From a virus (Duplodnaviria; Caudoviricetes), in the IMG/VR virus record IMGVR_UViG_3300013121_000007, positions 32,001 to 96,000 of that record: DNA of 64,000 nt. One strand, given 5' to 3'. The position numbers and the translations under genes were made by a program. Below the pieces are notes generated by a model that was not told the DNA's origin, did no database searches, and was given only the letters and a program-made list of their open reading frames with translations. Below are positions 1 through 64,000 of this stretch, in pieces. Position 1 is the first letter of the stretch, and the number at the start of each line of letters is the position of its first letter.

Positions 1-994
1 AGGCCTTGTCCGTGTAAGCGTACTGCTGCGCCGCAAACCCTGAGGGGGGTGCCCACACGCTTTCGTTGTTGTAGGAGTCGTAGACACGACACCAAGGCCA
101 GTACATCGCACCGTAAGACGAGTTGAGACTGGACGTCGGATACTTGCTCGACCCACCGAGAACACCGTTGTGCCAGTCAACGATTTCGGTTTCATCCAAC
201 CCGAACGGTGGATCAACCAGAGCGAAGCAATCCTGCCGAGACTCGCAGATGGCCAGAAGTTCTGCGATGACTGCACTGTCATCGACACCGGGAGCGCAGA
301 TTGTATTGACGTCAACCTGCCGTGGGTCCGAGAACAGCTTCAAGCCAGTCCGTGTACTTCCGACGATTGTACCGACATAGTCAGAAGCATTGACGCCTGT
401 GCCGTCAACACCTCCGGAGAAGTTGGTTGACCCAGCTTCAAGTGTTGTCTGACCAGCAGTCACGACAGCCGTCGCGTATGCCGACGATGCCATACGAGTT
501 TCGATGAAGTCATCGTCATCGGATGGATTCAGTTTCACACTGTCGAACGTCTCGACGAGGTAGCCGTTCCATCTCAAGCGAACCGTATAGGTTCCCGCAA
601 GGTTGCCTGCAGTGACTTCCGCAGACAAACCACTGGAGCCGTTGGCCCATGATCCGCTGCTGCTGGCTGTCAGTACGACGGCATCAGCAGAATCAGCAGA
701 GTTTCTCAACGTTGCTGTAGCCGTCGCTTCGTCATAACCGGCTACACGCACAACCCACAGCAGATTGCCCTGACGCAGATACTGTTGCGCTGCGATAAGC
801 CCCTTGTACTGCGCTCCGGGAAACCCGAAGGTGTTGATGAGTTGTTCTTCCGTGGAAACCAGCACCCGCTGGTTCACAGGACCTTTGGAGGCCGTCGTGA
901 CGATAGCGAATGAGGTAGATGTCAGTGCCGGAAGATACAGCGAGAAGTCCTGTTCTTGCGTGTAGACTCCGGGGAACGTGAATGCGCCTGGCAT
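1..994 (-). CDS. Tail sheath protein (T4 gp18-like), 3' partial
   Basis: Not in ORF track because it runs off the window. My translation from ATG 994: MPGAFTFPGVYTQEQDFS...KGPVNQRVLVSTEEQLINTFG, later AMYWPWCRVYD...WAPPSGF; classic sheath motifs. Confidence 0.92.
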   Translation of the reverse strand, partial: MPGAFTFPGVYTQEQDFSLYLPALTSTSFAIVTTASKGPVNQRVLVSTEEQLINTFGFPGAQYKGLIAAQQYLRQGNLLWVVRVAGYDEATATATLRNSADSADAVVLTASSSGSWANGSSGLSAEVTAGNLAGTYTVRLRWNGYLVETFDSVKLNPSDDDDFIETRMASSAYATAVVTAGQTTLEAGSTNFSGGVDGTGVNASDYVGTIVGSTRTGLKLFSDPRQVDVNTICAPGVDDSAVIAELLAICESRQDCFALVDPPFGLDETEIVDWHNGVLGGSSKYPTSSLNSSYGAMYWPWCRVYDSYNNESVWAPPSGFAAQQYAYTDKA

Positions 995-1057
995 GTTGAT
1001 TCTTTCAGTGGGTCGAAGGATCAAATCACCTTCAACGGAACGGATCAAGTCACCGTT

Positions 1058-1924
1058 CTACAGTGACAGACAAGGATTCCCGGTACTGAACCGCGAAGTC
1101 CTGTAGTCAGTTCCTGTATAGTCGTCATCGAACGACTGGTCTCCCTCTACAATCTCTCCTGTCTCTGGGTTGCCCTGCGCGACAGGATAATAACTTTCGA
1201 GTGTGCTGTCTTCGTAAGGATCGTCTGGACTGCACAAATTCTCAGGTGCCTCAACATTCACGTTGATTTTGTGCACCAGCTTTTGCTCAATGGGTGTTGG
1301 AGGCAGCCAACCTTCTACACGAAATGTGAGTGTCCATCGAAGGGACCTCTGAGACTCAACAGGCTCCAAATTTGTGTTGTCAGAGATTCCTTCCAGGAAA
1401 AATGGAACCCACTTCACCCCCATCGGAGTTCCGTGGTCAACCTGTCTGAAAGCCATACCCCCTTCTTCCCAGAGGGAGGCAAACTGGCCAATAGCCATTC
1501 GAGCTTCATACCGTGTCTTGGTCCATACCTCAACGCTGTATTGGAACGTGAAAGGAAGTGGGTGTGCGTGTGCTAAGGCAGACGTGTAGTCTGTTGTGTT
1601 CAGGGCTACTTTGCGGTAAAGAACCTTACGATAGAGATACCGTCTAGGGTCAAAGACAGTTTCCCCGATCTGCTGGATACTCAGGAACGGAAGTGGAATA
1701 CGAAAGTCTCTATCCTCAAGAATGTTCTTCTCGAACTTCTTTCGCATCACTGCCCAGGCGCGTTCTGGGGTAGCGAAGACAAGCGGAATTGGACGGTCTG
1801 TCGGCAACCCGGCAGCGTCAGTCAAACGCATGACATTGCAGAGGCGGGCTGCTGCCTTGTCATACGATTCGTAGTCCCACGCATATTGTCGGGGACTGTA
1901 TGTGACCGTCTCAAAATCAGCCAT
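1058..1924 (-). CDS. Tail sheath stabilizer/terminator (T4 gp15-like)
   Basis: IPLVFATPERAW, IPLPFLSI, PLPFTFQYSVEVWTK motifs; immediately upstream of sheath; start moved to ATG 1924. Confidence 0.75.
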   Translation of the reverse strand: MADFETVTYSPRQYAWDYESYDKAAARLCNVMRLTDAAGLPTDRPIPLVFATPERAWAVMRKKFEKNILEDRDFRIPLPFLSIQQIGETVFDPRRYLYRKVLYRKVALNTTDYTSALAHAHPLPFTFQYSVEVWTKTRYEARMAIGQFASLWEEGGMAFRQVDHGTPMGVKWVPFFLEGISDNTNLEPVESQRSLRWTLTFRVEGWLPPTPIEQKLVHKINVNVEAPENLCSPDDPYEDSTLESYYPVAQGNPETGEIVEGDQSFDDDYTGTDYRTSRFSTGNPCLSL

Positions 1925-2435
1925 TCTTGGATACCAGACTTCGCCGAAAGTCAACTAGGATTTCTGTTCTTAGCTGACTGGTAACTGTCGGCAGGTCCCG
2001 AATGAAGATTCCCCAAGTTGGCCGCCAGTGTGGTCGTGCATAGGGCTTCTTACCATCCCTACGCCCGAACTCCATGATTCTGGCTAACTCTCTGAATGGC
2101 AAACCTGAGTTGTGTTCCTCATCGGGTACTTCAACTCGAAACAAGAGTCCGAACTCTGTTTCTTCCTGTTCAGACACCTGTAAAGACTCAACGTACTCCT
2201 TGGTGCGAATCAGAATGCGAGGGTCAAAACCCTGCGCAACCTTTCGTCGCAGGTACTCAGGACTAAGCGGATACCAGTTGTACTTTTGACCAAGAATGGC
2301 GTCCCGCAGTTCGCGGGTCAGTTGTTCGCATCGAAGTTTCAAGACTCTCGATGCAGCAGACTTGGCACTCTCTTCAAAAATCCGCACAAAGTCTTGATGG
2401 TACTGATACTGTGTACGGACTTTACGAACAGGCAT
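1917..2435 (-). CDS. Virion morphogenesis/neck protein
   Basis: PLSPEYL, MEFG...RPHWRPT motifs; neck-module context. Confidence 0.6.
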   Translation of the reverse strand: MPVRKVRTQYQYHQDFVRIFEESAKSAASRVLKLRCEQLTRELRDAILGQKYNWYPLSPEYLRRKVAQGFDPRILIRTKEYVESLQVSEQEETEFGLLFRVEVPDEEHNSGLPFRELARIMEFGRRDGKKPYARPHWRPTWGIFIRDLPTVTSQLRTEILVDFRRSLVSKNG

Positions 2436-2538
2436 GTCTCCGTCCTTCTCTATACTGACGAACGCTGCACCTGAAAATTCTCAACGGCGCGCAGCGTACA
2501 AAACAGTCAGCGTCTGTAACACATTGACGTGTCTGGCA

Positions 2539-3180
2539 TTACGTCAAAGCATGTTCTGGGTTGAACGGATCAGCCCGCCAATCATCTGTCGAATCATCCA
2601 GAGATGGGTCTGCCGTGACGTTTGGACTCCATTTTGTGCAGGCAGCAACAAGAAACGTTGGGATTTCAGTGTTCCCGAAGAATTGATCCTCGTGGATCGT
2701 ACTGATTTCGTATAGGTGTCCCTGAAAGAAGATTCGATCGCCAATCACAACTTGAAACAGCAAGGGTCCCATATCCTTGGTATGTGGAACAGCGTCTTGC
2801 TCAGCACCATTGACAACCTCTTTGGCATTCAGTTGTACAACCAGTTCATGCTCTTCTAGAACCGGCAGCGCGAAGTAGGCGAGCAAGTCTCTCGGTTCAT
2901 CAATCCCAAAACGAGACAGTTCCTGTCTCTTCGGTTGCGCCTCAACATAGATTGGGATTTTGAAGTCAATCCACTCTCTGTTCAGCGGTATCACTTCCGA
3001 GTGGAGATCATCAATCAATGATGTAGACGGCGTCGACCTCTGCCTATACGTCAGAGTAGGGAAGCGTGTGATACCGTTTGGCATTATGTCAGTTGCGTAC
3101 TCATGCAACTGCATCATCATAGTTTCAAAGTCTGGAGAGAACTGCGAAAAGGATAGCGCAGTTACGAATGGAGTAGACAT
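2539..3180 (-). CDS. Neck/head-closure protein (gp14-like)
   Basis: LSRFGID and GDRIFFQG-LYEI motifs; position. Confidence 0.6.
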   Translation of the reverse strand: MSTPFVTALSFSQFSPDFETMMMQLHEYATDIMPNGITRFPTLTYRQRSTPSTSLIDDLHSEVIPLNREWIDFKIPIYVEAQPKRQELSRFGIDEPRDLLAYFALPVLEEHELVVQLNAKEVVNGAEQDAVPHTKDMGPLLFQVVIGDRIFFQGHLYEISTIHEDQFFGNTEIPTFLVAACTKWSPNVTADPSLDDSTDDWRADPFNPEHALT

Positions 3181-3191
3181 ACGACTGAATC

Positions 3192-3974
3192 CTAACCGAA
3201 TTCAGGTAATGCAAAGAGAGGCAATTTTTGCAGTCTTTCCTCAACCTCTTGAACCAGCGCTTCGCCTCGCTGCCTCTGCGTATCAGCATCAGTTTGCGTA
3301 CCGCCGGTAGGTCCCGGAATCTGACTGCCAAACTTTCCACGAATCTCTGCAAGAATCTGTCGCGCATACCCCTCAGCGACCTTCAGAAAGTCATGGATGT
3401 AATTGCTAGGGAGTGAAGCCAATGTATGTGGGTAAGACTTCCAGTACGTCACTTCATACCCACCTCCCGGCATACTCAATACCAGTTTCTTCTGGTTGCC
3501 ATCCCACAGCCAATCTGGGTCTGTACCAGTAAGTCGTTGAATAGCTTCGCTCTGGTTACGGTAAAATGCGATATCTCCGTAACCTACTCTTCCTGCCGCA
3601 TCCATCTTTCCGTAACCGCTACCGTAGCCTCCGCCGTAATTGAATCCGCCCCCTTGAATTCTTGCTGTCAAAGAGAAGACGTCTTCACCACTGACTACAG
3701 AATCAGATGGTCGAAGGAACTCTACCCTGGCCACGCAAAGAAGCTCATCATCACTAGACAAGTCGATCGACTTATTCTCATCAGCCGATTCATCCAGATG
3801 AACAGCTTCTAATCGGAAGATGTACTTGTTGAACAAGTCTAGCGCTGTTTGGATGGCCTCAGATAGATGGTCATACTCACCAGAGGCAGACTGCTCTGAA
3901 AATTCAAGAACCCTACGTCCAGCGCCTAGGCGAGACTTGATTCGAGATTTCAGGTCTAGTTCAGTCTGAATCAT
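3192..3974 (-). CDS. Neck/head-tail adaptor protein (gp13-like)
   Basis: IKSRLGA at N-terminus; ILAEIRGKFG-IPGPTGG at C-terminus. Confidence 0.72.
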   Translation of the reverse strand: MIQTELDLKSRIKSRLGAGRRVLEFSEQSASGEYDHLSEAIQTALDLFNKYIFRLEAVHLDESADENKSIDLSSDDELLCVARVEFLRPSDSVVSGEDVFSLTARIQGGGFNYGGGYGSGYGKMDAAGRVGYGDIAFYRNQSEAIQRLTGTDPDWLWDGNQKKLVLSMPGGGYEVTYWKSYPHTLASLPSNYIHDFLKVAEGYARQILAEIRGKFGSQIPGPTGGTQTDADTQRQRGEALVQEVEERLQKLPLFALPEFG

Positions 3975-4054
3975 GACAAGAATTTCACGGCCGTAAGAGG
4001 TAAACAATCAGGAGTGTACCGATGCCCAATATGCGTACATCAACACGGCCGGTG

Positions 4055-4810
4055 TCAGATAAGAGTCGCTTCCAGTCTCGTTACATGAGTCTTCATTGCT
4101 GTGAGATGCTCAGTTGTCCAACCAAGCTGTAACCGACTGACGTAGGTCTCTCTGCCATTGAGAAGAATCTTGAGGTACTTCTCGTTCACCTCAAGAATAT
4201 GTTGATCGTCCAGATTGAAATGCTTCATCAGTTCTTCAACAGAGATAACACCAGTTGTGACACTGCCGTTGACCTGCGGTGGTGGAGGCAACTCATCGTC
4301 GTAGGTGTTGGCGGACTCGCTGGCCTCTGCAACCATCGAAGGGTCAATTACCGCTTCGAGAGGTTCTTCGGCGGACTTCAGTGAGTCATCTGGAAGAGGC
4401 TGAGCAGACTGCTTGTCCATTGAGTTGTTGATATCGTCAACAGTCAGATGAGAAGACGATGACTCAGCGGGAAACTGACAAGCTGCTTCACAAGAGGTTG
4501 TACACCCGGATGTTATCGGGGCCGCAGGAGTCCGTTTTGCCTTCGATCGAGACAAGACGGGTGGAGCCTGAATACTTGTACCCTCAGGAAGTTTGTCGAC
4601 TCCGTAGGGTGTGCCGTCTGGATACTCCATCGTTAGTGGCTTGCGTCCACCTGGATTCTGTTCGTTGGCCAGTCTTGAGAATCGACTGTAGTACGGGTCA
4701 GAAGTCCATTCATCCGGAGCAAGCGCCATCCTCGCCCCGCGAGGTGTGGGGAAGTGCTGAACCACACCTGTTCTGTTGACGAAACGAATGGGCGTGTTTT
4801 CTGATGCCAT
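4055..4810 (-). CDS. Hypothetical protein with CxxxCxxxC motif
   Basis: 251-aa ORF between capsid and neck genes; GCTTSCEAACQ. Confidence 0.7.
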   Translation of the reverse strand: MASENTPIRFVNRTGVVQHFPTPRGARMALAPDEWTSDPYYSRFSRLANEQNPGGRKPLTMEYPDGTPYGVDKLPEGTSIQAPPVLSRSKAKRTPAAPITSGCTTSCEAACQFPAESSSSHLTVDDINNSMDKQSAQPLPDDSLKSAEEPLEAVIDPSMVAEASESANTYDDELPPPPQVNGSVTTGVISVEELMKHFNLDDQHILEVNEKYLKILLNGRETYVSRLQLGWTTEHLTAMKTHVTRLEATLI

Positions 4811-4885
4811 AACTTAGTCCACTAGGCCCATGTAACTGTCTCGTGTGGCCGAATAGTAGCACCGAGGTCAACTTGATTGCAACGC

Positions 4886-4920
4886 AAAACGGACGGCAGG
4901 GCCTACCTGCCGTCCGTTTT
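4886..4920. terminator. Intrinsic terminator downstream of the major capsid gene
   Basis: AAAACGGACGGCAGG-gccta-CCTGCCGTCCGTTTT, 15-bp inverted repeat with T runs. Confidence 0.85.
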
Positions 4921-4945
4921 TGGTTTCTATCTACACGGACACAAC

Positions 4946-6415
4946 TCAGGCCGTCTGAGACGAGTCGAAGATGTAGCCGCGGGCGTAGAAGTTCTCGTTG
5001 ACAACCTTCTGCGCGGTGCGGGACATCATACCCTTGCGGGTGATGAAGTCATCCAGTGTGATTGATGGCGTCGAGACAAGACCCTGGTAGACGGCATGAA
5101 CGTAGCCGGTTTCCAGGAAGTTGCCGCCCTTGTGACCCATCAAGAACTCGTTGGACTGATACGACGGGTCCTTGAACACGTCCCAGTCTCCGAGCCGACC
5201 AATCTTGCGGATGCCAGAGACAGCCGAAGACTGTGGTGTCTTGACGAAGTGTGGAGCCAACGTCTCGATGATGTTGGCGACTTCGACCGATACCACCAGC
5301 CACGTCCCTTCGATACGCTGCGTCCGCTTGAAGATCGTGTTCGACAACTCGACGAAGGTGTCCACGAGGATTTCCTTGTGGTCCTTGTACGACACGCCTG
5401 TCGGAGGATTGACGTCGAACGAGACAGGGGACGAAGAGTTGAAGGCGATCGCACGCAGGTGTTGAATGATCTTCTGATTGATCTCCTGCGCGATGCGGTT
5501 CGACATGAGCGTGACGAATTCCGTCTCCGCGACCATGCCGTGAGTCGCCAACAAGTCTTGTTCCGCCTCCATTGACCACCGTGCCCGGAACTTATTCGGG
5601 CGAGCGACGACCGGTGCGGAAACCAACTGAATCTCGATCTCAGGGATCAAGTCGTTCGCTTCCATCTGGTACTCATAGGACGACGTAACAGCGGCTCCGT
5701 TATCCGGATTCGCCGCGAACGTAACGTCATAAGCACCAGTCGCGTAGTTGATGGTGTTGGTTCCACCACCGTTGATGCTTCCAATCAGGTTGCCAGCACC
5801 ATCGTCCGTTGCAACCTGCGAGCCGTCAGTGATACTCACCGTTCCTGGACGGACTGGGAAGTACGACAGAGTACCCGTGAAGTGCGCAACCGCACCCGTA
5901 CCAGTACCTGTACTCTCGTTTTCGACGACCTCATCGGTAAAGTGGTACGACTGTTCCGGTCCGAGCTTCGCATCAAAGAGCTTGTCGCCCTTCTGGACCG
6001 AACCCTTGGTACGACCGGCAATGGCGTCGTAGTAGAAGATCAGTCCTGATGGACCGGGCAGCGGCTGAACAGAAACAAGCTCAGCGGCGACGAGATTCGA
6101 GTACACCATCCGGATGATGGGGAACACGTACTTCTCGTAATTGCCGACAGCCAACGTGCGAGTCGTCTCGTCGAGACGGCTGAACGCCCTGTAAGTCTGT
6201 TCCAGCAGATGCCCAACGAGAGACCGACGGTACGGGTTCTCGATGCCTTGAATGAAGTTGACGTTCTCGTGTTTCTCCCAGCCACGGATTCGCTTGCCGG
6301 GGAACTTCGACCAACGTTCAGCCAGTTGCATACCCTGTTCATGCAGGATGCCATACTCTTCCTGCATGAGTTCCGGGTCGGCAGACATTGCGCGGGGCGA
6401 GAATGCGCCTTGCAT
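4946..6415 (-). CDS. Major capsid protein (T4 gp23-like, HK97 fold)
   Basis: LVAAELVSVQPLPGPSGLIFY, KFRARWSMEAEQDLLATHG, IAQEIN, RKGMMSRTAQKVVN motifs; strong codon bias. Confidence 0.95.
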   Translation of the reverse strand: MQGAFSPRAMSADPELMQEEYGILHEQGMQLAERWSKFPGKRIRGWEKHENVNFIQGIENPYRRSLVGHLLEQTYRAFSRLDETTRTLAVGNYEKYVFPIIRMVYSNLVAAELVSVQPLPGPSGLIFYYDAIAGRTKGSVQKGDKLFDAKLGPEQSYHFTDEVVENESTGTGTGAVAHFTGTLSYFPVRPGTVSITDGSQVATDDGAGNLIGSINGGGTNTINYATGAYDVTFAANPDNGAAVTSSYEYQMEANDLIPEIEIQLVSAPVVARPNKFRARWSMEAEQDLLATHGMVAETEFVTLMSNRIAQEINQKIIQHLRAIAFNSSSPVSFDVNPPTGVSYKDHKEILVDTFVELSNTIFKRTQRIEGTWLVVSVEVANIIETLAPHFVKTPQSSAVSGIRKIGRLGDWDVFKDPSYQSNEFLMGHKGGNFLETGYVHAVYQGLVSTPSITLDDFITRKGMMSRTAQKVVNENFYARGYIFDSSQTA

Positions 6416-6483
6416 GTTAGTATCTCCAGATTGGTCAGTCTTTCGCGGGCAGTTATCGTCCGATGTTGATGTTTGACCGACTG

Positions 6484-8241
6484 TTAGCCATACATCTGCT
6501 GACGACCTTGTTCAGAGGCCGTCAACATCTCCATCAGACCATTCTGACCACTGGAAGGCTGCCGTCGATTATCCGGGCTGGTCCCCACCTTCGTTTCAGA
6601 CAGACGTCTGCTGGAGTAGGTGGGGGGCAGGTCGGTACGCGACCCTTCATACAGCGGTTTGATTGTTGTTTCGATGAGCTTCTTGAGTTCGACTTCGTTC
6701 TTGCACTCGCGAAGTCGTTTCTCGATAGGCTTCAATCTTGGATTCTTCTGGATGAGCGACTCGACGACAGACTGCACTCGCTCTCCCCTGTACTGGACAA
6801 CAGTAGCTTCGAGCAGAGTTCGTGTCGCCTCATTCAGAGCCTTCGACTCCTTCAGTTCAGTCTGCGTCTTCTTCAGACGTGATTCCAACGTCTGACGATC
6901 AGAGTTGGCGCGGCTGAGGACGGCCTCACCAAGCTCAATGGCCTTTCTGTACTTCGCGTTCGGAACATGATCGGTGGTGAGGTCTTCAAGCTGCAAGATG
7001 CGAGCAGCCATCGCCTCGAACACCTGTGGCAGAGTCCAGTTCTTCATCGTGGTGACGCCCAGAGACTTCATCAGCCTCTCAGCTTTCTGGTCGTCATTAC
7101 TGTCAGCGGTGCTACCAGCGTCATCAGACGCAGGAGCATCATCCTTGTTGTCCTTGTCATCGGCTGGAGGCTGTGGCGGATCGTCATCCTCTTCCGCAAG
7201 ACGGGTGATTTCACGCCGAAGGGTATTGAGACGCTCAGACAGCTTTGCACGAAGACTGATGACTTCCGTAACATACTCGTCAGTAAACTGACCACTCAGA
7301 CCAGTCGCTGCTTCGATCAGACAATTCTGCTGTTCGAGCAGTCCAGACAAAGTATGCCTGTCGCCGAGAAGGTATTTCGTCGACTCCTGCAATGCTTGCT
7401 GCGAAACAGCAATTGCGCGGGCGGATTCGATGCTACTCTGTGCCATGAGTGAAACTCCACTGGGTTCTGAAATCCTAACGATTGAGGGAGTGTGAATCAC
7501 TCTCTCCGACACTGACTTACCTGTACCGGAGGTATCAGACTCTCCGATTTTGGACGGACGTGCCGTGGCTACTGAAGGTTGTGCAACAAAGTCCCATGTG
7601 TCAAGAACGAAGTCGCTTGCCTCTACGACGTCTACGCCATCAATAGACTTTGTAGACCCAGCCCCACGAGAGCTAACACCAGGAACTGCCCCAGCCCTAT
7701 ACAACTCTTCCACGATTTGCCCATTTGGTGTCCGAAAGATCAAATGCTGAGCGTAGATAACACCGCTGTCTCGCCACACCTTCTCAACAAGATGGCTGAC
7801 ACGAGGCAGTTTGGTGTTACCTTCAGATGGATGCTCAAGCTCACCGAGTGTTTGCCGGTTACGGACACGTTCCATGAAGTCGCTGGACTCATCCAACACG
7901 CTGTCCCACAAAGCTGTTGGATAGACTCTGCCGTTTCCGTTTCTCAGATTCTCAACTTGCGCAGGACCTGACACACGAAGACGTTCATGCTTGTGCGCTT
8001 CTTTGAGTTCGAGGACAAACGAGTCCTTGAAGGCAGCCAGAGATCGCTTGACTTGTTCTTCTGTAAGAGTCTCCGAATTCAGGAGAGACTCAGTCAACTC
8101 AGCATACCGTCTTTCAGTATTGGCGACGTAAGACTCGATCAAGTCGGCTCCAAATTGCTTTGGAGTCACAACTTCAACCTTCCACTGACTAGGAGACGTC
8201 ATCAGCGGCGCGGCGTGCTCGCAAAGAAGGATTCGACTCAT
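6484..8241 (-). CDS. Prohead protease (gp21-like) fused to a coiled-coil scaffold-like C-terminus
   Basis: NGNGRVYP, GELEHP, VSH, GVSSRGAGS, WDFVAQPS motifs, then helical region; ATGA overlap at 8241. Confidence 0.9.
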   Translation of the reverse strand: MSRILLCEHAAPLMTSPSQWKVEVVTPKQFGADLIESYVANTERRYAELTESLLNSETLTEEQVKRSLAAFKDSFVLELKEAHKHERLRVSGPAQVENLRNGNGRVYPTALWDSVLDESSDFMERVRNRQTLGELEHPSEGNTKLPRVSHLVEKVWRDSGVIYAQHLIFRTPNGQIVEELYRAGAVPGVSSRGAGSTKSIDGVDVVEASDFVLDTWDFVAQPSVATARPSKIGESDTSGTGKSVSERVIHTPSIVRISEPSGVSLMAQSSIESARAIAVSQQALQESTKYLLGDRHTLSGLLEQQNCLIEAATGLSGQFTDEYVTEVISLRAKLSERLNTLRREITRLAEEDDDPPQPPADDKDNKDDAPASDDAGSTADSNDDQKAERLMKSLGVTTMKNWTLPQVFEAMAARILQLEDLTTDHVPNAKYRKAIELGEAVLSRANSDRQTLESRLKKTQTELKESKALNEATRTLLEATVVQYRGERVQSVVESLIQKNPRLKPIEKRLRECKNEVELKKLIETTIKPLYEGSRTDLPPTYSSRRLSETKVGTSPDNRRQPSSGQNGLMEMLTASEQGRQQMYG

Positions 8242-8600
8242 TTTACACGCCCAGGTTCGATGATCCACGAAATGTCTTCTAGAGGTCTAGGCCCTGTGAC
8301 ATCTGGATAAGTAGGGGCCTCCAGTGTTTCAATCTTGTAGTCCTGCAGATGGTTGTGAAATCTAATCGCATAGAAGTTCCACAACCAGTCAAGTGCCTTT
8401 TCTCTCCTAAGTTCCGGATACCCTTGTTGAAGTAGGTACAGCTTTGTCTGCTCTAGAGTGCATTCAAAGCTGTCGCCAGTAGGAAGACTAATCTCTATGT
8501 CCTCAGAGCCTACTTCTTTGCGTAGTTCGATGTACGGGAAATTACGATTGATTGGTGGAAGCTGCACGTCAATCAGCCAACTTCTGCAGGGACCCGCCAA
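8238..8600 (-). CDS. Hypothetical protein
   Basis: Tightly packed in the head operon; start uncertain. Confidence 0.6.
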   Translation of the reverse strand: MAGPCRSWLIDVQLPPINRNFPYIELRKEVGSEDIEISLPTGDSFECTLEQTKLYLLQQGYPELRREKALDWLWNFYAIRFHNHLQDYKIETLEAPTYPDVTGPRPLEDISWIIEPGRVK

Positions 8601-9345
8601 ACACGACTTGATGGATGGCCTCCTCTGTCGAGCGCGGGAAAAGACTCTTCAGCTTGCGAACAACCTCTGTACGAGCTTGCTCACTGAACCCCAAACCTGA
8701 CAACGGTTGTGGGATCATCGGAAATGCACCCGTAATCGTAGTCTCCAGCAAGTTCGCCGAGGCTGTAACGGATTCACCTCTACTCTTTGCAGTTGCTTTC
8801 CTGAGCGCTCTTCTTTGACGGGCTGCCGCATTCTTGGACTTACGATCAGCCTCTTGGTCTCTTGGCTTACCTGTTCTTCGAGAGACAGGAGCAGCCTTTT
8901 TCCGAAGACGGTCTCGCCTGGCGCGAAGAGTCTTCAGGTCTGCCTTACTCATGTGCTTCAGATTGACTTTCTTCAGCTTCCTTCCAGTATCTGGATTCTT
9001 GATAGTCTTGCCCTTGCCCTTGCCACGCATCTTGGCAAGAACCTTTGGGTTTCCAGCGACAGGCTTCCCCTTACCTGGTGTGCCCTCGAAGCCAACTCTG
9101 TGCCCTGAATCCATTGTCCGCCAATAGTCAGGCTTAGGGGCTTCAAGCAAGATGTTGACAGCCTCTTCCAGTTGCTGCGACTCGTCAAGACCGATCATTT
9201 TCTTGTAGACTCCCATGATGTAGTCATACTCATTGTTGTGGCCTTGATCTTCAGCCGCAGCCTTCGCCATCTCCCATCTCTTCTCAGCTTCTGCTGTTGA
9301 CAGACCAACCCTCTTAGCAAGCGAGTAGACAGCAGAAGCCGGCAT
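8569..9345 (-). CDS. Basic multi-module protein, putative prohead core/internal protein
   Basis: K/R-rich middle; several L-x-E sites (LDES, LEEA, LLEA, LLET). Confidence 0.65.
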   Translation of the reverse strand: MPASAVYSLAKRVGLSTAEAEKRWEMAKAAAEDQGHNNEYDYIMGVYKKMIGLDESQQLEEAVNILLEAPKPDYWRTMDSGHRVGFEGTPGKGKPVAGNPKVLAKMRGKGKGKTIKNPDTGRKLKKVNLKHMSKADLKTLRARRDRLRKKAAPVSRRTGKPRDQEADRKSKNAAARQRRALRKATAKSRGESVTASANLLETTITGAFPMIPQPLSGLGFSEQARTEVVRKLKSLFPRSTEEAIHQVVFGGSLQKLAD

Positions 9346-9367
9346 AAAAACTCACCATGTAGTATAA

Positions 9368-9396
9368 CTGCCGGGGTCCGGTGAGGACCCCGACAG
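9368..9396. terminator. Intergenic hairpin, possible terminator
   Basis: CTGCCGGGGTCC-ggtga-GGACCCCGACAG. Confidence 0.5.
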
Positions 9397-9424
9397 CAAC
9401 CGAGGCAACGGTTTAGGCCTGCAC

Positions 9425-9784
9425 CTACCGTTTCAGGTTGTCCGACTGGTCGAAGATTTCGATCCGACCTTCCGAGGTTCCGGATGCTGTTTTGACAGCC
9501 AGACGCCAGTGCTCTTCTGTTCCACGAATCGCGCCGGAGAGAATAGCGTTACCCTTTGCCTTGACAGTGACAGACGCACGATTCGTCCAGTCCAATCCGT
9601 AACCGGCATCAGCAGACGAGCCGTCCAGAGTGATAGTGACGTCGTTGTCACCATCGTTATTCACGAAGGCCTTGAAAACACGAACGCCAGTACCGTAGTT
9701 ACCGGACGGCGCGGAGACACGACCGCTCAACACCACCTTGTGTTGGGTTGTCGCTCCGAAGTACACAGATTCAGTCAGCAGCAT
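9425..9784 (-). CDS. Hypothetical beta-rich protein, possible capsid decoration
   Basis: 119 aa, capsid-like codon bias, begins MLLTES. Confidence 0.65.
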   Translation of the reverse strand: MLLTESVYFGATTQHKVVLSGRVSAPSGNYGTGVRVFKAFVNNDGDNDVTITLDGSSADAGYGLDWTNRASVTVKAKGNAILSGAIRGTEEHWRLAVKTASGTSEGRIEIFDQSDNLKR

Positions 9785-10127
9785 GAGTGTCTCCCAACTT
9801 CAAGGTGTCGAGGGCTGTCTGCACAGGTAGGTTTCTATGAACCATCTCTTGTACAAGACGTTGTACCAGTAGTGCCTCTTTTCTTGCTTCCAGGACGCTT
9901 AGGACTTGACCGGCCAAGTCGGCCGGGGTCACGTCGGCCCGCTCCGTGACCACCGACCTTGATTTGGCCTGCTTGCCTTGAGCGTTGCCCAAGACGTTCA
10001 GCAGTAAACGTGCCGTTTTGTCCCCGACAGAGGCCTGTTCAGTCAAAAGAGTCTTAGCCTTATCGAGTCCATCCTTATAGACGACTCTCAGTAGGCCATT
10101 AGCTCTTTCGTGCGGAATCAGTTTCAT
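9771..10127 (-). CDS. Hypothetical protein
   Basis: Overlapping operon packing; LTE, VTE, VLE sites. Confidence 0.65.
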   Translation of the reverse strand: MKLIPHERANGLLRVVYKDGLDKAKTLLTEQASVGDKTARLLLNVLGNAQGKQAKSRSVVTERADVTPADLAGQVLSVLEARKEALLVQRLVQEMVHRNLPVQTALDTLKLGDTHAAD

Positions 10128-10489
10128 GTCAAACTCAGACGTTCACGCGCAAGTTCGTGACTGGGAAGAGTTTGGTAGGACACAAGTTCAACCTTCACGC
10201 CATCTCCGATTCTAGCGTCCAGATGCAATGCAATGAACTTCGGGACATCTGTGATGACTGCTGGAACAATTCTGGCGCGAGGCTGAATAGTGATAACAGC
10301 ATCTGACCCGTATTGCCGTACAAAGGGTCCGTCGATGCTCTCTCCACCTTTGATGTTCAGTGTAGCAACCTCATCACTGAGGTTTTCCACAAACACAACA
10401 TACCCAGGTGCAGAGAATTCCCAGGGACCGACAACCTCTGGGTTATCCTCCAATTGATTCCTGAGAATCTTCTCAACACGACTTGTCAT
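10124..10489 (-). CDS. Hypothetical beta-rich protein
   Basis: ATGA overlaps on both sides. Confidence 0.65.
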   Translation of the reverse strand: MTSRVEKILRNQLEDNPEVVGPWEFSAPGYVVFVENLSDEVATLNIKGGESIDGPFVRQYGSDAVITIQPRARIVPAVITDVPKFIALHLDARIGDGVKVELVSYQTLPSHELARERLSLT

Positions 10490-11874
10490 GCGGGTTCTCC
10501 AAGCAGTCGGTTCACGCTATCGAATAATACGCCCGGACGTGATGATCTTGTCTGGGTTGGCTCTCCGTCCTCTTCCTCATCATCTTTGTCATCTTTATTG
10601 AACGGAAACTCATCAGCATCCGTATCATCATCAGAGCTAGAATCAGCACTGTCGTCGTCAGGCTGCGCATCGCCATTAGAGCCTTTAGGCTGCGACGTAG
10701 CAGGTGACGACGATCCTGAAGTGTCATCAGGTTCGGGACCAGGGGGAGTACCATCGCCGGGTTCCCTTCCTAGTCCAGGTAAATCATCAGGTTCATTTAC
10801 CGTTGTCTGTGATGTACTTTTTGTCGTTGGTAGTGCTGAATCATCAGATGAAGAGTCATTACTGTTGTCAGGCTCTTCGTCTGAAGAACTCGACGGATCA
10901 TCATCATCATCATCATCGCTTGACGGCTCTTCTGCCTTGTCTTGTGGTGAGTTTACACCACCAAACCCCTTAGAGTTAGCCTTCTTCTCTGCGGGGCTGT
11001 CATTCCCTGCATCCGAACTGCCTTTCGCAGGAAAGCCATTGATGCCTTTAGAGGCTGAAGCCTTTTGCTCTGGAGACGGCATACTGCCATCTACAGATAG
11101 ATTGATTTGGTCACTCGTTACAAGAAACACCCAAGGTAGCGCATCTGGGTTCTCAGTGTCAAACTGAGGTGTACCCGATGCAGATGTCTCGGTGTTCGTG
11201 TCTTGCTCAGATTCTGGCTCTTCAGGATCGTTACCCTCTACGTACTTGCGGAGAGATTCAAGCCTATCTTCATCGTCTTCATCGTCCTCTTCTTCGTCGC
11301 CCCCCTCTTCATCGTCTCCGAACTCTTCGTCGTCTCCGAACTCTTCGTCGTCCTCTTCTTCGTCGTATGAAGAGTCTACCAGAGGACCCTGAACAATCTG
11401 TGTTCCTGGCATGATCTCTTTCAGCAGTTGCAGTAGCTGCGCAGCTTGATGGGGCTGCATCTGCGGAGAAAAGAACAGCAGAAAAGCTCCCAACTCTTGC
11501 TCAATGTCTGATGCGATGAAATAGTCCAAAGCATCGGCTGCGTTCACTCTCAAGATTGCAGAGTCATAGATGTCATCCAGTGTAGGGCCTTGCTCTGGCT
11601 GAAGATCAATGGCCCCTGAAGCAAAATCCGCTAGACGAGGGTCTGGAACACCCTGTCCAGAAGCAAGTTTGCTGGCTGCTTCCCGAATGCTCGTTGTACC
11701 ACGAATGATATCGTCAACTTGCACAGTCTGCGTTAGTCGCGTTTTACTGGACAGCGCATTTTTCACCCGCTGACCCAATGCAGATTTCAGAAACTCAGTA
11801 GCAACCCGCACTCGGTCAAGCCGAGAGTAGGCGGCTGTCGGGCTTCGTAGAATTGGTCCAGATACACGAGGCAT
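10486..11874 (-). CDS. Highly acidic low-complexity protein
   Basis: 462 aa; D/E tracts including a DDEEFG tandem. Confidence 0.75.
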   Translation of the reverse strand: MPRVSGPILRSPTAAYSRLDRVRVATEFLKSALGQRVKNALSSKTRLTQTVQVDDIIRGTTSIREAASKLASGQGVPDPRLADFASGAIDLQPEQGPTLDDIYDSAILRVNAADALDYFIASDIEQELGAFLLFFSPQMQPHQAAQLLQLLKEIMPGTQIVQGPLVDSSYDEEEDDEEFGDDEEFGDDEEGGDEEEDDEDDEDRLESLRKYVEGNDPEEPESEQDTNTETSASGTPQFDTENPDALPWVFLVTSDQINLSVDGSMPSPEQKASASKGINGFPAKGSSDAGNDSPAEKKANSKGFGGVNSPQDKAEEPSSDDDDDDDPSSSSDEEPDNSNDSSSDDSALPTTKSTSQTTVNEPDDLPGLGREPGDGTPPGPEPDDTSGSSSPATSQPKGSNGDAQPDDDSADSSSDDDTDADEFPFNKDDKDDEEEDGEPTQTRSSRPGVLFDSVNRLLGEPA

Positions 11875-11965
11875 GGTGTTTACTGTAACGACGACCGTAT
11901 CAGGAACTTTTTCTGTTACAGACTATTTGACACGTCGTAACTCCTTCACAAAAATGAAGTTACGA

Positions 11966-12280
11966 CTAGAGACTCAGCTTTTCAAGCTCCGTCAGTACAA
12001 AAGACTGTGTAACTGGAGTGGCCTGATAGCTTGAAAGAATATCGGGAGCCTCTCTCATACAAACCGAGTAGCTGTTTAGACTACCAGACTTGTAGGATTC
12101 GACCAAAGACTCGTCAACAAGGAAGCACAAAGCCTCAACTGCCTCTTCAGAAGATTCATCTAGGCTCTCTGCTGCGCGGAGTAGTCTCTCTCTGGTTGTA
12201 TTCCATCGGTCAGCAGCCGAAAGCACCAACAAACTATTGTCGGTGTGCTGACTCTCGTACATGGCTCCAAAGAGAAGCAT
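11966..12280 (-). CDS. Hypothetical protein
   Basis: 104 aa; operon packing. Confidence 0.55.
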   Translation of the reverse strand: MLLFGAMYESQHTDNSLLVLSAADRWNTTRERLLRAAESLDESSEEAVEALCFLVDESLVESYKSGSLNSYSVCMREAPDILSSYQATPVTQSFVLTELEKLSL

Positions 12281-12287
12281 GATGAGA

Positions 12288-12689
12288 CTACAGAGTGTCG
12301 TCGACTGTTATGTCCCGGATAATAGTGTTGTTCTGTCCACCAGTTTCCAGGATTCTTGGATCAGCAGCAATGAATGTAGACAGTACGTGGTCAGGCAATG
12401 ATTCAATGTTTCTGGTTAGTCGAACAAACGGGTATAAGCCTGCAGCAAGTTCTTCCTCTTCAGGATCGTATACTCCGTTACACTGAGTCAGTATAGCCTC
12501 TCGAATTCCGTCTGCATCCAGCAACAAAACTAGATTGTAGTAGTTTGGGAATACATTCAGGTCTCGGCCAACCTGAAGATTCATGAAGCCTTCGGATCGT
12601 CCATTGAACTCGTCGATAAGCGAACCGCTTACGATCGCAGTGAGTTCTATGTCAGCTTGAATACTGACCTTTTTAGGAAGATTCGGCAC
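12288..12689 (-). CDS. Hypothetical protein
   Basis: 133 aa; operon packing. Confidence 0.6.
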   Translation of the reverse strand: MPNLPKKVSIQADIELTAIVSGSLIDEFNGRSEGFMNLQVGRDLNVFPNYYNLVLLLDADGIREAILTQCNGVYDPEEEELAAGLYPFVRLTRNIESLPDHVLSTFIAADPRILETGGQNNTIIRDITVDDTL

Positions 12690-12691
12690 TT

Positions 12692-13309
12692 CTAGTGGCT
12701 GATGACAGGTTGTAGGTCAATCGGCTCAAGACCAACCTCTTTGCGCGTCAGGTTTATAACTGACCACCGAATCTGATTGTTGTTGTGCATGGTCTCATCC
12801 TGATGATCTAGACGAGTTGCAAGCCTTCCGATGTCTTGCTGCATAGTTGCCATGTCATTCGACAATTCTCTTTCCAGTGATACTGGATGCCCGTCTAACA
12901 TGTGTCTGTCCAACTGACTCTTGATTGGGTCTAGAGCCATGTTCCACAACACAGTCAGCACAGTGACAGCAAGTGCAGCAACTGTAATTCCGCCTCCTCC
13001 AACACTTACAATCAGAGGCCAGTTGACCGCTTTGGAGTCTGACAACTGCTGACCAATGACACTGATGTCTTTTCGGACTTCATCACCTTGATGCGAAATC
13101 ACCAGTCGAAGCTCGTCACCCTGGTCTCGAATTGCTTTCCAATGCGCCTCAGCATTCGACTTCAGTGTTTCTGACAGACTCGAAACTGCCTGTGTGAGGT
13201 TGATGATGTCTCTCTCATGTGCCGCCAACCTCTCATGAATGGTAGCCAACGAATTGTCATCCATGACTTTATGTCCAGATCGCTTTGTACGTTCTTGTTG
13301 TGTCGTCAT
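12692..13309 (-). CDS. Membrane-anchored coiled-coil protein
   Basis: Hydrophobic segment WPLIVSVGGGGITVAALAVTVLTVLW between coiled coils. Confidence 0.65.
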   Translation of the reverse strand: MTTQQERTKRSGHKVMDDNSLATIHERLAAHERDIINLTQAVSSLSETLKSNAEAHWKAIRDQGDELRLVISHQGDEVRKDISVIGQQLSDSKAVNWPLIVSVGGGGITVAALAVTVLTVLWNMALDPIKSQLDRHMLDGHPVSLERELSNDMATMQQDIGRLATRLDHQDETMHNNNQIRWSVINLTRKEVGLEPIDLQPVISH

Positions 13310-13311
13310 GA

Positions 13312-13983
13312 CTACCTCGTTGACTTTTTAGAGGTAGTGTATGCATCACCAACGCTACACTCACTCAGAAGTTGGCTAATCGCCTGAAGGACCCCATTGG
13401 AGAACTCTAGATCGTTGTCGATGTAAGAGTGCGTTTCTTTTTTGACTACTGGTCCAACAAGCTGTGTATTCTGGTTGTTGACCACTACACGATGACCCGC
13501 AGGCTGAAATACTGACTTTCTGAAACCCCAGCGAGGATTCTGTTGTGTGAAGTATGTGCACTTCTCCACGATTTCTGGAACATGAATTGAACCAATCCCA
13601 AAAGCGGCAGCCGGGAAGAAGTGAAACGAATCGAACCTTCTGACAGCGTCACACAACCATAACTCTCGTACTGTGCACCCTCCTCTTTCTTGCAGAGCCT
13701 TGCAAAACTTTACGGCACGATCACCACCGTAGCTGTAACCAACGACAAGATGAACCTGCTTTGGATTCATCCCATTTTCCATAGGACGGTATCTCCAAAG
13801 AGATTCAGCAACATCGTCTACGTTCGTATTCCAGGGAAACAAACGTACCCTGACGTCAGATCGGCAACAAGCAAGGATAAAAGCGTCGTGCTCGATGCCT
13901 ACCATCCCCGAACCTGGACTCCCTAGCGACTGCAGAAATCCAGAGAAGATGGTAACGGCGTATCGAATAGGTTCCTGGCCCAT
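13312..13983 (-). CDS. Alpha/beta hydrolase-fold protein
   Basis: VVGYSYGG nucleophile elbow, LCDAV, C-terminal THSYID. Confidence 0.7.
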   Translation of the reverse strand: MGQEPIRYAVTIFSGFLQSLGSPGSGMVGIEHDAFILACCRSDVRVRLFPWNTNVDDVAESLWRYRPMENGMNPKQVHLVVGYSYGGDRAVKFCKALQERGGCTVRELWLCDAVRRFDSFHFFPAAAFGIGSIHVPEIVEKCTYFTQQNPRWGFRKSVFQPAGHRVVVNNQNTQLVGPVVKKETHSYIDNDLEFSNGVLQAISQLLSECSVGDAYTTSKKSTR

Positions 13984-14001
13984 TTAGCCGTACAGCCGTT
14001 T

Positions 14002-14847
14002 TTAGGCTCCGCGAAGAAGTCTGGGTGCCAGCTTCTTAGCCAAGGTATCTCTGTCCGACGCACGCTGCACAAGGCTGATTGCCGTGTCCACGTCCTCTCG
14101 GACTGACTCAGTAGCGGAGCTTTCGCCTTCAGCGTCATCCGGTTCCCCAGGCTCATGCTCGTCATTCTGTGGCAGAGTCGAGTCGATTGTGGGGTCCCCT
14201 CCAACACTCCCGTGAGTCGAAACTTCATCTGTTGGCGCAGAACCAGGAACATTCGAGGAACTGTCACCTGCCATCGTCTGAACATCACCAGCAGTCTCGA
14301 TTCCTGTCGTATCATTTGGTGGTGGTGTGTCTTCCACACCCTCACCGTCATTGTCGTCCTGTTCGCTGGAAACAGAACCGCCAACGGTGTCGTCTGGAAC
14401 CTGACTACCATCTTCACCAAGAAATGACCTCAAGTCCTCGTTGAAGTCATCCTCGTTGAAGTCATCCTCGTCTCCAAGCTCAACTTCCAGATCGTCGTCT
14501 TCGCCGTAAAGGGAGTCATCGTCCCCGGCATCATCGAGGGGATCGTCAAAGTCGTCGTCAAACTCTTCGTGCATGTGAGATTGCGCCATTGTTCCCTCGT
14601 CGATCCAGTATTTGAATTCTCCAGAGGCGTCCCTCTCTGGAGATTCTGAGTTGAGTGTGACAGTTTCTTCGCCGGAACCATCCGGATCGCACACTGTGAG
14701 CTTGTTCGGGAGTTCGATTGACCGCACGAGCTTCCTTCTCACATTCTCACCATCCTTGATGAGTAAGCCGTCGCCAATCTGAAAATCAAAAGCGGACTGG
14801 GCAGGTGTGATGTGTCGACTCTTAGCTTCTTGAAAGGTAGTCTTCAC
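14002..14847 (-). CDS. Acidic low-complexity protein, possible internal head protein
   Basis: 281 aa; N-terminus MKTTFQEA; acidic tract. Confidence 0.7.
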   Translation of the reverse strand: MKTTFQEAKSRHITPAQSAFDFQIGDGLLIKDGENVRRKLVRSIELPNKLTVCDPDGSGEETVTLNSESPERDASGEFKYWIDEGTMAQSHMHEEFDDDFDDPLDDAGDDDSLYGEDDDLEVELGDEDDFNEDDFNEDLRSFLGEDGSQVPDDTVGGSVSSEQDDNDGEGVEDTPPPNDTTGIETAGDVQTMAGDSSSNVPGSAPTDEVSTHGSVGGDPTIDSTLPQNDEHEPGEPDDAEGESSATESVREDVDTAISLVQRASDRDTLAKKLAPRLLRGA

Positions 14848-15656
14848 TGCTGCAACTCCGATTGAATGCGTGACCGTATTTGGCGAAAGCAGGAAAGCTG
14901 TATGCGGAATCTGTCCGGGCTAGACGTAATCCGATTCTTGTGTACACGGTAGTAGTACAAAGGATCGGCCAAAGTGGCAACAGTATATTGCTTACAGACC
15001 CTCCAAAAGAAATCGTAGTCCTGTGCGTGTGGGTATTGCTCGTTGTACATTCCTACAGTATCAAGCACCTCTCTTCGGAATAATACAGACCCATGCGCCA
15101 GTGGAGACCTTTCAGAGAAATCCTTTTTTGTTACCAGACCTGATGCTTTGTACCAGACTTCCTGTTTGACCTGTGAGTCATGTACAACATGAACCGCAGA
15201 ACCCAAAAGAACAACCTCTTGGTGTGCATTCAGATAATCAACTTGCTTGGAAATTCTACAGAGGCTTGACCAGTCGTCAGCATCTTGCCTAGCAACAAAG
15301 CTCCCTGTAACCTGACGAAGCCCATGATTGAGCGCCTTTGTAACCCCTTCATGCTTCACTGCAAAGACACGTAACACACGAGACTTTCGATTCTGCTGAA
15401 TGGTATCAGACCAAACGGACAGTTGATTCGCGGTTCCATCTGATGATCCGTCATCAACTGCGATGATCTCAATTGGCCCGTCGTAGTCTTGATCCACCAG
15501 TGAGAATACTGATTGCTCCAAGTAGCCTCTTCCAGTAGAAAGGCCATTCCAGACTGGCAGGACAACAGATACCAAGGGTCTCACACCTGTACAGACGACG
15601 TGTCGCCCCAAAAACACTCTCAGCAGCACAAATGGATTGCACTTTTTTCGCTGCAC
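14844..15656 (-). CDS. Glycosyltransferase family 2
   Basis: VSVVLPVWN, VDDGSSDGT, ARQDADD, AQDYDF. Confidence 0.92.
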   Translation of the reverse strand: MQRKKCNPFVLLRVFLGRHVVCTGVRPLVSVVLPVWNGLSTGRGYLEQSVFSLVDQDYDGPIEIIAVDDGSSDGTANQLSVWSDTIQQNRKSRVLRVFAVKHEGVTKALNHGLRQVTGSFVARQDADDWSSLCRISKQVDYLNAHQEVVLLGSAVHVVHDSQVKQEVWYKASGLVTKKDFSERSPLAHGSVLFRREVLDTVGMYNEQYPHAQDYDFFWRVCKQYTVATLADPLYYYRVHKNRITSSPDRFRIQLSCFRQIRSRIQSELQQ

Positions 15657-15755
15657 TTTTCTCGTAACTTGTTTACTGCAAAGGAGTTACAGCTTCGTGT
15701 ACTTTGCAGCCGTGTAAATCCTGCAGAGTAAACGCGCAAAATCAATGAGTTGCCC

Positions 15756-15783
15756 TTGACTCATCCGTGAGTTGTAGTACCCT
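15756..15783 (+). promoter_or_regulatory. TTGACT-N16-TACCCT promoter (TGACTCA family)
   Basis: Matches the 11-copy motif; upstream of the only plus-strand gene. Confidence 0.6.
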
Positions 15784-15844
15784 GCAACAGTGGCCGGGTA
15801 CTGGCAGAAAACGCGACGATCCCACAAAAAGAGAGTTCAATCCA

Positions 15845-16360
15845 ATGAGCGCAATGGGAAAGGGTTACTGGCTCGACCCGGACAACAGGGCTATGTATCT
15901 GGTAGCGGATTTCCAGAACAGGCATGAGTTCTGGCTTCTTGACGCCAAAAATCAAGAGAAGACTCATCTTCCAAGTGCAGTCACCAAAACTCTGAACAGC
16001 ATGGGGGAAAAGCTGCGAGCGGGTGATGCAAGAATGGTTGACGCCATCAGACTTGAGGGGATCAAGGCTGGCCTAATCCGCATCCGAGACTACTACAACT
16101 ACATCAGTATCATGTTGTCGGCTCCGCGCAGCCGCGTGAGAGATGTATTGTGGTCCGTCTACATGGCGATGGACAACACAATGAAGCCACATGAGAATGC
16201 AGAGCTTCTGATCGTGAACATGAACGGGAACGATTCGACGAAAATCACTTGGGGTGACTTTCAGAAGAGTCTCGTCGACGACTCACCCATTCTTCGAGAG
16301 GATGAAAAAGAGGGTGGATTGAGTGAGCAGTTGGACAAGATCATGGGTAAGCCAGCTTGA
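15845..16360 (+). CDS. Hypothetical protein, only credible plus-strand gene
   Basis: Fills the gap between minus-strand genes; has its own promoter motif. Confidence 0.75.
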   Translation: MSAMGKGYWLDPDNRAMYLVADFQNRHEFWLLDAKNQEKTHLPSAVTKTLNSMGEKLRAGDARMVDAIRLEGIKAGLIRIRDYYNYISIMLSAPRSRVRDVLWSVYMAMDNTMKPHENAELLIVNMNGNDSTKITWGDFQKSLVDDSPILREDEKEGGLSEQLDKIMGKPA

Positions 16361-16370
16361 CATACTTCGT

Positions 16371-17153
16371 CTAGTGCCCTCCTAGGTCCCCCCTCTTTAG
16401 TGCTGTATGACTGGCAGCTTCTGTATCTCGATAGACACCAAGAGCTTCGAGAATATAGACGACACTCTTACCAGTTGACTGACACATTTCTCGTACTTCA
16501 CAGATGGCTGTAGACTTTGAAGTCTCAGCGTTCATGATCCTGTCTTGATGCAAGTAGTACCGGTCATCTTGAGAGAGTAGAGAGTTGATCTCCTCATCCA
16601 GAGAGTCGTAGACCTGAACAAGGTTCTTACCACCTCTATTCTCTTTTCGGTTGCAAGCGTCTACGTAGCAACCGGCGCTGATATCCCGACACATTGCGCA
16701 TGGTCCAGGATTACCGCAAGAGCCGTTTGGACCGCAAACCAGTTTTGTGACTCTTAGGCAGTCACCCAACGATAGCCCGGCGTCGAGCAGTCTCTGAAAG
16801 TCCTCAATTCGGACCATGTTTCCATTGGCCCCTGAAAACGCCAAATCGTAGTACCCCTTCTCATTCACATTGAGGTTGATAGGTGCTCCGTTGCTGCGTG
16901 CATTCCTCAAAGCCTGAATGATTGTCTCGTGCTCTGGGCAAGACGCTGTACCCACTCTGGACTCTAGCCATGCTTTGAGTGTAGGCGCTGTAGTCAGGTG
17001 CTGTACTTCTATGATTGGAAGCAGAACGTCTTCTGCCGTCTTCCGTTTTTCTACCCCCTGACCTGGAACTGGGTATAGCTTATCGTCAGCCGGCGATCTG
17101 GCGACAACACCAGAAGATAACGAAGTCAGTTCTCTGTTTGATTCCCCACTCAT
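16371..17153 (-). CDS. Hypothetical Cys-rich protein
   Basis: 260 aa; Cys cluster. Confidence 0.6.
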   Translation of the reverse strand: MSGESNRELTSLSSGVVARSPADDKLYPVPGQGVEKRKTAEDVLLPIIEVQHLTTAPTLKAWLESRVGTASCPEHETIIQALRNARSNGAPINLNVNEKGYYDLAFSGANGNMVRIEDFQRLLDAGLSLGDCLRVTKLVCGPNGSCGNPGPCAMCRDISAGCYVDACNRKENRGGKNLVQVYDSLDEEINSLLSQDDRYYLHQDRIMNAETSKSTAICEVREMCQSTGKSVVYILEALGVYRDTEAASHTALKRGDLGGH

Positions 17154-17899
17154 TGAATAATCTCATAGAACGGGAACGTGACGTCCCTAGATGAAAACTG
17201 ATGAACTCCATCGAAGGTTGGTACAGTCTCTGATCGACGAAGCAAACACAAGTGTTCGCACTCTAAGCCATTGTCAGAGTAGACGTTGACTCTGTGAAAA
17301 TCAGATGTCAACTTGCTGCAGAAATCGCAGAATGCTGATTCTGAGTATCGAGCGTACAGACGCGATTCAGAAACGTCTATACCTAGCTGATCTGCAGCTT
17401 GTTGCTTCAATGTCTCAGAGAACGTAATCAGTAATCCTTGCTGACACTTGCACCACAGGTCTCCAACCAACCTTGTATAGCCAGGGAGGGATTCAAGGAT
17501 GGAAGACACGACGACAAAATGAAACTTACGGTGCAACTCAAAGTTGTACAATGAGTCGACTGCGCGAAACTGAACACCCGGCAGCCTTCCAAATCTAGAT
17601 TGGCAAGACTTTATGCACTCTACGTCACAGTCCAACCCTAGAAACGAAACATTTTCGTGTTCTGACTGAAGAAGGCCGAGCAGCGATTCACCCAGACCAC
17701 AGCCAACAACCAGAACAGACAGCGTACCGGATGCAGGCGTAACACTTCTCCAGTATCCGGAAAGAAGCCTTGATGAACCCAACGCTTCGTAGCCGATTAG
17801 AGACTCTCTTCGTTTACTTGATTGCAGCCAGCGCAGAAACGACCTGTCTCCAGACTTAGTTCTTGCCTCAATCTCGTCCAAACTAGTCGGCCGTATCAT
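17150..17899 (-). CDS. Class I SAM-dependent methyltransferase
   Basis: VLVVGCGLG motif I; FLGLD motif II. Confidence 0.7.
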   Translation of the reverse strand: MIRPTSLDEIEARTKSGDRSFLRWLQSSKRRESLIGYEALGSSRLLSGYWRSVTPASGTLSVLVVGCGLGESLLGLLQSEHENVSFLGLDCDVECIKSCQSRFGRLPGVQFRAVDSLYNFELHRKFHFVVVSSILESLPGYTRLVGDLWCKCQQGLLITFSETLKQQAADQLGIDVSESRLYARYSESAFCDFCSKLTSDFHRVNVYSDNGLECEHLCLLRRSETVPTFDGVHQFSSRDVTFPFYEIIQ

Positions 17900-18287
17900 G
17901 TCTTTGCCTTAGAAGGCAGTTTAGCTTTTCAACAGATACAGGGTCCGTAAGAACAATATCCTGTTCCCCGTGCGGTATTGAAGACACCTGCATTCCCGGC
18001 TCTAGAAGTAAGACGATAGACGTCCTAGGGCAAAATACTCGTAGAGCAGACAGCACATCAAGAGTGTCGCTAAATGGAATAGCTAGAAGGTCTAGAATTA
18101 GTACGTCTGCTGAGGCTGCATTCACACCAGCAGCAAACAAGGTTACTGGGTACTGAAAGTTCCAGTTAGCAATCTCGCACAATGAAGATTCAAACTGTTC
18201 ACGCCCTCCGCAGCGCTTGACATCACCAACAAAGACAAGTCTGTTAGTTCGCCTTTCTACGTTACCTGTCATTGACAGACCAGTCAC
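17883..18287 (-). CDS. Hypothetical protein, degenerate receiver-like domain
   Basis: ADVLILDL...P-TSIVLL...LTDPVSVEKL pattern. Confidence 0.45.
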   Translation of the reverse strand: MTGLSMTGNVERRTNRLVFVGDVKRCGGREQFESSLCEIANWNFQYPVTLFAAGVNAASADVLILDLLAIPFSDTLDVLSALRVFCPRTSIVLLLEPGMQVSSIPHGEQDIVLTDPVSVEKLNCLLRQRHDTAD

Positions 18288-18918
18288 CTTTCTGATGCCG
18301 AATCACAAACCCTGAGCAGTCCAGTCGATCTAACCATTCAATGATTAGACCCCGCAGGTAGTTCATGTTGTGAAGTTCAACGGCGATCTTCAAAGAACCA
18401 ACTGTGTATACGTTGTATTTGGTGTCGAAGTCTTTGACAGTGGCGGGTTCTGCCAACTCAATCTTCGGATGTACGCCAGAAATACCAGTGACATCCAAGA
18501 ACACAAGAACGACTACGTCAAACCCATCAATGTCCAAACCTTGTTCTTCGGCTTGCAACAAGAGTTTTGATAGTTGTTGTTCCGTAGCCTCTCTTTCAGC
18601 AAGTAGGTCTGGGGACAAGTTGGTAAGCCTAGACTGTAGGCTAGCAATCTTTCCCGGCAGATGGTGCCTCTTGTAATCCCGCACGTAAGCTAAAAGCTGG
18701 TCCGCAGCCCTTCTCGATACGTATACAGGAGACGGATTCACACTGAGTGTGTCCCCACCACCCATACTTGGACGAATCAGAGTCTCAGCAATACGCCGTC
18801 CGACAGATTGCCTGCGTTCCAGAGAACACTGAGGGCAGTGGTAGTAGGGCTGACCAGCGTGTTTTGGGCACTCACCATGAATGCGCATCCCTGGTACAAA
18901 TGTTGAACCAGAGGACAT
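18262..18918 (-). CDS. Zn-finger plus HesB/IscA-like protein
   Basis: CPKH...CPQC; VYVSRRAADQL...IAVE-NYLRGLIIEW-SGFVI; start moved to ATG 18918. Confidence 0.5.
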   Translation of the reverse strand: MSSGSTFVPGMRIHGECPKHAGQPYYHCPQCSLERRQSVGRRIAETLIRPSMGGGDTLSVNPSPVYVSRRAADQLLAYVRDYKRHHLPGKIASLQSRLTNLSPDLLAEREATEQQLSKLLLQAEEQGLDIDGFDVVVLVFLDVTGISGVHPKIELAEPATVKDFDTKYNVYTVGSLKIAVELHNMNYLRGLIIEWLDRLDCSGFVIRHQKGDWSVNDR

Positions 18919-18922
18919 GGTA

Positions 18923-19366
18923 TCAATCCTGCGAGGCATCGCGTCCCAAGGAGATGGCATCTTTCCCGTACTTAGACCCGACGAAGCGTTCACCATCCAC
19001 TCGTCGAAGGATGGCTTGAATCGCGTTGTATGGGACGATGACGAAAGACATTCCGTTGAAGAAGCATTCAGTCGCGCTGCCGCTGATAACGACACGGTCT
19101 CCGAGTTCCAGGTTGATCTTGTGACAGTGCTCGTCAAGAATAGACGAAATCTGATGCACAATCAGGTGCCACTCTTTGTCATTCCGAGCATTGCTCAATG
19201 ACGGAACGATGATCTTGCTCGACCGAGGTAGCTGGCCGACAACCTCTCCAAGGAACGTATTGCGGTTCAGGGAGATATCCCAGCCATCATGAGGGAGTCT
19301 TTCATCAAACTTCCCATCATCGTCCTCGCCAACGACAGGGACTCCGCGCTGCAGCAGTGGATTCAT
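18923..19366 (-). CDS. GroES/Cpn10-like co-chaperonin
   Basis: KIIVPS mobile-loop-like segment; LELGDRVVI...TECFFNG-SFVIVPYNAIQAIL resembles the GroES C-terminal half. Confidence 0.6.
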   Translation of the reverse strand: MNPLLQRGVPVVGEDDDGKFDERLPHDGWDISLNRNTFLGEVVGQLPRSSKIIVPSLSNARNDKEWHLIVHQISSILDEHCHKINLELGDRVVISGSATECFFNGMSFVIVPYNAIQAILRRVDGERFVGSKYGKDAISLGRDASQD

Positions 19367-19398
19367 GTGCTCTAGTTCCTTGCCCGCGAATTGTGCTG

Positions 19399-19426
19399 AC
19401 TCTAGCACAAGACGTACTTGAGTCAA
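19399..19426 (-). promoter_or_regulatory. TTGACT-N16-TAGAGT promoter
   Basis: Motif copy upstream of the GroES-like gene. Confidence 0.65.
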
Positions 19427-19427
19427 G

Positions 19428-19550
19428 CTACTTGCAGCAATGATGCCCTGATTTTTTACCTTGCATCTGCTTACGACGTTGAGATTTCCCCGCCTGTATG
19501 AACTTCTTGTAGGACTCGCGAATATGGCGGCGTTTCTTGATGTTGGCCAT
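19428..19550 (-). CDS. 40-aa basic peptide
   Basis: Below ORF-track cutoff; MANIKKRRHIRESYKKFIQAGKSQRRKQMQGKKSGHHCCK; AAGGAG upstream. Confidence 0.55.
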   Translation of the reverse strand: MANIKKRRHIRESYKKFIQAGKSQRRKQMQGKKSGHHCCK

Positions 19551-19555
19551 TGTGG

Positions 19556-19870
19556 TCACTCTTTGGTTCCCACTGAATATCCGTAGAGACTCTCAACCAC
19601 AGACTCAAAAGAAGGACGAACTTTTCCGCATTCAACCCATTCAGGCCCCTTAGGTGCTCCGACCTCAGCATCGCCATCAACTTTGGTCACGCCGTCAATT
19701 TGATTGAAGGCAGAGTCCCACTCCTCATACTTGTCTTGTTCATCTGAGTCGCTTAGTGAATACCTAAGCATTCCAGTGGCTGTATTGAACCACACTTTCC
19801 CATATCCGGGGTCCTCTGCAGGTGATAGCCTCAGCATCACCTTTTTGATTTCAGCTACAGTGTCCGCCAT
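19556..19870 (-). CDS. Hypothetical protein with degenerate tag (PSFESVVESLYG)
   Basis: 104 aa; operon packing. Confidence 0.65.
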   Translation of the reverse strand: MADTVAEIKKVMLRLSPAEDPGYGKVWFNTATGMLRYSLSDSDEQDKYEEWDSAFNQIDGVTKVDGDAEVGAPKGPEWVECGKVRPSFESVVESLYGYSVGTKE

Positions 19871-19874
19871 ACCA

Positions 19875-20684
19875 TCACTTTATGGAAAGCAGTCTAGTGA
19901 ACAGGTTTCTGTGGTCCTCCTTCCAACGCTCTACAGTATTGTTGGATACAGCAGAGTACCTAACCCTTAGAGGTTCGTAGGCATCCCACAGAGCAGACTC
20001 AAGGTCTTCTTGACTTCCAGGCTCAAATAAGTGAACTCCTGGAATATCAGCATACTCGTCAGCTAGCCCAACACCTCTTGGTATCACGATACTTTTGCCG
20101 AGCGACAGCCCCTCCAACAAGCTAACAGGGCCGCTTTCGTAGTCGCTTGTTGTAAGAAATACGTCGACTGCCTGCATCTGCGCGTGGAGATGACTCTCAG
20201 ACCAATTGCCGGGGGAAGCTACAAGTTCAACCCAAGACAACTGCCTTACAAACTCCAGCAAGTCAGTCCGTTTTCTACGGCCATATCCATCAGGTGAACG
20301 GTGAAACCACCCCACACGGAGTCTAGGTATGGCTCTGGAAAATTTGACTGGTAAGTGAACACGAGTGACTTTGTCTTCGCCAACAAGATTTTTCAGGTAC
20401 TCTGCATGTTGGCTGCTGAGAGCAACACAATGATCTACCTGAGAGGCAATCTTGTTGTATGTGTCTTGATGCTTTCCAGGTACATAGTGCGTAAACAACG
20501 CAACGCACTTGCCTACTGGTTTATAGAACTCCCTGAACAAGTATGTCAGGAAATACGTCAAATCCGTATCACGAGGAGGGTCACATGTAACACGAACGCG
20601 AAACCCATCAAGGGCTTGCAGGTGCTCCGATAGCCGCCTACAAATCCAAGATTCTTCCGTCGTGATATGCACCCGATGTATCAT
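19875..20684 (-). CDS. GT-B glycosyltransferase (GT4-like)
   Basis: DVFLTTSDYESGPVSLLEGLSLG (E-x7-E motif). Confidence 0.85.
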   Translation of the reverse strand: MIHRVHITTEESWICRRLSEHLQALDGFRVRVTCDPPRDTDLTYFLTYLFREFYKPVGKCVALFTHYVPGKHQDTYNKIASQVDHCVALSSQHAEYLKNLVGEDKVTRVHLPVKFSRAIPRLRVGWFHRSPDGYGRRKRTDLLEFVRQLSWVELVASPGNWSESHLHAQMQAVDVFLTTSDYESGPVSLLEGLSLGKSIVIPRGVGLADEYADIPGVHLFEPGSQEDLESALWDAYEPLRVRYSAVSNNTVERWKEDHRNLFTRLLSIK

Positions 20685-21016
20685 GTTTTGTGAGACACCA
20701 GCGATTCCAACTCTTCGTCGATACTCGCGCCACCCAAGACTCTATCCACAAGACCAGACAGGTATCCTGAAGGCAACTCTTCTAAATGAACGAATCGCAT
20801 CCGACCTAAAGTCCTTGCGACCTTCATGTGTGCTGTTTCAACAACGAAGCTGTAGTTCCTAGAATTGTGTGGACTGAAGAGAAATGAGTCCCCAATCGGC
20901 AGTTTCTCGATACGGTAGTTTCCGTGAGTGATTGGAGAAGTCTCTTCAACAACCTTCCCACAATGCACCATCCGCCCCAACAGTTCGCCTTCAACCGTCA
21001 CGTACTCAGACATCAT
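20681..21016 (-). CDS. Hypothetical protein
   Basis: Overlap packing. Confidence 0.55.
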   Translation of the reverse strand: MMSEYVTVEGELLGRMVHCGKVVEETSPITHGNYRIEKLPIGDSFLFSPHNSRNYSFVVETAHMKVARTLGRMRFVHLEELPSGYLSGLVDRVLGGASIDEELESLVSHKT

Positions 21017-21474
21017 AGACCTCTTAGATTGGTGACAGGTCGTTCTACTAAAGGTGCAGCAGCCGCTCTTTGATCCAAGTAGAACCGAAACTTGTCAGCG
21101 TCACAAGGTGAAACAGCAAATGGTATGGTTTCCAGCATACCAAGATCAGCCATGTCTCGCAGCAACACAAACAGATGCATTCCTGACCTGAAAGCTAGAT
21201 GCGAGTTACCAAGCATCATCACTTCAGGGGGTTCAAGGTTTGCGTAGTTCTTCAAGAGATAATCTCTTGCAGCTTGATCTATCTCCTCGGCGTTACAGGC
21301 TTGTACACGAGATATGTACTCCTGTGGAACACTGCCACGCCAGCAACGATCAACAGTAAGCACGTTAGCGTCTACGACTCGAAACCCCAAAGAAGCTGCG
21401 CGGCGTGACAGCTTGAAGCGAAGCTCAGAAGGTTTGGGGCAGAGAATCATGACGAGTAAGCAACAGTCTACCAA
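21013..21474 (-). CDS. Hypothetical protein
   Basis: Overlap packing; start uncertain. Confidence 0.55.
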   Translation of the reverse strand: MVDCCLLVMILCPKPSELRFKLSRRAASLGFRVVDANVLTVDRCWRGSVPQEYISRVQACNAEEIDQAARDYLLKNYANLEPPEVMMLGNSHLAFRSGMHLFVLLRDMADLGMLETIPFAVSPCDADKFRFYLDQRAAAAPLVERPVTNLRGL

Positions 21475-21983
21475 TGTAGACTTGAAGATGAGTCTTCAGA
21501 AAGAAGAGCTTCAACCTGTGACTCAAACGGACCCATAGTATCCTCATAGATATCGGTGTTTGATCTGCTGAACTTGCCAGAGTTCTTATCCGCCGACTTG
21601 ATTTGCTTGTTGCTGAAGACGACAGCCATGTTTCTCTTGGGATCGAAGATTCCGTCATACCCCATTTTCTTCAAAACAGTGTGCAGCTTAGGCGTAGAGA
21701 CACTGCCACCCGAAGAAGCAATTCGGTAAACATCATCGAACGTCGCAGGATTCTCAATTCTCAGGTAGCACTTGAGTGGACTGCCGAAGCCACTCGCGAA
21801 GTTCTCACGAGTCGCGAAGAACACTCCACGAATATCTGTCTTTCGAGAACGACTTACGTCGAACACCCGAAACTGCTTGCTCGTTCCGTGGTAGACGACC
21901 AACGGTCTACCCGCTGAATCGACAACCTTGGAATTCGCAAACCATTTCCGAAACTGTGGAGTGTCAGTCACTGTACTCATCAT
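21468..21983 (-). CDS. ADP-ribosyltransferase-like domain (ART-PolyVal type) with C-terminal GPFE tag
   Basis: FRKWFANSKVVDSAGRPLVVYHGT, GVFFAT, YLRIENP, GYDGI, VVFSNKQIKS. Confidence 0.78.
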   Translation of the reverse strand: MMSTVTDTPQFRKWFANSKVVDSAGRPLVVYHGTSKQFRVFDVSRSRKTDIRGVFFATRENFASGFGSPLKCYLRIENPATFDDVYRIASSGGSVSTPKLHTVLKKMGYDGIFDPKRNMAVVFSNKQIKSADKNSGKFSRSNTDIYEDTMGPFESQVEALLSEDSSSSLHW

Positions 21984-22651
21984 CAGGAAATGTAAGCGAC
22001 CACTTCGTACCGACCGGTGTCGAATTTGTGCCACGACAGGATGAGCATGGCGTTGTCAATGATCGTATGAACATCGTAGTCGTCAGCAGTCCCCACAACA
22101 CCGATTTCAATGCGAGCGTTTCCATCACGACCTGTCAAGAACCCGGACCATGTAGTTCCGTCTTCCTGCACAAGCAAGTACCCGCGTCTCCGCAGAATGT
22201 CATCAATAGACTTCAGCGGAATCTGAGACTGTATGGGTCTCACAAGGTCCGCAATGTCTCCGTTCATCTGATTTCGGATGCCTGCGGGTATCCGTATCAT
22301 GGCCCCACTGAACTGAGATTCAACCTGTGACTCAAACGGACCCATGTTTTGGCCTTCAATAGCGCTGCCGTGAATCACCACCGGCTGAACTTTTCGGACA
22401 ACCATCGTGGTGTTGGCTGGTTTCAACATCTTGATCTCGTACCCTGCTTTACAGAGAGGATTCCTCAGTTTTTCGAGTTCATCCCGATGTAGGTATTCAT
22501 CCTCGCCGACGTTGCGCCAGATTACCGTAGCGTGATTCTCTTTGGCTATACGAACCTCAAATCCTGACTGTCCTCCTGCAATGTACAGAGGAGCAACTTG
22601 GCTAATCACAGCTTTTAGCCCTGTCGCATCTAGGGGTTCATAGACGTTCAT
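21983..22651 (-). CDS. Two-domain hypothetical protein with internal GPFE tag
   Basis: AIEGQNMGPFESQVESQF; ATGA overlap at 22651. Confidence 0.7.
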   Translation of the reverse strand: MNVYEPLDATGLKAVISQVAPLYIAGGQSGFEVRIAKENHATVIWRNVGEDEYLHRDELEKLRNPLCKAGYEIKMLKPANTTMVVRKVQPVVIHGSAIEGQNMGPFESQVESQFSGAMIRIPAGIRNQMNGDIADLVRPIQSQIPLKSIDDILRRRGYLLVQEDGTTWSGFLTGRDGNARIEIGVVGTADDYDVHTIIDNAMLILSWHKFDTGRYEVVAYIS

Positions 22652-23721
22652 GGTTTTGGTGATGGTAGCTGCTTCTCCCAAAATGATCCAGCTACGTCTA
22701 CCCAAAGTTTTCTAGTCTTCGGTTCAGACGCCGCTACCCGAAGCAACTCACGATTGGCCTCATTACCGCCCTGAAGAACACCCGCGACTGGCTGCCAGAT
22801 CAGCATCTGATGACGAAAAGTATGGTACAAGTCATAAGCCGGATCATGACCGATCCCGACAAAGCTGTAAGCTCTCCTAACAGCGTCAATGAACACTTGC
22901 CTATGGGGAAGCATCTTCTCTAGTGTCGTACTACGAATCACCTCCGGAGAAACACCTGAGAACTTGCTAGAAACTGATGCTACTGAATCTGCAACGCTGA
23001 TAGCATCGAAGCTGACAAGCTCTGTTGTACTAGGGTCGAAAAGCTGATTCCTGGTACAGTCACCAGAGGTTGCTACCACTGGTACACCGCACAGCAGATA
23101 TTCAGTTGAAGCGTAGTTTGACCCCTCTCTTTCAGAGAGTGACAACCCGCAAGTGGATCGTTGAATCCACGATGGAACTTTGTCTCTTGGAATAGCCCCC
23201 GTGAACGAACCATTTTTGAATTGCGGCGCAACAACGTTCTCAAAACTCAGTATTGATTCCGTATAGGTCTTCGTTTCGTCCTTGAAAGATTCCATTGTCA
23301 GCCACAACCACTTACCGCGAATATGGCTGCAGAGATCAAGTCGCTTTCTCGCTATAGGCCGAGCAATGTAGATGGCCGCATACTCTTTTGAGCAATCCAA
23401 AGGACGATACACCCTTTCATCACACAATGCGTTTGGTTGGAACGGAGAAGCCAACAAACCACTTGACAGGAAAGCATCAAGCTCTTGAGGTCTATCAAGA
23501 AGAAACTCAATGTAATGATTGGGGTGGGAACACTGATGTTCTAGTGCCCACTTCGTAGCGTACTCAATGTCTCTGGGGTACAGCTTCCAATTTGTAGAGG
23601 CTAACACAGCCAAAGGTTGTGGAGACTCAAGCGCAGAAGCAAATTGAGGTTCCCACGGTGTCTTAGCGTAGACAACAGTAGGCTCCCTGTGCAGCACTTG
23701 GAAGAACTGGGACGTAGACAC
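22648..23721 (-). CDS. GT-B glycosyltransferase
   Basis: ARPIARKR; EGSNYASTEYLLCGVPVVAT (E-x7-E). Confidence 0.78.
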   Translation of the reverse strand: MSTSQFFQVLHREPTVVYAKTPWEPQFASALESPQPLAVLASTNWKLYPRDIEYATKWALEHQCSHPNHYIEFLLDRPQELDAFLSSGLLASPFQPNALCDERVYRPLDCSKEYAAIYIARPIARKRLDLCSHIRGKWLWLTMESFKDETKTYTESILSFENVVAPQFKNGSFTGAIPRDKVPSWIQRSTCGLSLSEREGSNYASTEYLLCGVPVVATSGDCTRNQLFDPSTTELVSFDAISVADSVASVSSKFSGVSPEVIRSTTLEKMLPHRQVFIDAVRRAYSFVGIGHDPAYDLYHTFRHQMLIWQPVAGVLQGGNEANRELLRVAASEPKTRKLWVDVAGSFWEKQLPSPKP

Positions 23722-23722
23722 T

Positions 23723-24880
23723 TCAATCCAGAAACTTCACCTTGACGGCTTTCTGCATATTGTCTTTTGGGTTTTCGTCAGTGTCCCCAAAATTGAAGTA
23801 GTTGCCGATGTAGTGACGTCGAATTTCGTCCTCCGTTCCATTGATGTCTGTACGAATCGTGTTACCGTCTTGAAACGTGACTTCAATGGACCGACGACGG
23901 CTCGCGTTAGGGTCAGATGCCTCTTCAATGCTGTTCCCGACACCCAGATAGGCTTGAACTGTTTTGTCGTCTGGATGCACGACCTTTGACTTCATCAACG
24001 GGTAGTCAAACTTCATGGCATCTTCGTAGGACGCTGCTTGAAATGCTCGCTGCTTGCTTCGAGTCACCAGGATCGTAACCCAAGCAGCTTTGTTTCCGCC
24101 CACGCTTTGGTACGACTTCACAGCGAACAAATCTCGTCGGATGCCTTCGTGGATTGGAAGTGTCACCAAACCATCATCGAGGTACGCCGCTTCCAAGCAA
24201 TCCGCAGGTCCGGAGCCTTCAGCCATACGAACGTCATAGATGCCGTCCACAATAGCCTTCCGACCACGAGTTGATTCTCTCCAGACTTGAGGAGTTTTTG
24301 ACAGCATCAGATGCAGCGCAGTAGCTTTTGGGTAGCCTCGCAGAAGAGAATCCAAAGAGGGCTTGTCAACACTCTCCCTCTTTGTTGTTGTGGACTCTTT
24401 GACTTTAGGGGGACTTCTACGAGCTTGCTCCATTTCTTTATCCTCTGGTTTTCTTCCAAGCAGAGCAACAACAGACTCTCCAACACTCAACCCAGCGCCG
24501 CTGTTTTGTACGCCCGTATTGCTAGCTGCAACTGCAGGAGTATGCGCACCCACACCACCTTGTTGAGAGAACCTTCCTCGTTTGAATCGAGACATGACAA
24601 ACGATCGACGGTGTGGCAGAGCTTTCTGGCTGGAAAAGTGCTGAAGTGGAGACGGCTCTCCAACCTCAACTACAGTACATCGCGTTGCACTCTCTGCGCG
24701 GATTCTTGCAGTTGCGGGATTCCTTGCAACGACATGCAAGTAAGCATACCCGCCTCCGGACTCAAGCATACGAGTATGCTGCAGTTGAACAAGCTCAGGC
24801 AGCGTCCCAGATACTGCTAGCCTCTCTCCATCCCCACGGAAGGAAACTGTAACGGGATAGCATTGCGGGATTGAATTCAT
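23723..24880 (-). CDS. Multi-module hypothetical protein
   Basis: 385 aa; many x-x-E-S/G/A sites between modules. Confidence 0.65.
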   Translation of the reverse strand: MNSIPQCYPVTVSFRGDGERLAVSGTLPELVQLQHTRMLESGGGYAYLHVVARNPATARIRAESATRCTVVEVGEPSPLQHFSSQKALPHRRSFVMSRFKRGRFSQQGGVGAHTPAVAASNTGVQNSGAGLSVGESVVALLGRKPEDKEMEQARRSPPKVKESTTTKRESVDKPSLDSLLRGYPKATALHLMLSKTPQVWRESTRGRKAIVDGIYDVRMAEGSGPADCLEAAYLDDGLVTLPIHEGIRRDLFAVKSYQSVGGNKAAWVTILVTRSKQRAFQAASYEDAMKFDYPLMKSKVVHPDDKTVQAYLGVGNSIEEASDPNASRRRSIEVTFQDGNTIRTDINGTEDEIRRHYIGNYFNFGDTDENPKDNMQKAVKVKFLD

Positions 24881-24904
24881 TGATGCAGTCCAGTGACCAA
24901 GGCC

Positions 24905-25495
24905 TCAAAGATTGATTTGGACTTTGCGCTTGGCATCATTGTATAGGATGCGAACTGCCTCTACCCCAGCACCCTGAAGATCAGACTTGTTGCATGACCG
25001 CTTGTACCAGAGTGACGTTGAGTCATGACAGACAAAGTCTTCATTGTTGACGAATGCGTGTACAGTGTCTTCTTCTGTATCGTAGTCCTGTCCGTAGGCA
25101 GGAGTCAGAATTACAAAAGACTTCTGAGACTCTCCGATAGCAGTTGCAAAGTCAATTATGTCCTTGCGCGCAGCCGTCGCACCTGCTTTGATTTGACTGT
25201 CGCTACTGCTCGTCAAATATCCAGGGTCTTTCCCAGTAATGACTTGCCGCAAGTAGGCTCGATACCCCAAGCCTGCAGTACACTGATGCTTCGGATTTTT
25301 CAAGCTGTCAGACAGAAGCCTCTCAGCCGCTTTGATCCAGTTGATTCCTTCATTGAGGCTGACGCTGCTGTGCTTGTTCTTTCTCTCACGGACATGTCTC
25401 TTGAAAGCGGCAGCTACATTGTCTGCGACACGACGATTTCGCTTGATTGCCGCAGCAGTGTGAGCTTTAGACGCCCCACTCTGCGGGGCTAAACG
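24905..25495 (-). CDS. Start-less -1 frame extension of the upstream ORF (putative frameshift product)
   Basis: Frame is open 25552-24905 with no ATG/GTG/TTG until 25303; entered at the slippery site. Confidence 0.55.
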   Translation of the reverse strand, partial: RLAPQSGASKAHTAAAIKRNRRVADNVAAAFKRHVRERKNKHSSVSLNEGINWIKAAERLLSDSLKNPKHQCTAGLGYRAYLRQVITGKDPGYLTSSSDSQIKAGATAARKDIIDFATAIGESQKSFVILTPAYGQDYDTEEDTVHAFVNNEDFVCHDSTSLWYKRSCNKSDLQGAGVEAVRILYNDAKRKVQINL

Positions 25496-25501
25496 AAAGG
25501 G
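25473..25501 (-). other. Candidate -1 programmed ribosomal frameshift signal
   Basis: In-frame C_CCU_UUC, 5-nt spacer, hairpin GCCCCGC-AGA-GUGGGGC. Confidence 0.6.
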
Positions 25502-25971
25502 CGGTAGCTCAGCTTCTCCGTTAGTGGGGACAGGTCCAGAGGCTGACCAGACTCAGACAAGTTAGAATCAGTCTCTTCGATGTCTCCTCGCTGAAACGTA
25601 TGCGAATTTCCGAGTGTGTCGATGAGAGTCACGTCTGTCAGCCTCTCTGCCAGACTAAACAACCCTGAAATGAACTTGTTGAAGTTGCTTTGCGACGGCT
25701 TCCCACTCTCATGCAGGACAGCATTCGCGTCAGCGCCTCGTTTTGAGATGACTCGGAATGTTCTCTCGCAGACGAGAGAAAGACGCACACCTCGATTGTG
25801 AGGTTCCAACTGACAGGACAGCACCCTGACTGGACCGTCCTTGATTGCAGCTTCAATGATGGGGTTGACTGTAGTCGCGTACTCTTGAGGAGAGTACGAG
25901 TCCGGATTGACGAAGCCGAACATGCGGCTGAGTGCCATTCTTGGCTCAATCTGTCGAACGTGTGCGTGCAT
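25489..25971 (-). CDS. Hypothetical protein (zero-frame product)
   Basis: 160 aa; GGAGA SD. Confidence 0.65.
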   Translation of the reverse strand: MHAHVRQIEPRMALSRMFGFVNPDSYSPQEYATTVNPIIEAAIKDGPVRVLSCQLEPHNRGVRLSLVCERTFRVISKRGADANAVLHESGKPSQSNFNKFISGLFSLAERLTDVTLIDTLGNSHTFQRGDIEETDSNLSESGQPLDLSPLTEKLSYRPFV

Positions 25972-26099
25972 ACTGTCTCTCCAATCAACGGAAAATACCG
26001 TGTCTAGCTGATTGACGAAAAACCGCCCGCTTTTTTCTTTTCCAGGCTTGCAGTTGTTGTCGCAACCATGCTCCTGCGCAGACCTTACAGTCTGCTATC

Positions 26100-27275
26100 C
26101 TACGTCTGCAAGTGGAGTTGATCCTTCGCACCCGCAGCTACTTGCTCTGCCTTGATACTGACTACCCGACCTTTTCTCTCTGCAGCCGTCAACTTCCGGA
26201 AAGCCGCTTGGTAGTCCAGAAGTACAAGGTCTACCTGCCAATCGGCAATAGACGCAAAGTAGTCGATGGCCATCTTGGGCATGTGGACTCGATCTTTCGA
26301 CGTCCAACGGTAGTCGTCAAACAACAGAATACCGTTTTCTTTCAACCGGGGAATAGACACTAGTCCATCATGGAGACAGTCAATGGCTTCATGTGACCCA
26401 TCGACGTAGATTACGTCGAAGTGTTCCTCAGGAAACAAGGAAACAGCATTTCGAGAGAAATCACGTATCTTCCTAACACGGTGAGACTGGCCTGAAATTG
26501 CGATGTTCCAGTCAAATGCGCGCTCGCGGGATCGAAGTTGCCAAGGGTCAATGCAGACCAGCGAGGAGGATTGGTCCGTAAGGATATTCTCCAACCACCA
26601 GATTGCGCTCCGTCCCTCGTAAGAGCCAATCTCAAGGAATCGAAGATTGGGCTTCCCCTTCAGATGAGAAAACAGTCTGACCCAGTGTGGTATTCTGTGC
26701 GTAACGTAGTCTGTGCCAGAGGTGTATGCTGGGCGCATAGCTACCCTGAGAGCGTCATCACCTGTATTCAAAATAGGAAAGTCTTTGGACTCTTGCGGCT
26801 CTGCTACTTTCAGCATACCGCATACTGAAGACCAACTTAGTGAGTCTAATGGAATACTGTAGACCCGATCAGAATGTTTCAGCCTTGCGTCTGTTACTAC
26901 TCTTTGATGCAGGTCATAATGCAACCTCAAGTGGTCTGTAGATGGTATATCCATCTCACTGTGCTTGCCAGACTTTCTGTACGCTGCTGTACGCACCAGC
27001 ATAGACGTCACCCAGTCTTCTACTGGTCTATAGATGTTGACTAGGATTGCGTCTTCGTATAAGTCGGCAAGTTCCTCCACTGGAATGTCCATCTCGAAGC
27101 CGAACAGAGCTTGGACTTCATAGACAGACTTGTCGATCTCACCCTGTCTTGCTTTCCTTGCAATTTCAGCAGCCCATTTTGCGTCTCGTACACATTTCAG
27201 ACCACATTGAACCATAGACTCTTGCAAGCTATGCGAGGCGGTTCGGGGAAGCCCAATGTAGATTACAGTCTTCAT
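26100..27275 (-). CDS. Sulfotransferase-like domain fused to class I methyltransferase (Methyltransf_24-like)
   Basis: YIGLPRTASHSL (PAPS-loop-like), RPVEDWVTS; LEIGSYEGRS, VIYVDGSHE, LLFDDY. Confidence 0.8.
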   Translation of the reverse strand: MKTVIYIGLPRTASHSLQESMVQCGLKCVRDAKWAAEIARKARQGEIDKSVYEVQALFGFEMDIPVEELADLYEDAILVNIYRPVEDWVTSMLVRTAAYRKSGKHSEMDIPSTDHLRLHYDLHQRVVTDARLKHSDRVYSIPLDSLSWSSVCGMLKVAEPQESKDFPILNTGDDALRVAMRPAYTSGTDYVTHRIPHWVRLFSHLKGKPNLRFLEIGSYEGRSAIWWLENILTDQSSSLVCIDPWQLRSRERAFDWNIAISGQSHRVRKIRDFSRNAVSLFPEEHFDVIYVDGSHEAIDCLHDGLVSIPRLKENGILLFDDYRWTSKDRVHMPKMAIDYFASIADWQVDLVLLDYQAAFRKLTAAERKGRVVSIKAEQVAAGAKDQLHLQT

Positions 27276-28588
27276 GCTTTATCCTCCTGCCTGTCAGAAA
27301 AGTATCCAGCCACTTTTCTAACCATCTCTGGTTTGTTACTCAACGCAGACTCGCTCCACTGCAAAAGACCAGACTCTGCATCCGTATCAATATCGGTTCT
27401 TGGATCGAAACTATAGTCACTGAGAAACAACCAGCGTTTCAAGTAGTTTCTTCGCGACCGGGAACCGTGAAACATGTGCACAATGTCACCGGGAATGTAA
27501 GTGAACGACTTACCCCCGCACTCTCTTACTTTGTTACCCCATTCCTCGATACACCGGAGCCAGCCCTTTGAAATGTATCTGTCAACCCAGAATCTGTCTC
27601 CGGATATTGCCTTGATCTGATTTACATCACCTCCGCCGATGACATTCGTATCCAAGAACCCAAACTGACGAAACCATTCTGTACGCGCAGCCCACGCAAA
27701 CCCAGGATGAGACTTGCCAAATGACGTGAAGTCCTTGTGACAGTTTACGTAATGCCATCCAACTGACCTCTTGAGCGGCGTCAGCGATCCGTTGAACTGA
27801 GTGAAGAATGAGTTCTCAAAAAGTTGACACCAGTTATGCAGGCGTAATGCTTGCCTCAGGTCATCGACCCACTTCAAGCTACAGAAATGAACATCAGCAT
27901 CAATCCAGCAAAATGCTTCGTAGCAGTCTGGTAGCTTGGCCAATAACAGATTGAGAAGCCTCTCCTTTTGCCACAATAGCTGCGTATCTCTGTTTCCCTC
28001 TACACGAAGAAACCTGTCTGACTGAGGAAACACAAATCCCGATGGACCATCGTAGGACAACTCTATGTTCCAGTGGTCTACATCGTACAACTCCAGTTCA
28101 CGGCTAAACAGATTGAAGTTCCTTACCAAGTTAGTATAGCCACAGGGGTTGTAAAAGCAGGTTAGGACTGCAATTCGTTCAACATCCAACGGCCTGACAA
28201 TATCAGGCCGAACAAAGTCACAAGGCTTAGACTCATAAGTGTTGAAGTAGACTACACGATCCACTTCAACTTGCTTCTGCTGCTGAAAAAAGAACAAGCC
28301 ATTACGGTTTCCGTAGCGTCTAAAGTGCGCAGCAGCAGACGTCACTTCAGGGTCACGCTTTGCTTCTAAGAAGGCCCGCACTGCGGGGTAGTGCATTATA
28401 TACAGGTTGCTATCCAATTGACTTGGAACAACCCATACAGGCTGGTGCCCAGCAGACTTACCAAAGCGAGTCCAATGATCGAACCCACTAGAGCATGATT
28501 TTGCCCTGACTGCAGTTCTTGCATCTTCGTAGCGTGCAAGGTAAGCCGCTTCATAGAAGACCGGCTGTTCTAGACTCATCTGCGACAT
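27272..28588 (-). CDS. GT-A-like glycosyltransferase with N-terminal helical repeats
   Basis: LWQKERLLN, WIDADV (DxD), HPGFAWAAR, GGGD, HMFHG; two YL-x-x-Y...H-x-x-x-(F/Y)G repeats. Confidence 0.72.
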   Translation of the reverse strand: MSQMSLEQPVFYEAAYLARYEDARTAVRAKSCSSGFDHWTRFGKSAGHQPVWVVPSQLDSNLYIMHYPAVRAFLEAKRDPEVTSAAAHFRRYGNRNGLFFFQQQKQVEVDRVVYFNTYESKPCDFVRPDIVRPLDVERIAVLTCFYNPCGYTNLVRNFNLFSRELELYDVDHWNIELSYDGPSGFVFPQSDRFLRVEGNRDTQLLWQKERLLNLLLAKLPDCYEAFCWIDADVHFCSLKWVDDLRQALRLHNWCQLFENSFFTQFNGSLTPLKRSVGWHYVNCHKDFTSFGKSHPGFAWAARTEWFRQFGFLDTNVIGGGDVNQIKAISGDRFWVDRYISKGWLRCIEEWGNKVRECGGKSFTYIPGDIVHMFHGSRSRRNYLKRWLFLSDYSFDPRTDIDTDAESGLLQWSESALSNKPEMVRKVAGYFSDRQEDKA

Positions 28589-28591
28589 GTC

Positions 28592-29056
28592 CTACGTCTT
28601 CTTTGCAGTTGCCCCGCGGCGCATTTGATTGTTTGGCCTTCTCGCTGCTGTGAAGTTCGGAGCTTTCGTTTTTCTGTAGTCGATACGGTGACGCCGTTCT
28701 GTAACAGGGCAACCTAAAAGAGCGTCAACAGCTTCCTTGATTCGATTGTCAAGCATTGAGCTACTCCCTTGTTCTGCGAACTTTGGTGTATTCACTGGTA
28801 CTGTAGAGAGGTGGGACGACTCTTTCAACCTCACGCGCCCAACGTAGAAACCGTCCTCTTCCTGACTGACAAACTGAAATGAATGCTCACCTCGGTTCAC
28901 CATCACATACCAGCAGTTTTTGGAACCGCTCCACCAAGAGAAAGCAGCAGCTTTACGAAGTACCGGTACACTGTGAATGAAAGCCTCTGCCGATGCACTT
29001 GAATGAAACTCAAGCGCATTCTTTGGTGCTTCTGATACTTCAGACTGTGACGTCAT
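28592..29056 (-). CDS. Hypothetical protein
   Basis: 154 aa; basic C-terminus; IKEAVDALLG helix. Confidence 0.6.
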   Translation of the reverse strand: MTSQSEVSEAPKNALEFHSSASAEAFIHSVPVLRKAAAFSWWSGSKNCWYVMVNRGEHSFQFVSQEEDGFYVGRVRLKESSHLSTVPVNTPKFAEQGSSSMLDNRIKEAVDALLGCPVTERRHRIDYRKTKAPNFTAARRPNNQMRRGATAKKT

Positions 29057-29316
29057 CAGCCGTGCGGATAGTTATTTCTGAGGTAGTTGGAAGCATCGTC
29101 CATCGAAGTAAATGTCAGCTTGAGAAGTTCTTTCGGGTTGCTGTGAGCGGGCCTAGCGATGAACATAGTAGGTTTTGTCCCTGTTTCGTTCACCCAGCCA
29201 ATGATCTGCCGTGTCACAAAACTGCGCACCGTAATCCAGCCCTGCGGAACGATCTTTTCATCTGGTAGGGGCGTTGACTCAACCAGCGTCTCGACTTGCT
29301 CTTCAAATGGTCCCAT
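29056..29316 (-). CDS. GPFE-tagged small protein
   Basis: MGPFEEQVETLVES. Confidence 0.75.
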   Translation of the reverse strand: MGPFEEQVETLVESTPLPDEKIVPQGWITVRSFVTRQIIGWVNETGTKPTMFIARPAHSNPKELLKLTFTSMDDASNYLRNNYPHG

Positions 29317-29358
29317 GAGTATCCCCCTGACCTAGGTTAGAGCATCGTTGTAGTCATA

Positions 29359-29910
29359 TTACTTGAGAAGAACTGCAACGGTGATATGAAAATCGAATTC
29401 GTTGTTACGAGGTAGCCGACTAAGCCCCAGAGACTCTCTGAAGTCTTCTAACTCTGGCGAACGAACAGTCACATACCAGACCTTTTCCCAAGTGTCTGAT
29501 TCTGGAAAAACCAACTTGAGTGGTCCGATTTGATACCTGAACTCATGACCCTCAAAAACTTTCAGGCGGTCAGCCCCACCCGCCGCTTCGACATCCGATG
29601 GGTGCAAAACTGAAATGTGCGCATTCAGTCTACCTTCATTGTACTCATCGCTGGTAGGCAACTCGATCCCAGGAACATCAAGTGTTGAAAACACACCCTC
29701 AACGAACTTGTTCGGCACTGCGAGCAGCATCCACCCAGAATCTGCTCTGTAGAGTTTCCCAGACATACGAGTCTGAAGAATGGGGGATGTCGTCTCCCGC
29801 TCAACCACAACAATTCGACCTAACCCCCACGGAGTTCGTTGAAGTGGCGGAGTAGACGCTGAGCGTCCCTCACACAAGGCGTTCACACGGCGTTCAAATG
29901 GTCCCATCAC
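29359..29910 (-). CDS. GPFE-tagged 2H phosphoesterase (Acb1-like)
   Basis: MGPFERRVNALCEG; HISV and HITV motifs. Confidence 0.8.
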   Translation of the reverse strand: MMGPFERRVNALCEGRSASTPPLQRTPWGLGRIVVVERETTSPILQTRMSGKLYRADSGWMLLAVPNKFVEGVFSTLDVPGIELPTSDEYNEGRLNAHISVLHPSDVEAAGGADRLKVFEGHEFRYQIGPLKLVFPESDTWEKVWYVTVRSPELEDFRESLGLSRLPRNNEFDFHITVAVLLK

Positions 29911-30613
29911 CGCTTCCTAGGTACTTGTTTTCAAAGAAGGCCGCGACAACTTGTCGTGTAACTGGACTGTCGGACCCAGCACACTCAAATTGGAACTCAA
30001 AAGCGCGTCCGTCGTCACTCTTTGGTTGCTCTCGCGGACCTTTTCTCATCCTCGTGTAGTAAGCACTTGCGTTGTGGACCGACCATGCCCCTAGCTTGAC
30101 GATGGAGCCGTCTCTGTTCAACAGAGAAGCTGTATCTGATCCTGCCAATTTCAGCAACACACCATCCTGGTTGTACTTCTGCCGCAACAACTTCATGCTA
30201 CCCAGGAACTGCTCAGCAGACTGCGCATAGTCGTCCGAGGTTGGCCCTGAGACAATCAGGGATTCTTCCTCAACCTTTCTGGTCTCATCTGACCCATCTA
30301 TGGATTCAATCCAACCTCCGTATACTGGCGTATACCCGTAGCCGAGACTACGGATGTCTGACATCAGTGACCGATTCCGTCCTCTATTCTGTGTCAGGGT
30401 AAACTCCCCGCCGCGGAATGCCGAGATGATGGCTACATTTCTTGCCGTCTCGCTGAACAGGGCGAATACGCGAGCAAGAGAGCGTCCCGCAGCCTCCTCA
30501 AGAGACACCCCATCCATTGCTGCCAGATACTCGACATACAGGCGCGGAAAGTCTTCCGTGTTGACGCGGGAGGCCTTGTAGGCGTTGTCGATCAAGTCCT
30601 CAAACAAACCCAT
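29894..30613 (-). CDS. GLFE-tagged hypothetical protein (DUF3293-like pattern)
   Basis: IISAFRG...RNRSL...GGWIE...EESLIV...YNQDGVL. Confidence 0.7.
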   Translation of the reverse strand: MGLFEDLIDNAYKASRVNTEDFPRLYVEYLAAMDGVSLEEAAGRSLARVFALFSETARNVAIISAFRGGEFTLTQNRGRNRSLMSDIRSLGYGYTPVYGGWIESIDGSDETRKVEEESLIVSGPTSDDYAQSAEQFLGSMKLLRQKYNQDGVLLKLAGSDTASLLNRDGSIVKLGAWSVHNASAYYTRMRKGPREQPKSDDGRAFEFQFECAGSDSPVTRQVVAAFFENKYLGSGDGTI

Positions 30614-30646
30614 GTTCTTCCCCTAGAAAGAGAGAATCTCTGTCCA

Positions 30647-30674
30647 ATTGTATCACGTTTCTCTCTTGAGTCAA
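30647..30674 (-). promoter_or_regulatory. TTGACT-N16-TACAAT promoter
   Basis: Motif copy with an extra TGAGTCA at 30678-30684. Confidence 0.75.
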
Positions 30675-30681
30675 GCGTGAG

Positions 30682-30913
30682 TCATGTCACTGTCAGCCAG
30701 GGACCCATCGCGTTTTTCCAGTCTGAAATGGTCTTTGTTGGGACTTGGAAGTCAGCCTTTCTCTCATCCTTGGCGTTGAACAGACCCCATTTGTCCTCAG
30801 AGGCAGAATAAGGCATCAGTCTTTTGAGGACTGATCTGACTGGCGGCTCTTTCCACAAACAGAGCCTCAACCATAGACTCAAACAACCCAGGAGTATTCA
30901 CAGGACTACTCAT
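30682..30913 (-). pseudogene. GLFE-tagged small gene with apparent frameshift near 30850
   Basis: ATG 30913 gives MSSPVNTPGLFESMVEALFVE then stops after 38 aa; +1 frame continues EPPVRSVLKR... to 30682. Confidence 0.45.
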
Positions 30914-31833
30914 TGTTGTGAGAGTACCCAACGACTTAGCATAGACTGCGTATATTGCTGCCAGCCCTTTGGAAACACACGATTCAACTTCTGTAGAATC
31001 GTGTTGTACACAGTGGTTGCTCTTTTCAATTGTCTTCTCTGATTATCCAGCGTCAGGCTATCCCAATAGCCGATTTTTCTTGCGACTTCTACAAACTTCG
31101 CAGGGAACTCACGAGGACTTCTTCCGAGTATCCCTTGCCAGCCTCTGACCTCTTTGGCTGTATTCCTTGGTGAGCCGTCTCTTCCCAACGAAGTTAGAGT
31201 ATGGTCAAGCTCTGAAAGCAGCGGTTCGACAGTCTGCTCAAAGTAAGCCTGCAATTCAGCATCTGAGTTGTAGTACGCCGTGAAAACACTCTTATCGTTA
31301 GTCTTGTCTGGTGTAGACTTGTCGATTACAGACGCATCAGGAGCTTTGTACCCACCCATTACCTTATTTCTCTTTGAATCAAGGTAATGTGTGTACTCGT
31401 GCTTGAACGATTCTGTGATTACAAGGCTGCGCCAGAACTTGTAAATGTTGTCACCGATGTAGAGCACAAAGTCTTCTGGAGACAACGGAACAGCAAGCTG
31501 AATTGTTGGTCTATCACCATCCCTCTGCGGAGGTCCAAAACCACCGGCGATATGACCTGTCATGGGTGCAAACGACAAGAACCCATCGAACACTTTGTTT
31601 ACTCTAGTGATGCTTCTGAAGTCGAACCCGATTCCATGCTCTGGACCTTTCGGGTGTACCTCACAGAATCTTGCAAACAGGGGCGGACTACCCTGGATTG
31701 TCCTGAAGAATTCACCAATCGTATTGTGAGCTACGTTGACTCGATCATGTGTCGTCCAATCGTTACGTCGCTCCACGATACGATTGACTTCAGCCTCAAA
31801 GGGGCCAATACGAGATTCTGTACTTGTAGGCAT
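30910..31833 (-). CDS. GPFE-tagged HExxH metallopeptidase-like protein
   Basis: STESRIGPFEAEVNRIVE; FKHEYTHYLD; YYNSDAELQAY. Confidence 0.72.
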   Translation of the reverse strand: MPTSTESRIGPFEAEVNRIVERRNDWTTHDRVNVAHNTIGEFFRTIQGSPPLFARFCEVHPKGPEHGIGFDFRSITRVNKVFDGFLSFAPMTGHIAGGFGPPQRDGDRPTIQLAVPLSPEDFVLYIGDNIYKFWRSLVITESFKHEYTHYLDSKRNKVMGGYKAPDASVIDKSTPDKTNDKSVFTAYYNSDAELQAYFEQTVEPLLSELDHTLTSLGRDGSPRNTAKEVRGWQGILGRSPREFPAKFVEVARKIGYWDSLTLDNQRRQLKRATTVYNTILQKLNRVFPKGWQQYTQSMLSRWVLSQQ

Positions 31834-31839
31834 TTCAGG

Positions 31840-32640
31840 CTACCTGAGATTGTTTGCGTAGCGACTGCTCATGAACTCAACTGTCTTTGATACGGCGTCG
31901 CGAAACCCGCGGCCTTCCATCATAACAGCTAGGACTGTAAAGAACTTGACATAGTCCTTGACTGTATTGAGTGCAACGCAGATAAGCTGCAGCGTACTTG
32001 ACGTCTCGTAGAGAGACTCCTGTTGTTTTGTAGACAGGAAGTCAGATACTACCTTTCGTACAGCCTGTAACGGAGCGCGAGGACGAAAAGGGAGAACTGA
32101 AAGAAGTACAGCGGCCGAACCAACTGGTATTCCTGGAACCGCCCAGTCACCAATCAATGACAATGCGTAAGCAAGATGAGTTACCCATTTTGGCGCACCT
32201 GTAATGTCTACAGCAGCACCCGCGACTTCAGGCGCAGCATTCGCCAAGGTCCAGGCTTTTGTAAACAGCCTACTCAAAAATGACTCTTCCAATGCACCTT
32301 CTGTGTACAGCCTTTCCACTTGCTTCTCAAAAGGACCTTGTAGCATCAGGTCCGCAACGGTTCGTACAACTTCTGACCCCGGACTTGGACTAGTCACTGG
32401 AAATAGGAAGTTGATGTATTTCGACCACGCCCCATCTTCTTCTGGGTCTGGGTAGCCTGCAACAGACCAATCGTCGAAAGCCTCTTTCTCCGCTTCAAAA
32501 GCACTCTTTGAAAACTCATACACGTAATGTGCTGCTTCATAGCTACGATTCCAACGATCGTTAGCAGCATCAATCAGACGGGCCATAGCCAGTCTAATCT
32601 TGCGCTGCTTCTCGTCGATGGTCAGTGTATTCCAGTTCAC
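31840..32640 (-). CDS. Hypothetical protein with internal GPFE tag and hydrophobic segment
   Basis: QGPFEKQVERLYTEG. Confidence 0.7.
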   Translation of the reverse strand: MNWNTLTIDEKQRKIRLAMARLIDAANDRWNRSYEAAHYVYEFSKSAFEAEKEAFDDWSVAGYPDPEEDGAWSKYINFLFPVTSPSPGSEVVRTVADLMLQGPFEKQVERLYTEGALEESFLSRLFTKAWTLANAAPEVAGAAVDITGAPKWVTHLAYALSLIGDWAVPGIPVGSAAVLLSVLPFRPRAPLQAVRKVVSDFLSTKQQESLYETSSTLQLICVALNTVKDYVKFFTVLAVMMEGRGFRDAVSKTVEFMSSRYANNLR

Positions 32641-33731
32641 GCAAAGATTTCCTTGAACTTAGAGTAGTGAGGTTCCTCTAAGTTACCCAGGATGTACATC
32701 GCAAAGGCTTCGCAAAAATGCTCTTCCGGGTCCCCAGAGTCCAATGAGTATTTTGTTGGGAAGCAGGACTCTGCTCTGCGCTCAATGTAGTAGTTTTGAA
32801 TCTGACGTCTTGTGATGAATTTGTTATCTGCTACGTAGAACTTGTCTCCGTCAATGTGCAGCACAATTGGAGGCTCAGAGCCGTAACCCTGCACTTCTAC
32901 TGGCAACCTTTCTCCTACCTTTGGGTAACTTCCGCTGGTTGGGTGAAACGACTGATACTTTGCTTTCAGTCTCAAACCCTTATCCCACTGCTTCCATTCT
33001 GGGATACCCTTAGACAGGAATCGTCCCCAGTACCGATGGCCAAACTCATGAATCACTGAATGCTCAGAAGCTGTACCTTGCCTTGTCTTCTCACGAATCC
33101 ACATTGTGTCATCACTACCGCGGTAGAAAGCAAGACTACCCGCTGTCGATAGATTTGCTGCCACAAAAATCTGACCGTACAGGATGTCTGTTACTCTCGG
33201 CAGTCTACTAGCCCTTATCTTTGTAGCTGCGGACTGAATCAACTTCACAATAGAGGACATATCCGCGCGACCGGTCGTATCGCTTACAGTAATTCCGTCT
33301 ACTGTGATACCAACATCTGCAAGCTCCCAGTCTTTTGACTCCAACAAAAGCCTCATGCCATCTCTATTCCTCGCAAAGAAGAGACGGACATCTTTAGGTT
33401 GTCGTCTTAGTGAAGTGAAGGCTTTAGCGACAGTAGACAAGTTCCTTACAGACGCTGGAGGTTTTCGTGTACGCAAGACGTGAAAAGCAAGCTCTTTGAA
33501 AGATCGAGCAACCTCAACTCCACCCGTAACGGACCACAGAACCTTGTCCGAATACTGGGCATCCTTCAAACGAGGTTCAAACCTCAACCAATGTTTCGCT
33601 GCATTCTCATAGACAATTCTCTCTGCTGGAGACAATGATTCATGCACAGCAAGTAGCAAAGAACGACGCGGACCTAGTCTAGGTTCGCATCGTTCCATCT
33701 CCTCGAAAATGCGCTCAAACGGTCCCATCAA
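32637..33731 (-). CDS. GPFE-tagged zincin metallopeptidase
   Basis: VIHEFGHRYW plus TKYS...EEHFCEAF third-ligand motif. Confidence 0.78.
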   Translation of the reverse strand: MMGPFERIFEEMERCEPRLGPRRSLLLAVHESLSPAERIVYENAAKHWLRFEPRLKDAQYSDKVLWSVTGGVEVARSFKELAFHVLRTRKPPASVRNLSTVAKAFTSLRRQPKDVRLFFARNRDGMRLLLESKDWELADVGITVDGITVSDTTGRADMSSIVKLIQSAATKIRASRLPRVTDILYGQIFVAANLSTAGSLAFYRGSDDTMWIREKTRQGTASEHSVIHEFGHRYWGRFLSKGIPEWKQWDKGLRLKAKYQSFHPTSGSYPKVGERLPVEVQGYGSEPPIVLHIDGDKFYVADNKFITRRQIQNYYIERRAESCFPTKYSLDSGDPEEHFCEAFAMYILGNLEEPHYSKFKEIFA

Positions 33732-33773
33732 GACTACTGAGTCTCAAACCTCAGCCTACCCTTCTTTGTTAGG

Positions 33774-34538
33774 CTAGTTCACGGATTCGAGTTCTTCCTC
33801 TCCTGTACCCTTATCACGAGAGAACTCTGCACCACAGTTTCGACAGCGGAAGTGTTCCTTGTTGCCAAGCGACCCCAGATACATACCAGGACCACCGCAT
33901 ACGGGGCATTCCGTCGGAAGATCGTCATCGACACCTTCCGTCATCGCTTCAACTGGTCTCTCGAAAGTTTTGCTCCTCTTCCTTCTCATATCGTACCACA
34001 GCGCCGCATTAGAGTAATGCAGTCTGTTGTTTGGATCGAATCGCACCGTGCGAGTCTTGATGATTGGATTTCCCTTCTTGTCAGAGACAGGCTTACCGTC
34101 AGAGCCGAGAATAAGCCAGTTAGCGCAGTCCTCCCACGACTCTCCGACGAAAGTCATACTGAGGTCTTGTGTATACGCAATGTACACACGGACGTTGTGT
34201 TCCAGTGCCTTCTGAATGATCTGGTCCCTAGGCGTAAAGTGATGCGCCCAGGTGAAACCCTCGTTGACCATAGACTCGACTTGCTTCTCGAACGGTCCCA
34301 TAGTGTCAGACTCCTTCAGATTGTTAGGAACTTGATCGGCGCTTGCGACAATCCTGAACGGACCAACTCTAATCCCTTGGCCTGACTGGAAGTCATCCAG
34401 CTTTTGGGCAATCAGGTTGTATATGTACTGTACTGACTTGCCTGTCGTTCTGGCAATCCGTGTAGCTGTTTTTAGCAAGTTACCTGGAACTACCTCATCC
34501 GGTTCCAGGTAGACCTTTACTGTATCAGTGAATCTCAT
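33774..34538 (-). CDS. Three-module protein with GPFE tag and C-terminal Zn ribbon
   Basis: LKESDTMGPFEKQVESMVNEG; KTFERPVEAMTEG; CPVC...CRNC. Confidence 0.72.
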   Translation of the reverse strand: MRFTDTVKVYLEPDEVVPGNLLKTATRIARTTGKSVQYIYNLIAQKLDDFQSGQGIRVGPFRIVASADQVPNNLKESDTMGPFEKQVESMVNEGFTWAHHFTPRDQIIQKALEHNVRVYIAYTQDLSMTFVGESWEDCANWLILGSDGKPVSDKKGNPIIKTRTVRFDPNNRLHYSNAALWYDMRRKRSKTFERPVEAMTEGVDDDLPTECPVCGGPGMYLGSLGNKEHFRCRNCGAEFSRDKGTGEEELESVN

Positions 34539-34540
34539 GA

Positions 34541-35056
34541 CTACTCCAGTGTAACAAGCATCGAAACAGGGATGCTGTAGGGCAGGTCACTTTGATTCCG
34601 CTGGTTGCGGAACATCGAATCCCATTCGATCTCAGCCAGCAAGTTGTTGGCTCTAAACTTTTTGATGACGCCGCTGGCCGTGTACCTCAAATCACCCCGC
34701 TGAACACCCTGCTTTTTGAGGATGTCTGAGTTGCACATTACAGCGTCACCAACACTCAGTTCATTACCCCGTGAGTCCTTGATAGTCTCTTGCAGACTTT
34801 CATTCACCAGCGCATCCAGGACAGCCTGACCGTATCTGGTCATGGCATCGTACTTGGATATCCCTAGTGCAGCAGAAATTGCGTCAGTCAGAGGTTGCAA
34901 GTCACTGGGAGTGTTCTTGTCTCCGAATGGCCTATACGTTCCGTCTTTCAGCTTTTTACGGATTCTGTTAGCCGCCTGAACAACACCAGGATTTGTGAGC
35001 AGACCCGCAGGAAGTCCTTCACAGAGTGTTTCGACTTGTTGCTCAAAAGGACCCAT
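34541..35056 (-). CDS. GPFE-tagged protein
   Basis: MGPFEQQVETLCEG. Confidence 0.75.
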   Translation of the reverse strand: MGPFEQQVETLCEGLPAGLLTNPGVVQAANRIRKKLKDGTYRPFGDKNTPSDLQPLTDAISAALGISKYDAMTRYGQAVLDALVNESLQETIKDSRGNELSVGDAVMCNSDILKKQGVQRGDLRYTASGVIKKFRANNLLAEIEWDSMFRNQRNQSDLPYSIPVSMLVTLE

Positions 35057-35301
35057 TAGTTCTCACCTTGTAGTATGTCACCAATCTCATAGACTGTCAT
35101 GACCTTTTCGGAGCCATTCGGCAACCTCACTCTGTATCTTGCTGACATAGACTGTGAGTCAAAAGCAGCGCCGCCTAACAGATGGTATCCAAGTTTACGT
35201 AACTCATCAGCCGCTTGAGTTATGTTCAGTTTACGCAGCTTGCTTGGAAGCCTGAGTTCGACCAAGAGTTCAAACAATCCCATAGCAGCCTCAGTAGTCA
35301 C
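35056..35301 (-). CDS. GLFE-tagged small protein
   Basis: MGLFELLVE; true start probably 35284. Confidence 0.6.
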   Translation of the reverse strand: MTTEAAMGLFELLVELRLPSKLRKLNITQAADELRKLGYHLLGGAAFDSQSMSARYRVRLPNGSEKVMTVYEIGDILQGEN

Positions 35302-35842
35302 TGGGGAGAAGAATAGTCGTCACGCTTCGATCAGCCTCAGTAATGATCCAAATCTTCTCACCACTCTTGAGAACGTAGACTGAAAGAAGTCGCTCGCCAT
35401 CCCTCAAGGCGTCTTCATTGCTTCTCGCATCTTCAGAGTCAACCTCACCCCAATCCCCTTTAGCGTGCCGCTGTAAGTAAGCAGCCGCTGTCTCCTTAGA
35501 CTTACCGAGCGCGCGAAGGGCAGCCGGTGTTGCGACGATACGACCCATTGTAAAATGGCTAACGCTCTCCGTGAGAAGGTTGACTCGTCTCTCAAACGGA
35601 CCAATCGAGCTTTCAGCGTTTCCACTATGGTCGACGATTCGGACGTCACGAAGGCTGTATCCAGTATCAGCAACAGCCTTACGAATGGCCTCAGTTCGGT
35701 CGTGCGAAGTAAAACGAAAGTACCTATCTTCATCTGTATGGTAGTATCTCGCTTCCCACCGACCGCCGATGTAGTCGACGTAGATAGGAAACTTGTCCAT
35801 ACCAAGATTAGATGCTGCGACGACGAACGGTTGTATTGGCAC
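35291..35842 (-). CDS. Two-domain protein: GPFE tag plus plasmid-associated WIITEADRS domain
   Basis: GRIVATPAA...RHAKGDWG...WIITEADRSVTTILLPSDY. Confidence 0.78.
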   Translation of the reverse strand: MPIQPFVVAASNLGMDKFPIYVDYIGGRWEARYYHTDEDRYFRFTSHDRTEAIRKAVADTGYSLRDVRIVDHSGNAESSIGPFERRVNLLTESVSHFTMGRIVATPAALRALGKSKETAAAYLQRHAKGDWGEVDSEDARSNEDALRDGERLLSVYVLKSGEKIWIITEADRSVTTILLPSDY

Positions 35843-35880
35843 TGTAGTTGCACCTTACTGGTATCTTGAGTATGCGATAG

Positions 35881-36471
35881 TTACAGCAAATCAATCCCAC
35901 GTCCAATTTTGCTGTCAATCGCAGAAGCCCAGACAGAAGTACGTCCATTACTCCCATACGAAAGATCGTACAGAAAGTCTTCCTCCCCGCTGATTCCATG
36001 ATAACTCTGGGTGACTCTCTCAACGTGATAGGATAACCCACTATGAATCCTAGTCACGCCAACAGCTTTCGAGACATAGAACGAGTCACCAACTGCAAGT
36101 GCGGGTCTATTCAAAGAAAGCCACGCTGACTCAACCTGTCTCTCAAAAGGACCACGTTCCTCATTCTGAAGAGGGTACTGCTCAGGAGAATTTGAACGCA
36201 GCTTGCTCACCTCATTCTCTGTGGCAACCCTGTAGGTCATATTTGACGACCTGAACATCTTGACCAGTGCCTTGATCGCCTCTTCCTTGTCTCGGAATCT
36301 ACGACGCTTCCCAGATGCGTCAGACCAGCCCATCGGATTGTCCGAAGACTTCACCCACCAACTGCGCGTACCACCAGCACCAGAAAAGATTCCGTAGACC
36401 GTTCCATTTACAATAAATCCGGGAATTCTAGCGGTATCCATACTTGGCTCCTCAGTGATTTTTGGCATCAC
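35881..36471 (-). CDS. Two-domain protein with internal GPFE tag
   Basis: QNEERGPFERQVESAW. Confidence 0.7.
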   Translation of the reverse strand: MMPKITEEPSMDTARIPGFIVNGTVYGIFSGAGGTRSWWVKSSDNPMGWSDASGKRRRFRDKEEAIKALVKMFRSSNMTYRVATENEVSKLRSNSPEQYPLQNEERGPFERQVESAWLSLNRPALAVGDSFYVSKAVGVTRIHSGLSYHVERVTQSYHGISGEEDFLYDLSYGSNGRTSVWASAIDSKIGRGIDLL

Positions 36472-37433
36472 GCATTCCTTCTATTACCGATAGCGTCGCC
36501 GTAGGCTAGAGACACAGGCAGCAGTTTTGATATTGGAAGGTCAATCTTGATCCCAGGCATCTGCATAGCCGGGTCAATGACTAGAGCACTAGTCCATCGG
36601 TGATGCCCGTCGATGATGTAGTTGTCCGAAGACATGATGGTCAAAGACTTGGACAGAAACGACCTTGTCGCAGCAACGCCGAACTTCCCAGTTGCGCCCA
36701 TGCACTTGTCAAAGTAGATTTGCTTCTGTATCGGTTTCAAGTCTTTTGCAGCAACCTTGACAGACGTCACTTTGACCTTGTCATCTTGCAGGTCTTTGTC
36801 TTCTAGACCCAGACGGACGAACTCATCAGCTTCCTCACCAGAAAGACCCTCAGGCCAAGGATTTCCGGGATTCGTATGTGGAGCAAGAGGTTTCTCAATA
36901 TCCAGATGTCCATCCTTCAGCCTCTGCTGAAACTCGCGAACCTGCGTGTCATTGATGACAGGCATATCGCGTCTCTGAGTCTTGCCGACTTTCGTCTTGT
37001 TCTGCGCCAGTAGAAAGTTCTGATCGAATTCAGGAATCTGGTCATCCAGACTACGATTGTTCGCCTTGAATACAGCCTCTGCATAGGCTCTAGCTACATC
37101 AAGCGAGATACGATCCACCTCAAGTTTTCCTGCGTCTTGTCCACCCTCTTCGTGAATCAAAGAACGCGCAAAACACAATTCCACCTGATTCTCAAACGGA
37201 CCACAACAAGACTCACTGACGACACGACCATTCTTGTCAGTCTCCAGCCAGACGTAGTTGAATACTCGACGCCTAATCAAGTCTTCATTCCTGGAAGACA
37301 GTTCCCGTAAGGTGATGTGAACTACAGAAGCCTGAATCTTCAGGCTGTTTGCATCAAACATAGCAGCGTAGACATAATCACCCCAAGAACGGTTGTCGTT
37401 GCGAACCTGATTAGAAAACACTTCAGTCATCAC
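36468..37433 (-). CDS. GPFE-tagged ParB/Srx-like domain protein
   Basis: RRDMPVI, LKPIQKQI, SSDNYIIDGHHRW. Confidence 0.75.
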   Translation of the reverse strand: MMTEVFSNQVRNDNRSWGDYVYAAMFDANSLKIQASVVHITLRELSSRNEDLIRRRVFNYVWLETDKNGRVVSESCCGPFENQVELCFARSLIHEEGGQDAGKLEVDRISLDVARAYAEAVFKANNRSLDDQIPEFDQNFLLAQNKTKVGKTQRRDMPVINDTQVREFQQRLKDGHLDIEKPLAPHTNPGNPWPEGLSGEEADEFVRLGLEDKDLQDDKVKVTSVKVAAKDLKPIQKQIYFDKCMGATGKFGVAATRSFLSKSLTIMSSDNYIIDGHHRWTSALVIDPAMQMPGIKIDLPISKLLPVSLAYGDAIGNRRNA

Positions 37434-38248
37434 AACTCTCCCCGCACAATTTGACCAGCATGGCCTACACCACGGGCGATCTCTACACCCTTCACAGCAG
37501 TCGCTGACGCTTCAGCAGAACCAAGCAGTGAGACGCCATAATGCAAGACTCCCAACAAACCATGAATGGCGAAGTAGACTAGCAGTAAGGAGTACAATAC
37601 GCTCTCTGTCTTTTCACGAGCCTTGCTGTGCCTGTACTCATCGAAAGTCAGCAAAATTCCAGTAGCTTTGAACCCGCGATTCCAAGCTCTTCTGTAGACA
37701 GCGTAAGAGAGCCGGTCTGGGATGACAACGTCTAGCGTCCCCATCTCTACAAGATGTAAAACGTGCCAGCACTCATCAACAGCCCTTTGTATGCTACGCA
37801 GTCTTAGTAGACCACACAGCTTTGACAGACCTTTCAGCATCAGAGGTAGTCCGCCAATAGCGCCAAGAGTCAATCCGATAATGGAACTGACTCCCATATC
37901 CTCACGAAGATTGTAGCTCTCAGGGATTACTCGTAGAGAATCGCCAGAGACAAAACGGCGAACTTCTATCTCGGTATCCCTACTCCTGATGAGGTCAACA
38001 ATACTCATCGCTCTAACAGCGGCTGCCGACCTTGGGATCATCTGCCCAGAGTCTTCGGAAGCTCCAAGCCAAAGTTCTTCTACGCCCTCCAACGGCTTTT
38101 TGAGGCGAAGAAGCTGGTTGAGCTTATTCCGTAGCGGTGAAAGTAAACGAGCAACAATCGCGCGGATAGAATCCAGAATCCCTTCTGTGTAAACAGTCTC
38201 AAGTTCTACTTCAAAGGGACCCATGAGCTTGACTCTAGAGAGTTGCAC
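37430..38248 (-). CDS. GPFE-tagged protein with hydrophobic helices
   Basis: MGPFEVELETVYTEG; likely start 38224. Confidence 0.7.
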   Translation of the reverse strand: MQLSRVKLMGPFEVELETVYTEGILDSIRAIVARLLSPLRNKLNQLLRLKKPLEGVEELWLGASEDSGQMIPRSAAAVRAMSIVDLIRSRDTEIEVRRFVSGDSLRVIPESYNLREDMGVSSIIGLTLGAIGGLPLMLKGLSKLCGLLRLRSIQRAVDECWHVLHLVEMGTLDVVIPDRLSYAVYRRAWNRGFKATGILLTFDEYRHSKAREKTESVLYSLLLVYFAIHGLLGVLHYGVSLLGSAEASATAVKGVEIARGVGHAGQIVRGEL

Positions 38249-38317
38249 GTCTGTTTAGATGCTAGATACTCTCAATGTCTACCAGAGATCAAGCCCCAGA
38301 CTCTCGATTCTTCCTAT

Positions 38318-38587
38318 TCATGGCTGATTCGGGCGCTCACCAGAAAGTTGATACTGAGGGTGCCGGTCTAACCAAGACTCCCACAAAACAACACGGTCTT
38401 GCGGATTTTCAACAGAACGCAATCCGTACAAACAGGTAAAACACGTCTTGGTCTTTGACGGATTACTGCGACAATCCGGACAGACCCCGTGCCTGATGGC
38501 TCTCTGCGCAGCCTTTCTACGATACCACCGAACGAAAGACTGCAACAAGACTCCCCAATCGCTTCCTTGCATGGAGCACCCTAGCAC
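38318..38587 (-). CDS. Small Zn-finger protein
   Basis: CPDC...CFTC. Confidence 0.5.
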   Translation of the reverse strand: MLGCSMQGSDWGVLLQSFVRWYRRKAAQRAIRHGVCPDCRSNPSKTKTCFTCLYGLRSVENPQDRVVLWESWLDRHPQYQLSGERPNQP

Positions 38588-38718
38588 TACGTAAGTGCAG
38601 CCGCAGCAACAAAATGAGTCGCCGTAGCCACAAAGATTGACGATTCAGCACCCAGATTTCAGTCTTCTAGGCAGACCGACAAGACAGAAACCCTTCTGAT
38701 GGAATCTGTTACAACGTT

Positions 38719-38952
38719 TCAGGTTTCTCGGGCGCGTTCAGAGGCGCTGAACAGAAGAAGTGACCCAAGACCACATGGTGGCTCGATCTCAATAGGAGGG
38801 ATGCCCCTGATGTTCACAGTATGGTCTTGACCACATAGGGGGCAATCATACAAGACTCTAAACCTCTTTGATGGGATGTCACAACGTGTCAGGATTCCTG
38901 ATATCCTAGGGAGACCTCCACTTTTCTTGTCCTCGCAACCCGGATTCGGCAT
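38719..38952 (-). CDS. Small Zn-binding protein
   Basis: CPLCGQDH...PPC. Confidence 0.5.
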   Translation of the reverse strand: MPNPGCEDKKSGGLPRISGILTRCDIPSKRFRVLYDCPLCGQDHTVNIRGIPPIEIEPPCGLGSLLLFSASERARET

Positions 38953-38981
38953 GAGAAGACCCTTTCAGTTCTGCGATTTCG

Positions 38982-39302
38982 TCACTTGTTCGACTTGATT
39001 TCCTCTTCCGTCATGTTCTGCCGCTGCCAGCCACAATGCTCCCAAATAGCCATCTCGCCGACCCCCAACGAGAACCAAGCCTCCTGAAACCCTCTGAGTT
39101 CTCCAGTTTCCGGGTCTTGTAGAATGCGGTCCACAACGACAGTCTCCCGCGTCCATCTTCTGTAATCAAGCTCTACACCCAAAAATGGAACGTGGTGTTG
39201 CTTTGCCAACCAGTAGTGGCCGTTCAAGCCCCCATCTGTTGTCACCTCAACTTTGATGTAGACCCAAATCGGGACCGCTGGCTGCTGCACCATCATCAAC
39301 AC
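38982..39302 (-). CDS. Hypothetical protein
   Basis: Operon packing. Confidence 0.55.
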   Translation of the reverse strand: MLMMVQQPAVPIWVYIKVEVTTDGGLNGHYWLAKQHHVPFLGVELDYRRWTRETVVVDRILQDPETGELRGFQEAWFSLGVGEMAIWEHCGWQRQNMTEEEIKSNK

Positions 39303-39880
39303 CTGCTACCGTGGCCGTCAAACATCGTAGAGTTGTGCACCCAAATTGCCAGTGTGCTGAAGCCCAATAGAAGAAGAATCTCACTTGCCGGGTGCGCCAA
39401 AACATTGTGCACGCAACTGTTCTTCCATAGATTCGACCACTTCAATCCGCGCCGCTGCAGCCTTTGGATACCAGAATCCGCCCTGTAAGGCCCCTCTTCA
39501 GCAAAGAGTTCCAGATCGCAGTCGCATCGACTGCAAGGCCCTTCAGGGTCTTCAGTTTCTTGTCCGCACGCTGTGCAGTGCCAAACGTTTTGCAGAAGCT
39601 GGCGACGTTCAATTGAATTTCCGGAAAGCAACTGATTGCAAATCTGTGTTGCTTCATCGACAGTGACAGACTCACACTCAGAGTAGAGTAACCCAGTAGC
39701 AGGTGATGCCGTAGGATGCGTATCCGAGAGCTTGAGAGTCTGATCCAGGAATCCATCTTGGGAGACCAAGAGAACTATAGCAGTCTTTTTTCGGACTCTC
39801 TCTGGAGAATGCGCAATACGAAACAGCCAGTCTTTCATGCAATCGCTCATACTCAATCCCTTTCGTACAAGACGAATCAC
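39296..39880 (-). CDS. Hypothetical Zn-ribbon protein
   Basis: CTAC...CSRC; HNVLAHP...WVHNST. Confidence 0.6.
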   Translation of the reverse strand: MIRLVRKGLSMSDCMKDWLFRIAHSPERVRKKTAIVLLVSQDGFLDQTLKLSDTHPTASPATGLLYSECESVTVDEATQICNQLLSGNSIERRQLLQNVWHCTACGQETEDPEGPCSRCDCDLELFAEEGPYRADSGIQRLQRRGLKWSNLWKNSCVHNVLAHPASEILLLLGFSTLAIWVHNSTMFDGHGSRC

Positions 39881-40197
39881 TCCGTATTTTGCTGACGCAT
39901 AGAAATCAGGTACTCACCCTTCGCAGTACGCACAACAGGCGCACATTGAAGACGGGCAGTTGTGTACGGTAAACCGCAAGCCAAAGCATCAGCCCTACTA
40001 TCGTTCACAGGCAACAGATCAACGCAGATAGGGCCTGCATCAATCATTGGTGTGTAGTAGAAAAGCAATCCCGTCAGAGTTGACATGTTCTTCAACTGAA
40101 TGAGAAGAGACTCTGGCGCAACTGGACCACCTCCATAAGAGGACCACAGTGCTCGAAGATGGTCCTCAAACTCAGTCAGTGTAATCGGACTTTTCAC
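39877..40197 (-). CDS. Hypothetical protein
   Basis: GGAGG SD; overlap packing. Confidence 0.55.
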   Translation of the reverse strand: MKSPITLTEFEDHLRALWSSYGGGPVAPESLLIQLKNMSTLTGLLFYYTPMIDAGPICVDLLPVNDSRADALACGLPYTTARLQCAPVVRTAKGEYLISMRQQNTE

Positions 40198-40241
40198 CTA
40201 TAGCCTCCACTGTTTGTGTACACGTTTGGTAGCCATCATCG

Positions 40242-40835
40242 TTAGTCTTCGCCACGTAGAAGATTACGAAGCATAGACATCCTCTGTCCCCTATAGTGAT
40301 GATTAGAGTTCCAGTGCTGCGGCCAGATGAGCGCCTGACCTCCGCGTGATTGGAAGGCTTTGCAGTTGTCCGGTGAATCGTCAATCAACAAGGCGCGTGG
40401 ATTGTAGCCCATCAGATGCTTGTGCTTACCCACCATATAGTTCGAGAACTTGTCATCGTCGAAGAACTTATGGAGCCACTGAACCTTTGCCGTTGCATCT
40501 GCTGGGTTGAGAGAGGGTGAGGTGCTGATGAAAAATGGGATATTCCCAATGCACTTGATGATATCCTTAGCGTCTTCTGTGGCTGGCAAGTTGGCAAAAA
40601 AGCTCCCGTTTGAATGCAGCCTTCTCCAGAAGGACCCGCTGCTGATTTCAAGAACGCTAGGAATGTTCCACTCACCGAATGGATAGTGCAAACTCTCATG
40701 ACCTTCGCCTGAGTAGATTACACCTTTGTCGTCTTCACCTACGAGAGTGTACCCGAATGCTTTCATGGCTGATCCCATGAAATCCACCAAGACACCATCC
40801 ATATCGACAAGCACGTAATCAACAGCGCTCTTCAT
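40242..40835 (-). CDS. HAD-family 5'(3')-deoxyribonucleotidase-like
   Basis: LVDMDGVLVDF, STSP, K-x-x-WL, LIDDSPDN. Confidence 0.88.
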   Translation of the reverse strand: MKSAVDYVLVDMDGVLVDFMGSAMKAFGYTLVGEDDKGVIYSGEGHESLHYPFGEWNIPSVLEISSGSFWRRLHSNGSFFANLPATEDAKDIIKCIGNIPFFISTSPSLNPADATAKVQWLHKFFDDDKFSNYMVGKHKHLMGYNPRALLIDDSPDNCKAFQSRGGQALIWPQHWNSNHHYRGQRMSMLRNLLRGED

Positions 40836-40846
40836 TTGTAATCCTT

Positions 40847-40895
40847 GAAAACCTGCTGCTCGGTTGAAGTACGCAGGGCGTCAACCGAGTGCAGG
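40847..40895 (-). terminator. Terminator-like hairpin upstream of the nucleotidase gene
   Basis: CCTGC-a-CTCGGTTGA...TCAACCGAG-ca-GCAGG followed by TTTTC. Confidence 0.5.
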
Positions 40896-40986
40896 ACTAT
40901 GACTAAGGCAACGGACTGGAACAATTGTCACCGACGAGGCCCCATGTACCTTCGGATTTTCAATCCGTAGTTCCAAGCTGCCAAAG

Positions 40987-41700
40987 TCAGATGAGAGTAT
41001 CTTGACTCATGCTAAAGTTCAACTGGAGTTGACTCTTCGGAGGGAAGACCAAAGCCTTGAATTCCGGACGACTCACGTAGACGTTGACGTCAGCGATTGA
41101 GTGCCTCCGGTAAACTCGCAGGCTCAGCCGTTCATCAAGTTGTCTCGTTCTCTCGCGGAACCACGAAAGACGAATCGTCCAACCGATACCGTATCCGTTC
41201 TGTCCGTAACCCAAACGATCTCCGGAACTGGTGTACGCAGAATTGACTTTACGGGTAGGTCGGTTCTTCACTGACTCTTGCAACAACCCGGCGTCTACCA
41301 CGTACAGATTTCTGGTAGCCGATGCCAAGTTGTCTCTCAGGTTGTCGTAGGTGGTCGCTTGCAGAACTGGATAGGTGTGATGCCAGAACCAGTAGACGAT
41401 CTCTTTCTCGCAGGACTGCATGAACTTCTGGTCTTTGACGACGCGACACTCGTAGAGGATGACTGAAGCACCACGGCCGACACCTTTTGACTCGAAGAAC
41501 AAGTCTTCACTCTGCTGCAGGTCAGGGCAGATATCACATGTTGCATCCGTTTTCAGACGAGCAGCGCCCGTGACGTGAACGACAGCTTGCTCGAAGAACT
41601 CCCCAGTTGCCCAGCGAGCTTCACCGGGCGACTGTAAAAGCCTGTCCGCACGAAACAGCTCTCCTTGCAGGTCAACTTTTTTGGGACGAGGGAGTTTCAT
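40987..41700 (-). CDS. Putative PD-(D/E)xK nuclease
   Basis: GEFFE...CPDL...FFESKG. Confidence 0.55.
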   Translation of the reverse strand: MKLPRPKKVDLQGELFRADRLLQSPGEARWATGEFFEQAVVHVTGAARLKTDATCDICPDLQQSEDLFFESKGVGRGASVILYECRVVKDQKFMQSCEKEIVYWFWHHTYPVLQATTYDNLRDNLASATRNLYVVDAGLLQESVKNRPTRKVNSAYTSSGDRLGYGQNGYGIGWTIRLSWFRERTRQLDERLSLRVYRRHSIADVNVYVSRPEFKALVFPPKSQLQLNFSMSQDTLI

Positions 41701-42386
41701 GTCTGGGGGTAATAAGTTATCTGGTCCCTTTCATTCATAGACTTCAGCAATCGCGCCTCAACCGCTTTGTAGTCGACGTCGACTAAAACCTCGTCGTCGA
41801 TCTGCGTCATTCGAGTCACTTGAAGATTCATCTTATCGAGGACATCCAGTGCTTTCGGTAAAACAGGATCATCACTGGCTGCTCGAAATGTGGACGGTGG
41901 ATACGTGTTGACCTTCGATACTCCCGCCATCTTGTCTGAATTCTGGATGTCTGCAAGCGTTGGCATACCTAGAAGTCTGCTGAAAACCTCATCCTCACGA
42001 CTTTCATAAACTTGGTGTCTCCCGCTTCCGTACATGACGCCAAACCTCGCCGTCTTGAGCGCCTTTCGATCGTTGTGATATCTGTCCCCACCGCTTGCAT
42101 ATTTGCTGTCGAACCGTTCCAGTGTGTACTCAAGCAGAGTCTCAAATTCAGACTCTTTGAAGCCAAACAAGTACACAGGATCAACTGCCACTAGCCTTCC
42201 AGGCAAAGCGACGTTCAAGATGAAATGAGAGCCAGGACGATCCTCCTCCAGAGACTTCCGATCTTTTTCGTGGGCGTTCAGCGAGACGTGCTGACGCAAG
42301 AGACCTGCGAATTTTCGACCCAGTGAGAAGAACATAGCGTTCTCCAAACGGCTACGGGTCTGTTCCATCGTCATGAATTCAAGCAT
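41697..42386 (-). CDS. Hypothetical protein carrying DNA polymerase A-like motif fragments
   Basis: RKALKTARFGVMYG; QIDDEVLV; VDYKAVEARLL. Confidence 0.6.
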   Translation of the reverse strand: MLEFMTMEQTRSRLENAMFFSLGRKFAGLLRQHVSLNAHEKDRKSLEEDRPGSHFILNVALPGRLVAVDPVYLFGFKESEFETLLEYTLERFDSKYASGGDRYHNDRKALKTARFGVMYGSGRHQVYESREDEVFSRLLGMPTLADIQNSDKMAGVSKVNTYPPSTFRAASDDPVLPKALDVLDKMNLQVTRMTQIDDEVLVDVDYKAVEARLLKSMNERDQITYYPQT

Positions 42387-42407
42387 GGCTACAGCCTAAA
42401 TGTTCCT

Positions 42408-42435
42408 ACGGTAGAATGACTTATACGTGAGTCAC
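42408..42435 (-). promoter_or_regulatory. GTGACT-N16-TACCGT promoter variant
   Basis: TGACTCA-cgta-TAAGTCA palindrome with the same spacing. Confidence 0.5.
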
Positions 42436-42450
42436 GTTATCCAGTCAAGT

Positions 42451-42729
42451 CTACAGGAAGGCAAAAAAGGCAGCAATGAGAAGCAACACCACAACGCCTA
42501 GGACCTTGCCAGCATTCACAGCCCAACGAGGCAACGGGTCTTCTGACAAAAACTCGATGACGTCTCCATTTTGATTTACCATGATGTACTCGCCTTGAGG
42601 GCAGGTAACTACCTCCAGTCTGACGCTGCAGCATGGACAACTCAGGTCCAACAGAGAAACACTCCCATCCGGATGCAAACCTCGAACGCGGCGTGCGCCG
42701 CATGTTGGGCAAAACTCGTGCACGCGCAT
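42451..42729 (-). CDS. Zn-ribbon protein with C-terminal membrane anchor
   Basis: CPTC...CPCC; VLGVVVLLLIAAFFAFL. Confidence 0.6.
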   Translation of the reverse strand: MRVHEFCPTCGARRVRGLHPDGSVSLLDLSCPCCSVRLEVVTCPQGEYIMVNQNGDVIEFLSEDPLPRWAVNAGKVLGVVVLLLIAAFFAFL

Positions 42730-42733
42730 AGAA

Positions 42734-43099
42734 CTACCTGCCCTTCCTGATAAAGAATTCCGGAGGAGGCATCTCCAACTCAGCTATTGCGTAGTCAGCG
42801 TTAGTAGCCTCTTCCTCTTCAGTCTTCACAGAGTGCGGACCCGCCAAGAGCTTCAAGCAGGATAAGCATCTCGGTTTACCAAATGGGTCTGCTGTCACCA
42901 GACTACTAAGCTGGGCAGGAATCCGTGAACCACAAAGAGCAGTAGTCTGGTCTCTGGTTACGTGCGCAGATGGACAACCCATCCACGTCATATACAGAAA
43001 ACCAGAAGGCAGCCGATTTGATTCACTCGGAAGCGGAACCACGAGACTATGGTCACTCCGACTCATCAAGGCAACACCCGTGTAATGCTTATCTTGCAT
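42734..43099 (-). CDS. H-LCG-CxxC Zn-finger protein
   Basis: AHV...ALCG...CLSC. Confidence 0.55.
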   Translation of the reverse strand: MQDKHYTGVALMSRSDHSLVVPLPSESNRLPSGFLYMTWMGCPSAHVTRDQTTALCGSRIPAQLSSLVTADPFGKPRCLSCLKLLAGPHSVKTEEEEATNADYAIAELEMPPPEFFIRKGR

Positions 43100-43422
43100 T
43101 TTTCGCAGCGTTGAATCATATCCTGCGTTCCACGCCCACCATGAAATGCTAGGAGATGGTCAATACGACCAACATCAATCATAGACTGATTTCGCAAGAC
43201 TCCAGCGCGTCGACCAATATGACGCCAGTCATCCTTCGTAACTGGAAATGGTAGCTGCGGTACAACACGACAAGTCGCCCAGTCACTACAAATGGAGTCA
43301 ACACCTCTAGCTGCACCATGAATGAGTATTGTCACTGGCCAGTAGAAATAGAACCAGTCTAGGACCCACCAGATACGATTTACGTCCGCGTAGTCTCTTC
43401 CGCCAGTCACACCCAATCGCAT
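43066..43422 (-). CDS. SLOG family protein (YspA/DUF2493-like)
   Basis: VTGGRDY, IHGAARGVD, AGVLRNQSM, AFHGGRGTQDM. Confidence 0.88.
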   Translation of the reverse strand: MRLGVTGGRDYADVNRIWWVLDWFYFYWPVTILIHGAARGVDSICSDWATCRVVPQLPFPVTKDDWRHIGRRAGVLRNQSMIDVGRIDHLLAFHGGRGTQDMIQRCEKCKISITRVLP

Positions 43423-43429
43423 GTAAGGT

Positions 43430-43627
43430 CTACTCCCAGGAATCAAAAACCCACGTCATGTTACGAAAAACGTACTTAGGCTTGTTTGAGTTTTTCGTCT
43501 TCGGCCAAAACACCATCCCATTCTTAGCCGATGGTGCAGTCAAAAACTCACCGCCGTCAAACGGCCCGCCAAATACGGGACATCTGGCAGGAACAGACTC
43601 CGGATACTGAACTTCGTCAGACATCAC
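43430..43627 (-). CDS. Small GGPxDG protein
   Basis: FGGPFDG. Confidence 0.55.
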   Translation of the reverse strand: MMSDEVQYPESVPARCPVFGGPFDGGEFLTAPSAKNGMVFWPKTKNSNKPKYVFRNMTWVFDSWE

Positions 43628-44430
43628 TACTCAGTGAACATTGGGAGATACAACTTCTTCTCAGAAGACCGCGCATTGAGCTTTGGTCTCTGAGGGTAGT
43701 CGTAAGACGGAAGCGATTTACGAATACGGTTATACCAGGATTGAAACGTGATATTCCGTTTCATGGCCTTCAGGGCGTCCAGAGCAACACGACTAAACGC
43801 TCCGTTCGGACGATCGTCGAACACGGCGTCGTAGCAGTATTCTGTGTCTTGGCACCCAGCAAGATGTACAACGCCGGGAGAGATCGTCGCCTTCGGGACG
43901 ACAATGCGACCAGCGATTCTCTCTGCGTGAGTATGCACCTCTCTGTCATCCTGGTTCAACATACGATGCGGGTCCATGAAACGGACCTTGGCGCGGCAAG
44001 CCACAGGATTGAACATCCGGTAGACGGTTCCACTGCTGCACGCATCGGTTACAAAGAGGACCCGGCTGCCCGCTGGCCTGTCCTGTAGAAGCTGATGAAT
44101 CTCATCGTCGACGATTGGATTCCAGTAATCGTGAGGGACAAGAACCTCATCGCGGCCGTCAGGCTCATCACCATCACGATCTGGAATCCAGGAGCCGTGC
44201 CCGCTGAATGTGATGATCGCCCAGTCTCCAACACTCAGCCGGGATAAGACGGCTTTGGTCTGCGACAAGATAGTAGCGCGGGTTGCTTCACTGTCGATCA
44301 GCATTACGGTGGAGGCAGCCTGCGAGCACGAGGATCGCCAGTCATTTGCGTCATTGACGCAACCACCCAAGTCAATGTCACTGCCTGGATAGTCGTTGAT
44401 TCCGATGAACAGTCCGTGCACCTTACCCAT
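43627..44430 (-). CDS. Metacaspase/orthocaspase (peptidase C14)
   Basis: GINDYPG, LGGCVNDA, FSGHGS, DEPDGRDEVL, DACSSG; His-Cys dyad intact. Confidence 0.93.
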   Translation of the reverse strand: MGKVHGLFIGINDYPGSDIDLGGCVNDANDWRSSCSQAASTVMLIDSEATRATILSQTKAVLSRLSVGDWAIITFSGHGSWIPDRDGDEPDGRDEVLVPHDYWNPIVDDEIHQLLQDRPAGSRVLFVTDACSSGTVYRMFNPVACRAKVRFMDPHRMLNQDDREVHTHAERIAGRIVVPKATISPGVVHLAGCQDTEYCYDAVFDDRPNGAFSRVALDALKAMKRNITFQSWYNRIRKSLPSYDYPQRPKLNARSSEKKLYLPMFTE

Positions 44431-44656
44431 TTTTAGTCCTCAGGTCTGAGTGAATTTGCTTGCAGGTATGACAAGTCTCGCAGCCAACAGGAATTTTCGT
44501 ATCCCAATCAGCTTGCATTCCGCACAGGGTAACAGGCTTCGGAGAAGTGTGCCCACCAAGATTGACAGGTGACGTCGCCGCCACTTGACGTAAGTGCTGT
44601 ACCATCGCCGTAAGGGTCTCACAAACGACGAATTCAGCATCTTCAGTATTCGACAT
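44423..44656 (-). CDS. H-LCG-CxxC Zn-finger protein
   Basis: QHL...TLCG...CHTC. Confidence 0.55.
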   Translation of the reverse strand: MSNTEDAEFVVCETLTAMVQHLRQVAATSPVNLGGHTSPKPVTLCGMQADWDTKIPVGCETCHTCKQIHSDLRTKNG

Positions 44657-44795
44657 TGCTCGACTCTTTGCTGGAACCCATCCCCAGAAACAAAAAGGTA
44701 TGTGGCTGAATTGTAGTGCGTACTACGAAACAGCACGCAGGTCAAAGAGTCGAGCAGTGCCGAACAGCCGAAGTATACCTTGAATCACGCTAGAG

Positions 44796-45095
44796 TCAAT
44801 TCCATCGCCACTCTGACCAACAGCCCTCGTACCGCCCCTCCCAACCATGATCTGGCTGCGGGTAGAAGTAGCCGACAAACATGGCGTACTTCCAACTCTT
44901 CTCCAATCCATCCTTTGGCACAGAGTGGTCACACAAAGCCGCCCAACCTGTCGTCCTGAGGTTGTCCTGACAACGTCTGGAAGCCAGCGCCTGCAGCAAG
45001 TACCACTCACCATCAAACGCTTTTGCATAGTAGAGACTGACGCTTTCGCGTATTGGAGTTTCACTGGCAGACTCTGGCAGTTTTGAGCTACTCAT
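44796..45095 (-). CDS. Hypothetical protein
   Basis: Overlap packing. Confidence 0.5.
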   Translation of the reverse strand: MSSSKLPESASETPIRESVSLYYAKAFDGEWYLLQALASRRCQDNLRTTGWAALCDHSVPKDGLEKSWKYAMFVGYFYPQPDHGWEGRYEGCWSEWRWN

Positions 45096-45915
45096 TGTCT
45101 TTTTCCGCTAAGTACACGCCGAGAATAATCTGAGACAGCACATCAGCTAGTAGATTGACGTCGCTATGTTTAGCTCGTTCTGTCGGTACTGTAATGTTCA
45201 CAGCAACTGTTCCAAATGTTCGATTTGACGAGTACAAAACACCGACAGTTTCACAGTCAGTATCAGATGCGGCGTTCAATGCATCTGCATACATATTCAT
45301 TTCTTCATAGTAGATAGTCACTTCCTTTCCAAGTATCAACGCCTTGAAATTTCCCCATCCACGCACTTCCCTAAGTTGCTGCAGTGTCAAATATGATCTA
45401 CGACTGACACTGGTTCTGACACATTCAACCAGCACATTAGACAGCCGAAGGTTTGGAATGTGTCTTGCGGCTCGAAGGTACAGCATCTTCCTGCACACTA
45501 ACGCTACATTGTCTCCACTAATGCTAGTATTCGTGTACAGTCCTTTTGTGACAGAACGAATGAACTCTGCTGACATCGAGTATATGTGCTGGCTAGTACC
45601 GGAATCTACTCCTTCGTCTCTAAGCAACGAAACGAACAGACAAGGTCTAGTTGCGTTTTCATGGGTATGCGACACCATGTGAGACCAACTGTCCTTGTAT
45701 TCGTAGAAGGCACCAAACTCCTGCATAGAGAATTTGGCGTTCCAGTTATTGCGAGTTGAAGCCAGAAAGGCAATAAGATGATAAGCAAGGTGTTCAAGAC
45801 GATCGCAACCCAGTGAACCCGACAACCATTGGTTGTTGTGATCCCTGATGTAGCTTAGCAGGTCTGATGGATATTCTAGCATGATACAACTAGCACTTAG
45901 ACACGTCATGAACAA
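45088..45915 (-). CDS. Hypothetical protein
   Basis: 275 aa. Confidence 0.6.
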   Translation of the reverse strand: MFMTCLSASCIMLEYPSDLLSYIRDHNNQWLSGSLGCDRLEHLAYHLIAFLASTRNNWNAKFSMQEFGAFYEYKDSWSHMVSHTHENATRPCLFVSLLRDEGVDSGTSQHIYSMSAEFIRSVTKGLYTNTSISGDNVALVCRKMLYLRAARHIPNLRLSNVLVECVRTSVSRRSYLTLQQLREVRGWGNFKALILGKEVTIYYEEMNMYADALNAASDTDCETVGVLYSSNRTFGTVAVNITVPTERAKHSDVNLLADVLSQIILGVYLAEKDNE

Positions 45916-46666
45916 TGCAGTCTACCAGCAGTCTTGACATACCCAAAGCAACGGCCTCCTCATGAGTCTTACCCAAAAGCTCTAGGCTCGACCAATGAAC
46001 AACCGAACGACCGAATGTGTACTTGTAGTCCCTAGCTACCACTTCCTCTAACCCCTCCTTCTTGTCAATTGTTAGACCCATAGTTCGTCGTAAGAATGAG
46101 ATGACGTCTTTGTTGAAGAGGCCGCTCGCTGTTTTGTGTCCTAAGTCAACTCTCCAAGCAATCGACGCAGAAGAGACAATGAATGACAATTCAATGTTAT
46201 CGAGTCTCATTTGGGGCAGCATCCTGCCTAGTCTTGTGAACAGCGGAAATTTCGTCAGCGAGAACAATTGACCGTACTCAATACCCCCGATGACCTTGGT
46301 ACGATTACCGAGTATATTCCTGCAACGACCGCACAGATTGTCATAGTTGTGTACTGAGGACAACTCATCCCAGGTAAGGAACATCGCTGTGCTGCGCAGA
46401 CCACACAGAGTGAAGAAGCAAGTTACGAACATACCGTTCTTGTCAATATCATCTCTCCAGTTGCCTACATGCAGAACATCAGAATCTGCCAGCATCGTGC
46501 ATACGGGGTCCTTGAGACTTGGCGCACTGACATTACCAACCGGAAGCGACATACCCGCGACGTTGGTGATTTTCGCCGAGCACGGACCACAGTAAATAGT
46601 ATCACCGCGGTTTAGCGACGATCCACAAATTGGGCACAAGTCGTCCATTTTGACGTTCAACTCCAT
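45890..46666 (-). CDS. Hypothetical Zn-finger protein
   Basis: CPIC...CGPC; LHV...TLCG...CGRC. Confidence 0.6.
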   Translation of the reverse strand: MELNVKMDDLCPICGSSLNRGDTIYCGPCSAKITNVAGMSLPVGNVSAPSLKDPVCTMLADSDVLHVGNWRDDIDKNGMFVTCFFTLCGLRSTAMFLTWDELSSVHNYDNLCGRCRNILGNRTKVIGGIEYGQLFSLTKFPLFTRLGRMLPQMRLDNIELSFIVSSASIAWRVDLGHKTASGLFNKDVISFLRRTMGLTIDKKEGLEEVVARDYKYTFGRSVVHWSSLELLGKTHEEAVALGMSRLLVDCIVHDVSKC

Positions 46667-47120
46667 CTTCGTCCAAAGTTACAATCACACTGTTGACAAT
46701 AACTTTGGCTGCTCGGTTCAGGTCATCCTGACTTCCACCTCTACCACACAACACCTTACGAATGTGTAAGAAGCCGTCCAACGTGAACCTACAGCACTCC
46801 CCTTGAACAGCAACCTCAATAATTCCACTCTGGTCCAATGGCCCAACAAAAATAGAGTCCAGACGAAGACCGGGAAGTTTACGTCCAAAGTAGCAGAACA
46901 GGTACAACTGCACGCGATTGGATATGTGACTCCAATTACTATCTGACGTCTCTTCAGTACAATCGACTGTCTGGTCACTCAACGGTGAAGGAAGCATACC
47001 AATAGCAGAGACGACATTCTCGTGCGCATCAGCGGCTAGCTTAGCGTTGACAACAGCCTGAAGGGAAGTTGTGTACAGATCATCCATCTTGGCGCTCAAG
47101 CCTGCGAGTACATACAGCAC
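46602..47120 (-). CDS. Hypothetical protein
   Basis: LPGLRLDSI segment resembles LPQMRLDNI and IPNLRLSNV in the two downstream ORFs. Confidence 0.55.
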   Translation of the reverse strand: MLYVLAGLSAKMDDLYTTSLQAVVNAKLAADAHENVVSAIGMLPSPLSDQTVDCTEETSDSNWSHISNRVQLYLFCYFGRKLPGLRLDSIFVGPLDQSGIIEVAVQGECCRFTLDGFLHIRKVLCGRGGSQDDLNRAAKVIVNSVIVTLDEDGVERQNGRLVPNLWIVAKPR

Positions 47121-47361
47121 AGGGACGGACAGTATTCGGGTCAGCTTCTGATGGATACAGGTTCACCCTCCTACCACAAACAGATACTGCCTCCGCGAAG
47201 TCTACGTGACCATTTGAGTCGGCAACAAAAGCATGGCATACAGAAGTGCGCTCATGCACTACGCCAGATGGACGTCTTCCATCATTACCAGACTTCTGAA
47301 AACACCACGTAATCCACTTCACCATGACACTACCCTCGCGTAGTAGTTCCTGGTCCTGCAT
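47080..47361 (-). CDS. H-VCG-CxxC Zn-finger protein
   Basis: CHAF...SVCG...CAVC. Confidence 0.55.
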   Translation of the reverse strand: MQDQELLREGSVMVKWITWCFQKSGNDGRRPSGVVHERTSVCHAFVADSNGHVDFAEAVSVCGRRVNLYPSEADPNTVRPCAVCTRRLERQDG

Positions 47362-47671
47362 TTGATGAGCAGACCTCAGGCTTCGTCAACTCAAACAAAG
47401 CCGTAGTAGTGTCGACAATAAACAGGTCTGACCGACTCTTCCCAGGCCACACAGCCATGACAAATGGTCTGACCCCAGTACAAGACTTGTACTCTCTCGC
47501 CAGCCGGAGCATCTCAATCTTGTCCTCGACACTGCAAGCGTACTTGAAACCACCGCTGAACCAACAGATGAACGGAACTGTAGGCTCTTTCCAGGGGAAC
47601 TTATCAGGGCAGTCTACAACTCGCGGATTTCGCATCGGTACACCTGTTAGCGTACTAGTCTGAACCAACAA
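47330..47671 (-). CDS. Hypothetical protein
   Basis: MAVWPGKSRSDLF. Confidence 0.55.
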   Translation of the reverse strand: MLVQTSTLTGVPMRNPRVVDCPDKFPWKEPTVPFICWFSGGFKYACSVEDKIEMLRLAREYKSCTGVRPFVMAVWPGKSRSDLFIVDTTTALFELTKPEVCSSNAGPGTTTRG

Positions 47672-47915
47672 TCTGCGCCGGCAAAGACGGGTCAGACTTC
47701 ATCAGGCTACAAAGTTTGTCTAACGACACTTCAAGAACGATGACTTTGAAAGTGCCTGCATCTCTTCCTATGTTTCCGATCTCGCGTTCACATTGTTCTG
47801 TGAACCACTCCGAGTTCTCTTCCATCGTGAACTCATCAACTGCAGCCAGTAGTTCAGGCGCATTTTCCCCTTCATACCTCTCAGGACGCTGAAGAAACAG
47901 ACAGTGAATTTTCAT
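47655..47915 (-). CDS. Hypothetical protein
   Basis: MKIHCLFLQR...APELL...VDEF...EN; GAGG SD. Confidence 0.6.
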   Translation of the reverse strand: MKIHCLFLQRPERYEGENAPELLAAVDEFTMEENSEWFTEQCEREIGNIGRDAGTFKVIVLEVSLDKLCSLMKSDPSLPAQIVGSD

Positions 47916-47922
47916 GCTACCC

Positions 47923-48336
47923 TCAGGAAAAGGAACAATCGCACCTGACCCTGCCAGTTGGTGACGTAATCTTTCCACGTCCACACTTTTTGCACAGTGG
48001 ACGAGACTTCTCTTTCTCAATTAGCGCGGCTAGACGCTTCTTCGTCAGCGACCCATTCTCGCTACGACGACAGTTCCAGACCTCAAATCCATGTAATCGA
48101 CCAACGAACAACTTAGCAGACTGCCTGCGAAGACACTCTACGACGTCTGACGTCTTGTACCGGTCAACCCACGGCGAAATGTATTGAGTGCCGAGAACAT
48201 TGTAGAGTGGTCCGCCCGGCCACTTGAGAAGCACAAAATTCTCGTCTACGTACAAACAGATTACCTTGCCGTAGTCTGTTGTCGAACGAGAGATAATGTC
48301 CTCTGCCTCTTCTTTTGTGGGTAGAGCTACTGACAT
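47923..48336 (-). CDS. Hypothetical protein with C-terminal Zn ribbon
   Basis: CKKC...CDC. Confidence 0.55.
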   Translation of the reverse strand: MSVALPTKEEAEDIISRSTTDYGKVICLYVDENFVLLKWPGGPLYNVLGTQYISPWVDRYKTSDVVECLRRQSAKLFVGRLHGFEVWNCRRSENGSLTKKRLAALIEKEKSRPLCKKCGRGKITSPTGRVRCDCSFS

Positions 48337-48380
48337 GAGACTGGACTCACATGGATGGTAGACGCTGCCTGAAGCAGTGC

Positions 48381-48408
48381 AGTATACCGTGACTTAGGCG
48401 CAAGTCAA
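48381..48408 (-). promoter_or_regulatory. TTGACT-N16-TATACT promoter
   Basis: Motif copy. Confidence 0.75.
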
Positions 48409-48427
48409 GCCCATGTTCCGAAACGCA

Positions 48428-48691
48428 CTATCTCAGGTCATGCAACGGCAATGTATCCGGCATCTGCTCATCCCAAGGGATTCTGCCTTCGGAATCAATT
48501 TCCTTCACAAGCTGGGTTTCAAGAGCCGCCAGTTGTCTGTAGCCAGTTTCGGCAATGACGCGGTCGGACCACTGCGCCAACTCTCGGCCAGCGTTCGTGC
48601 CTGTCCTCAATCCAGCCAGAAAGGCACGACGAAGTCGATTGTGCTCCTCTGTCGTCCGGGTCTCAGATTCATTTGATTCCTTCGACATCAT
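48428..48691 (-). CDS. Hypothetical protein
   Basis: 87 aa. Confidence 0.55.
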   Translation of the reverse strand: MMSKESNESETRTTEEHNRLRRAFLAGLRTGTNAGRELAQWSDRVIAETGYRQLAALETQLVKEIDSEGRIPWDEQMPDTLPLHDLR

Positions 48692-48703
48692 CGTACCCCT
48701 GCA

Positions 48704-49204
48704 TCAAGTGTTAGTAGAAGCTCTGGCGTCAGTAGACAGACAGATTGAAATTGGACCAGGGACATACAAGTCAAAATGACTGGTTGGACTGTTCTGGCAC
48801 TTTTCAAGAGCAAAACCAGCTTCCGACTTGATCCGCATGATCGTCGCGCCTGCCGGACTCTGAAGCCATAGAGTATTTCCGGTAGACTCAAACTCCAATA
48901 CTGTGACCGGGATATAAACCCGTCCAGACAGTCCCTCAATTTTGGACACCTCTGAAAGACTACTCAAGAAGTCTTCCTCGTTGTCTTCGTCACCACTTTC
49001 AAGAGCAGCAAGTTCACGCCTCCAAGACTCCAACTTCTGTAGAGTCTCTTGACATGTCTGTAGAGTCTCTTGACATGTTAGCCTAGCAGAGACTACAGCC
49101 AGCCTGCATTTCACTGCAACCACAAAGGATGCAAACACGAATAGTGATAGAAGCAACCAGGGCAAGTTGCGAACCACGATCAAAACAACATCTTGCAGTG
49201 ACAC
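48704..49204 (-). CDS. Membrane-anchored hypothetical protein
   Basis: N-terminal hydrophobic helix; GGAGG SD. Confidence 0.6.
   Translation of the reverse strand: MSLQDVVLIVVRNLPWLLLSLFVFASFVVAVKCRLAVVSARLTCQETLQTCQETLQKLESWRRELAALESGDEDNEEDFLSSLSEVSKIEGLSGRVYIPVTVLEFESTGNTLWLQSPAGATIMRIKSEAGFALEKCQNSPTSHFDLYVPGPISICLSTDARASTNT
49037..49078. repeat. Exact 21-bp in-frame tandem duplication
   Basis: CTGTAGAGTCTCTTGACATGT x2 (TCQETLQ x2). Confidence 0.9.
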
Positions 49205-49239
49205 GGAAAACCTCCGTCAGATGCCCTAGAAGTTACAAA

Positions 49240-49314
49240 TCGGGACGACAGGATTTGAACCTGCGGCCTCCTGCTCCCAAAGCAGGCGCTCTAGCCAAGC
49301 TGAGCTACGTCCCG
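49240..49314 (-). tRNA. tRNA-Pro(UGG)
   Basis: Full cloverleaf; anticodon arm CCTGC-TT-TGG-GA-GCAGG; GGTTCAAATCC; CCA not encoded. Confidence 0.95.
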
Positions 49315-49401
49315 TAAACATGTCACCTGATTGTCACAGACGCTACTCTGTGACAATCGGGGGCCATGCCCGGCCCCCCGTATCTAAGTGAATCCACTCG
49401 G

Positions 49402-49617
49402 ATACCCACGATTGGCGGTTTGCCAGATTTCGTCTGGAACAAACACGGAGTAGCTGGTTGCCAACGCCCTATCCTGTGGCATCAGTGTCGGACCCACACC
49501 AGCATCCGCGGTCTCTAACCCGTATGGCGAAAGATGCAGTAACCCCAAGCTACATTTAGCTGGAATTATCTGATAGGTCGCTGATAGTCGCAGCAACGCC
49601 AAAAACCACACGGGTAC
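49402..49617 (-). ncRNA. Candidate structured RNA between two tRNAs (overlaps a 75-aa ORF)
   Basis: Nested pairings TACCCGTG/CGTGGGTA, TTGGCG/CGCCAA, GTAGCT/AGCTAC, GCATC/GATGC and a GAAA-capped hairpin. Confidence 0.35.
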
Positions 49618-49638
49618 TTCCTCCTATGAATCGGTTAG

Positions 49639-49712
49639 TAACCCCGGCAGGGATCGAACCTGCAACCCCCGACTTAGAAGGTCGGTGCTCTATCCATTTG
49701 AGCTACAGGGTC
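49639..49712 (-). tRNA. tRNA-Arg(UCU)
   Basis: Cloverleaf; anticodon arm CCGAC-CT-TCT-AA-GTCGG; GGTTCGATCC. Confidence 0.93.
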
Positions 49713-49714
49713 TC

Positions 49715-51817
49715 TTATTTACGCTTCCTGTTCTTCCGTCTTGCCCGTCGTTTGATCTTGGACTCTTCTGAGTAAACAGGCTCATCTGTTTTCAGGTCTA
49801 AGTTCCCGGCATGGTACTCTTCAGCCATCAGAAGAGTACCAGCCCACTGCATATACTTGCTCCGCGTTCTTGGGTCTGAGTAGAACTGTCGGAAGTCCCC
49901 CAGCTTGTATGCGTCGACATTGAGTAGACTCTCAACGGGTACACTGATTGAGGTCTTCAGCAAGTCACCGTAACTCTGATTCGACCACCGTTCAACACGT
50001 CGACGATTCCTGTACCAGACGAATTTGGCTTTTCCGGCTCGCACAGATTCGACAACCGCCAGATTTCCAGGACCAGGATTGCCGGGGGGTGCAAACTCTT
50101 TCAGTTCAATCCAGTCTCGTCTGTAGTCATTCTCACGACGGCTGTTTTCTTTGTCCGCTTCCACTTTCAGCCAGAACGCTTGCTGACCGATGGTAACTGA
50201 TCCCTTTCTGATTGTCTTCTGACTATCTCGAAGGTAAGCCTCGTAGTCTGGCGCATCACCATCGTACAAGGTTCGGTCTTTGTCGTAGACTAGTCGAATG
50301 ATGGAATTGAAGCTATCCGGCTCCCACAACTTGGCTGGAGGGTGCGGATGCAGAACAGGACTGCGATCCAGCAACCCCTGAAGCAGCAAGCAGATTCGAT
50401 TGTAGTCACGAATGTCTCGTGAAATCTTCTCAGAGGCTGCGTCGTAGTAGACGCTAGACTGGTCGAATGGTTCGTAGGTGCATCCCCAAGGGTCTGTGTT
50501 TCTACCTGACCATTTATTATGTGGGTTGTATACCCAGCTTTTCTCTGGATTGTCTTTGGTCCACTGTTTGGCGAGGACCACCTCCGCGGCTTCTGCCTCT
50601 TCGTTCTTAGCAATCGTCTCCATACGATCCCTGTACTGCCTGTCTGGAATGATCCCAGAGACTCCACCATCCCGACTGACAGCAATCCAGCATTTGCCTG
50701 TTACGTCAAACTCATGCTTATCCGGGAACAGTTGCCTGCCGAATTCGATCTCAGTATCCAGACGAAAAAGCTGATCGCCGTTACGAATGTAAAGGTACGT
50801 CCACTTGTCACACTCTTCGAGTTGTATGCGAACCAGCAAATCAACAAGGTCACGACAACTCCGCTCCTTTCGGTAACGACGGACGCGAAAAGAAACAAGA
50901 GTCCGCTCGTGCGGTAGAATCTGCTTGTAGTTCTCTGGACGACTCAACCAACGATCGAAGTCTTCAATGCGCTCACAGCAGATGCCGCCGTGCGTGTAAC
51001 CGGCGATGCATTCTTCATCCATGTAGAGGCGGTTCTGCATGACATGCAGAGGTTCGTGGATTGCTGCAGGCTTGCCTTTGCGAACCTGAACCACGTTCTC
51101 CGCCAGACCTGCATACAGACTCACAGAGAAAACCCGATCCTCAATCTGTTGAACATTACGCTTCAAACCCCAAGATTGAGCCTTCACCGGTAAAGTCTTC
51201 AGCAGCATCCAGTCCGCGAGCCGTTGATTGTTGTCCTTGATCTCTTTGAACAGCGTCGGCAGTTCATTTTCCTTCGCCTCGATGAGGGCGCGTTCGTATT
51301 CTTTCACGTCACCAACGTGAAGGCTCAGCGTGTTCATCGCAACTGTGGACTCGTCAGCGTTTTGGCGAGTCAACTTCTGCTGTGAGGCGCAGCCAAGTCG
51401 CTGCATCACCTTCTGAACCTCTTCAAGGTTCTGTTGGACAGCCTCTTCGTAGTAGTTGATCTGCTGCTGCACCACCCTTTCAGGGTTCAACTCTCGACGG
51501 CAGTCTTGGTCGAAGACGTCGAAATGGACGTCGGTTTCCCACTCACAGTCATCGTAGGGAACGCGACCCTTCAGTCTCACGAAGTTTGAGCCGATATGCA
51601 TAACGCATCCCAGCACTTCAACAGCTACCTTCTGGTACTCCCCCAACGAGTTGTTCTCATCATCGTCCGAGTCTTCGCTTTCCAGATTGGGATTGTAGTC
51701 CGGGTTTGGAACCCAGACGTTCTTATGGTCCTTGAACCAGTACCACTGACCAATTTCAATCGGTTCTTCCGCGTCTTGGAAGGCCTCGACTTGACGGGTT
51801 TCAATGATTTTGGTCAT
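49715..51817 (-). CDS. Large hypothetical protein with coiled coil
   Basis: 700-aa ORF; no catalytic motif recognised. Confidence 0.8.
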   Translation of the reverse strand: MTKIIETRQVEAFQDAEEPIEIGQWYWFKDHKNVWVPNPDYNPNLESEDSDDDENNSLGEYQKVAVEVLGCVMHIGSNFVRLKGRVPYDDCEWETDVHFDVFDQDCRRELNPERVVQQQINYYEEAVQQNLEEVQKVMQRLGCASQQKLTRQNADESTVAMNTLSLHVGDVKEYERALIEAKENELPTLFKEIKDNNQRLADWMLLKTLPVKAQSWGLKRNVQQIEDRVFSVSLYAGLAENVVQVRKGKPAAIHEPLHVMQNRLYMDEECIAGYTHGGICCERIEDFDRWLSRPENYKQILPHERTLVSFRVRRYRKERSCRDLVDLLVRIQLEECDKWTYLYIRNGDQLFRLDTEIEFGRQLFPDKHEFDVTGKCWIAVSRDGGVSGIIPDRQYRDRMETIAKNEEAEAAEVVLAKQWTKDNPEKSWVYNPHNKWSGRNTDPWGCTYEPFDQSSVYYDAASEKISRDIRDYNRICLLLQGLLDRSPVLHPHPPAKLWEPDSFNSIIRLVYDKDRTLYDGDAPDYEAYLRDSQKTIRKGSVTIGQQAFWLKVEADKENSRRENDYRRDWIELKEFAPPGNPGPGNLAVVESVRAGKAKFVWYRNRRRVERWSNQSYGDLLKTSISVPVESLLNVDAYKLGDFRQFYSDPRTRSKYMQWAGTLLMAEEYHAGNLDLKTDEPVYSEESKIKRRARRKNRKRK

Positions 51818-51838
51818 GGCAGTCAGCCAGAAAAGAAA

Positions 51839-51953
51839 GTGAGGGGCAGTAGCTCACGGACAACCTCGCTGCAACACGCACACTAGTAATGCGCTGGTAG
51901 TTTGGTTCGGAATGACCCCCAGGTCGCTGTGCCCAGAAAGTCCTGCCCCTCAC
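51839..51953 (-). ncRNA. Candidate 115-nt structured RNA
   Basis: Perfect 11-bp terminal helix GTGAGGGGCAG/CTGCCCCTCAC, internal stems, U tract after. Confidence 0.4.
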
Positions 51954-51965
51954 GTTCTCGAATAG

Positions 51966-52157
51966 TCACCGTTTTCCGTAGTTGATGCGAATCCCGTCCC
52001 AACCGTTGATACCCTCACAGGCGTGAAACAGGACAACCTCAAAGCCAGCCCGACGAAGGTCTTTGGGCATTCTCCGCTCGCCGTACAGACGGGCCTGCTT
52101 TTCAGTCAGGCGCTTGGGCAGCGTCTGCTGTCCGATCTTGATGGTATGCTGTTTCAT
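51966..52157 (-). CDS. Hypothetical protein
   Basis: 63 aa; operon packing. Confidence 0.6.
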   Translation of the reverse strand: MKQHTIKIGQQTLPKRLTEKQARLYGERRMPKDLRRAGFEVVLFHACEGINGWDGIRINYGKR

Positions 52158-52168
52158 CGAGTTGCTTT

Positions 52169-52351
52169 CTAGTCATCTACGCATTCCAGGATACTTTCGA
52201 GAACACTGCATTCAGCGCCATTCGACCCGCTAAGAACCGCATCCTCTGCGAGAATTGCAGCATACTCTTCGGAACCTGCACGGACCCTCACACTAACTTC
52301 CACCTTGAACGTGTACGTCTTCTCTTTCGGTTCTTTGATTTTCTTGCTCAT
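52169..52351 (-). CDS. Hypothetical protein
   Basis: 60 aa; GAGG SD. Confidence 0.6.
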   Translation of the reverse strand: MSKKIKEPKEKTYTFKVEVSVRVRAGSEEYAAILAEDAVLSGSNGAECSVLESILECVDD

Positions 52352-52362
52352 GACCTCTTCAG

Positions 52363-52533
52363 TGACCTCGGCTGGACTCGAACCAGCACCCTTGTACTTC
52401 GGGGTTTTTCGTCGTACCTTTCGATTCTCGCGTGGACCGCCTTTTACGGCGTATGCACCCTGACCGGCCTTGAACCGGTTACGGACACACTACTCAGCAC
52501 AGACTAAGCGTCTGCCAATTTCGCCACGAGGTC
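52363..52533 (-). ncRNA. tRNA-like RNA (Leu-type D arm) with anticodon arm replaced by a ~100-nt domain
   Basis: Acceptor GACCTCG/CGAGGTC+A; D arm TGGCGAAATTGGCAGACGC; T arm GCTGG-TTCGAGT-CCAGC; 171 nt. Confidence 0.75.
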
Positions 52534-52540
52534 TACCATC

Positions 52541-52568
52541 AGTATAGCTTGACTCAAGCGTGAGTCAA
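52541..52568 (-). promoter_or_regulatory. TTGACT-N16-TATACT promoter driving the tRNA-like RNA
   Basis: Palindrome CTTGACTCA-agcg-TGAGTCAAG; predicted +1 at about 52534. Confidence 0.8.
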
Positions 52569-52843
52569 GACAATCGACAACGGGGGACGAAGCCGTCACA
52601 AAGCTCGCCAGTTTCACGATCAATGTGATTGACGAAGCCCAGAACGTCGTGGAGAAAGTCTTCCTCCGGAAACTCAGCCAGTCCCTTGAAATTCAAGGGA
52701 CACTGACTGTGCAGCGCCGCAAGGTCCATCTCAACCAGCAAACGATCCCCGCTGTAGAGATCGTTGCAATCAGTCAAGATACGTTCAACGCATCGCTGGT
52801 AGTCGTCCTTCTGTTCTTCGGTCAGCGTCGGCCACTGAATCAT
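52565..52843 (-). CDS. Hypothetical protein
   Basis: MDL...PL...DFLHDV-G...HIDRETG-L-DGFVPR, a pattern seen in small phage proteins. Confidence 0.7.
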   Translation of the reverse strand: MIQWPTLTEEQKDDYQRCVERILTDCNDLYSGDRLLVEMDLAALHSQCPLNFKGLAEFPEEDFLHDVLGFVNHIDRETGELCDGFVPRCRLS

Positions 52844-52925
52844 GGTTCTGGTCTTTCAAGATTGATGGGTCAGTGGACCAGCAGCAGAGGTGCAGCCTGC
52901 TACTGCTGGTCCACTGAGAGAACTG

Positions 52926-53195
52926 CTATCGACGGCGAGCCGCAGACTTGCGCTTCGGAACGCTATGGGCGGGACCGGGGATCGAAAGCAAGTCTGCGGG
53001 TGCGTCGATGACGTCACCCCGCAGAATGGCGATGCGCTCCTGCAGACGCCTCTGCCCGGCTTCCTCGAATCCGTCCATGTAGGCGTCGACAGCTTCGGAG
53101 CCGTGCTGACTCCCAACCGACCGCGCTTCGGCGAGTTGTTGGTCGAGACTCAGACCACCGAACAGATTCGAGAGGAACTTGGAAAACCGCAACAT
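52926..53195 (-). CDS. Hypothetical protein
   Basis: AGGAGGT SD. Confidence 0.65.
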   Translation of the reverse strand: MLRFSKFLSNLFGGLSLDQQLAEARSVGSQHGSEAVDAYMDGFEEAGQRRLQERIAILRGDVIDAPADLLSIPGPAHSVPKRKSAARRR

Positions 53196-53248
53196 GGAAC
53201 ACCTCCTGAGGTTGTTAGCTGCAGGCAGACCCCCTGCCTGCCGACTGG

Positions 53249-53404
53249 TTACTCAACACTGATGCGGGCGGATCGAATCTGGAAGTTGTAGACGTCTTCA
53301 GCAGACAGAATCCGCTCCCGCAAGTTGACAGCTTCGTACTCGGTCAAGTTACAGTAGAGAGACTTGCTGCCAGATTTCCTGGTGACTGTAAGACGGTACA
53401 GCAT
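53249..53404 (-). CDS. 51-aa hypothetical protein
   Basis: Below track cutoff; MLYRLTVTRKSGSKSLYCNLTEYEAVNLRERILS...; AGGA SD; hairpin at 53221-53241 follows. Confidence 0.55.
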   Translation of the reverse strand: MLYRLTVTRKSGSKSLYCNLTEYEAVNLRERILSAEDVYNFQIRSARISVE

Positions 53405-53506
53405 TTTGATTCCTGTCGATTGATCCTACACCCGCGACAGATAGGACTACGGAAGACAGAGATGCTGGGTTCAACGAAAGTCAGAAGATTCTGGAAGTCA
53501 ATCAAG

Positions 53507-54103
53507 TCATGCGTACCAACTGGAGTAGTGCTCCGAATCGTCGGAACACGCAGTCAAGTGACAGTGCTCATGCAGCTTGACGCCGTAAGCGCCAAGCGAG
53601 CAGATGATTTCAGGGCCGCAGAACTCGTCCCGCAGTGGTCGGACCATCTCAGCCATTGGTCCTGTCGATCGAACAGTCTCCGCCTTCACGGGACGAATGG
53701 CGACTCGATTTTTTGCTGGTTTGCCGACGATCTGGTAGAGTTCGCAGTTCGTCTGGTCGTAACCCCACGATCCGTGAAGCATCTGACCGACAAGGTAGGT
53801 CTCGCGAACCTTCGCAGTTGCTTCCTTCTGCGCAACCTTACGCCTCTCCCGGAACTCTTCCGTCGCACGATCGTTGTCGATACTCCGCTGGACTTCAGCG
53901 TCGACGCGGTCGTCTTTGAGGAGGTAGTTGTAGAACGGTTTGGACTGCTTCCCACGCCAGATACGAACGTGTTTGTAGCCCGGCCGTGACGGGTAGTCCA
54001 CCACGACGATTTTCAGGTTTCCGACCTGTTGCACCTGACCCGCGGCCTCGAACTCTTCAAGCTCGTGGCGAGCCATCTGGTTGAGCATTGAACTGACAGA
54101 CAT
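53507..54103 (-). CDS. Hypothetical protein
   Basis: SWGYDQTN-x-x-YQIV...SSWYA pattern. Confidence 0.75.
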   Translation of the reverse strand: MSVSSMLNQMARHELEEFEAAGQVQQVGNLKIVVVDYPSRPGYKHVRIWRGKQSKPFYNYLLKDDRVDAEVQRSIDNDRATEEFRERRKVAQKEATAKVRETYLVGQMLHGSWGYDQTNCELYQIVGKPAKNRVAIRPVKAETVRSTGPMAEMVRPLRDEFCGPEIICSLGAYGVKLHEHCHLTACSDDSEHYSSWYA

Positions 54104-54156
54104 GGAATCGACCTGTTGAATGGGTTGTTTCAGGGGTTCAGTTCCCCAACAACCGG

Positions 54157-54184
54157 ACTATAGCAGGTTCTTTCCGTGAGTCAA
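54157..54184 (-). promoter_or_regulatory. TTGACT-N16-TATAGT promoter
   Basis: Motif copy with an extra upstream TGACTCA. Confidence 0.75.
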
Positions 54185-54212
54185 GCACAACTCACGCATG
54201 AGTCACGATTTT

Positions 54213-54722
54213 TCAAGAATGGTCAGTTTCAGCGGGAGAATCAGGCCTCAGACTCTGGTAGTACCACGATTGCAGGAACAGAAATCGTTCCCAACGCGAG
54301 TCGGAGTCTCGATTCATGCACCAGAGCCAGAGCAGCCGTCCAACCCTGCCGTTGCCGTCCATGAAGGGGTGTAGGCGCTCAAATTCTCGGTGTGCCTCGA
54401 ATGCTGACAGGCTGCCAGAGTTCACCCGCTGACAGATACCTTGCAGCGCCTTAGAAACCGCACGACCGCCGGGTAGGGGGTTGTAGACCTCCGTATTGCT
54501 GAGACGAATGTAGACGTTCAAGCCCCTCTTCGACCTGAGTACGCTGTTGTCTCCAGCGAAGATTCGGCAGATTCTTTCTAACTCGCTGACAGTCACCTTG
54601 CTCCTCTGCAAGAACTCGTTGTGCAGTCCAGCTAAGGCCAGCGCCTCAGCACGATGCAGATGGATGCCCTCAATGCGCCAAGATTCCAACACAAAATCGG
54701 TCAGATGATTGAATGTGTCCAC
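54213..54722 (-). CDS. Fic domain protein
   Basis: HPFMDGNGRVGR canonical motif; N-terminal ESWRIEG. Confidence 0.92.
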   Translation of the reverse strand: MDTFNHLTDFVLESWRIEGIHLHRAEALALAGLHNEFLQRSKVTVSELERICRIFAGDNSVLRSKRGLNVYIRLSNTEVYNPLPGGRAVSKALQGICQRVNSGSLSAFEAHREFERLHPFMDGNGRVGRLLWLWCMNRDSDSRWERFLFLQSWYYQSLRPDSPAETDHS

Positions 54723-54770
54723 CGTATCGTCTTACTCTAAAGCTGAGTGACAGAGACCAGTCTGATGCAC

Positions 54771-55070
54771 CTAACCCACTGGCTGCAAAGAGTCTTCATT
54801 CTCAAAAGCAAATGCATCCACGTCTTCTGGGATCATAGCCTTCTCCGACAACTCCTGGGGTTCACCCAGACGATCGGCTAGGACAACAAACTCTCCACAT
54901 TTCGGCTCTTCATCAAGTTTGTACCCGAAGAATTGCATGGAGTATTGCTCAACGGACTGTCGGTTGTAGACAGTCATTTTGCCATTGTGGAATACCAGCA
55001 GCCACAAGGCAGAACAAGGAAGCCTCACACCATCATGCGGGCCTTGAATCAGCGTCACTTCCTTGACCAT
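54771..55070 (-). CDS. Small GPxDG protein
   Basis: LIQGPHDG; AGGAG SD. Confidence 0.6.
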   Translation of the reverse strand: MVKEVTLIQGPHDGVRLPCSALWLLVFHNGKMTVYNRQSVEQYSMQFFGYKLDEEPKCGEFVVLADRLGEPQELSEKAMIPEDVDAFAFENEDSLQPVG

Positions 55071-55195
55071 CGAAAGCTCTCCTCTTCTGGAGCTTACAGA
55101 GTACCAAAGAGAAGAGCCGGCGAGAACTACAAGTCCCCACCGGCTCTTCGATTGTCGTCGGCAAGTGCGGGCCTACGCTCGCCGCGACAATGTCC

Positions 55196-55223
55196 ATGAT
55201 ACAGGGTAAATAGCTTGAGTCAA
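55196..55223 (-). promoter_or_regulatory. TTGACT-N16-TATCAT promoter
   Basis: Motif copy. Confidence 0.7.
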
Positions 55224-56572
55224 GCCACACTCACGCTATTTTTCTCGAATTCTCTCAAAGCCAAATCGCGGCAGTAGTCCTGAATTTCGGCCCCGGTCAG
55301 ACCAATAGCCTTACAGTGCCGCGTAGCCTGTTCGATCAACTCCGGATAGTCGCACAGAATTCGGGAAGCAAGAAACCGGACGCCCTCCTCTGGCATTCCA
55401 TCGAAATTGATGAGTTTGTCGACTCTCCCCTTGCGGACCATTGCAGTGTCAAGACTATCCGGATGATTTGTAGCCACGACTAGCAGCACACCATCGGACC
55501 TCCTAATGCCATCAATGCAGTTGATGAGGCAGTCAAAAGACAGAGCGCCGTTAGCTGTCACATTCTCCCTACCGTGGAACACTGCATCGTAATCCTCAAT
55601 CAGCGCAATGCACGGCGTACTAGTCAGCATCCGGCTCCATCCTTCAACCAACTCCGAATTGCGGAGCGTTCTCAGATCGAAGTTGAAGATGGGAAGATCG
55701 AAGTCTTCAGCAACGGCTCTAGTGAACGATGTCTTCCCCGTTCCAGGTTTACCCGTCAGACCAAAGCCAGCACGCCAAGGAACATGATGATCCTTGTACC
55801 ACTTCTCAGACTTCAACCACCGTTTGACACCAGAGACAAACTGAGCCGAGTCTCCGGAATTTGCCAACAGACTGATGGAAGACACGTCAGGCGGCAATTC
55901 CCGTCCAACATCCTCAATTGAAAGCCCTACAAGTCTATGGGATGTAGTTCGCCACTGAACTCCATCAGGTAAATGCTGCGATGTATCTTCACTGTCCGGT
56001 ACGACAGGTTGCTGAGTTGAAGAGACGAACTCTCGATCTCCTGTACCTGTCACAATTTTTACGAAGTGCCGTCTAATCTTGCTATCAGCAAACGGATCAA
56101 GACTCTGCCGGGCCTCATTGTATACGTCACACACCTGTTGAATGAACAGGTCTGAATCAATAGTCCACCTTAGATATGTGATGGACAACATACCTGGATG
56201 GTTACTGTCAACCGGCCTAGCTACAGTTCGATTATCAGACTTCTGGCTTTTGACCCAGATGGGTATCCACCCATTCCAGTAGAGCTTAGACTCAGTCGCG
56301 TGCTCCAGCGCAACAAGCTGACAACGACCAACCTTCCGAACAAACACATTCCAGCCCATGTATCGGCGGAAGCCGAATGCTGATGATTTGAATCTCGTGT
56401 TGCAGTAGTGTCCGACTGCTTCAACCAGAGAACCATCCACGATGTAATGAACCACCAGAAAGCTGGCAAGCATCTGGTAGAACCCCTGGATCGTTCGCCA
56501 CGATGAAGCAATCAGCCCGCCGAGGACAGCCAAGCCCCCGACGGGCAGAATGCTCTTCCAGTCCAAGTCCAT
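55220..56572 (-). CDS. AAA+ ATPase, BCS1-like, with N-terminal membrane segment
   Basis: WY...VPWRAG-GKPGTGKTS, LIEDYD, LINCIDG, TNHPDSLD-A-x-R-x-GRVD. Confidence 0.88.
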   Translation of the reverse strand: MDLDWKSILPVGGLAVLGGLIASSWRTIQGFYQMLASFLVVHYIVDGSLVEAVGHYCNTRFKSSAFGFRRYMGWNVFVRKVGRCQLVALEHATESKLYWNGWIPIWVKSQKSDNRTVARPVDSNHPGMLSITYLRWTIDSDLFIQQVCDVYNEARQSLDPFADSKIRRHFVKIVTGTGDREFVSSTQQPVVPDSEDTSQHLPDGVQWRTTSHRLVGLSIEDVGRELPPDVSSISLLANSGDSAQFVSGVKRWLKSEKWYKDHHVPWRAGFGLTGKPGTGKTSFTRAVAEDFDLPIFNFDLRTLRNSELVEGWSRMLTSTPCIALIEDYDAVFHGRENVTANGALSFDCLINCIDGIRRSDGVLLVVATNHPDSLDTAMVRKGRVDKLINFDGMPEEGVRFLASRILCDYPELIEQATRHCKAIGLTGAEIQDYCRDLALREFEKNSVSVA

Positions 56573-56610
56573 AACAAGACCTCAAAGTGGTCAACGACTC
56601 AGACCGGTCA

Positions 56611-57432
56611 TCAGGAAATCACGTTCATCAGATCGTTGAGGAACGTCTCCTCATCAATCGTTCCGGCGACGTACTCCAAGAACCGGGCGATGAACTGCTT
56701 GCCGCGATCCGGAACCGTCTCCGATTCCGAGAACTTCGTGAACGTCGTCCGAACGTCCTTGAGCGACCGAGCGACTCGCTTACCACTGTTGCGAGCCGTC
56801 TGACGGACATGGCTGGTGTCGACGGTCCCCTTACCCGTGTTCTGGGACAGGGCCTCTTCCAGCGCGTCACCGGTCAGTCCGACCAGCAGTTGCATCGCAG
56901 CCACGGACAGCTTGCGTTGATGCACCAGCTTCTGGACCTTCCGCGGCATCGACAGCAGCGTCTCCAACTGCCGCAGGTACGTGGACTTGCAGTGGAGGAT
57001 GTCGCAGACTTCCTGGTCTTCCTTCCCGTACCGCTCGCGGAGAGCGCGAACGTTCACCGCGTCGTCCATCGGCGACGTCTCGTTGCGGATGCGGTTCTCG
57101 ATGATGGCCGAGACGAACCCGTCCTCCTCGTTGTGGTCCATGACCTTGACTTCGATGCGCCAGTTGGGGTCGCGATTGGCGACGATCAACTTGGCCGCTT
57201 CGAGCCGAGTCCCACCCGCCTCCAGCACGAGCTTCTTGTCTTCAGGTCGGCAACGACAGATGATCGGTTGCTGCTGACCGAAGTCGAACATGCTGTCCGC
57301 GATCTCCAGCACTCGATCTTCGCCGGGGACCTCCCAGCGAGCACGCATCTCCGGATCAACGATGATCTCATTCGGATCAACCTTGAACATGTCGGAACGC
57401 CCGACGTTTCCCGCGTTGATGTGCTTAGCCAT
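56611..57432 (-). CDS. ParB/Spo0J-like protein
   Basis: GQQQPI, AGGTRLEAA, IIEN-IR...SPMDDA, helix-turn-helix region. Confidence 0.82.
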   Translation of the reverse strand: MAKHINAGNVGRSDMFKVDPNEIIVDPEMRARWEVPGEDRVLEIADSMFDFGQQQPIICRCRPEDKKLVLEAGGTRLEAAKLIVANRDPNWRIEVKVMDHNEEDGFVSAIIENRIRNETSPMDDAVNVRALRERYGKEDQEVCDILHCKSTYLRQLETLLSMPRKVQKLVHQRKLSVAAMQLLVGLTGDALEEALSQNTGKGTVDTSHVRQTARNSGKRVARSLKDVRTTFTKFSESETVPDRGKQFIARFLEYVAGTIDEETFLNDLMNVIS

Positions 57433-57547
57433 TCTTCAGTCCTTCCCCGCTAAGGGTGTGTGAGGAACCTGTTACACTATCAGGGTTTGCACGCCAGACC
57501 CTGACATCCGCAATTCGCAAAAACAGGCTTCTTTTTGCGAATCCTCT

Positions 57548-57973
57548 CTAATCCGCCAACGCAAGGTAGGCGGCTGTTGAGTAGTCACCAACTTCAATCT
57601 TCAAGAACGACGAGTAAGGCCCCGCTCTCTGGCCCCAAATGTATTCCAGGCAGGCAGCGAACTCTCCAATCAACCTTTCCTCTTGGGTCCCAATAACGCG
57701 CTGCAAGACTTGAGAGTCTAGACGAAAGTCAGTGGTATAAGCCTGAACTGAACGCCAGCCCCCGAAAGCATGAGAGTAGTAGACCTTCATCGGTAACGAC
57801 AGTGAACCCACCGGAGGGTTACACGAGTACGTACCATCGGTGTTGTAACTCCCGTCATACACAGCACCAATCGAAAACAACCGCTGACCGATCCATACGT
57901 CCCGATCAACAGAAAGCATCCTGTTCCAGTTATCGAACTTCTGGTCGATTGTGTGAACTTTGAACGCGGGCAC
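57548..57973 (-). CDS. Hypothetical protein
   Basis: 141 aa. Confidence 0.55.
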   Translation of the reverse strand: MPAFKVHTIDQKFDNWNRMLSVDRDVWIGQRLFSIGAVYDGSYNTDGTYSCNPPVGSLSLPMKVYYSHAFGGWRSVQAYTTDFRLDSQVLQRVIGTQEERLIGEFAACLEYIWGQRAGPYSSFLKIEVGDYSTAAYLALAD

Positions 57974-58015
57974 GTCTGACTGATTCTGTTTGATGCTTAG
58001 AACTGATGACCTGAG

Positions 58016-58303
58016 TTACGTTGACCCTTCTACGTCTTCTTGATGCAAAGACTTGAACTCGCGCCCGAAACCTTCGCGGTCTTCTGGCAAGTATTTCATC
58101 TCTTGCTCGGCCAACTGAAGCTGACGGATCAAGTCGCCGATCCAAAAGGATGAGAACGTCTCCCCCATCTCATCCCAGTGGCCGTCATCTTCCGCAATCA
58201 ATTGAACGCAGACATGCGGGTCTTTAGGTCCTCTTTGGACCAATCGAACCCCAAACACTTCTCCCTTGAATTCCAACCTTGGCATTGTCGGTTCCTGGAT
58301 CAT
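58016..58303 (-). CDS. Hypothetical protein
   Basis: EDDGHW...SSFW. Confidence 0.6.
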   Translation of the reverse strand: MIQEPTMPRLEFKGEVFGVRLVQRGPKDPHVCVQLIAEDDGHWDEMGETFSSFWIGDLIRQLQLAEQEMKYLPEDREGFGREFKSLHQEDVEGST

Positions 58304-58770
58304 TGTGCGACTTCTATTTGAGGTTGCTTCAGTTCTTCTCTGCGAGATACGCCGACAAGGCTAAAGATGGTAGCCGCCAGCGCATTCAACCCCCTCTGCG
58401 TATCAACGTGATAGAGTCCACACGCCAGACCTTTGAACCATTCGCGAGGTGACGGACACCCGCAGTGGCCAGCAACACGAACCTCTTTCCCAAACTCTTC
58501 ATGTAGCTTTTCGGCTGCAGCAACCTCGATACCCGGACCTTTGGCAGTCCAGTATCGCCACTGGCGCTCAAACACCCATCCATACAGTACGCCAACCACG
58601 ACGGTTCGCATTTCTGGGTGTACAAGCCTAAACGCTTCTGACAATCGTTGTTGTTCTATCCCAGCTTCAGCCAACTCGGCTGCGATTATGTCATCAACGT
58701 CAGACTTCCCAGCTAAATTGGGAAGCCTCTTGACTGGAGTCCGATTGGTTGCATTCTCTGGTCTACTCAT
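58300..58770 (-). CDS. Hypothetical protein
   Basis: W-FER-W-YW...VRVAGHCGCPSP...YHVDTQ-GL. Confidence 0.7.
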   Translation of the reverse strand: MSRPENATNRTPVKRLPNLAGKSDVDDIIAAELAEAGIEQQRLSEAFRLVHPEMRTVVVGVLYGWVFERQWRYWTAKGPGIEVAAAEKLHEEFGKEVRVAGHCGCPSPREWFKGLACGLYHVDTQRGLNALAATIFSLVGVSRREELKQPQIEVAQ

Positions 58771-58812
58771 GGGACACCTTCACACTCTGGAACTCCAACA
58801 GCTTTCTGACGT

Positions 58813-59052
58813 CTAGCCCTGCCGCCGCCGGCGCGAACGCTCTTCTGCATCGACCCCTTGAAGATCGAACATATCAGGGTGGCTGGTGCTCCCGATCATG
58901 TTGTCTCTGCCTCCGATCTTGAACAGAGGAACCCCAGTTGGCGACATCACCCACCAGTACGGGGACACGCAGGAAGTTTCATCCAACTGACATGTCAAGC
59001 CAGTCCTTTTCTCCACCTCCAGCACGAATTGCGGTTTGAGAGTCGTGTCCAT
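58813..59052 (-). CDS. Hypothetical protein
   Basis: Follows a promoter motif. Confidence 0.55.
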   Translation of the reverse strand: MDTTLKPQFVLEVEKRTGLTCQLDETSCVSPYWWVMSPTGVPLFKIGGRDNMIGSTSHPDMFDLQGVDAEERSRRRRQG

Positions 59053-59093
59053 TCTTGAACCTTCTGATGAGGCGATGTCTATTCTGCGGATGC

Positions 59094-59121
59094 AGTTTAC
59101 AATGACTCACGCTTGAGTCAA
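59094..59121 (-). promoter_or_regulatory. TTGACT-N16-TAAACT promoter
   Basis: TGACTCA-cgct-TGAGTCA palindrome. Confidence 0.75.
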
Positions 59122-59122
59122 G

Positions 59123-59374
59123 CTACAAAACGACACCTGCAGTCACAAGGTTCAACTTTCTTGACGTGAATTCTCGAAACAGCAGAGAAAAGGCGGATTC
59201 ATCAAAACAACCGCCGTACTTCTCCGGTTCAAGACTGATCGAAACCAGGGACTTCCAGACCCTTTCCGTGTACCCACTGGTCCAAGAATCCAGGTCCCCC
59301 ATCGCCTCCCACAAGTTGGCGCACATGTCCCAGAAAAGGCTGTCAGCCTCAGTCTTCAGATTCGTCCTCATCAT
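59123..59374 (-). CDS. Hypothetical protein
   Basis: GGAGG SD; start uncertain. Confidence 0.45.
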   Translation of the reverse strand: MMRTNLKTEADSLFWDMCANLWEAMGDLDSWTSGYTERVWKSLVSISLEPEKYGGCFDESAFSLLFREFTSRKLNLVTAGVVL

Positions 59375-59867
59375 CCCGGCCTCCATGCTTGGCAAAAACT
59401 GGCAGTTGGCAGAGTGCCTGGAAGCAGTATCGGCTAAGCCGCTGGAATCCTTTACCCAGGTCATGCACCTGCGCGAGGAACTCCAGCTTTTCTTCGGGAG
59501 ACATCGACAACGCCCTGTCCAAAAAGGCGTCGAGATTGACCACGTCTGGCAGACTGTTGATCCTGTCTTGCTCTGCCCTCTTGACTCTTTCCGCCTCTTC
59601 CTCTTTCAGGCGACGACTCTGCGACCTTCGGTCAGCCCCCGTAGGAATACGAATCCTGGATTGGAACTGTCGGTAGTAGGGGTATCCGTCGATATGGTAC
59701 TTACAGCCATCGACTTCAATCGTCTTAGGCGTCCGCTTAGTGACCTTCTCAATACGGATATACTTGTGTCGTCGGCTGTTGGTCAGACTCAGTGTTCTGT
59801 GATAGACGGTAACTTCGTCACCGACTTGAACATCATCCAGCATCTTAGGACTTTGCTTCTTAGACAT
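59349..59867 (-). CDS. Hypothetical protein
   Basis: AGGAG SD before MSKKQ; VGDEV...VTKRTPK. Confidence 0.65.
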   Translation of the reverse strand: MSKKQSPKMLDDVQVGDEVTVYHRTLSLTNSRRHKYIRIEKVTKRTPKTIEVDGCKYHIDGYPYYRQFQSRIRIPTGADRRSQSRRLKEEEAERVKRAEQDRINSLPDVVNLDAFLDRALSMSPEEKLEFLAQVHDLGKGFQRLSRYCFQALCQLPVFAKHGGRDDEDESED

Positions 59868-59944
59868 AGTAGTGACTCCTAAGGGACTTCTTGCCGTTGT
59901 TTGCAACACCTAGCAACACAAGGATTGAAAGTGAACACCACCAA

Positions 59945-61720
59945 CTACTCAGCCGTTGCAGACACCACTGCAACCTCAACAGCAGCATCCGCAGCAGCCT
60001 CTTCCGCAGTAATTGGAGTCCCCCTCAGCAAGTTCACAGCAGCGTTGAGGTCCTGGTCCCACTGACTCGCACAGTGCGAACAGGTATGAATGAGGCTGGC
60101 CGGAGAGGATTCACCACTGAGCTTTTCACACAGATGGCACATCCGCGTCGTGTCCTTCGCCGGGATCAACCCGACATCCATCGACTCGCTGAAGTACCTT
60201 CTCAGTTCGCCGACTGCGGCAATGTCGCGGTACATGACAACACCGCCATCTGCAGCAGTCTCTTCCGCAGTTGGCTTGCGGCGGAGTTCAACCAAGTTGA
60301 GCTTCTCCAGATGCACCGTCTTGTACTTCCGGCGCATTTCCGCGACAAAGTTCCTGTAGAGGTCACGACGATAGCGAATGGCCTTCAACCGGGTTCCCGC
60401 AGCCCAGTTGTGGAGGTGCCGCCACTTCTTCGCCCAAGCCTCCATCAAATCGTACATGCTGACCGGACTGCCATAGTGGTCGATGTCCAGATGCAGTACC
60501 TGCCGCAGCTTACCAGCACCCTCGATCTCTTGATCGTCCCCCGGAATGCGGTTGGTGCGCCAACGATCCACGAGCTTCTGCAGCCGTTCGGGAGACCTCC
60601 ACTGAGAGAGTGTATCTACCCCCAGTTCTTCCGCCCACTCCGGAATCGAGCCGAGTGACTTGAACCACTTGGACACAACGGGCAGAACAGCATTGAGATG
60701 CTGGCTGATGACTGACTGCAGATTCTCAGATTCCCCCCAACGGCCCACCGTCTGGGACGGGATAACCAACTGTCCATACTCATCGTTATCGCCGTACCAG
60801 TAGGCAACTCGCAAGCCCTCTGGGAGCAGACGCCAACCGACGTCGATACCGACGACTCCGCTATCGGCACGGTCCTTCTTCTCCCAGACTGAGGCTTCTT
60901 CCGCTTCCAGGGTGAGGATGACACGCCACTCGTTGCGAGTTCCCACGCGGCGACGAATGAGCTTACACCACTTCACTCTGACCCCGTCCGGGAGTGAGCG
61001 ATGCAGGGTAAACCTCACTTTGCACCAGATGGGTTCACGCCCATCTGATCCGATCCGAATCCAGATGAAAGTCTTGCCGCCCTCCTCAAAAGTCACTCGA
61101 AGCCTCTTATCTTGCGCGGCGAGAAGCTCATCAACTGAGAGTCCTCCCTGAAGCTGCACTGAGACCGAACCGTCCCCACGCCATCGTTGGAACTGAGGCG
61201 GCGCTCCTGACCTCGCGCCACTCATCGACTGTTCAACGGTCAAGTAGGTGCCCCAGTAGAGTCCGCTGGCGGCACGGCTTGCCTTCTGCTGCGCAGAGTG
61301 CCACTGATTGATGTCTTCCTGCTTAGTCTTCCACTCCAGTGAGTCGAAGAGTTGCGACCGCATCAGCTTTCGAGTCGCACGTCCTTCCTTGAGTTGCAGC
61401 TTGAGATCGGCGATTTTCTGACGATCTTCCTTGCTGGCTGCTCTCTTCCGTTCCTTCGCATTACGCTTCTTGATCCTGTCCCGAATCTCCTCAATCTCCG
61501 CCTCCAGTGCCGCCAGTCTGGTATCGACACCGCACAGACCCGGTGCCAATTCTCGGAGCGAAACCTCCACCTTGTCGCGTCTCTCCCGCTCCAGCGCAAC
61601 AAGCCGGTTGTGATAGACGTGCGCCAGGTGCATCTGATCCTGAACTTCCTTCAGAGAGGTATTCGGGATACGTGCACCGAATTCCCAGTTACGCGCATAC
61701 TTGCTTTCGTTTCCGAACAT
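59945..61720 (-). CDS. Cas12m-like (type V-U1/TnpB-derived) RuvC protein with intact D-E-D triad
   Basis: 591 aa; LAH...LV-L, coiled-coil insertion, GLYWGTY, DGSVSVQLQ, HRSLP, RuvC-I GIDVGWR, QWRSP, RRDLYR, RuvC-II HLEKL, CHLC...CSHC, RuvC-III DQDLNAAVNL. Confidence 0.85.
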   Translation of the reverse strand: MFGNESKYARNWEFGARIPNTSLKEVQDQMHLAHVYHNRLVALERERRDKVEVSLRELAPGLCGVDTRLAALEAEIEEIRDRIKKRNAKERKRAASKEDRQKIADLKLQLKEGRATRKLMRSQLFDSLEWKTKQEDINQWHSAQQKASRAASGLYWGTYLTVEQSMSGARSGAPPQFQRWRGDGSVSVQLQGGLSVDELLAAQDKRLRVTFEEGGKTFIWIRIGSDGREPIWCKVRFTLHRSLPDGVRVKWCKLIRRRVGTRNEWRVILTLEAEEASVWEKKDRADSGVVGIDVGWRLLPEGLRVAYWYGDNDEYGQLVIPSQTVGRWGESENLQSVISQHLNAVLPVVSKWFKSLGSIPEWAEELGVDTLSQWRSPERLQKLVDRWRTNRIPGDDQEIEGAGKLRQVLHLDIDHYGSPVSMYDLMEAWAKKWRHLHNWAAGTRLKAIRYRRDLYRNFVAEMRRKYKTVHLEKLNLVELRRKPTAEETAADGGVVMYRDIAAVGELRRYFSESMDVGLIPAKDTTRMCHLCEKLSGESSPASLIHTCSHCASQWDQDLNAAVNLLRGTPITAEEAAADAAVEVAVVSATAE

Positions 61721-61766
61721 GATTTCGAGTCCTTGAGAGAGTTGTCATACAACAGCTAGCAGCATC

Positions 61767-61794
61767 AGTATAGCGTGAGTCAAGCGTGAGTCAA
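61767..61794 (-). promoter_or_regulatory. TTGACT-N16-TATACT promoter of the Cas12m-like gene
   Basis: Tandem GCTTGACTCAC copies. Confidence 0.8.
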
Positions 61795-61806
61795 GCTCAC
61801 TACCCA

Positions 61807-61846
61807 GAAAAAACAATGGCCTGCGAGGTCAGAGACCTCGCAGGCC
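61807..61846 (-). terminator. Intrinsic terminator
   Basis: 13-bp stem GGCCTGCGAGGTC/GACCTCGCAGGCC followed by ATTGTTTTTT. Confidence 0.88.
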
Positions 61847-61865
61847 GTGGTTTCTCAAAGATACG

Positions 61866-61901
61866 TTACCGCCAAGGCGGGGGAGGGCGTGCTCTATGCA
61901 T
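61866..61901 (-). CDS. Candidate micro-peptide MHRARPPPPWR
   Basis: AGGGAG SD, ATG...TAA. Confidence 0.4.
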   Translation of the reverse strand: MHRARPPPPWR

Positions 61902-61996
61902 GTCTAGCTCCCTGGGTGGAATCAATCTAACTCTGCGGGCGTGATACTGTCACCGCCGTGACACTACTGCGGCGGGGGAGGGCGTGCTCTATGCAT
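61876..61996. repeat. Two exact 26-bp direct repeats, 95-bp period
   Basis: GGCGGGGGAGGGCGTGCTCTATGCAT at 61876-61901 and 61971-61996. Confidence 0.92.
61964..61996 (-). CDS. Candidate micro-peptide MHRARPPPPQ
   Basis: GAGGAG SD, ATG...TAG. Confidence 0.4.
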   Translation of the reverse strand: MHRARPPPPQ

Positions 61997-62036
61997 TTTG
62001 ACTCCTCTTGGCGTATCGGGGCTACAGTCTTGACAC

Positions 62037-62080
62037 CTCTTCCTCTTCTTTCGGCTCACTCTTCCTCTTCTTTCGGCTCA
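62037..62080. repeat. Exact 22-bp tandem duplication
   Basis: CTCTTCCTCTTCTTTCGGCTCA x2. Confidence 0.9.
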
Positions 62081-62097
62081 AAAGCCGAGACACTGAG

Positions 62098-62126
62098 AGT
62101 CTACCCGTGACTCATTCGTGAGTCAA
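62098..62126 (-). promoter_or_regulatory. TTGACT-N17-TAGACT promoter
   Basis: TGACTCA-cgaa-TGAGTCA palindrome; no long ORF before the terminator. Confidence 0.7.
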
Positions 62127-62134
62127 GTGCTTTT

Positions 62135-62524
62135 TCAGCTTTCCGGGTAAATTCGTTTGGATGCGCAGTCCAACAAGTACGAAACCCGCTGCAAAAACCA
62201 GTCAACCGTATCCGCCCTCAAGTACGGCAATGAGGCGTTCAGTTGCTGGCTCAGCATCTGAGCACACTGCTCATCGGTCATCTTTTCTGGTTTCTGCTCA
62301 CTCATGGAAACACCCATCAAAGAGTGGTAAGCCCTGTCAGCGTCGGCAAGACAGTCAGTGTGAATCCGTAGCCAAAATTGAGCATCCTCTGCCGTTGGGA
62401 CGAATCCGTCACGGATTGCATCCTCAAGAGTCTTGACCCCAAAATGCGTCAAGCCATCAGGCCGCAGCGCATGGATGGCCCACAAAGAAGTCAGATGCTC
62501 GCGTCGGTCTTGCTCTTCAGTCAC
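62135..62524 (-). CDS. Hypothetical protein
   Basis: 129 aa. Confidence 0.6.
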   Translation of the reverse strand: MTEEQDRREHLTSLWAIHALRPDGLTHFGVKTLEDAIRDGFVPTAEDAQFWLRIHTDCLADADRAYHSLMGVSMSEQKPEKMTDEQCAQMLSQQLNASLPYLRADTVDWFLQRVSYLLDCASKRIYPES

Positions 62525-62533
62525 CGCACGGTC

Positions 62534-62833
62534 CTAGAGATTTGGCTCAACTCTGAATCCTCGTGGAGACCCACGGTAGATCAATCCTCCCATCTCCACA
62601 ATTGGTTGAATGAACCATTCACCTGTCTGGTCAAGCTCATCTGGTGTGAAGGCGCAGTGCACTTTTCCGTCAGTTCCGTCAGTCGTCAAGACGCCCACCT
62701 TCGTGACGTAGGTCTTGTCTGGCTTCACAACGGCGAAGAGCATAGCAGTCGCAGTCGAGACGTCGAGAATCGTTGCCCCGTGCGTCTTGAGCGTCGCTCT
62801 GTATGTGAAGTCTGTTGCAACTTGAATTGACAT
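62534..62833 (-). CDS. BppU N-terminal-like (Ig-like) structural domain protein
   Basis: VVKPD...DGTDGKV...DELDQTGEW-IQ. Confidence 0.65.
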   Translation of the reverse strand: MSIQVATDFTYRATLKTHGATILDVSTATAMLFAVVKPDKTYVTKVGVLTTDGTDGKVHCAFTPDELDQTGEWFIQPIVEMGGLIYRGSPRGFRVEPNL

Positions 62834-62842
62834 TGCAAGCTC

Positions 62843-64000
62843 TCAAGTCAAGGCTGCGATATCAGTGCGAACTTCCACAAACTGAACGATCGCATCATCA
62901 ATCGTGAACGTCTGATCCAGAATTGGAACGAACGATACAAACTGATGCAACTCAGAGTGTGGTCGAAAGACTCGCCGTTCATTGTCCGCGCTGACAACGT
63001 AATCCTCTTGAAATACGGAGTCCAGATCGAAAAGAACATCCAGGTGAGGTACGAAAGTGTGAAAGCCGTATAGAACCTGCAGCAACGATTCTGTGTACGT
63101 AGACGAAACAGCAAGAACCGCTGCAGACGACGAAAGATTGGAGAAGGCTGTGACTGTCTCAGCAAAACCAAACAACCCGGAAGCTGAGACTGTCGATGAA
63201 CCGCCGATCAAGCTACCCACTCCAGAGTAGCCGGGAGACTCAAATGTTGACGTAGCTTCGATAACGGAGGACCCAACAACCCAGGCAGCCGTCGAGTAAA
63301 ATTCTCCTACAGGCTGAGATGCTAAAGCATTCAGTCCAGCAGTTGAAGTGGTTGCATCAAAGAAGCCTGAGTAGGTCGGACCTGTGAATTCGGTAGACGC
63401 TTCCGCTGTAGCTGTTGCTGTCAGAAAAAGGGCAACCCCAGACGACGCACCGGCATCGTAGCCTCCAACACCTGCAACAGAAACAATTGAAGAGGTAAGG
63501 GTAGCCTGCCCAGAGAACAGTGGTGCAGTTGAAGAGGCTGAAGCCTCAAGCACCAAGACTGATGACTCGAAAGTTGCATCACCGGTATACGTAGGGGCAG
63601 CAACAAGCGCTGAAGACTCTAAACTCACAGAGCCTGAAACAGAATCGAAGACACCCTGAAACACGGCCGTCGCGAAAATCGCAGTACCTTCCAGAAGTAC
63701 AGGGTCTGACTGTAATCCGGCAGATGCCACATAGGAAGGGGCCTGATGAGAGGCAGATGCTGAAAACGTCGACACGCCCGCCTGAAGCTCAGCAGATGCT
63801 TCGTAAGCGGGGGTTGAGTAGAAAGCTGTACCAGCAATTTCAGACGTACCAGCCTGCAAGTCCGTGGATGCTGTGTAAGCTAGAAGTGTGTAAGACGCCG
63901 ACGCCGAAAGCTCAAAAACACCTACCTGCAGTTCTGTAGACGCTGCGTATATTGGCGCACTGTGAGAGGCGGACGCTGCAAGCTCGAAAGGCCCCGGCTG
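62843..64000 (-). CDS. Ser/Ala/Thr-rich repeat virion protein, 5' partial
   Basis: Frame is open to the window end; 24-aa periodicity (P-x-Y-x-A/G...). Confidence 0.75.
   Translation of the reverse strand, partial: QPGPFELAASASHSAPIYAASTELQVGVFELSASASYTLLAYTASTDLQAGTSEIAGTAFYSTPAYEASAELQAGVSTFSASASHQAPSYVASAGLQSDPVLLEGTAIFATAVFQGVFDSVSGSVSLESSALVAAPTYTGDATFESSVLVLEASASSTAPLFSGQATLTSSIVSVAGVGGYDAGASSGVALFLTATATAEASTEFTGPTYSGFFDATTSTAGLNALASQPVGEFYSTAAWVVGSSVIEATSTFESPGYSGVGSLIGGSSTVSASGLFGFAETVTAFSNLSSSAAVLAVSSTYTESLLQVLYGFHTFVPHLDVLFDLDSVFQEDYVVSADNERRVFRPHSELHQFVSFVPILDQTFTIDDAIVQFVEVRTDIAALT

What the first reader, a model, noticed from the sequence alone, without database searches (positions are those of the whole stretch)
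21468..38248. Shared GPFE peptide tag on about 16 unrelated proteins: candidate capsid-targeting, excisable signal for virion-delivered effectors
Seen: 13 ORFs carry G-P-F-E-x-(Q/R/E)-V-(E/N)-x-L and 3 more carry G-L-F-E. All 14 consecutive ORFs from 29056 to 38248 have it, plus two at 21.5-22.6 kb. Third codon positions vary (GGT/GGA/GGC, CCG/CCA/CCT/CCC, GAG/GAA), so conservation is at protein level. The tag is N-terminal, internal or C-terminal. It usually ends in hydrophobic-x-E then S/G/D (LVES, LCEG, LTES, YTEG, VNEG). When internal it is mostly also preceded by such a site (IYED, AIEG, LKES, NAES, QNEE, VSES). Known: T4 gp21 cleaves after (I/L)-x-E, and T4 internal proteins enter the head through a short cleaved capsid-targeting sequence; this window encodes a gp21-like protease. 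Inference: a portable amphipathic helix loads cargo into the prohead and is then cut out, making internally tagged ORFs polyproteins. The cargo (2H phosphoesterase, ART, zincins, ParB-like) matches counter-defence and polyvalent-protein domains.
Basis: partly seen in the sequence, partly recalled or inferred. Interest (0 to 1): 0.92.

Follow-up and report, generated by a model that had tools for sequence, protein, structure and literature searches.

The report
Shared capsid-address-like tag on phage proteins
An uncultured relative of phage T4 puts the same short acidic helix (core G-P-F-E-x-x-V-E) on 16 otherwise unrelated proteins, most likely as an address label that loads them into the virus head for injection, as T4 does with three or four proteins, but no virion data exist to prove it.

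Summary
Sixteen minus-strand ORFs (window 21468-38224) carry G-[PL]-F-E-x-x-V-[EN]; nothing comparable occurs elsewhere in the 192.6-kb genome. Conservation is at the protein level. The 24 cargo segments share no similarity.

The tag is a lineage trait:
- A 172-kb relative (capsid protein 64% identical) has about 30-40 tagged genes interleaved with sheath, capsid and protease genes.
- A third lineage has seven tagged genes.
- Eight metagenomic orthologues of one cargo keep M-G-P-F-E-x-x-V-E.
- More distant homologues lack it.

Best reading (about 0.5): a capsid-targeting peptide of the T4 internal-protein kind. The genome has a gp21-type protease with its catalytic His and Ser. Most tags end in hydrophobic-x-Glu. 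The cargo includes domains known from virion-packaged polyvalent proteins.

The "excisable internal tag / polyprotein" part is weaker. The Glu site is not conserved among orthologues. One internal tag has its own strong ribosome-binding site and ATG. The C-terminal tag on the ART protein is a young DNA copy of a neighbouring tag.

This is a new variant of a known kind. The scan has noted similar shared N-terminal tags in other uncultured large phages. Packaging itself is untested.

The parts
37430..38224 (-). 264-aa ORF, tag at N-terminus (38180-38224); two hydrophobic TM-like segments
36468..37433 (-). 321-aa ORF, internal tag (37161-37205) after 76 residues; DGHHR motif, phrog_2859 match downstream of tag
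35881..36471 (-). 196-aa ORF, internal tag (36112-36156)
35291..35842 (-). 183-aa ORF, internal tag (35561-35605)
35056..35283 (-). 75-aa ORF, N-terminal GLFE variant of the tag (35239-35283)
34541..35056 (-). 171-aa orphan ORF, best-scoring N-terminal tag (35012-35056)
33774..34538 (-). 254-aa ORF; internal tag (34257-34301) preceded by a strong Shine-Dalgarno sequence and ATG; second degenerate tag near 33930-33975; C-terminal zinc ribbon
32637..33728 (-). 363-aa ORF, N-terminal tag (33684-33728); HExxH motif, no profile hit
31840..32640 (-). 266-aa ORF, internal tag (32296-32340); one TM-like segment
30910..31833 (-). 307-aa ORF, tag at residues 9-23 (31765-31809), second tag-like helix near residue 198; HExxH motif
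30797..30913 (-). 38-aa micro-ORF coupled by ATGA overlap to the gene before it; little more than a GLFE tag (30848-30892)
29894..30613 (-). 239-aa SAM lyase with the weakest (GLFE) tag (30569-30613); its own sigma-70-type promoter lies at 30647-30674
29359..29907 (-). 182-aa 2H-SAK phosphoesterase, N-terminal tag (29863-29907); in the model the tag is a separate helix (residues 3-13) on a low-confidence linker
29056..29316 (-). 86-aa ORF, N-terminal tag (29272-29316)
21983..22705 (-). 240-aa ORF, internal tag (22301-22345) after 120 residues
21468..22034 (-). 188-aa ART-PolyVal ADP-ribosyltransferase with the tag (21492-21536) appended after the natural end of the domain; its DNA is 30/31 identical to the tag at 22315-22345
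19556..19870 (-). 104-aa ORF downstream of a conserved glycosyltransferase, with a degenerate C-terminal tag; the positional counterpart in the relative G001 also ends in a tag
6484..8268 (-). 594-aa gp21-type (S77) prohead protease with catalytic His and Ser, fused to a long helical part with 25 [LI]-x-E sites (scaffold-like)
4946..6415 (-). gp23-type major capsid protein; L70-x-E72 is invariant in six relatives and lies where T4 gp23 is cut
8569..9345 (-). 258-aa very basic protein (pI 10.3) just upstream of the protease gene (a 120-aa ORF, 8238-8600, overlaps both), with a tag-like helix at residues 57-70; its counterpart in G001 starts with a canonical tag (internal-protein-like)
10486..11874 (-). 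462-aa hyper-acidic low-complexity protein conserved in G001, ending in a tag-like helix (not significant by profile)

Best explanation
The G-P-F-E-x-x-V-E-x-L peptide is a capsid-targeting (cargo-loading) tag. It is a short acidic amphipathic helix on a flexible, proline-rich linker. It docks otherwise unrelated proteins onto the scaffolding core or the inner shell of the T4-type prohead, so that they are enclosed, retained and delivered with the DNA. In many but not all cases the gp21-type protease then trims the tag at the hydrophobic-x-Glu that ends it.

The cargo is a fast-turning-over set of host-takeover and counter-defence candidates: ADP-ribosyltransferase, 2H phosphoesterase, SAM lyase, nuclease-like and HExxH proteins, two membrane-type proteins and many orphans.

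Shown here:
- The tag exists, its conservation is at the protein level, and its cargo is unrelated.
- It is conserved across three phage lineages and eight orthologues.
- It is helical and amphipathic.
- The capsid and protease genes are T4-type.

Inferred:
- Binding to the prohead.
- Packaging.
- Cleavage.
- Injection.
For: 1. Head machinery. The genome has a gp23-type capsid protein and an S77 protease whose catalytic His and Ser align to T4 gp21 (PDB 5JBL). The protease carries a scaffold-like tail with 4.2 [LI]-x-E per 100 aa, against about 1.2 elsewhere. The capsid protein has an invariant L-x-E where T4 gp23 is cut.
2. Glu end. Hydrophobic-x-Glu falls 9-10 residues after the Phe in 11/21, 20/34 and 5/8 core-motif hits in three genomes, against 5-7% background.
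3. Context in the relative G001. It has 27 tags at 8 bits or more and about 30-40 by eye, nearly all N-terminal. They sit on small genes interleaved with sheath, capsid and protease genes. No tagged G000 cargo protein has a blastp hit in G001, so cargo turns over while the tag stays.
4. Third lineage. G003/L049 has seven tagged genes 4-9 kb upstream of the protease and capsid genes.
5. Internal-protein-like gene. A conserved, very basic protein next to the protease carries the tag; it is canonical in G001 and degenerate in G000. This parallels the basic T4 internal proteins.
6. Orthologues of one cargo. Eight metagenomic orthologues of the 2H enzyme (45-73% identity) keep M-G-P-F-E-x-x-V-E invariant while the next 10-20 residues diverge. 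Homologues at 41-51% identity lack the tag. In other jumbo phages the domain heads 934-1057-aa polyvalent proteins.
7. Physical properties. The helical hydrophobic moment is 0.56 against 0.29 background, the net charge is -1.8, and proline is twofold enriched after the tag. AlphaFold models the tag as helix 3-13 joined to the 2H domain by a linker with pLDDT below 50.
8. Literature. T-even internal proteins are diverse defence proteins that share only the CTS (PMC3012670). The T4 CTS is about 10 residues and is cut once (PMC8442874). S77-type proteases all cut after Glu (PMC5694885). ART, ParB-like and peptidase domains of polyvalent proteins are known or predicted to be packaged and injected (PMC5512222). 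The first 30 residues of P1 DarB are a CTS (PMC9024508).
9. Promoters. The phage's sigma-70-type promoter family is frequent at genome 80-158 kb but has only two members in the 0-80 kb block that holds the structural genes and the tag cluster.
Against: - There are no virion data; this is an uncultured phage with no cultured relative (best cultured capsid-protein identity about 33%).
- The hydrophobic-x-Glu end is missing in 6 of 16 tags and is not conserved among the 2H orthologues.
- The tag has no sequence similarity to the T4 CTS beyond its style.
- Seven tags are internal or C-terminal, which is unprecedented for the T4 CTS.
- The SAM lyase gene has its own strong early-type promoter and the weakest tag.
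- Genes just upstream of the cluster (38-48 kb) are accessory, not structural, so late expression in G000 is not established.
- The portal gene is about 100 kb away.
- The profile search of 1.84 billion proteins returned only TPR and LRR repeat proteins, so the helix alone is not distinctive.
Confidence: 0.5

Rival explanations
1. The tag is a docking helix for some other common partner, not the capsid interior. Candidates are a phage or host hub protein (polymerase, chaperone, unfoldase, membrane complex) or a site on the outside of the virion or tail. On this reading the tag groups the proteins functionally without loading them into the head.
For: The helix is generic; it resembles a TPR helix A, and the only significant library hits were repeat proteins. 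The tag works at N-terminal, internal and C-terminal positions. The Glu site is not conserved. SAM lyase and 2H enzymes are classically early cytoplasmic proteins, and the SAM lyase gene has an early-type promoter. Earlier scan notes describe look-alike tags that turned out to fit virion-surface docking or enzyme recognition better.
Against: No candidate partner was identified. In G001 and G003 the tagged genes cluster beside the protease and capsid genes. The Glu end is enriched about tenfold. A basic protein next to the protease carries the tag.
Confidence: 0.22
2. The tag is a recognition (leader-like) sequence for a modifying enzyme of the phage. Candidates are the radical-SAM maturase, one of the glycosyltransferases, or the methyl/sulfotransferase encoded between the two tag sub-clusters. 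On this reading the tag marks substrates for post-translational modification.
For: The genome encodes a radical-SAM enzyme, and glycosyl-, methyl- and sulfotransferase genes lie at 19.9-27.3 kb between the tagged genes. A conserved glycosyltransferase is followed in both G000 and G001 by a small gene ending in a tag. An earlier scan note on phage RB43 reached this reading for another shared tag.
Against: The radical-SAM genes lie about 40 kb (G000) and 30-50 kb (G001) from the tags. The tag has no conserved Cys, Ser, Thr or Lys that would be an obvious modification site. The 40 tagged genes of G001 are spread among head and tail genes, not around one enzyme.
Confidence: 0.08
3. The tag has no targeting role. 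It is a shared gene-start cassette kept by recombination (a module-shuffling junction), and the internal and C-terminal copies are scars of gene fusions.
For: Two tags 809 nt apart are 30/31 identical in DNA. The ART tag is appended after the natural end of the domain. A 38-aa micro-ORF is almost only tag. Internal tags retain ATG and, in two cases, Shine-Dalgarno-like sequence.
Against: Third codon positions are nearly random while positions 1 and 2 are invariant. Most tag pairs are only 63-80% identical in DNA, which is too low for homologous recombination. Eight orthologues at 45-73% identity keep the nine-residue core invariant. That is purifying selection on the peptide.
Confidence: 0.07
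4. It is a DNA-level repeat related to the phage's Cas12m guide repeats, which happens to lie in coding sequence.
For: That distance could have pointed at this region.
Against: The tandem 58-69-nt repeat units lie at genome 124.3-124.7 kb, on the other side of cas12m. The only repeat family in 20-39 kb is the tag itself, and it shows codon-periodic conservation.
Confidence: 0.01

Closest known systems
Capsid-targeting sequence (CTS, MKTYQEFIAE) of phage T4 internal proteins IPI/IPII/IPIII and Alt, cut by gp21 (Mullaney and Black 1996; PMC3012670, PMC8442874, PMC5694885)
   Same: A short acidic amphipathic leader is shared by otherwise unrelated, fast-evolving proteins. The head is T4-type with an S77 protease. 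The leader often ends in hydrophobic-x-Glu. The cargo includes an ADP-ribosyltransferase (as T4 Alt) and counter-defence candidates. A basic protein sits beside the head genes.
   Different: The sequence is different and longer (a 9-13-residue core). It is on 16 proteins here and 30-40 in a relative, against 4-5 in T4. The cargo is mostly enzymes rather than small basic proteins. Seven tags are internal or C-terminal. The Glu site is not universal. Packaging is not demonstrated.
Long propeptides of ejection/inner-body proteins of giant phages (phiKZ, 201phi2-1, SPN3US), cut at [SAG]-x-E (PMC5694885, PMC7411985)
   Same: Many head-internal proteins are processed by a gp21-type protease after Glu. 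Some paralogues share identical N-terminal 15-mers. Some have a membrane segment in the mature part.
   Different: Those propeptides are mostly 80-160 residues and are family-specific, not one portable short tag on unrelated proteins.
Polyvalent proteins of phages and conjugative elements (Iyer et al. 2017, PMC5512222)
   Same: The same domain vocabulary appears (ART-PolyVal, 2H-SAK; ParB-like and HExxH motifs by eye). Delivery with the DNA at the start of infection is predicted.
   Different: Polyvalent proteins string 2-15 domains in one chain. Here the domains are separate or two-part ORFs, each with its own tag. In other jumbo phages the same 2H domain heads 934-1057-aa chains.
[quoted passage not shown]
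   Same: An N-terminal signal is sufficient for head incorporation of an anti-defence protein, and a ParB-like DdrB is packaged.
   Different: That signal is known for one protein, not a shared tag. The head type and assembly order are different.
Encapsulin cargo-loading peptides
   Same: Short terminal peptides, at either end of unrelated cargo enzymes, dock onto the inner face of an HK97-fold shell. This is the best analogy for position independence.
   Different: Encapsulins are not a virus and use no protease. The sequences are unrelated. This is an analogy from general knowledge and was not tested here.

Membership tests
T4-type CTS / internal-protein system | One short peptide shared by otherwise unrelated proteins of one phage | tested here: met
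   16 sites score 15-25 bits against 7 bits for the next best site. Cargo segments are unrelated.
T4-type CTS / internal-protein system | The phage has a gp23-type shell and a gp21 (S77) prohead protease with catalytic His and Ser | tested here: met
   PF07068 at 1.4e-48 and PF03420 at 6e-19. The alignment to 5JBL keeps the His and Ser motifs.
T4-type CTS / internal-protein system | The peptide ends at a protease site ([LI]-x-E in T4) and is removed | tested here: inconclusive
   Hydrophobic-x-Glu is present in 10 of 16 tags and about tenfold enriched over background. It is not conserved among eight tagged 2H orthologues. Cleavage itself is not testable here.
T4-type CTS / internal-protein system | The peptide sits at the N-terminus | tested here: inconclusive
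   9 of 16 are N-terminal or near it, 6 are internal and 1 is C-terminal. In G001 nearly all are N-terminal.
T4-type CTS / internal-protein system | Sequence similarity to the T4 CTS | tested here: not met
   The tag consensus shares only its style with MKTYQEFIAE: an aromatic at position 4 and periodic Glu. I made no formal alignment.
T4-type CTS / internal-protein system | Tagged proteins are found in proheads or virions, and the tag is sufficient for packaging | not testable with these tools
   The phage is uncultured and no proteome exists.
Polyvalent proteins | 2-15 disparate effector domains in a single polypeptide | tested here: not met
   The tagged ORFs are 38-363 aa with at most one recognised domain. 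The domain families ART-PolyVal and 2H-SAK are present as solo proteins.
Leader/recognition sequence of a radical-SAM or other modifying enzyme | Tagged genes encoded next to the enzyme | tested here: not met
   The radical-SAM genes lie tens of kb from the tags in G000 and G001. Transferase genes do lie between the two tag sub-clusters in G000.
Cas12m-type CRISPR repeat copies | DNA-level repeat conservation independent of reading frame | tested here: not met
   Conservation is codon-periodic. The repeat units lie at genome 124.3-124.7 kb.

The most novel reading that the evidence does not exclude
The tag is a position-independent cargo-loading peptide that works at the N-terminus, inside a chain or at the C-terminus. 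A T4-type phage lineage uses it to load dozens of different enzymes and membrane proteins into the head. Chains with internal or double tags are true polyproteins that the head protease cuts into separate effectors inside the capsid. This would be a distributed alternative to the giant polyvalent proteins of other jumbo phages, and it would make the injected effector set readable from sequence alone.
Probability: 0.2. Interest if true: 0.8.

Novelty: new variant of a known kind. Interest (0 to 1): 0.6.

Why it matters
If the tag is a head-loading label, a nine-residue motif would list the proteins these phages inject with their DNA. That is 16 proteins here and 30-40 in a relative, most of them orphans. 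Such a list is a ready catalogue of candidate counter-defence and host-takeover proteins in uncultured phages.

It would also show that the T4 internal-protein strategy scales from three or four proteins to dozens. It would show the strategy carrying enzymes that other large phages deliver as single giant polyvalent chains. A short, portable, possibly position-independent packaging tag for a T4-type head would be of practical use for protein delivery by phage particles in laboratory strains.

Tried and rejected
- Cas12m-repeat rival: rejected.
- Exact degenerate DNA patterns for the tag in IMG/VR: only single, chance-like hits or one unrelated conserved protein.
- Near-DNA search of the phage collection: no match.
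- Profile search of 1.84 billion representatives with 30-residue tag windows: only TPR and LRR repeat proteins, so uninformative.
- Tag profile on four capsid-relative fragments and 25 metagenome loci: no canonical tags apart from G003/L049. There were only loose helix look-alikes and lineage-specific shared N-termini in more distant relatives.
- Pfam and PHROGs on most cargo and head-module proteins: mostly no hits.
- Homologue search for the best-tagged orphan: found only itself.
- Single-sequence AlphaFold of the two-tag protein: poor (pLDDT 45).
- Foldseek of the 2H model: only weak 2H-family rows.
- Sigma-70 and terminator scans: no more sites than in shuffles. No T4 late-promoter motif (TATAAATA) in the window.
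I therefore could not examine the contigs of the eight tagged 2H orthologues.

Full report
WHAT THE WINDOW IS. The window is bases 32001-96000 of a single 192,583-bp viral contig from an uncultured phage. Almost all genes lie on the minus strand. It encodes a gp23-type major capsid protein (4946-6415; PF07068, E 1.4e-48) and a 594-aa gp21-type prohead protease (6484-8268; PF03420, E 6e-19; phrog_207). The best capsid-protein identity to any deposited phage is about 33%, and the tag region has no near-DNA match. The protease aligns to T4 gp21 (PDB 5JBL) with the catalytic His and Ser motifs intact. Its long C-terminal part has 25 [LI]-x-E sites, or 4.2 per 100 residues against about 1.2 in neighbouring proteins. 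That is the pattern of a scaffold that is cut to pieces. T4 mature gp23 residue 29 aligns to residue 96 here, which puts the expected maturation cut near residue 68-72. L70-x-E72 is invariant in six related capsid proteins. The portal gene lies far away, at genome 145-146 kb.

A six-frame scan finds 13 GPFE and 3 GLFE sites on the minus strand between 21533 and 38221, each inside a long ORF. The whole genome has only three other G[PL]FE sites in any frame, none with the extended motif. A profile built from the 16 sites scores them at 15-25 bits, and the next best site in the genome scores 7 bits. Conservation is at the protein level: positions 1 and 2 of the Gly, Phe and Glu4 codons are invariant (the second position for Val and Glu8), while third positions of the Gly, Pro and Val codons carry only 0.3-0.5 bits. 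The cargo is unrelated: 24 segments before and after the tags give no blastp pair below E = 0.06 and no hit to any other protein of this phage or its relative.

Tag positions are as follows. Seven tags follow the start ATG directly. Two lie within ten residues of the start. Six are internal, after 76-120 residues. One is C-terminal. Weaker extra copies are:
- the C-terminus of 19556-19870;
- a second site in 33774-34538;
- a second site in 30910-31833.

A DNA-LEVEL RIVAL IS EXCLUDED. The tandem units lie at genome 124.3-124.7 kb, on the far side of cas12m. The only repeat family in 20-39 kb is the tag itself, mostly 63-80% identical in DNA.

THE TAG IS A LINEAGE TRAIT.
- The capsid protein led to a 172-kb IMG/VR contig (G001, 64% identity). 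It carries a diverged tag, M-[GDN]-x-F-E-[QK]-x-V-[ENH]-x-L-x-E, on 27 ORFs at 8 bits or more and on about 30-40 by eye. Nearly all are at the N-terminus of small genes. They are interleaved with the sheath, capsid, protease and glycosyltransferase genes at 100-131 kb, with a few more at 148-151 kb.
- A few of those G001 proteins form small paralogue groups; the rest are unrelated.
- No tagged G000 cargo protein has a blastp hit in G001. The cargo set turns over completely while the tag stays.
- A third lineage (G003, the same phage type as metagenome locus L049; capsid protein 64% identical, 41% G+C) has seven consecutive genes that start with x-x-[NS]-F-R-E-A-[VI]-x-x-L-L-x-E. They lie 4-9 kb upstream of the protease and capsid genes.
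- More distant relatives (capsid identity 53% or less) lack this tag but show their own shared N-termini on small genes before the protease.

ONE CARGO FOLLOWED THROUGH ITS HOMOLOGUES. Eight distinct metagenomic orthologues of the tagged 2H phosphoesterase (45-73% identity) all begin M-G-P-F-E-x-x-V-E, although the next 10-20 residues diverge or carry a 50-residue insert. Homologues at 41-51% identity have no tag. In IMG/VR jumbo phages the same domain has no tag and in two cases heads 934-1057-aa multidomain proteins. The tag is therefore a portable addition that is under purifying selection in this clade.

PHYSICAL NATURE OF THE TAG. The hydrophobic residues (Phe4, Val8, Leu11 and residue 12) and the acidic ones (Glu5, Glu9, often Glu13) fall on separate faces of a helix.
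- The mean helical hydrophobic moment is 0.56 against 0.29 for background 11-mers.
- The net charge is -1.8.
- The twelve residues after the tag are twofold enriched in proline.
- With a 16-sequence alignment, AlphaFold models the 2H protein with the tag as helix 3-13, a linker with pLDDT below 50 at residues 14-17, and then a confident domain.
- The single-sequence model of the two-tag protein is poor, but it places the first tag in a helix between coils.

WHAT THE CARGO IS. Confirmed by profile:
- ART-PolyVal (E 1.2e-22);
- 2H-SAK (E 8.7e-10);
- SAM lyase (E 4.9e-10);
- a zinc ribbon (weak, below the curated cut-off).

Seen only as motifs: DGHHR in 36468-37433, and HExxH in 32637-33728 and 30910-31833. 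Two tagged proteins have TM-like segments. The rest are orphans.

ARGUMENTS FOR HEAD LOADING. T-even internal proteins are described as a diverse set of defence proteins that share only a capsid-targeting sequence (PMC3012670). The T4 CTS is about ten residues and is cut once by gp21 (PMC8442874). All S77-type proteases cut after Glu (PMC5694885). ART, ParB-like and peptidase domains of polyvalent proteins are known or predicted to be packaged and injected (PMC5512222). The first 30 residues of P1 DarB are a packaging signal (PMC9024508). Against that background, the findings here are:
- Hydrophobic-x-Glu falls 9-10 residues after the Phe in 11/21, 20/34 and 5/8 core-motif hits of the three genomes, against 5-7% after any Phe.
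- In G001 and G003 the tagged genes sit among or beside the head genes.
- A conserved, very basic protein just upstream of the protease gene (8569-9345; pI 10.3, and 11.4 after its tag-like helix) has a counterpart in G001 that starts with a canonical tag. This recalls the basic T4 internal proteins.
- A conserved hyper-acidic 462-aa neighbour ends in a tag-like helix in both phages, although this is not significant by profile.
- The phage's sigma-70-type promoter family (a TTGACT box, a palindromic spacer and a TATACT-like box) has about twenty minus-strand members at genome 80-158 kb. It has only two in the 0-80 kb block that holds the structural genes and the tag cluster: one before the SAM lyase gene and one at window 19427.

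WHAT WEAKENS IT.
- Nothing shows that any tagged protein is in a virion.
- Six of 16 tags lack the Glu end, and it is not conserved among the 2H orthologues. Trimming, if it happens, is not obligatory.
- The SAM lyase has the weakest tag and its own strong promoter.
- The genes just upstream of the cluster are accessory (a nucleotidase, a caspase-like peptidase and orphans). Late expression in G000 is therefore not established.
- General promoter and terminator scans were uninformative.

THE POLYPROTEIN IDEA. The upstream parts of the internally tagged ORFs are real coding sequence. They are open for 76-120 codons, with starts coupled to the preceding gene. The residues just before the tags are polar and linker-like. 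Seven of nine tags with translated residues before them have a Glu 2-5 residues before the Gly.

These Glu codons also spell Shine-Dalgarno-like purine runs.
- The internal tag at 34298 has a predicted anti-SD duplex of -8.3 kcal/mol plus an ATG, below the 5th percentile of in-frame background.
- The tag at 21533 scores -6.1.
- The others are near background.

Three internal or C-terminal tags keep the Met. The ART tag is appended after the point where homologous ART domains end, and it is 30/31 identical in DNA to the tag 809 nt away. Internal tags can therefore be young gene fusions, in-frame internal starts, or true polyprotein junctions, and the data do not decide between these.

Some evidence favours function away from the N-terminus. 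Three proteins carry two tags each. The small gene downstream of a conserved glycosyltransferase ends in a tag in both G000 and G001.

OTHER RIVALS. A recognition sequence for a modifying enzyme is possible in principle. The phage has a radical-SAM enzyme, and transferase genes lie between the tag sub-clusters. But the radical-SAM genes lie tens of kb from the tags in both phages, and the tag has no obvious modifiable residue. A generic docking helix for another partner cannot be excluded. The helix resembles a TPR helix, and the only significant hits in 1.84 billion proteins were TPR and LRR repeat proteins.

VERDICT. The best explanation is a T4-style capsid-targeting tag with a new sequence, on a much larger and more enzymatic cargo set (confidence about 0.5). 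The excisable-internal-tag part is unproven (about 0.2). It is a new variant of a known kind.

The scan has recorded similar shared tags in other uncultured large phages, so this looks like one case of a wider pattern.

Noticed in passing
window 43627-44430 (-): A phage-encoded caspase-family peptidase (PF00656, E 1.4e-21) lies among accessory genes upstream of the tag cluster.
   Followed up: no
window 10486-11874 (-); G001 121790-123208: A conserved 462/472-aa hyper-acidic, low-complexity (D/E/S/G/P-rich) protein lies just upstream of the head-core genes. It has no family match and ends in a tag-like helix in both phages.
   Followed up: partly
window 6484-8268 (-): The prohead protease is fused to a helical tail of about 340 residues that is very rich in [LI]-x-E. 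This is probably a protease-scaffold fusion. Residues near 417 form a tag-like helix.
   Followed up: partly
genome-wide; e.g. window 30647-30674, 48409, 52569, 61795 (minus strand): A promoter family has a TTGACT box, a palindromic TGACTCA-N3-TGAGTCA spacer and a TATACT-like box. About 20 copies lie at genome 80-158 kb and only two in the 0-80 kb structural block.
   Followed up: partly
G001 119091-119766 (L034): The tagged, internal-protein-like gene next to the protease is split over two frames in the relative (a 90-aa tagged ORF and then a 163-aa ORF). This is either an assembly frameshift or programmed frameshifting.
   Followed up: no
L071 9830-13003 and L072 9935-12739: In other jumbo-phage contigs the 2H-SAK domain is the N-terminal module of 1057-aa and 934-aa multidomain (polyvalent-type) proteins.
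   Followed up: no
L051 5603-6058 and 7353-7616; L063 18914-19279 and 20105-20377: More distant capsid relatives have their own shared N-terminal helices on small genes. In L051 these lie just upstream of the protease gene; in L063 they lie about 10 kb downstream of the capsid gene. This suggests lineage-specific tag variants.
   Followed up: no
window 26100-27275 (-) and 22648-23721, 19875-20684: A methyltransferase-sulfotransferase fusion and two GT1-type glycosyltransferases lie between the two tag sub-clusters. Their targets are unknown.
   Followed up: no
window 37430-38224 and 31840-32640 (-): Two tagged proteins have TM-like hydrophobic segments (residues 110-133 and 208-231; 167-185). 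They could be membrane-inserting ejection proteins.
   Followed up: partly
genome 145018-146202 (outside the window): The T4-type portal gene lies about 100 kb from the capsid and protease genes, unlike the contiguous T4 head module.
   Followed up: no

Follow-up and report, generated by a model that had tools for sequence, protein, structure and literature searches.

We find that a tailed phage of roughly 200 kb encodes a true type V-M Cas12m, transcribed from a promoter of its own, and that the guide repeats most likely to serve this protein are located elsewhere in its genome, at a distance of tens of kilobases. The protein is another compact Cas12m of a described family with a D-E-D triad in its RuvC domain, and because it adds one more member to that family, what can be claimed for the protein is ordinary. 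What may be noteworthy is the design of the locus, in which an intact and separately promoted Cas12m would be paired with guide repeats that are distant and conserved in fold only. In the reading that we favor, to which we give a probability of roughly 0.6, Cas12m made from its own promoter would load CRISPR RNAs (crRNAs) from the remote cluster, bind PAM-flanked DNA, and silence it without cutting. The properties that had drawn attention to the gene in a first-pass annotation, namely, its triad, its supposed intermediate status, its stand-alone state, and its domestication by a phage, are either unsupported or already described.

The Phage and Its cas12m Gene

The stretch of DNA that was analyzed (64,000 nucleotides, hereafter the window) corresponds to positions 32001–96000 of a 192,583-bp linear IMG/VR virus record with an estimated CheckV completeness of 87%. 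The window encodes a major head protein, a head maturation protease, a ParB-like protein, and two tRNAs. With head and ParB-like genes present in a tailed-phage record, the gene is indeed phage-encoded, as had been proposed; the accompanying label of "jumbo phage" is borderline for a record of 192.6 kb at that completeness. The phage sequence turns up in metagenomes of activated sludge and of digesters that were generated by several studies. Its capsid protein is at best about 31–33% identical to those of GenBank phages, which have many hosts, and the DNA near cas12m displayed no similarity to GenBank phages. Likewise, a tblastx comparison of the flanks of cas12m with the contigs of its closest relatives revealed no conserved neighbors, and a search of a genome collection for Cas12m homologues returned two distant loci, both in uncultured MAGs, and no clue as to the host.

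The features of the gene and its product (P0001) are as follows.

59945..61720, minus strand: cas12m open reading frame (P0001), 591 aa
P0001, RuvC motifs: GIDVGWR at 291–297 (D293), VHLEKL at 469–474 (E472), and DQDLNAA at 555–561 (D555, D557)
P0001, RuvC triad residues: D293, E472, and D557
P0001, zinc finger: CxxC...CxxC, C531/C534 and C547/C550, inside the PF07282 TNB match

The length of the protein, the three motifs, and the zinc finger were all confirmed in this open reading frame, which is intact and retains all of the conserved residues. The sole Pfam match above cut-off is that to PF07282 (Cas12f1-like TNB) at residues 516–564. An AlphaFold2 model, computed with a 26-sequence alignment as input, had a mean pLDDT of 89.9 and a pTM of 0.78. 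Together with Foldseek, the model reveals a bilobed fold with a WED domain, a helical REC insertion, a RuvC domain, and a zinc-finger TNB; the REC insertion consists of four long helices (residues 23–152), to which the long N-terminal coiled coil of the first-pass annotation corresponds. P0001 is single-copy, there being no second Cas12-like gene in the 192.6-kb record.

P0001 Is a Cas12m and Not a TnpB

Several lines of evidence assign P0001 to Cas12m. The PADLOC profile for Cas12u1 (V-U1, now Cas12m) matched residues 13–566 with an E-value of 2.8e-87, in an alignment that spans positions 7–528 of the 533 in the profile. The top match in a phmmer search of the PDB was 23vw, "CRISPR-associated DNA-binding protein Cas12m" (E = 1.4e-62), followed by Cas12m2 (8hio/8hhl) and GoCas12m (8pm4), with E-values of 1e-18 and 1.2e-09; TnpB chains in the PDB were at an E-value of about 0.1. 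In Foldseek comparisons the model aligned over about 630 columns with Cas12m2 (8HHL; TM 0.79) and GoCas12m (8PM4; TM 0.80), as against TM scores of 0.40 or less with Cas12f, TnpB (about 0.39), CasPhi, and CasLambda. The likeness to Cas12m/V-U1 that had been recognized from motifs is thus borne out by the profile match and by structure, and the suggested comparison of an AlphaFold model with Cas12m structures yielded a match over the full length.

Two other identities were considered and ruled out. A Cas12j/CasPhi or Cas12l/CasLambda protein is excluded by TM scores of 0.23–0.35 to structures of these families (7M5O, 7ODF, 8DC2, and 9IZM), to which P0001 also had no sequence match in the PDB and PADLOC searches. 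A TldR, that is, a nuclease-dead TnpB-like repressor, is excluded by the intact D293/E472/D557 triad and the full-length Cas12m architecture.

Could the gene instead be an ordinary transposon-borne TnpB, of the IS200/IS605 or IS607 kind, that inserted into the phage? P0001 does have weak, partial matches to NCBIfam TnpB models and to PHROG "transposase" families, and a relative in the virus Rctr197k is annotated in GenBank as "similar to transposase." We nevertheless consider this explanation highly improbable, and it already fails on several grounds. The NCBIfam TnpB models scored 17–23 bits, as compared with cut-offs of 100–425. At 591 aa and with the REC insertion of Cas12m, P0001 is unlike a typical TnpB of about 350–450 aa, and its model is far from TnpB (TM about 0.39) and close to Cas12m (about 0.8). 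No IS-like ends were seen in a repeat scan, the gene is present once, and no Y1 TnpA occurs anywhere in the 192.6-kb record. Nor does the record contain Cas1 or Cas2, so that the reported lack of cas1, cas2, and TnpA in the window is true of the full record too. On the basis of the Cas12m profile, PDB, and Foldseek matches, the low TnpB scores, and the missing Y1 transposase, we conclude that P0001 is a true type V-M Cas12m.

The RuvC Triad and the Question of Cutting

The first-pass annotation had set the canonical triad of P0001 against the degenerate triads of characterized Cas12m proteins. This holds for some of the latter, which are H-D-D or N-D-D, but D-E-D clades have been described and D-E-D orthologues have been assayed. 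In a published division of Cas12m into four clades, the D-E-D types make up clades 3 and 4 (PMC10442227). The orthologues chosen by Bigelyte et al. included four of the D-E-D, two of the H-D-D, and two of the N-D-D kind, all of which were reported to display PAM-dependent DNA binding and no double-stranded DNA nuclease activity (PMC11013384). We assembled 134 non-redundant relatives from 79 database homologues and the proteins of IMG/VR loci, and D-E-D occupies the three RuvC positions in 98 of them (73%); in the Cas12m tree, variants of the H or N type make up small derived groups. Judged by this comparison of sequences, the D-E-D triad of P0001 is not special. Moreover, P0001 falls in a terminal clade with P0002–P0006, deep within the tree rather than at its base. 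This nesting, along with the full-length matches to Cas12m and TnpB scores far below cut-off, speaks against the proposal that P0001 is an intermediate on the way from TnpB to Cas12m, for which phylogeny had been named as a check.

Given that D-E-D is widespread and that the D-E-D orthologues assayed so far bind without cutting, the triad cannot be taken as evidence of nuclease activity. The contrary view is that P0001 is a nuclease-active Cas12m whose D-E-D site would cut target DNA (on both strands, as a nick, or on the displaced strand), giving the phage a compact cutter to use against competitors or the host genome. The retention of D293, E472, and D557 agrees with this view, and the triad's presence in 73% of relatives suggests purifying selection on catalysis. 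That clades 3 and 4 may hydrolyze DNA is a speculation of Omura et al. (PMC10442227), and the authors of the preprint on phage MV-1 suggest likewise (bioRxiv 10.64898/2026.09.14.751636). Set against these points are the behavior of the D-E-D orthologues and, in particular, of purified MsCas12m, which cuts neither DNA nor RNA and has no collateral activity (PMC11013384). Conversion of the H-D-D triad of Cas12m2 to D-E-D did not restore cleavage (PMC10442227). In addition, the closest solved homologue, 23vw, was named a "DNA-binding protein" by its depositors even as its aligned stretch contains IDLGWR, LEEF, and DQDYNAA, which is to say D-E-D, and P0001 contains the kind of helical, arginine-rich REC insertion that tight binders typically have. 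We therefore regard target cutting as unlikely. The wide conservation of D-E-D does leave room for some further catalytic role and hints that retained catalysis may have been missed by in vitro work on few orthologues.

Viral Relatives and Their Arrays

Phage-borne Cas12m is already known. MvCas12m, of myxophage MV-1, was described in a 2026 preprint as the first phage Cas12m (bioRxiv 10.64898/2026.09.14.751636), a review describes an enrichment of V-M systems in plasmids and their occurrence in some prophages (PMC11656645), and a landfill virome paper contains viral proteins that cluster with Cas12m. We found relatives of P0001 in at least 70 distinct IMG/VR viral loci, and the Rctr197k relative (KX853510.1) sits beside an annotated CRISPR. 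Nearly all of the viral relatives are followed by a regular array that starts 100–250 bp downstream of the gene and consists of 36-nt repeats (consensus GTTGCAATGCCTGCGCAGAGGCTTTGTTTCTGCGAC) with a period of 72–74 nt. P0002, which at 52% identity is the closest relative, has a canonical downstream array of three repeats, and P0005 has a downstream array too; around the gene of the close relative P0004, about 1 kb of upstream and 0.5 kb of downstream sequence contain no obvious array.

A Remote Cluster of Degenerate Repeats

No array was detected in the window by repeat finders, and the next gene directly follows cas12m. To search by fold we built a covariance model (R1) from 26 repeats, all of them from other phages. 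Both stems of the pseudoknot covary in the R1 alignment, in which 91.8% of the cells are paired, as compared with 27–46% when the partners are slid, and R1 matched relatives' loci that a simple repeat scan had missed. Run with filters off on the whole 64-kb window, including the intergenic region at 61721–62134, R1 identified nothing beyond a single match of 12 bits (E = 1.6). On the whole genome, its best matches cluster at 120.7–121.6 kb on the minus strand, and on the 8-kb stretch at genome positions 118501–126500 it returned 38 matches at E < 10, of which 33 were on the minus strand and the best reached 19 bits. One such match is GUUACAAUCCUUGUACAGUUGGGUGAAAGCUGUGAC. An anchor motif displayed the same concentration, with 33 minus-strand occurrences in the bin at 120–125 kb versus about two per 5-kb bin elsewhere. 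The unit listing comprises about 40 degenerate repeats of three sub-families between 119.85 and 124.77 kb of the genome, and a second model, R2, built from 11 local units, extends the cluster down to 118.78 kb.

Genome 118.8–124.8 kb, outside the window, minus strand (as cas12m): degenerate V-M repeat cluster, about 40 repeats, 26–31 kb upstream of cas12m

The repeats have drifted in sequence and kept their fold. In the 11 local 36-nt units both stems are retained, with 94.9% of the cells paired versus 31–47% for slid partners, and four pairs have changed on both sides. In other respects the cluster is irregular: the period is mostly 51–105 nt, the spacers range from about 11 to 69 nt rather than the usual 36, some of these "spacers" are themselves duplicated, and two gaps that bear open reading frames interrupt the series. 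A Dam methylase gene adjoins the cluster; the other flanking open reading frames and those embedded in the cluster have no Pfam family. Contigs from four samples (four studies) contain an identical cluster, save that one sample lacks exactly one unit through a deletion of 51 nt. The cluster thus has the look of a set of guides that is fixed and expands by duplication, and not of an adaptive memory.

What the spacers might recognize was sought in several collections. As to self-targeting, a blastn-short comparison of the cluster with the remainder of the genome matched spacers no better than chance would. The whole cluster had matches only at an E-value of about 5 among INPHARED phages and PLSDB plasmids, and three 22-nt spacer heads had none in IMG/VR. 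Relatives of the phage itself were sought with a degenerate pattern representing the local repeat, which had no match in IMG/VR. Two metagenome contigs that matched this pattern were set aside as chance, since each contained a single match, lacked Cas12m, and was not similar to the phage.

These results bear on two proposals of the first-pass annotation, which had also recommended searching the rest of the genome for an array, a search that brought to light the 40 or so repeats at 118.8–124.8 kb. Its description of a stand-alone protein with no conventional array holds for the window; it does not hold for the genome, in which there is a solitary repeat beside the gene (see below) and the cluster elsewhere. 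With about 40 worn copies of the repeat 26–31 kb away, cas12m is probably not stand-alone. A non-standard guide is contradicted by the fold of the repeats, which is the standard V-M pseudoknot in degenerate form. As for the hallmarks of a V-M array, the genome contains repeats with the fold and lacks both adjacency of the array to the gene and regular spacing.

A Solitary Repeat Just Downstream of cas12m

At E < 0.2, all R2 matches are on the minus strand, and all are in the cluster region except one, which lies beside cas12m.

59896..59931, minus strand: solitary degenerate V-M-type repeat CUUUCAAUCCUUGUGUUGCUAGGUGUUGCAAACAAC, starting 13 nt past the cas12m stop codon

This repeat, matched by R2 at 59931–59900, scored 17.5 bits (E = 6e-4 in 7 kb and 0.017 genome-wide), and a 10-mer that it contains (CAATCCTTGT) is confined in the genome to the solitary repeat and the remote cluster. 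Downstream of it come a ribosome-binding site and then the ATG (59867) of the next gene. The R1 and R2 searches therefore give a picture of a single worn repeat in the position that the array occupies in relatives, together with a cluster far away. The solitary repeat is probably either a site on its own mRNA at which Cas12m binds or processes, or the remnant of an array such as relatives have there.

The cas12m Promoter and the Upstream Transcript

Upstream of cas12m we identified the following elements.

61767..61794, minus strand: cas12m promoter TTGACTCACGCTTGACTCACGCTATACT, TTGACT-N16-TATACT, of the phage's own promoter family
61818..61846, minus strand: intrinsic terminator, a 13-bp stem and T run, which ends the leader transcript just before the cas12m promoter
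61866..61901, minus strand: candidate mini-ORF B (MHRARPPPPWR-stop), whose first 26 nt are 26-mer copy 2; GGGAG 6 nt upstream
61964..61996, minus strand: candidate mini-ORF A (MHRARPPPPQ-stop), whose first 26 nt are 26-mer copy 1; AGGAG 5 nt upstream
62098..62126, minus strand: promoter of an upstream transcript of about 285 nt, TTGACT-N17-TAGACT

The phage-type promoter that had been assigned to cas12m is therefore present (61794–61767, minus strand). The family to which it belongs, TTGACTCACGCTTGAGTCA..TAnACT, has six matches in the window versus 0.09 expected; the version with an internal motif of the GAGTCA type occurs 13 times in the genome, always on the minus strand. No strong phage promoter was found directly before the two large blocks of the cluster.

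The upstream stretch of about 285 nt holds a 22-nt tandem repeat and two exact 26-nt repeats. We considered this transcript as a possible guide and rejected it: neither R1 nor R2 detected a V-M repeat fold in it, and positions 59000–63000 had no Rfam match. Because the 26-mers start exactly at an ATG and are preceded by Shine-Dalgarno sequences, we read them as two poly-proline mini-ORFs, which from the sequence is more likely than guides or a mini-array. The flanks of the two copies have diverged apart from AGGAG and GGGAG, and IMG/VR contains no exact copy of the 26-mer. The mini-ORFs possibly constitute a leader or attenuator unit.

The upstream transcript also enters into another account of the locus, in which cas12m is guide-less or orphaned. 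On this account, the distant cluster would be unrelated to the gene (regulatory repeats, genes for small RNAs, or recombination debris), and Cas12m would then be a decaying passenger or would use the 285-nt transcript as a non-standard guide. In favor of it, the cluster lies far from the gene, consists of repeats that match weakly, and has irregular spacers, some of them duplicated; a promoter-terminator unit with two exact 26-nt repeats is found directly upstream of cas12m; and P0004, as noted, is also without an obvious array. Against it, cas12m has an intact open reading frame, a strong promoter of its own, and every conserved residue. The cluster maintains both V-M stems through compensatory changes and was discovered by a model built solely on the repeats of other phages, and a copy of the local repeat is found 13 nt past the cas12m stop codon. 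The upstream transcript had no R1, R2, or Rfam match, and its 26-mers read as mini-ORFs. We hold an orphaned cas12m to be quite unlikely.

Discussion

Our findings are best accommodated by a system in which effector and guides are encoded apart. In the mechanism that we propose, cas12m is transcribed from its own sigma-70-like phage promoter, and the guide RNAs would most likely come from the distant cluster, whose 40 or so degenerate repeats share the strand of cas12m and have no adaptation genes to serve them. The drifted repeats keep the pseudoknot/hairpin fold that Cas12m recognizes, and Cas12m would load crRNAs cut from the cluster. By analogy with the assayed D-E-D orthologues (PMC11013384), the crRNA-Cas12m complex would bind PAM-flanked double-stranded DNA tightly and block transcription or replication of the target, with no cutting. 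Its action would be directed at genes of the host or at mobile elements that compete with the phage. Counting against this reading are the weak scores of the cluster repeats with the canonical model, none above 19 bits, and their irregular spacers, the distance of 26–31 kb from the gene, which is unlike the arrangement in relatives, the lack of a strong phage promoter immediately before the two large blocks, the incompleteness of the record (about 87%), and the absence of a protospacer for any spacer in the searches made.

A bolder version, which we put forward tentatively and consider unlikely, is that the 40 or so hard-wired, duplicated guides, rather than storing an immune memory, constitute a fixed CRISPRi regulon directed against genes of the host or of rivals. 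The solitary repeat would in addition let Cas12m dock on the cas12m mRNA so as to separate or regulate the downstream gene, and the D-E-D triad would serve a further catalytic step.

Among known systems, P0001 most resembles the D-E-D Cas12m proteins represented by MsCas12m (PMC11013384) and 23vw, with which it shares a size of about 580–600 aa, the order of domains, the triad, a zinc-finger TNB, and the lack of adaptation genes. Those proteins come from bacterial or plasmid loci with a regular array of 36-nt repeats beside the gene, whereas here the carrier is a phage with one worn adjacent repeat and a remote, degenerate array. Cas12m2 (MmCas12m, 8HHL/8HIO) and GoCas12m (8PM4) have the same fold over their whole length (TM 0.79–0.80) and the same type of crRNA pseudoknot; unlike P0001, they have an H-D-D triad (HLGWR), and structure-aligned identity is only about 20%. 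MvCas12m of MV-1 (610 aa; D305/E463/D555) is, like P0001, phage-encoded and D-E-D, and no protospacers were found for it (bioRxiv 10.64898/2026.09.14.751636). Its locus is without cas1, cas2, and cas4, as the present record is without cas1 and cas2, but its array, of eight spacers and one consensus repeat, lies beside the gene, in contrast to the split locus and heterogeneous repeats seen here. Rctr197k (KX853510.1) and the contigs from IMG/VR (at least 70) are similarly large phage genomes with a Cas12m relative (25–38% identity), nearly all with the array directly downstream. Finally, the virus-borne mini-arrays and solitary repeat units reviewed in PMC11656645 also lack an adaptation module, are carried by mobile elements, and include single repeats beside genes; they are usually thought to borrow or inhibit the Cas machinery of the host, whereas this phage has an effector of its own.

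The repeats of the cluster have drifted nearly past recognition by sequence while keeping their RNA fold, are static between samples, and grow by duplication. If Cas12m does load from such a cluster, then array finders that depend on sequence identity would systematically miss the V-M arrays of phages, and many Cas12-like viral genes that are described as stand-alone may not be so. The cluster would, in addition, represent a natural set of divergent crRNA scaffolds that are tolerated by a single Cas12m.

A phage promoter family and mini-ORFs upstream of cas12m

The phage has its own promoter family, TTGACT-N15-18-TAnACT, with an internal palindrome-like GAGTCA/GACTCA motif. The window holds six copies, as against 0.09 expected:

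44772-44799, minus strand, promoter family member
48381-48408, minus strand, promoter family member
52541-52568, minus strand, promoter family member
59094-59121, minus strand, promoter family member
61767-61794, minus strand, promoter family member
62098-62126, minus strand, promoter family member

Genome-wide, 13 promoters carry the internal motif, which may serve as an operator, and every one of them lies on the minus strand.

Both exact 26-nt repeats upstream of cas12m begin with an ATG that is preceded by a Shine-Dalgarno sequence, and each opens a poly-proline mini-ORF:

61964-61996, minus strand, mini-ORF MHRARPPPPQ, opening with one repeat copy
61866-61901, minus strand, mini-ORF MHRARPPPPWR, opening with the other

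The tandem mini-ORFs are bracketed by a promoter and a terminator, and the unit may act as a leader peptide or attenuator. Among the phage's tRNA genes is one for tRNA-Pro(UGG) (window 49240-49314).

The degenerate repeat array

The array (within L085, genome positions 118501-126500) was identical in four samples except that the contig from one activated-sludge sample lacked exactly one 51-nt repeat-spacer unit (L085 2277-2327, genome ~120777-120827). Several "spacers" share the motif ..GTGGTCAAAGAGAGA.. (L085 ~2690-2790, genome ~121190-121290) and others share ..CTGATGTYCYTGTTAG.. (L085 ~2690-2790); the array therefore has a two-unit, higher-order periodicity that arose by segmental duplication. 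One "spacer" contains a long (GA)n microsatellite (L085 ~2690-2790, genome ~121190-121290). Three ORFs lie in or beside the cluster:

L085 1573-1884, minus strand, 103-aa ORF between array blocks
L085 3084-3617, minus strand, 177-aa ORF between array blocks
L085 6280-7032, minus strand, Dam-type methyltransferase, immediately upstream of the cluster

Neither the 103-aa nor the 177-aa ORF matched a Pfam family.

Relatives of the Cas12m protein and a weak zinc-ribbon match

In the window, a 270-aa ORF gave a sub-threshold match (19 bits; 33813-33911, minus strand) to PF07282 (zinc-ribbon TNB), probably a mere zinc ribbon. The 3.3-kb contig (L075) of P0004, a close relative of our Cas12m (P0001), contains no array. 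Visual inspection shows one repeat-like sequence, ..CCTATCCAGAGGTATTATATCTGGAA.., after the P0004 stop codon (L075 2790-2880); it is not among the hits of the covariance model of canonical V-M repeats (R1). In GenBank, Virus Rctr197k (KX853510.1; L090 2947-4815 and 4849-6363) is the sole phage record to contain a relative of P0001; there the relative is labelled "similar to transposase" despite directly adjoining an annotated CRISPR region. Virus Rctr197k probably harbors an unrecognised Cas12m locus.
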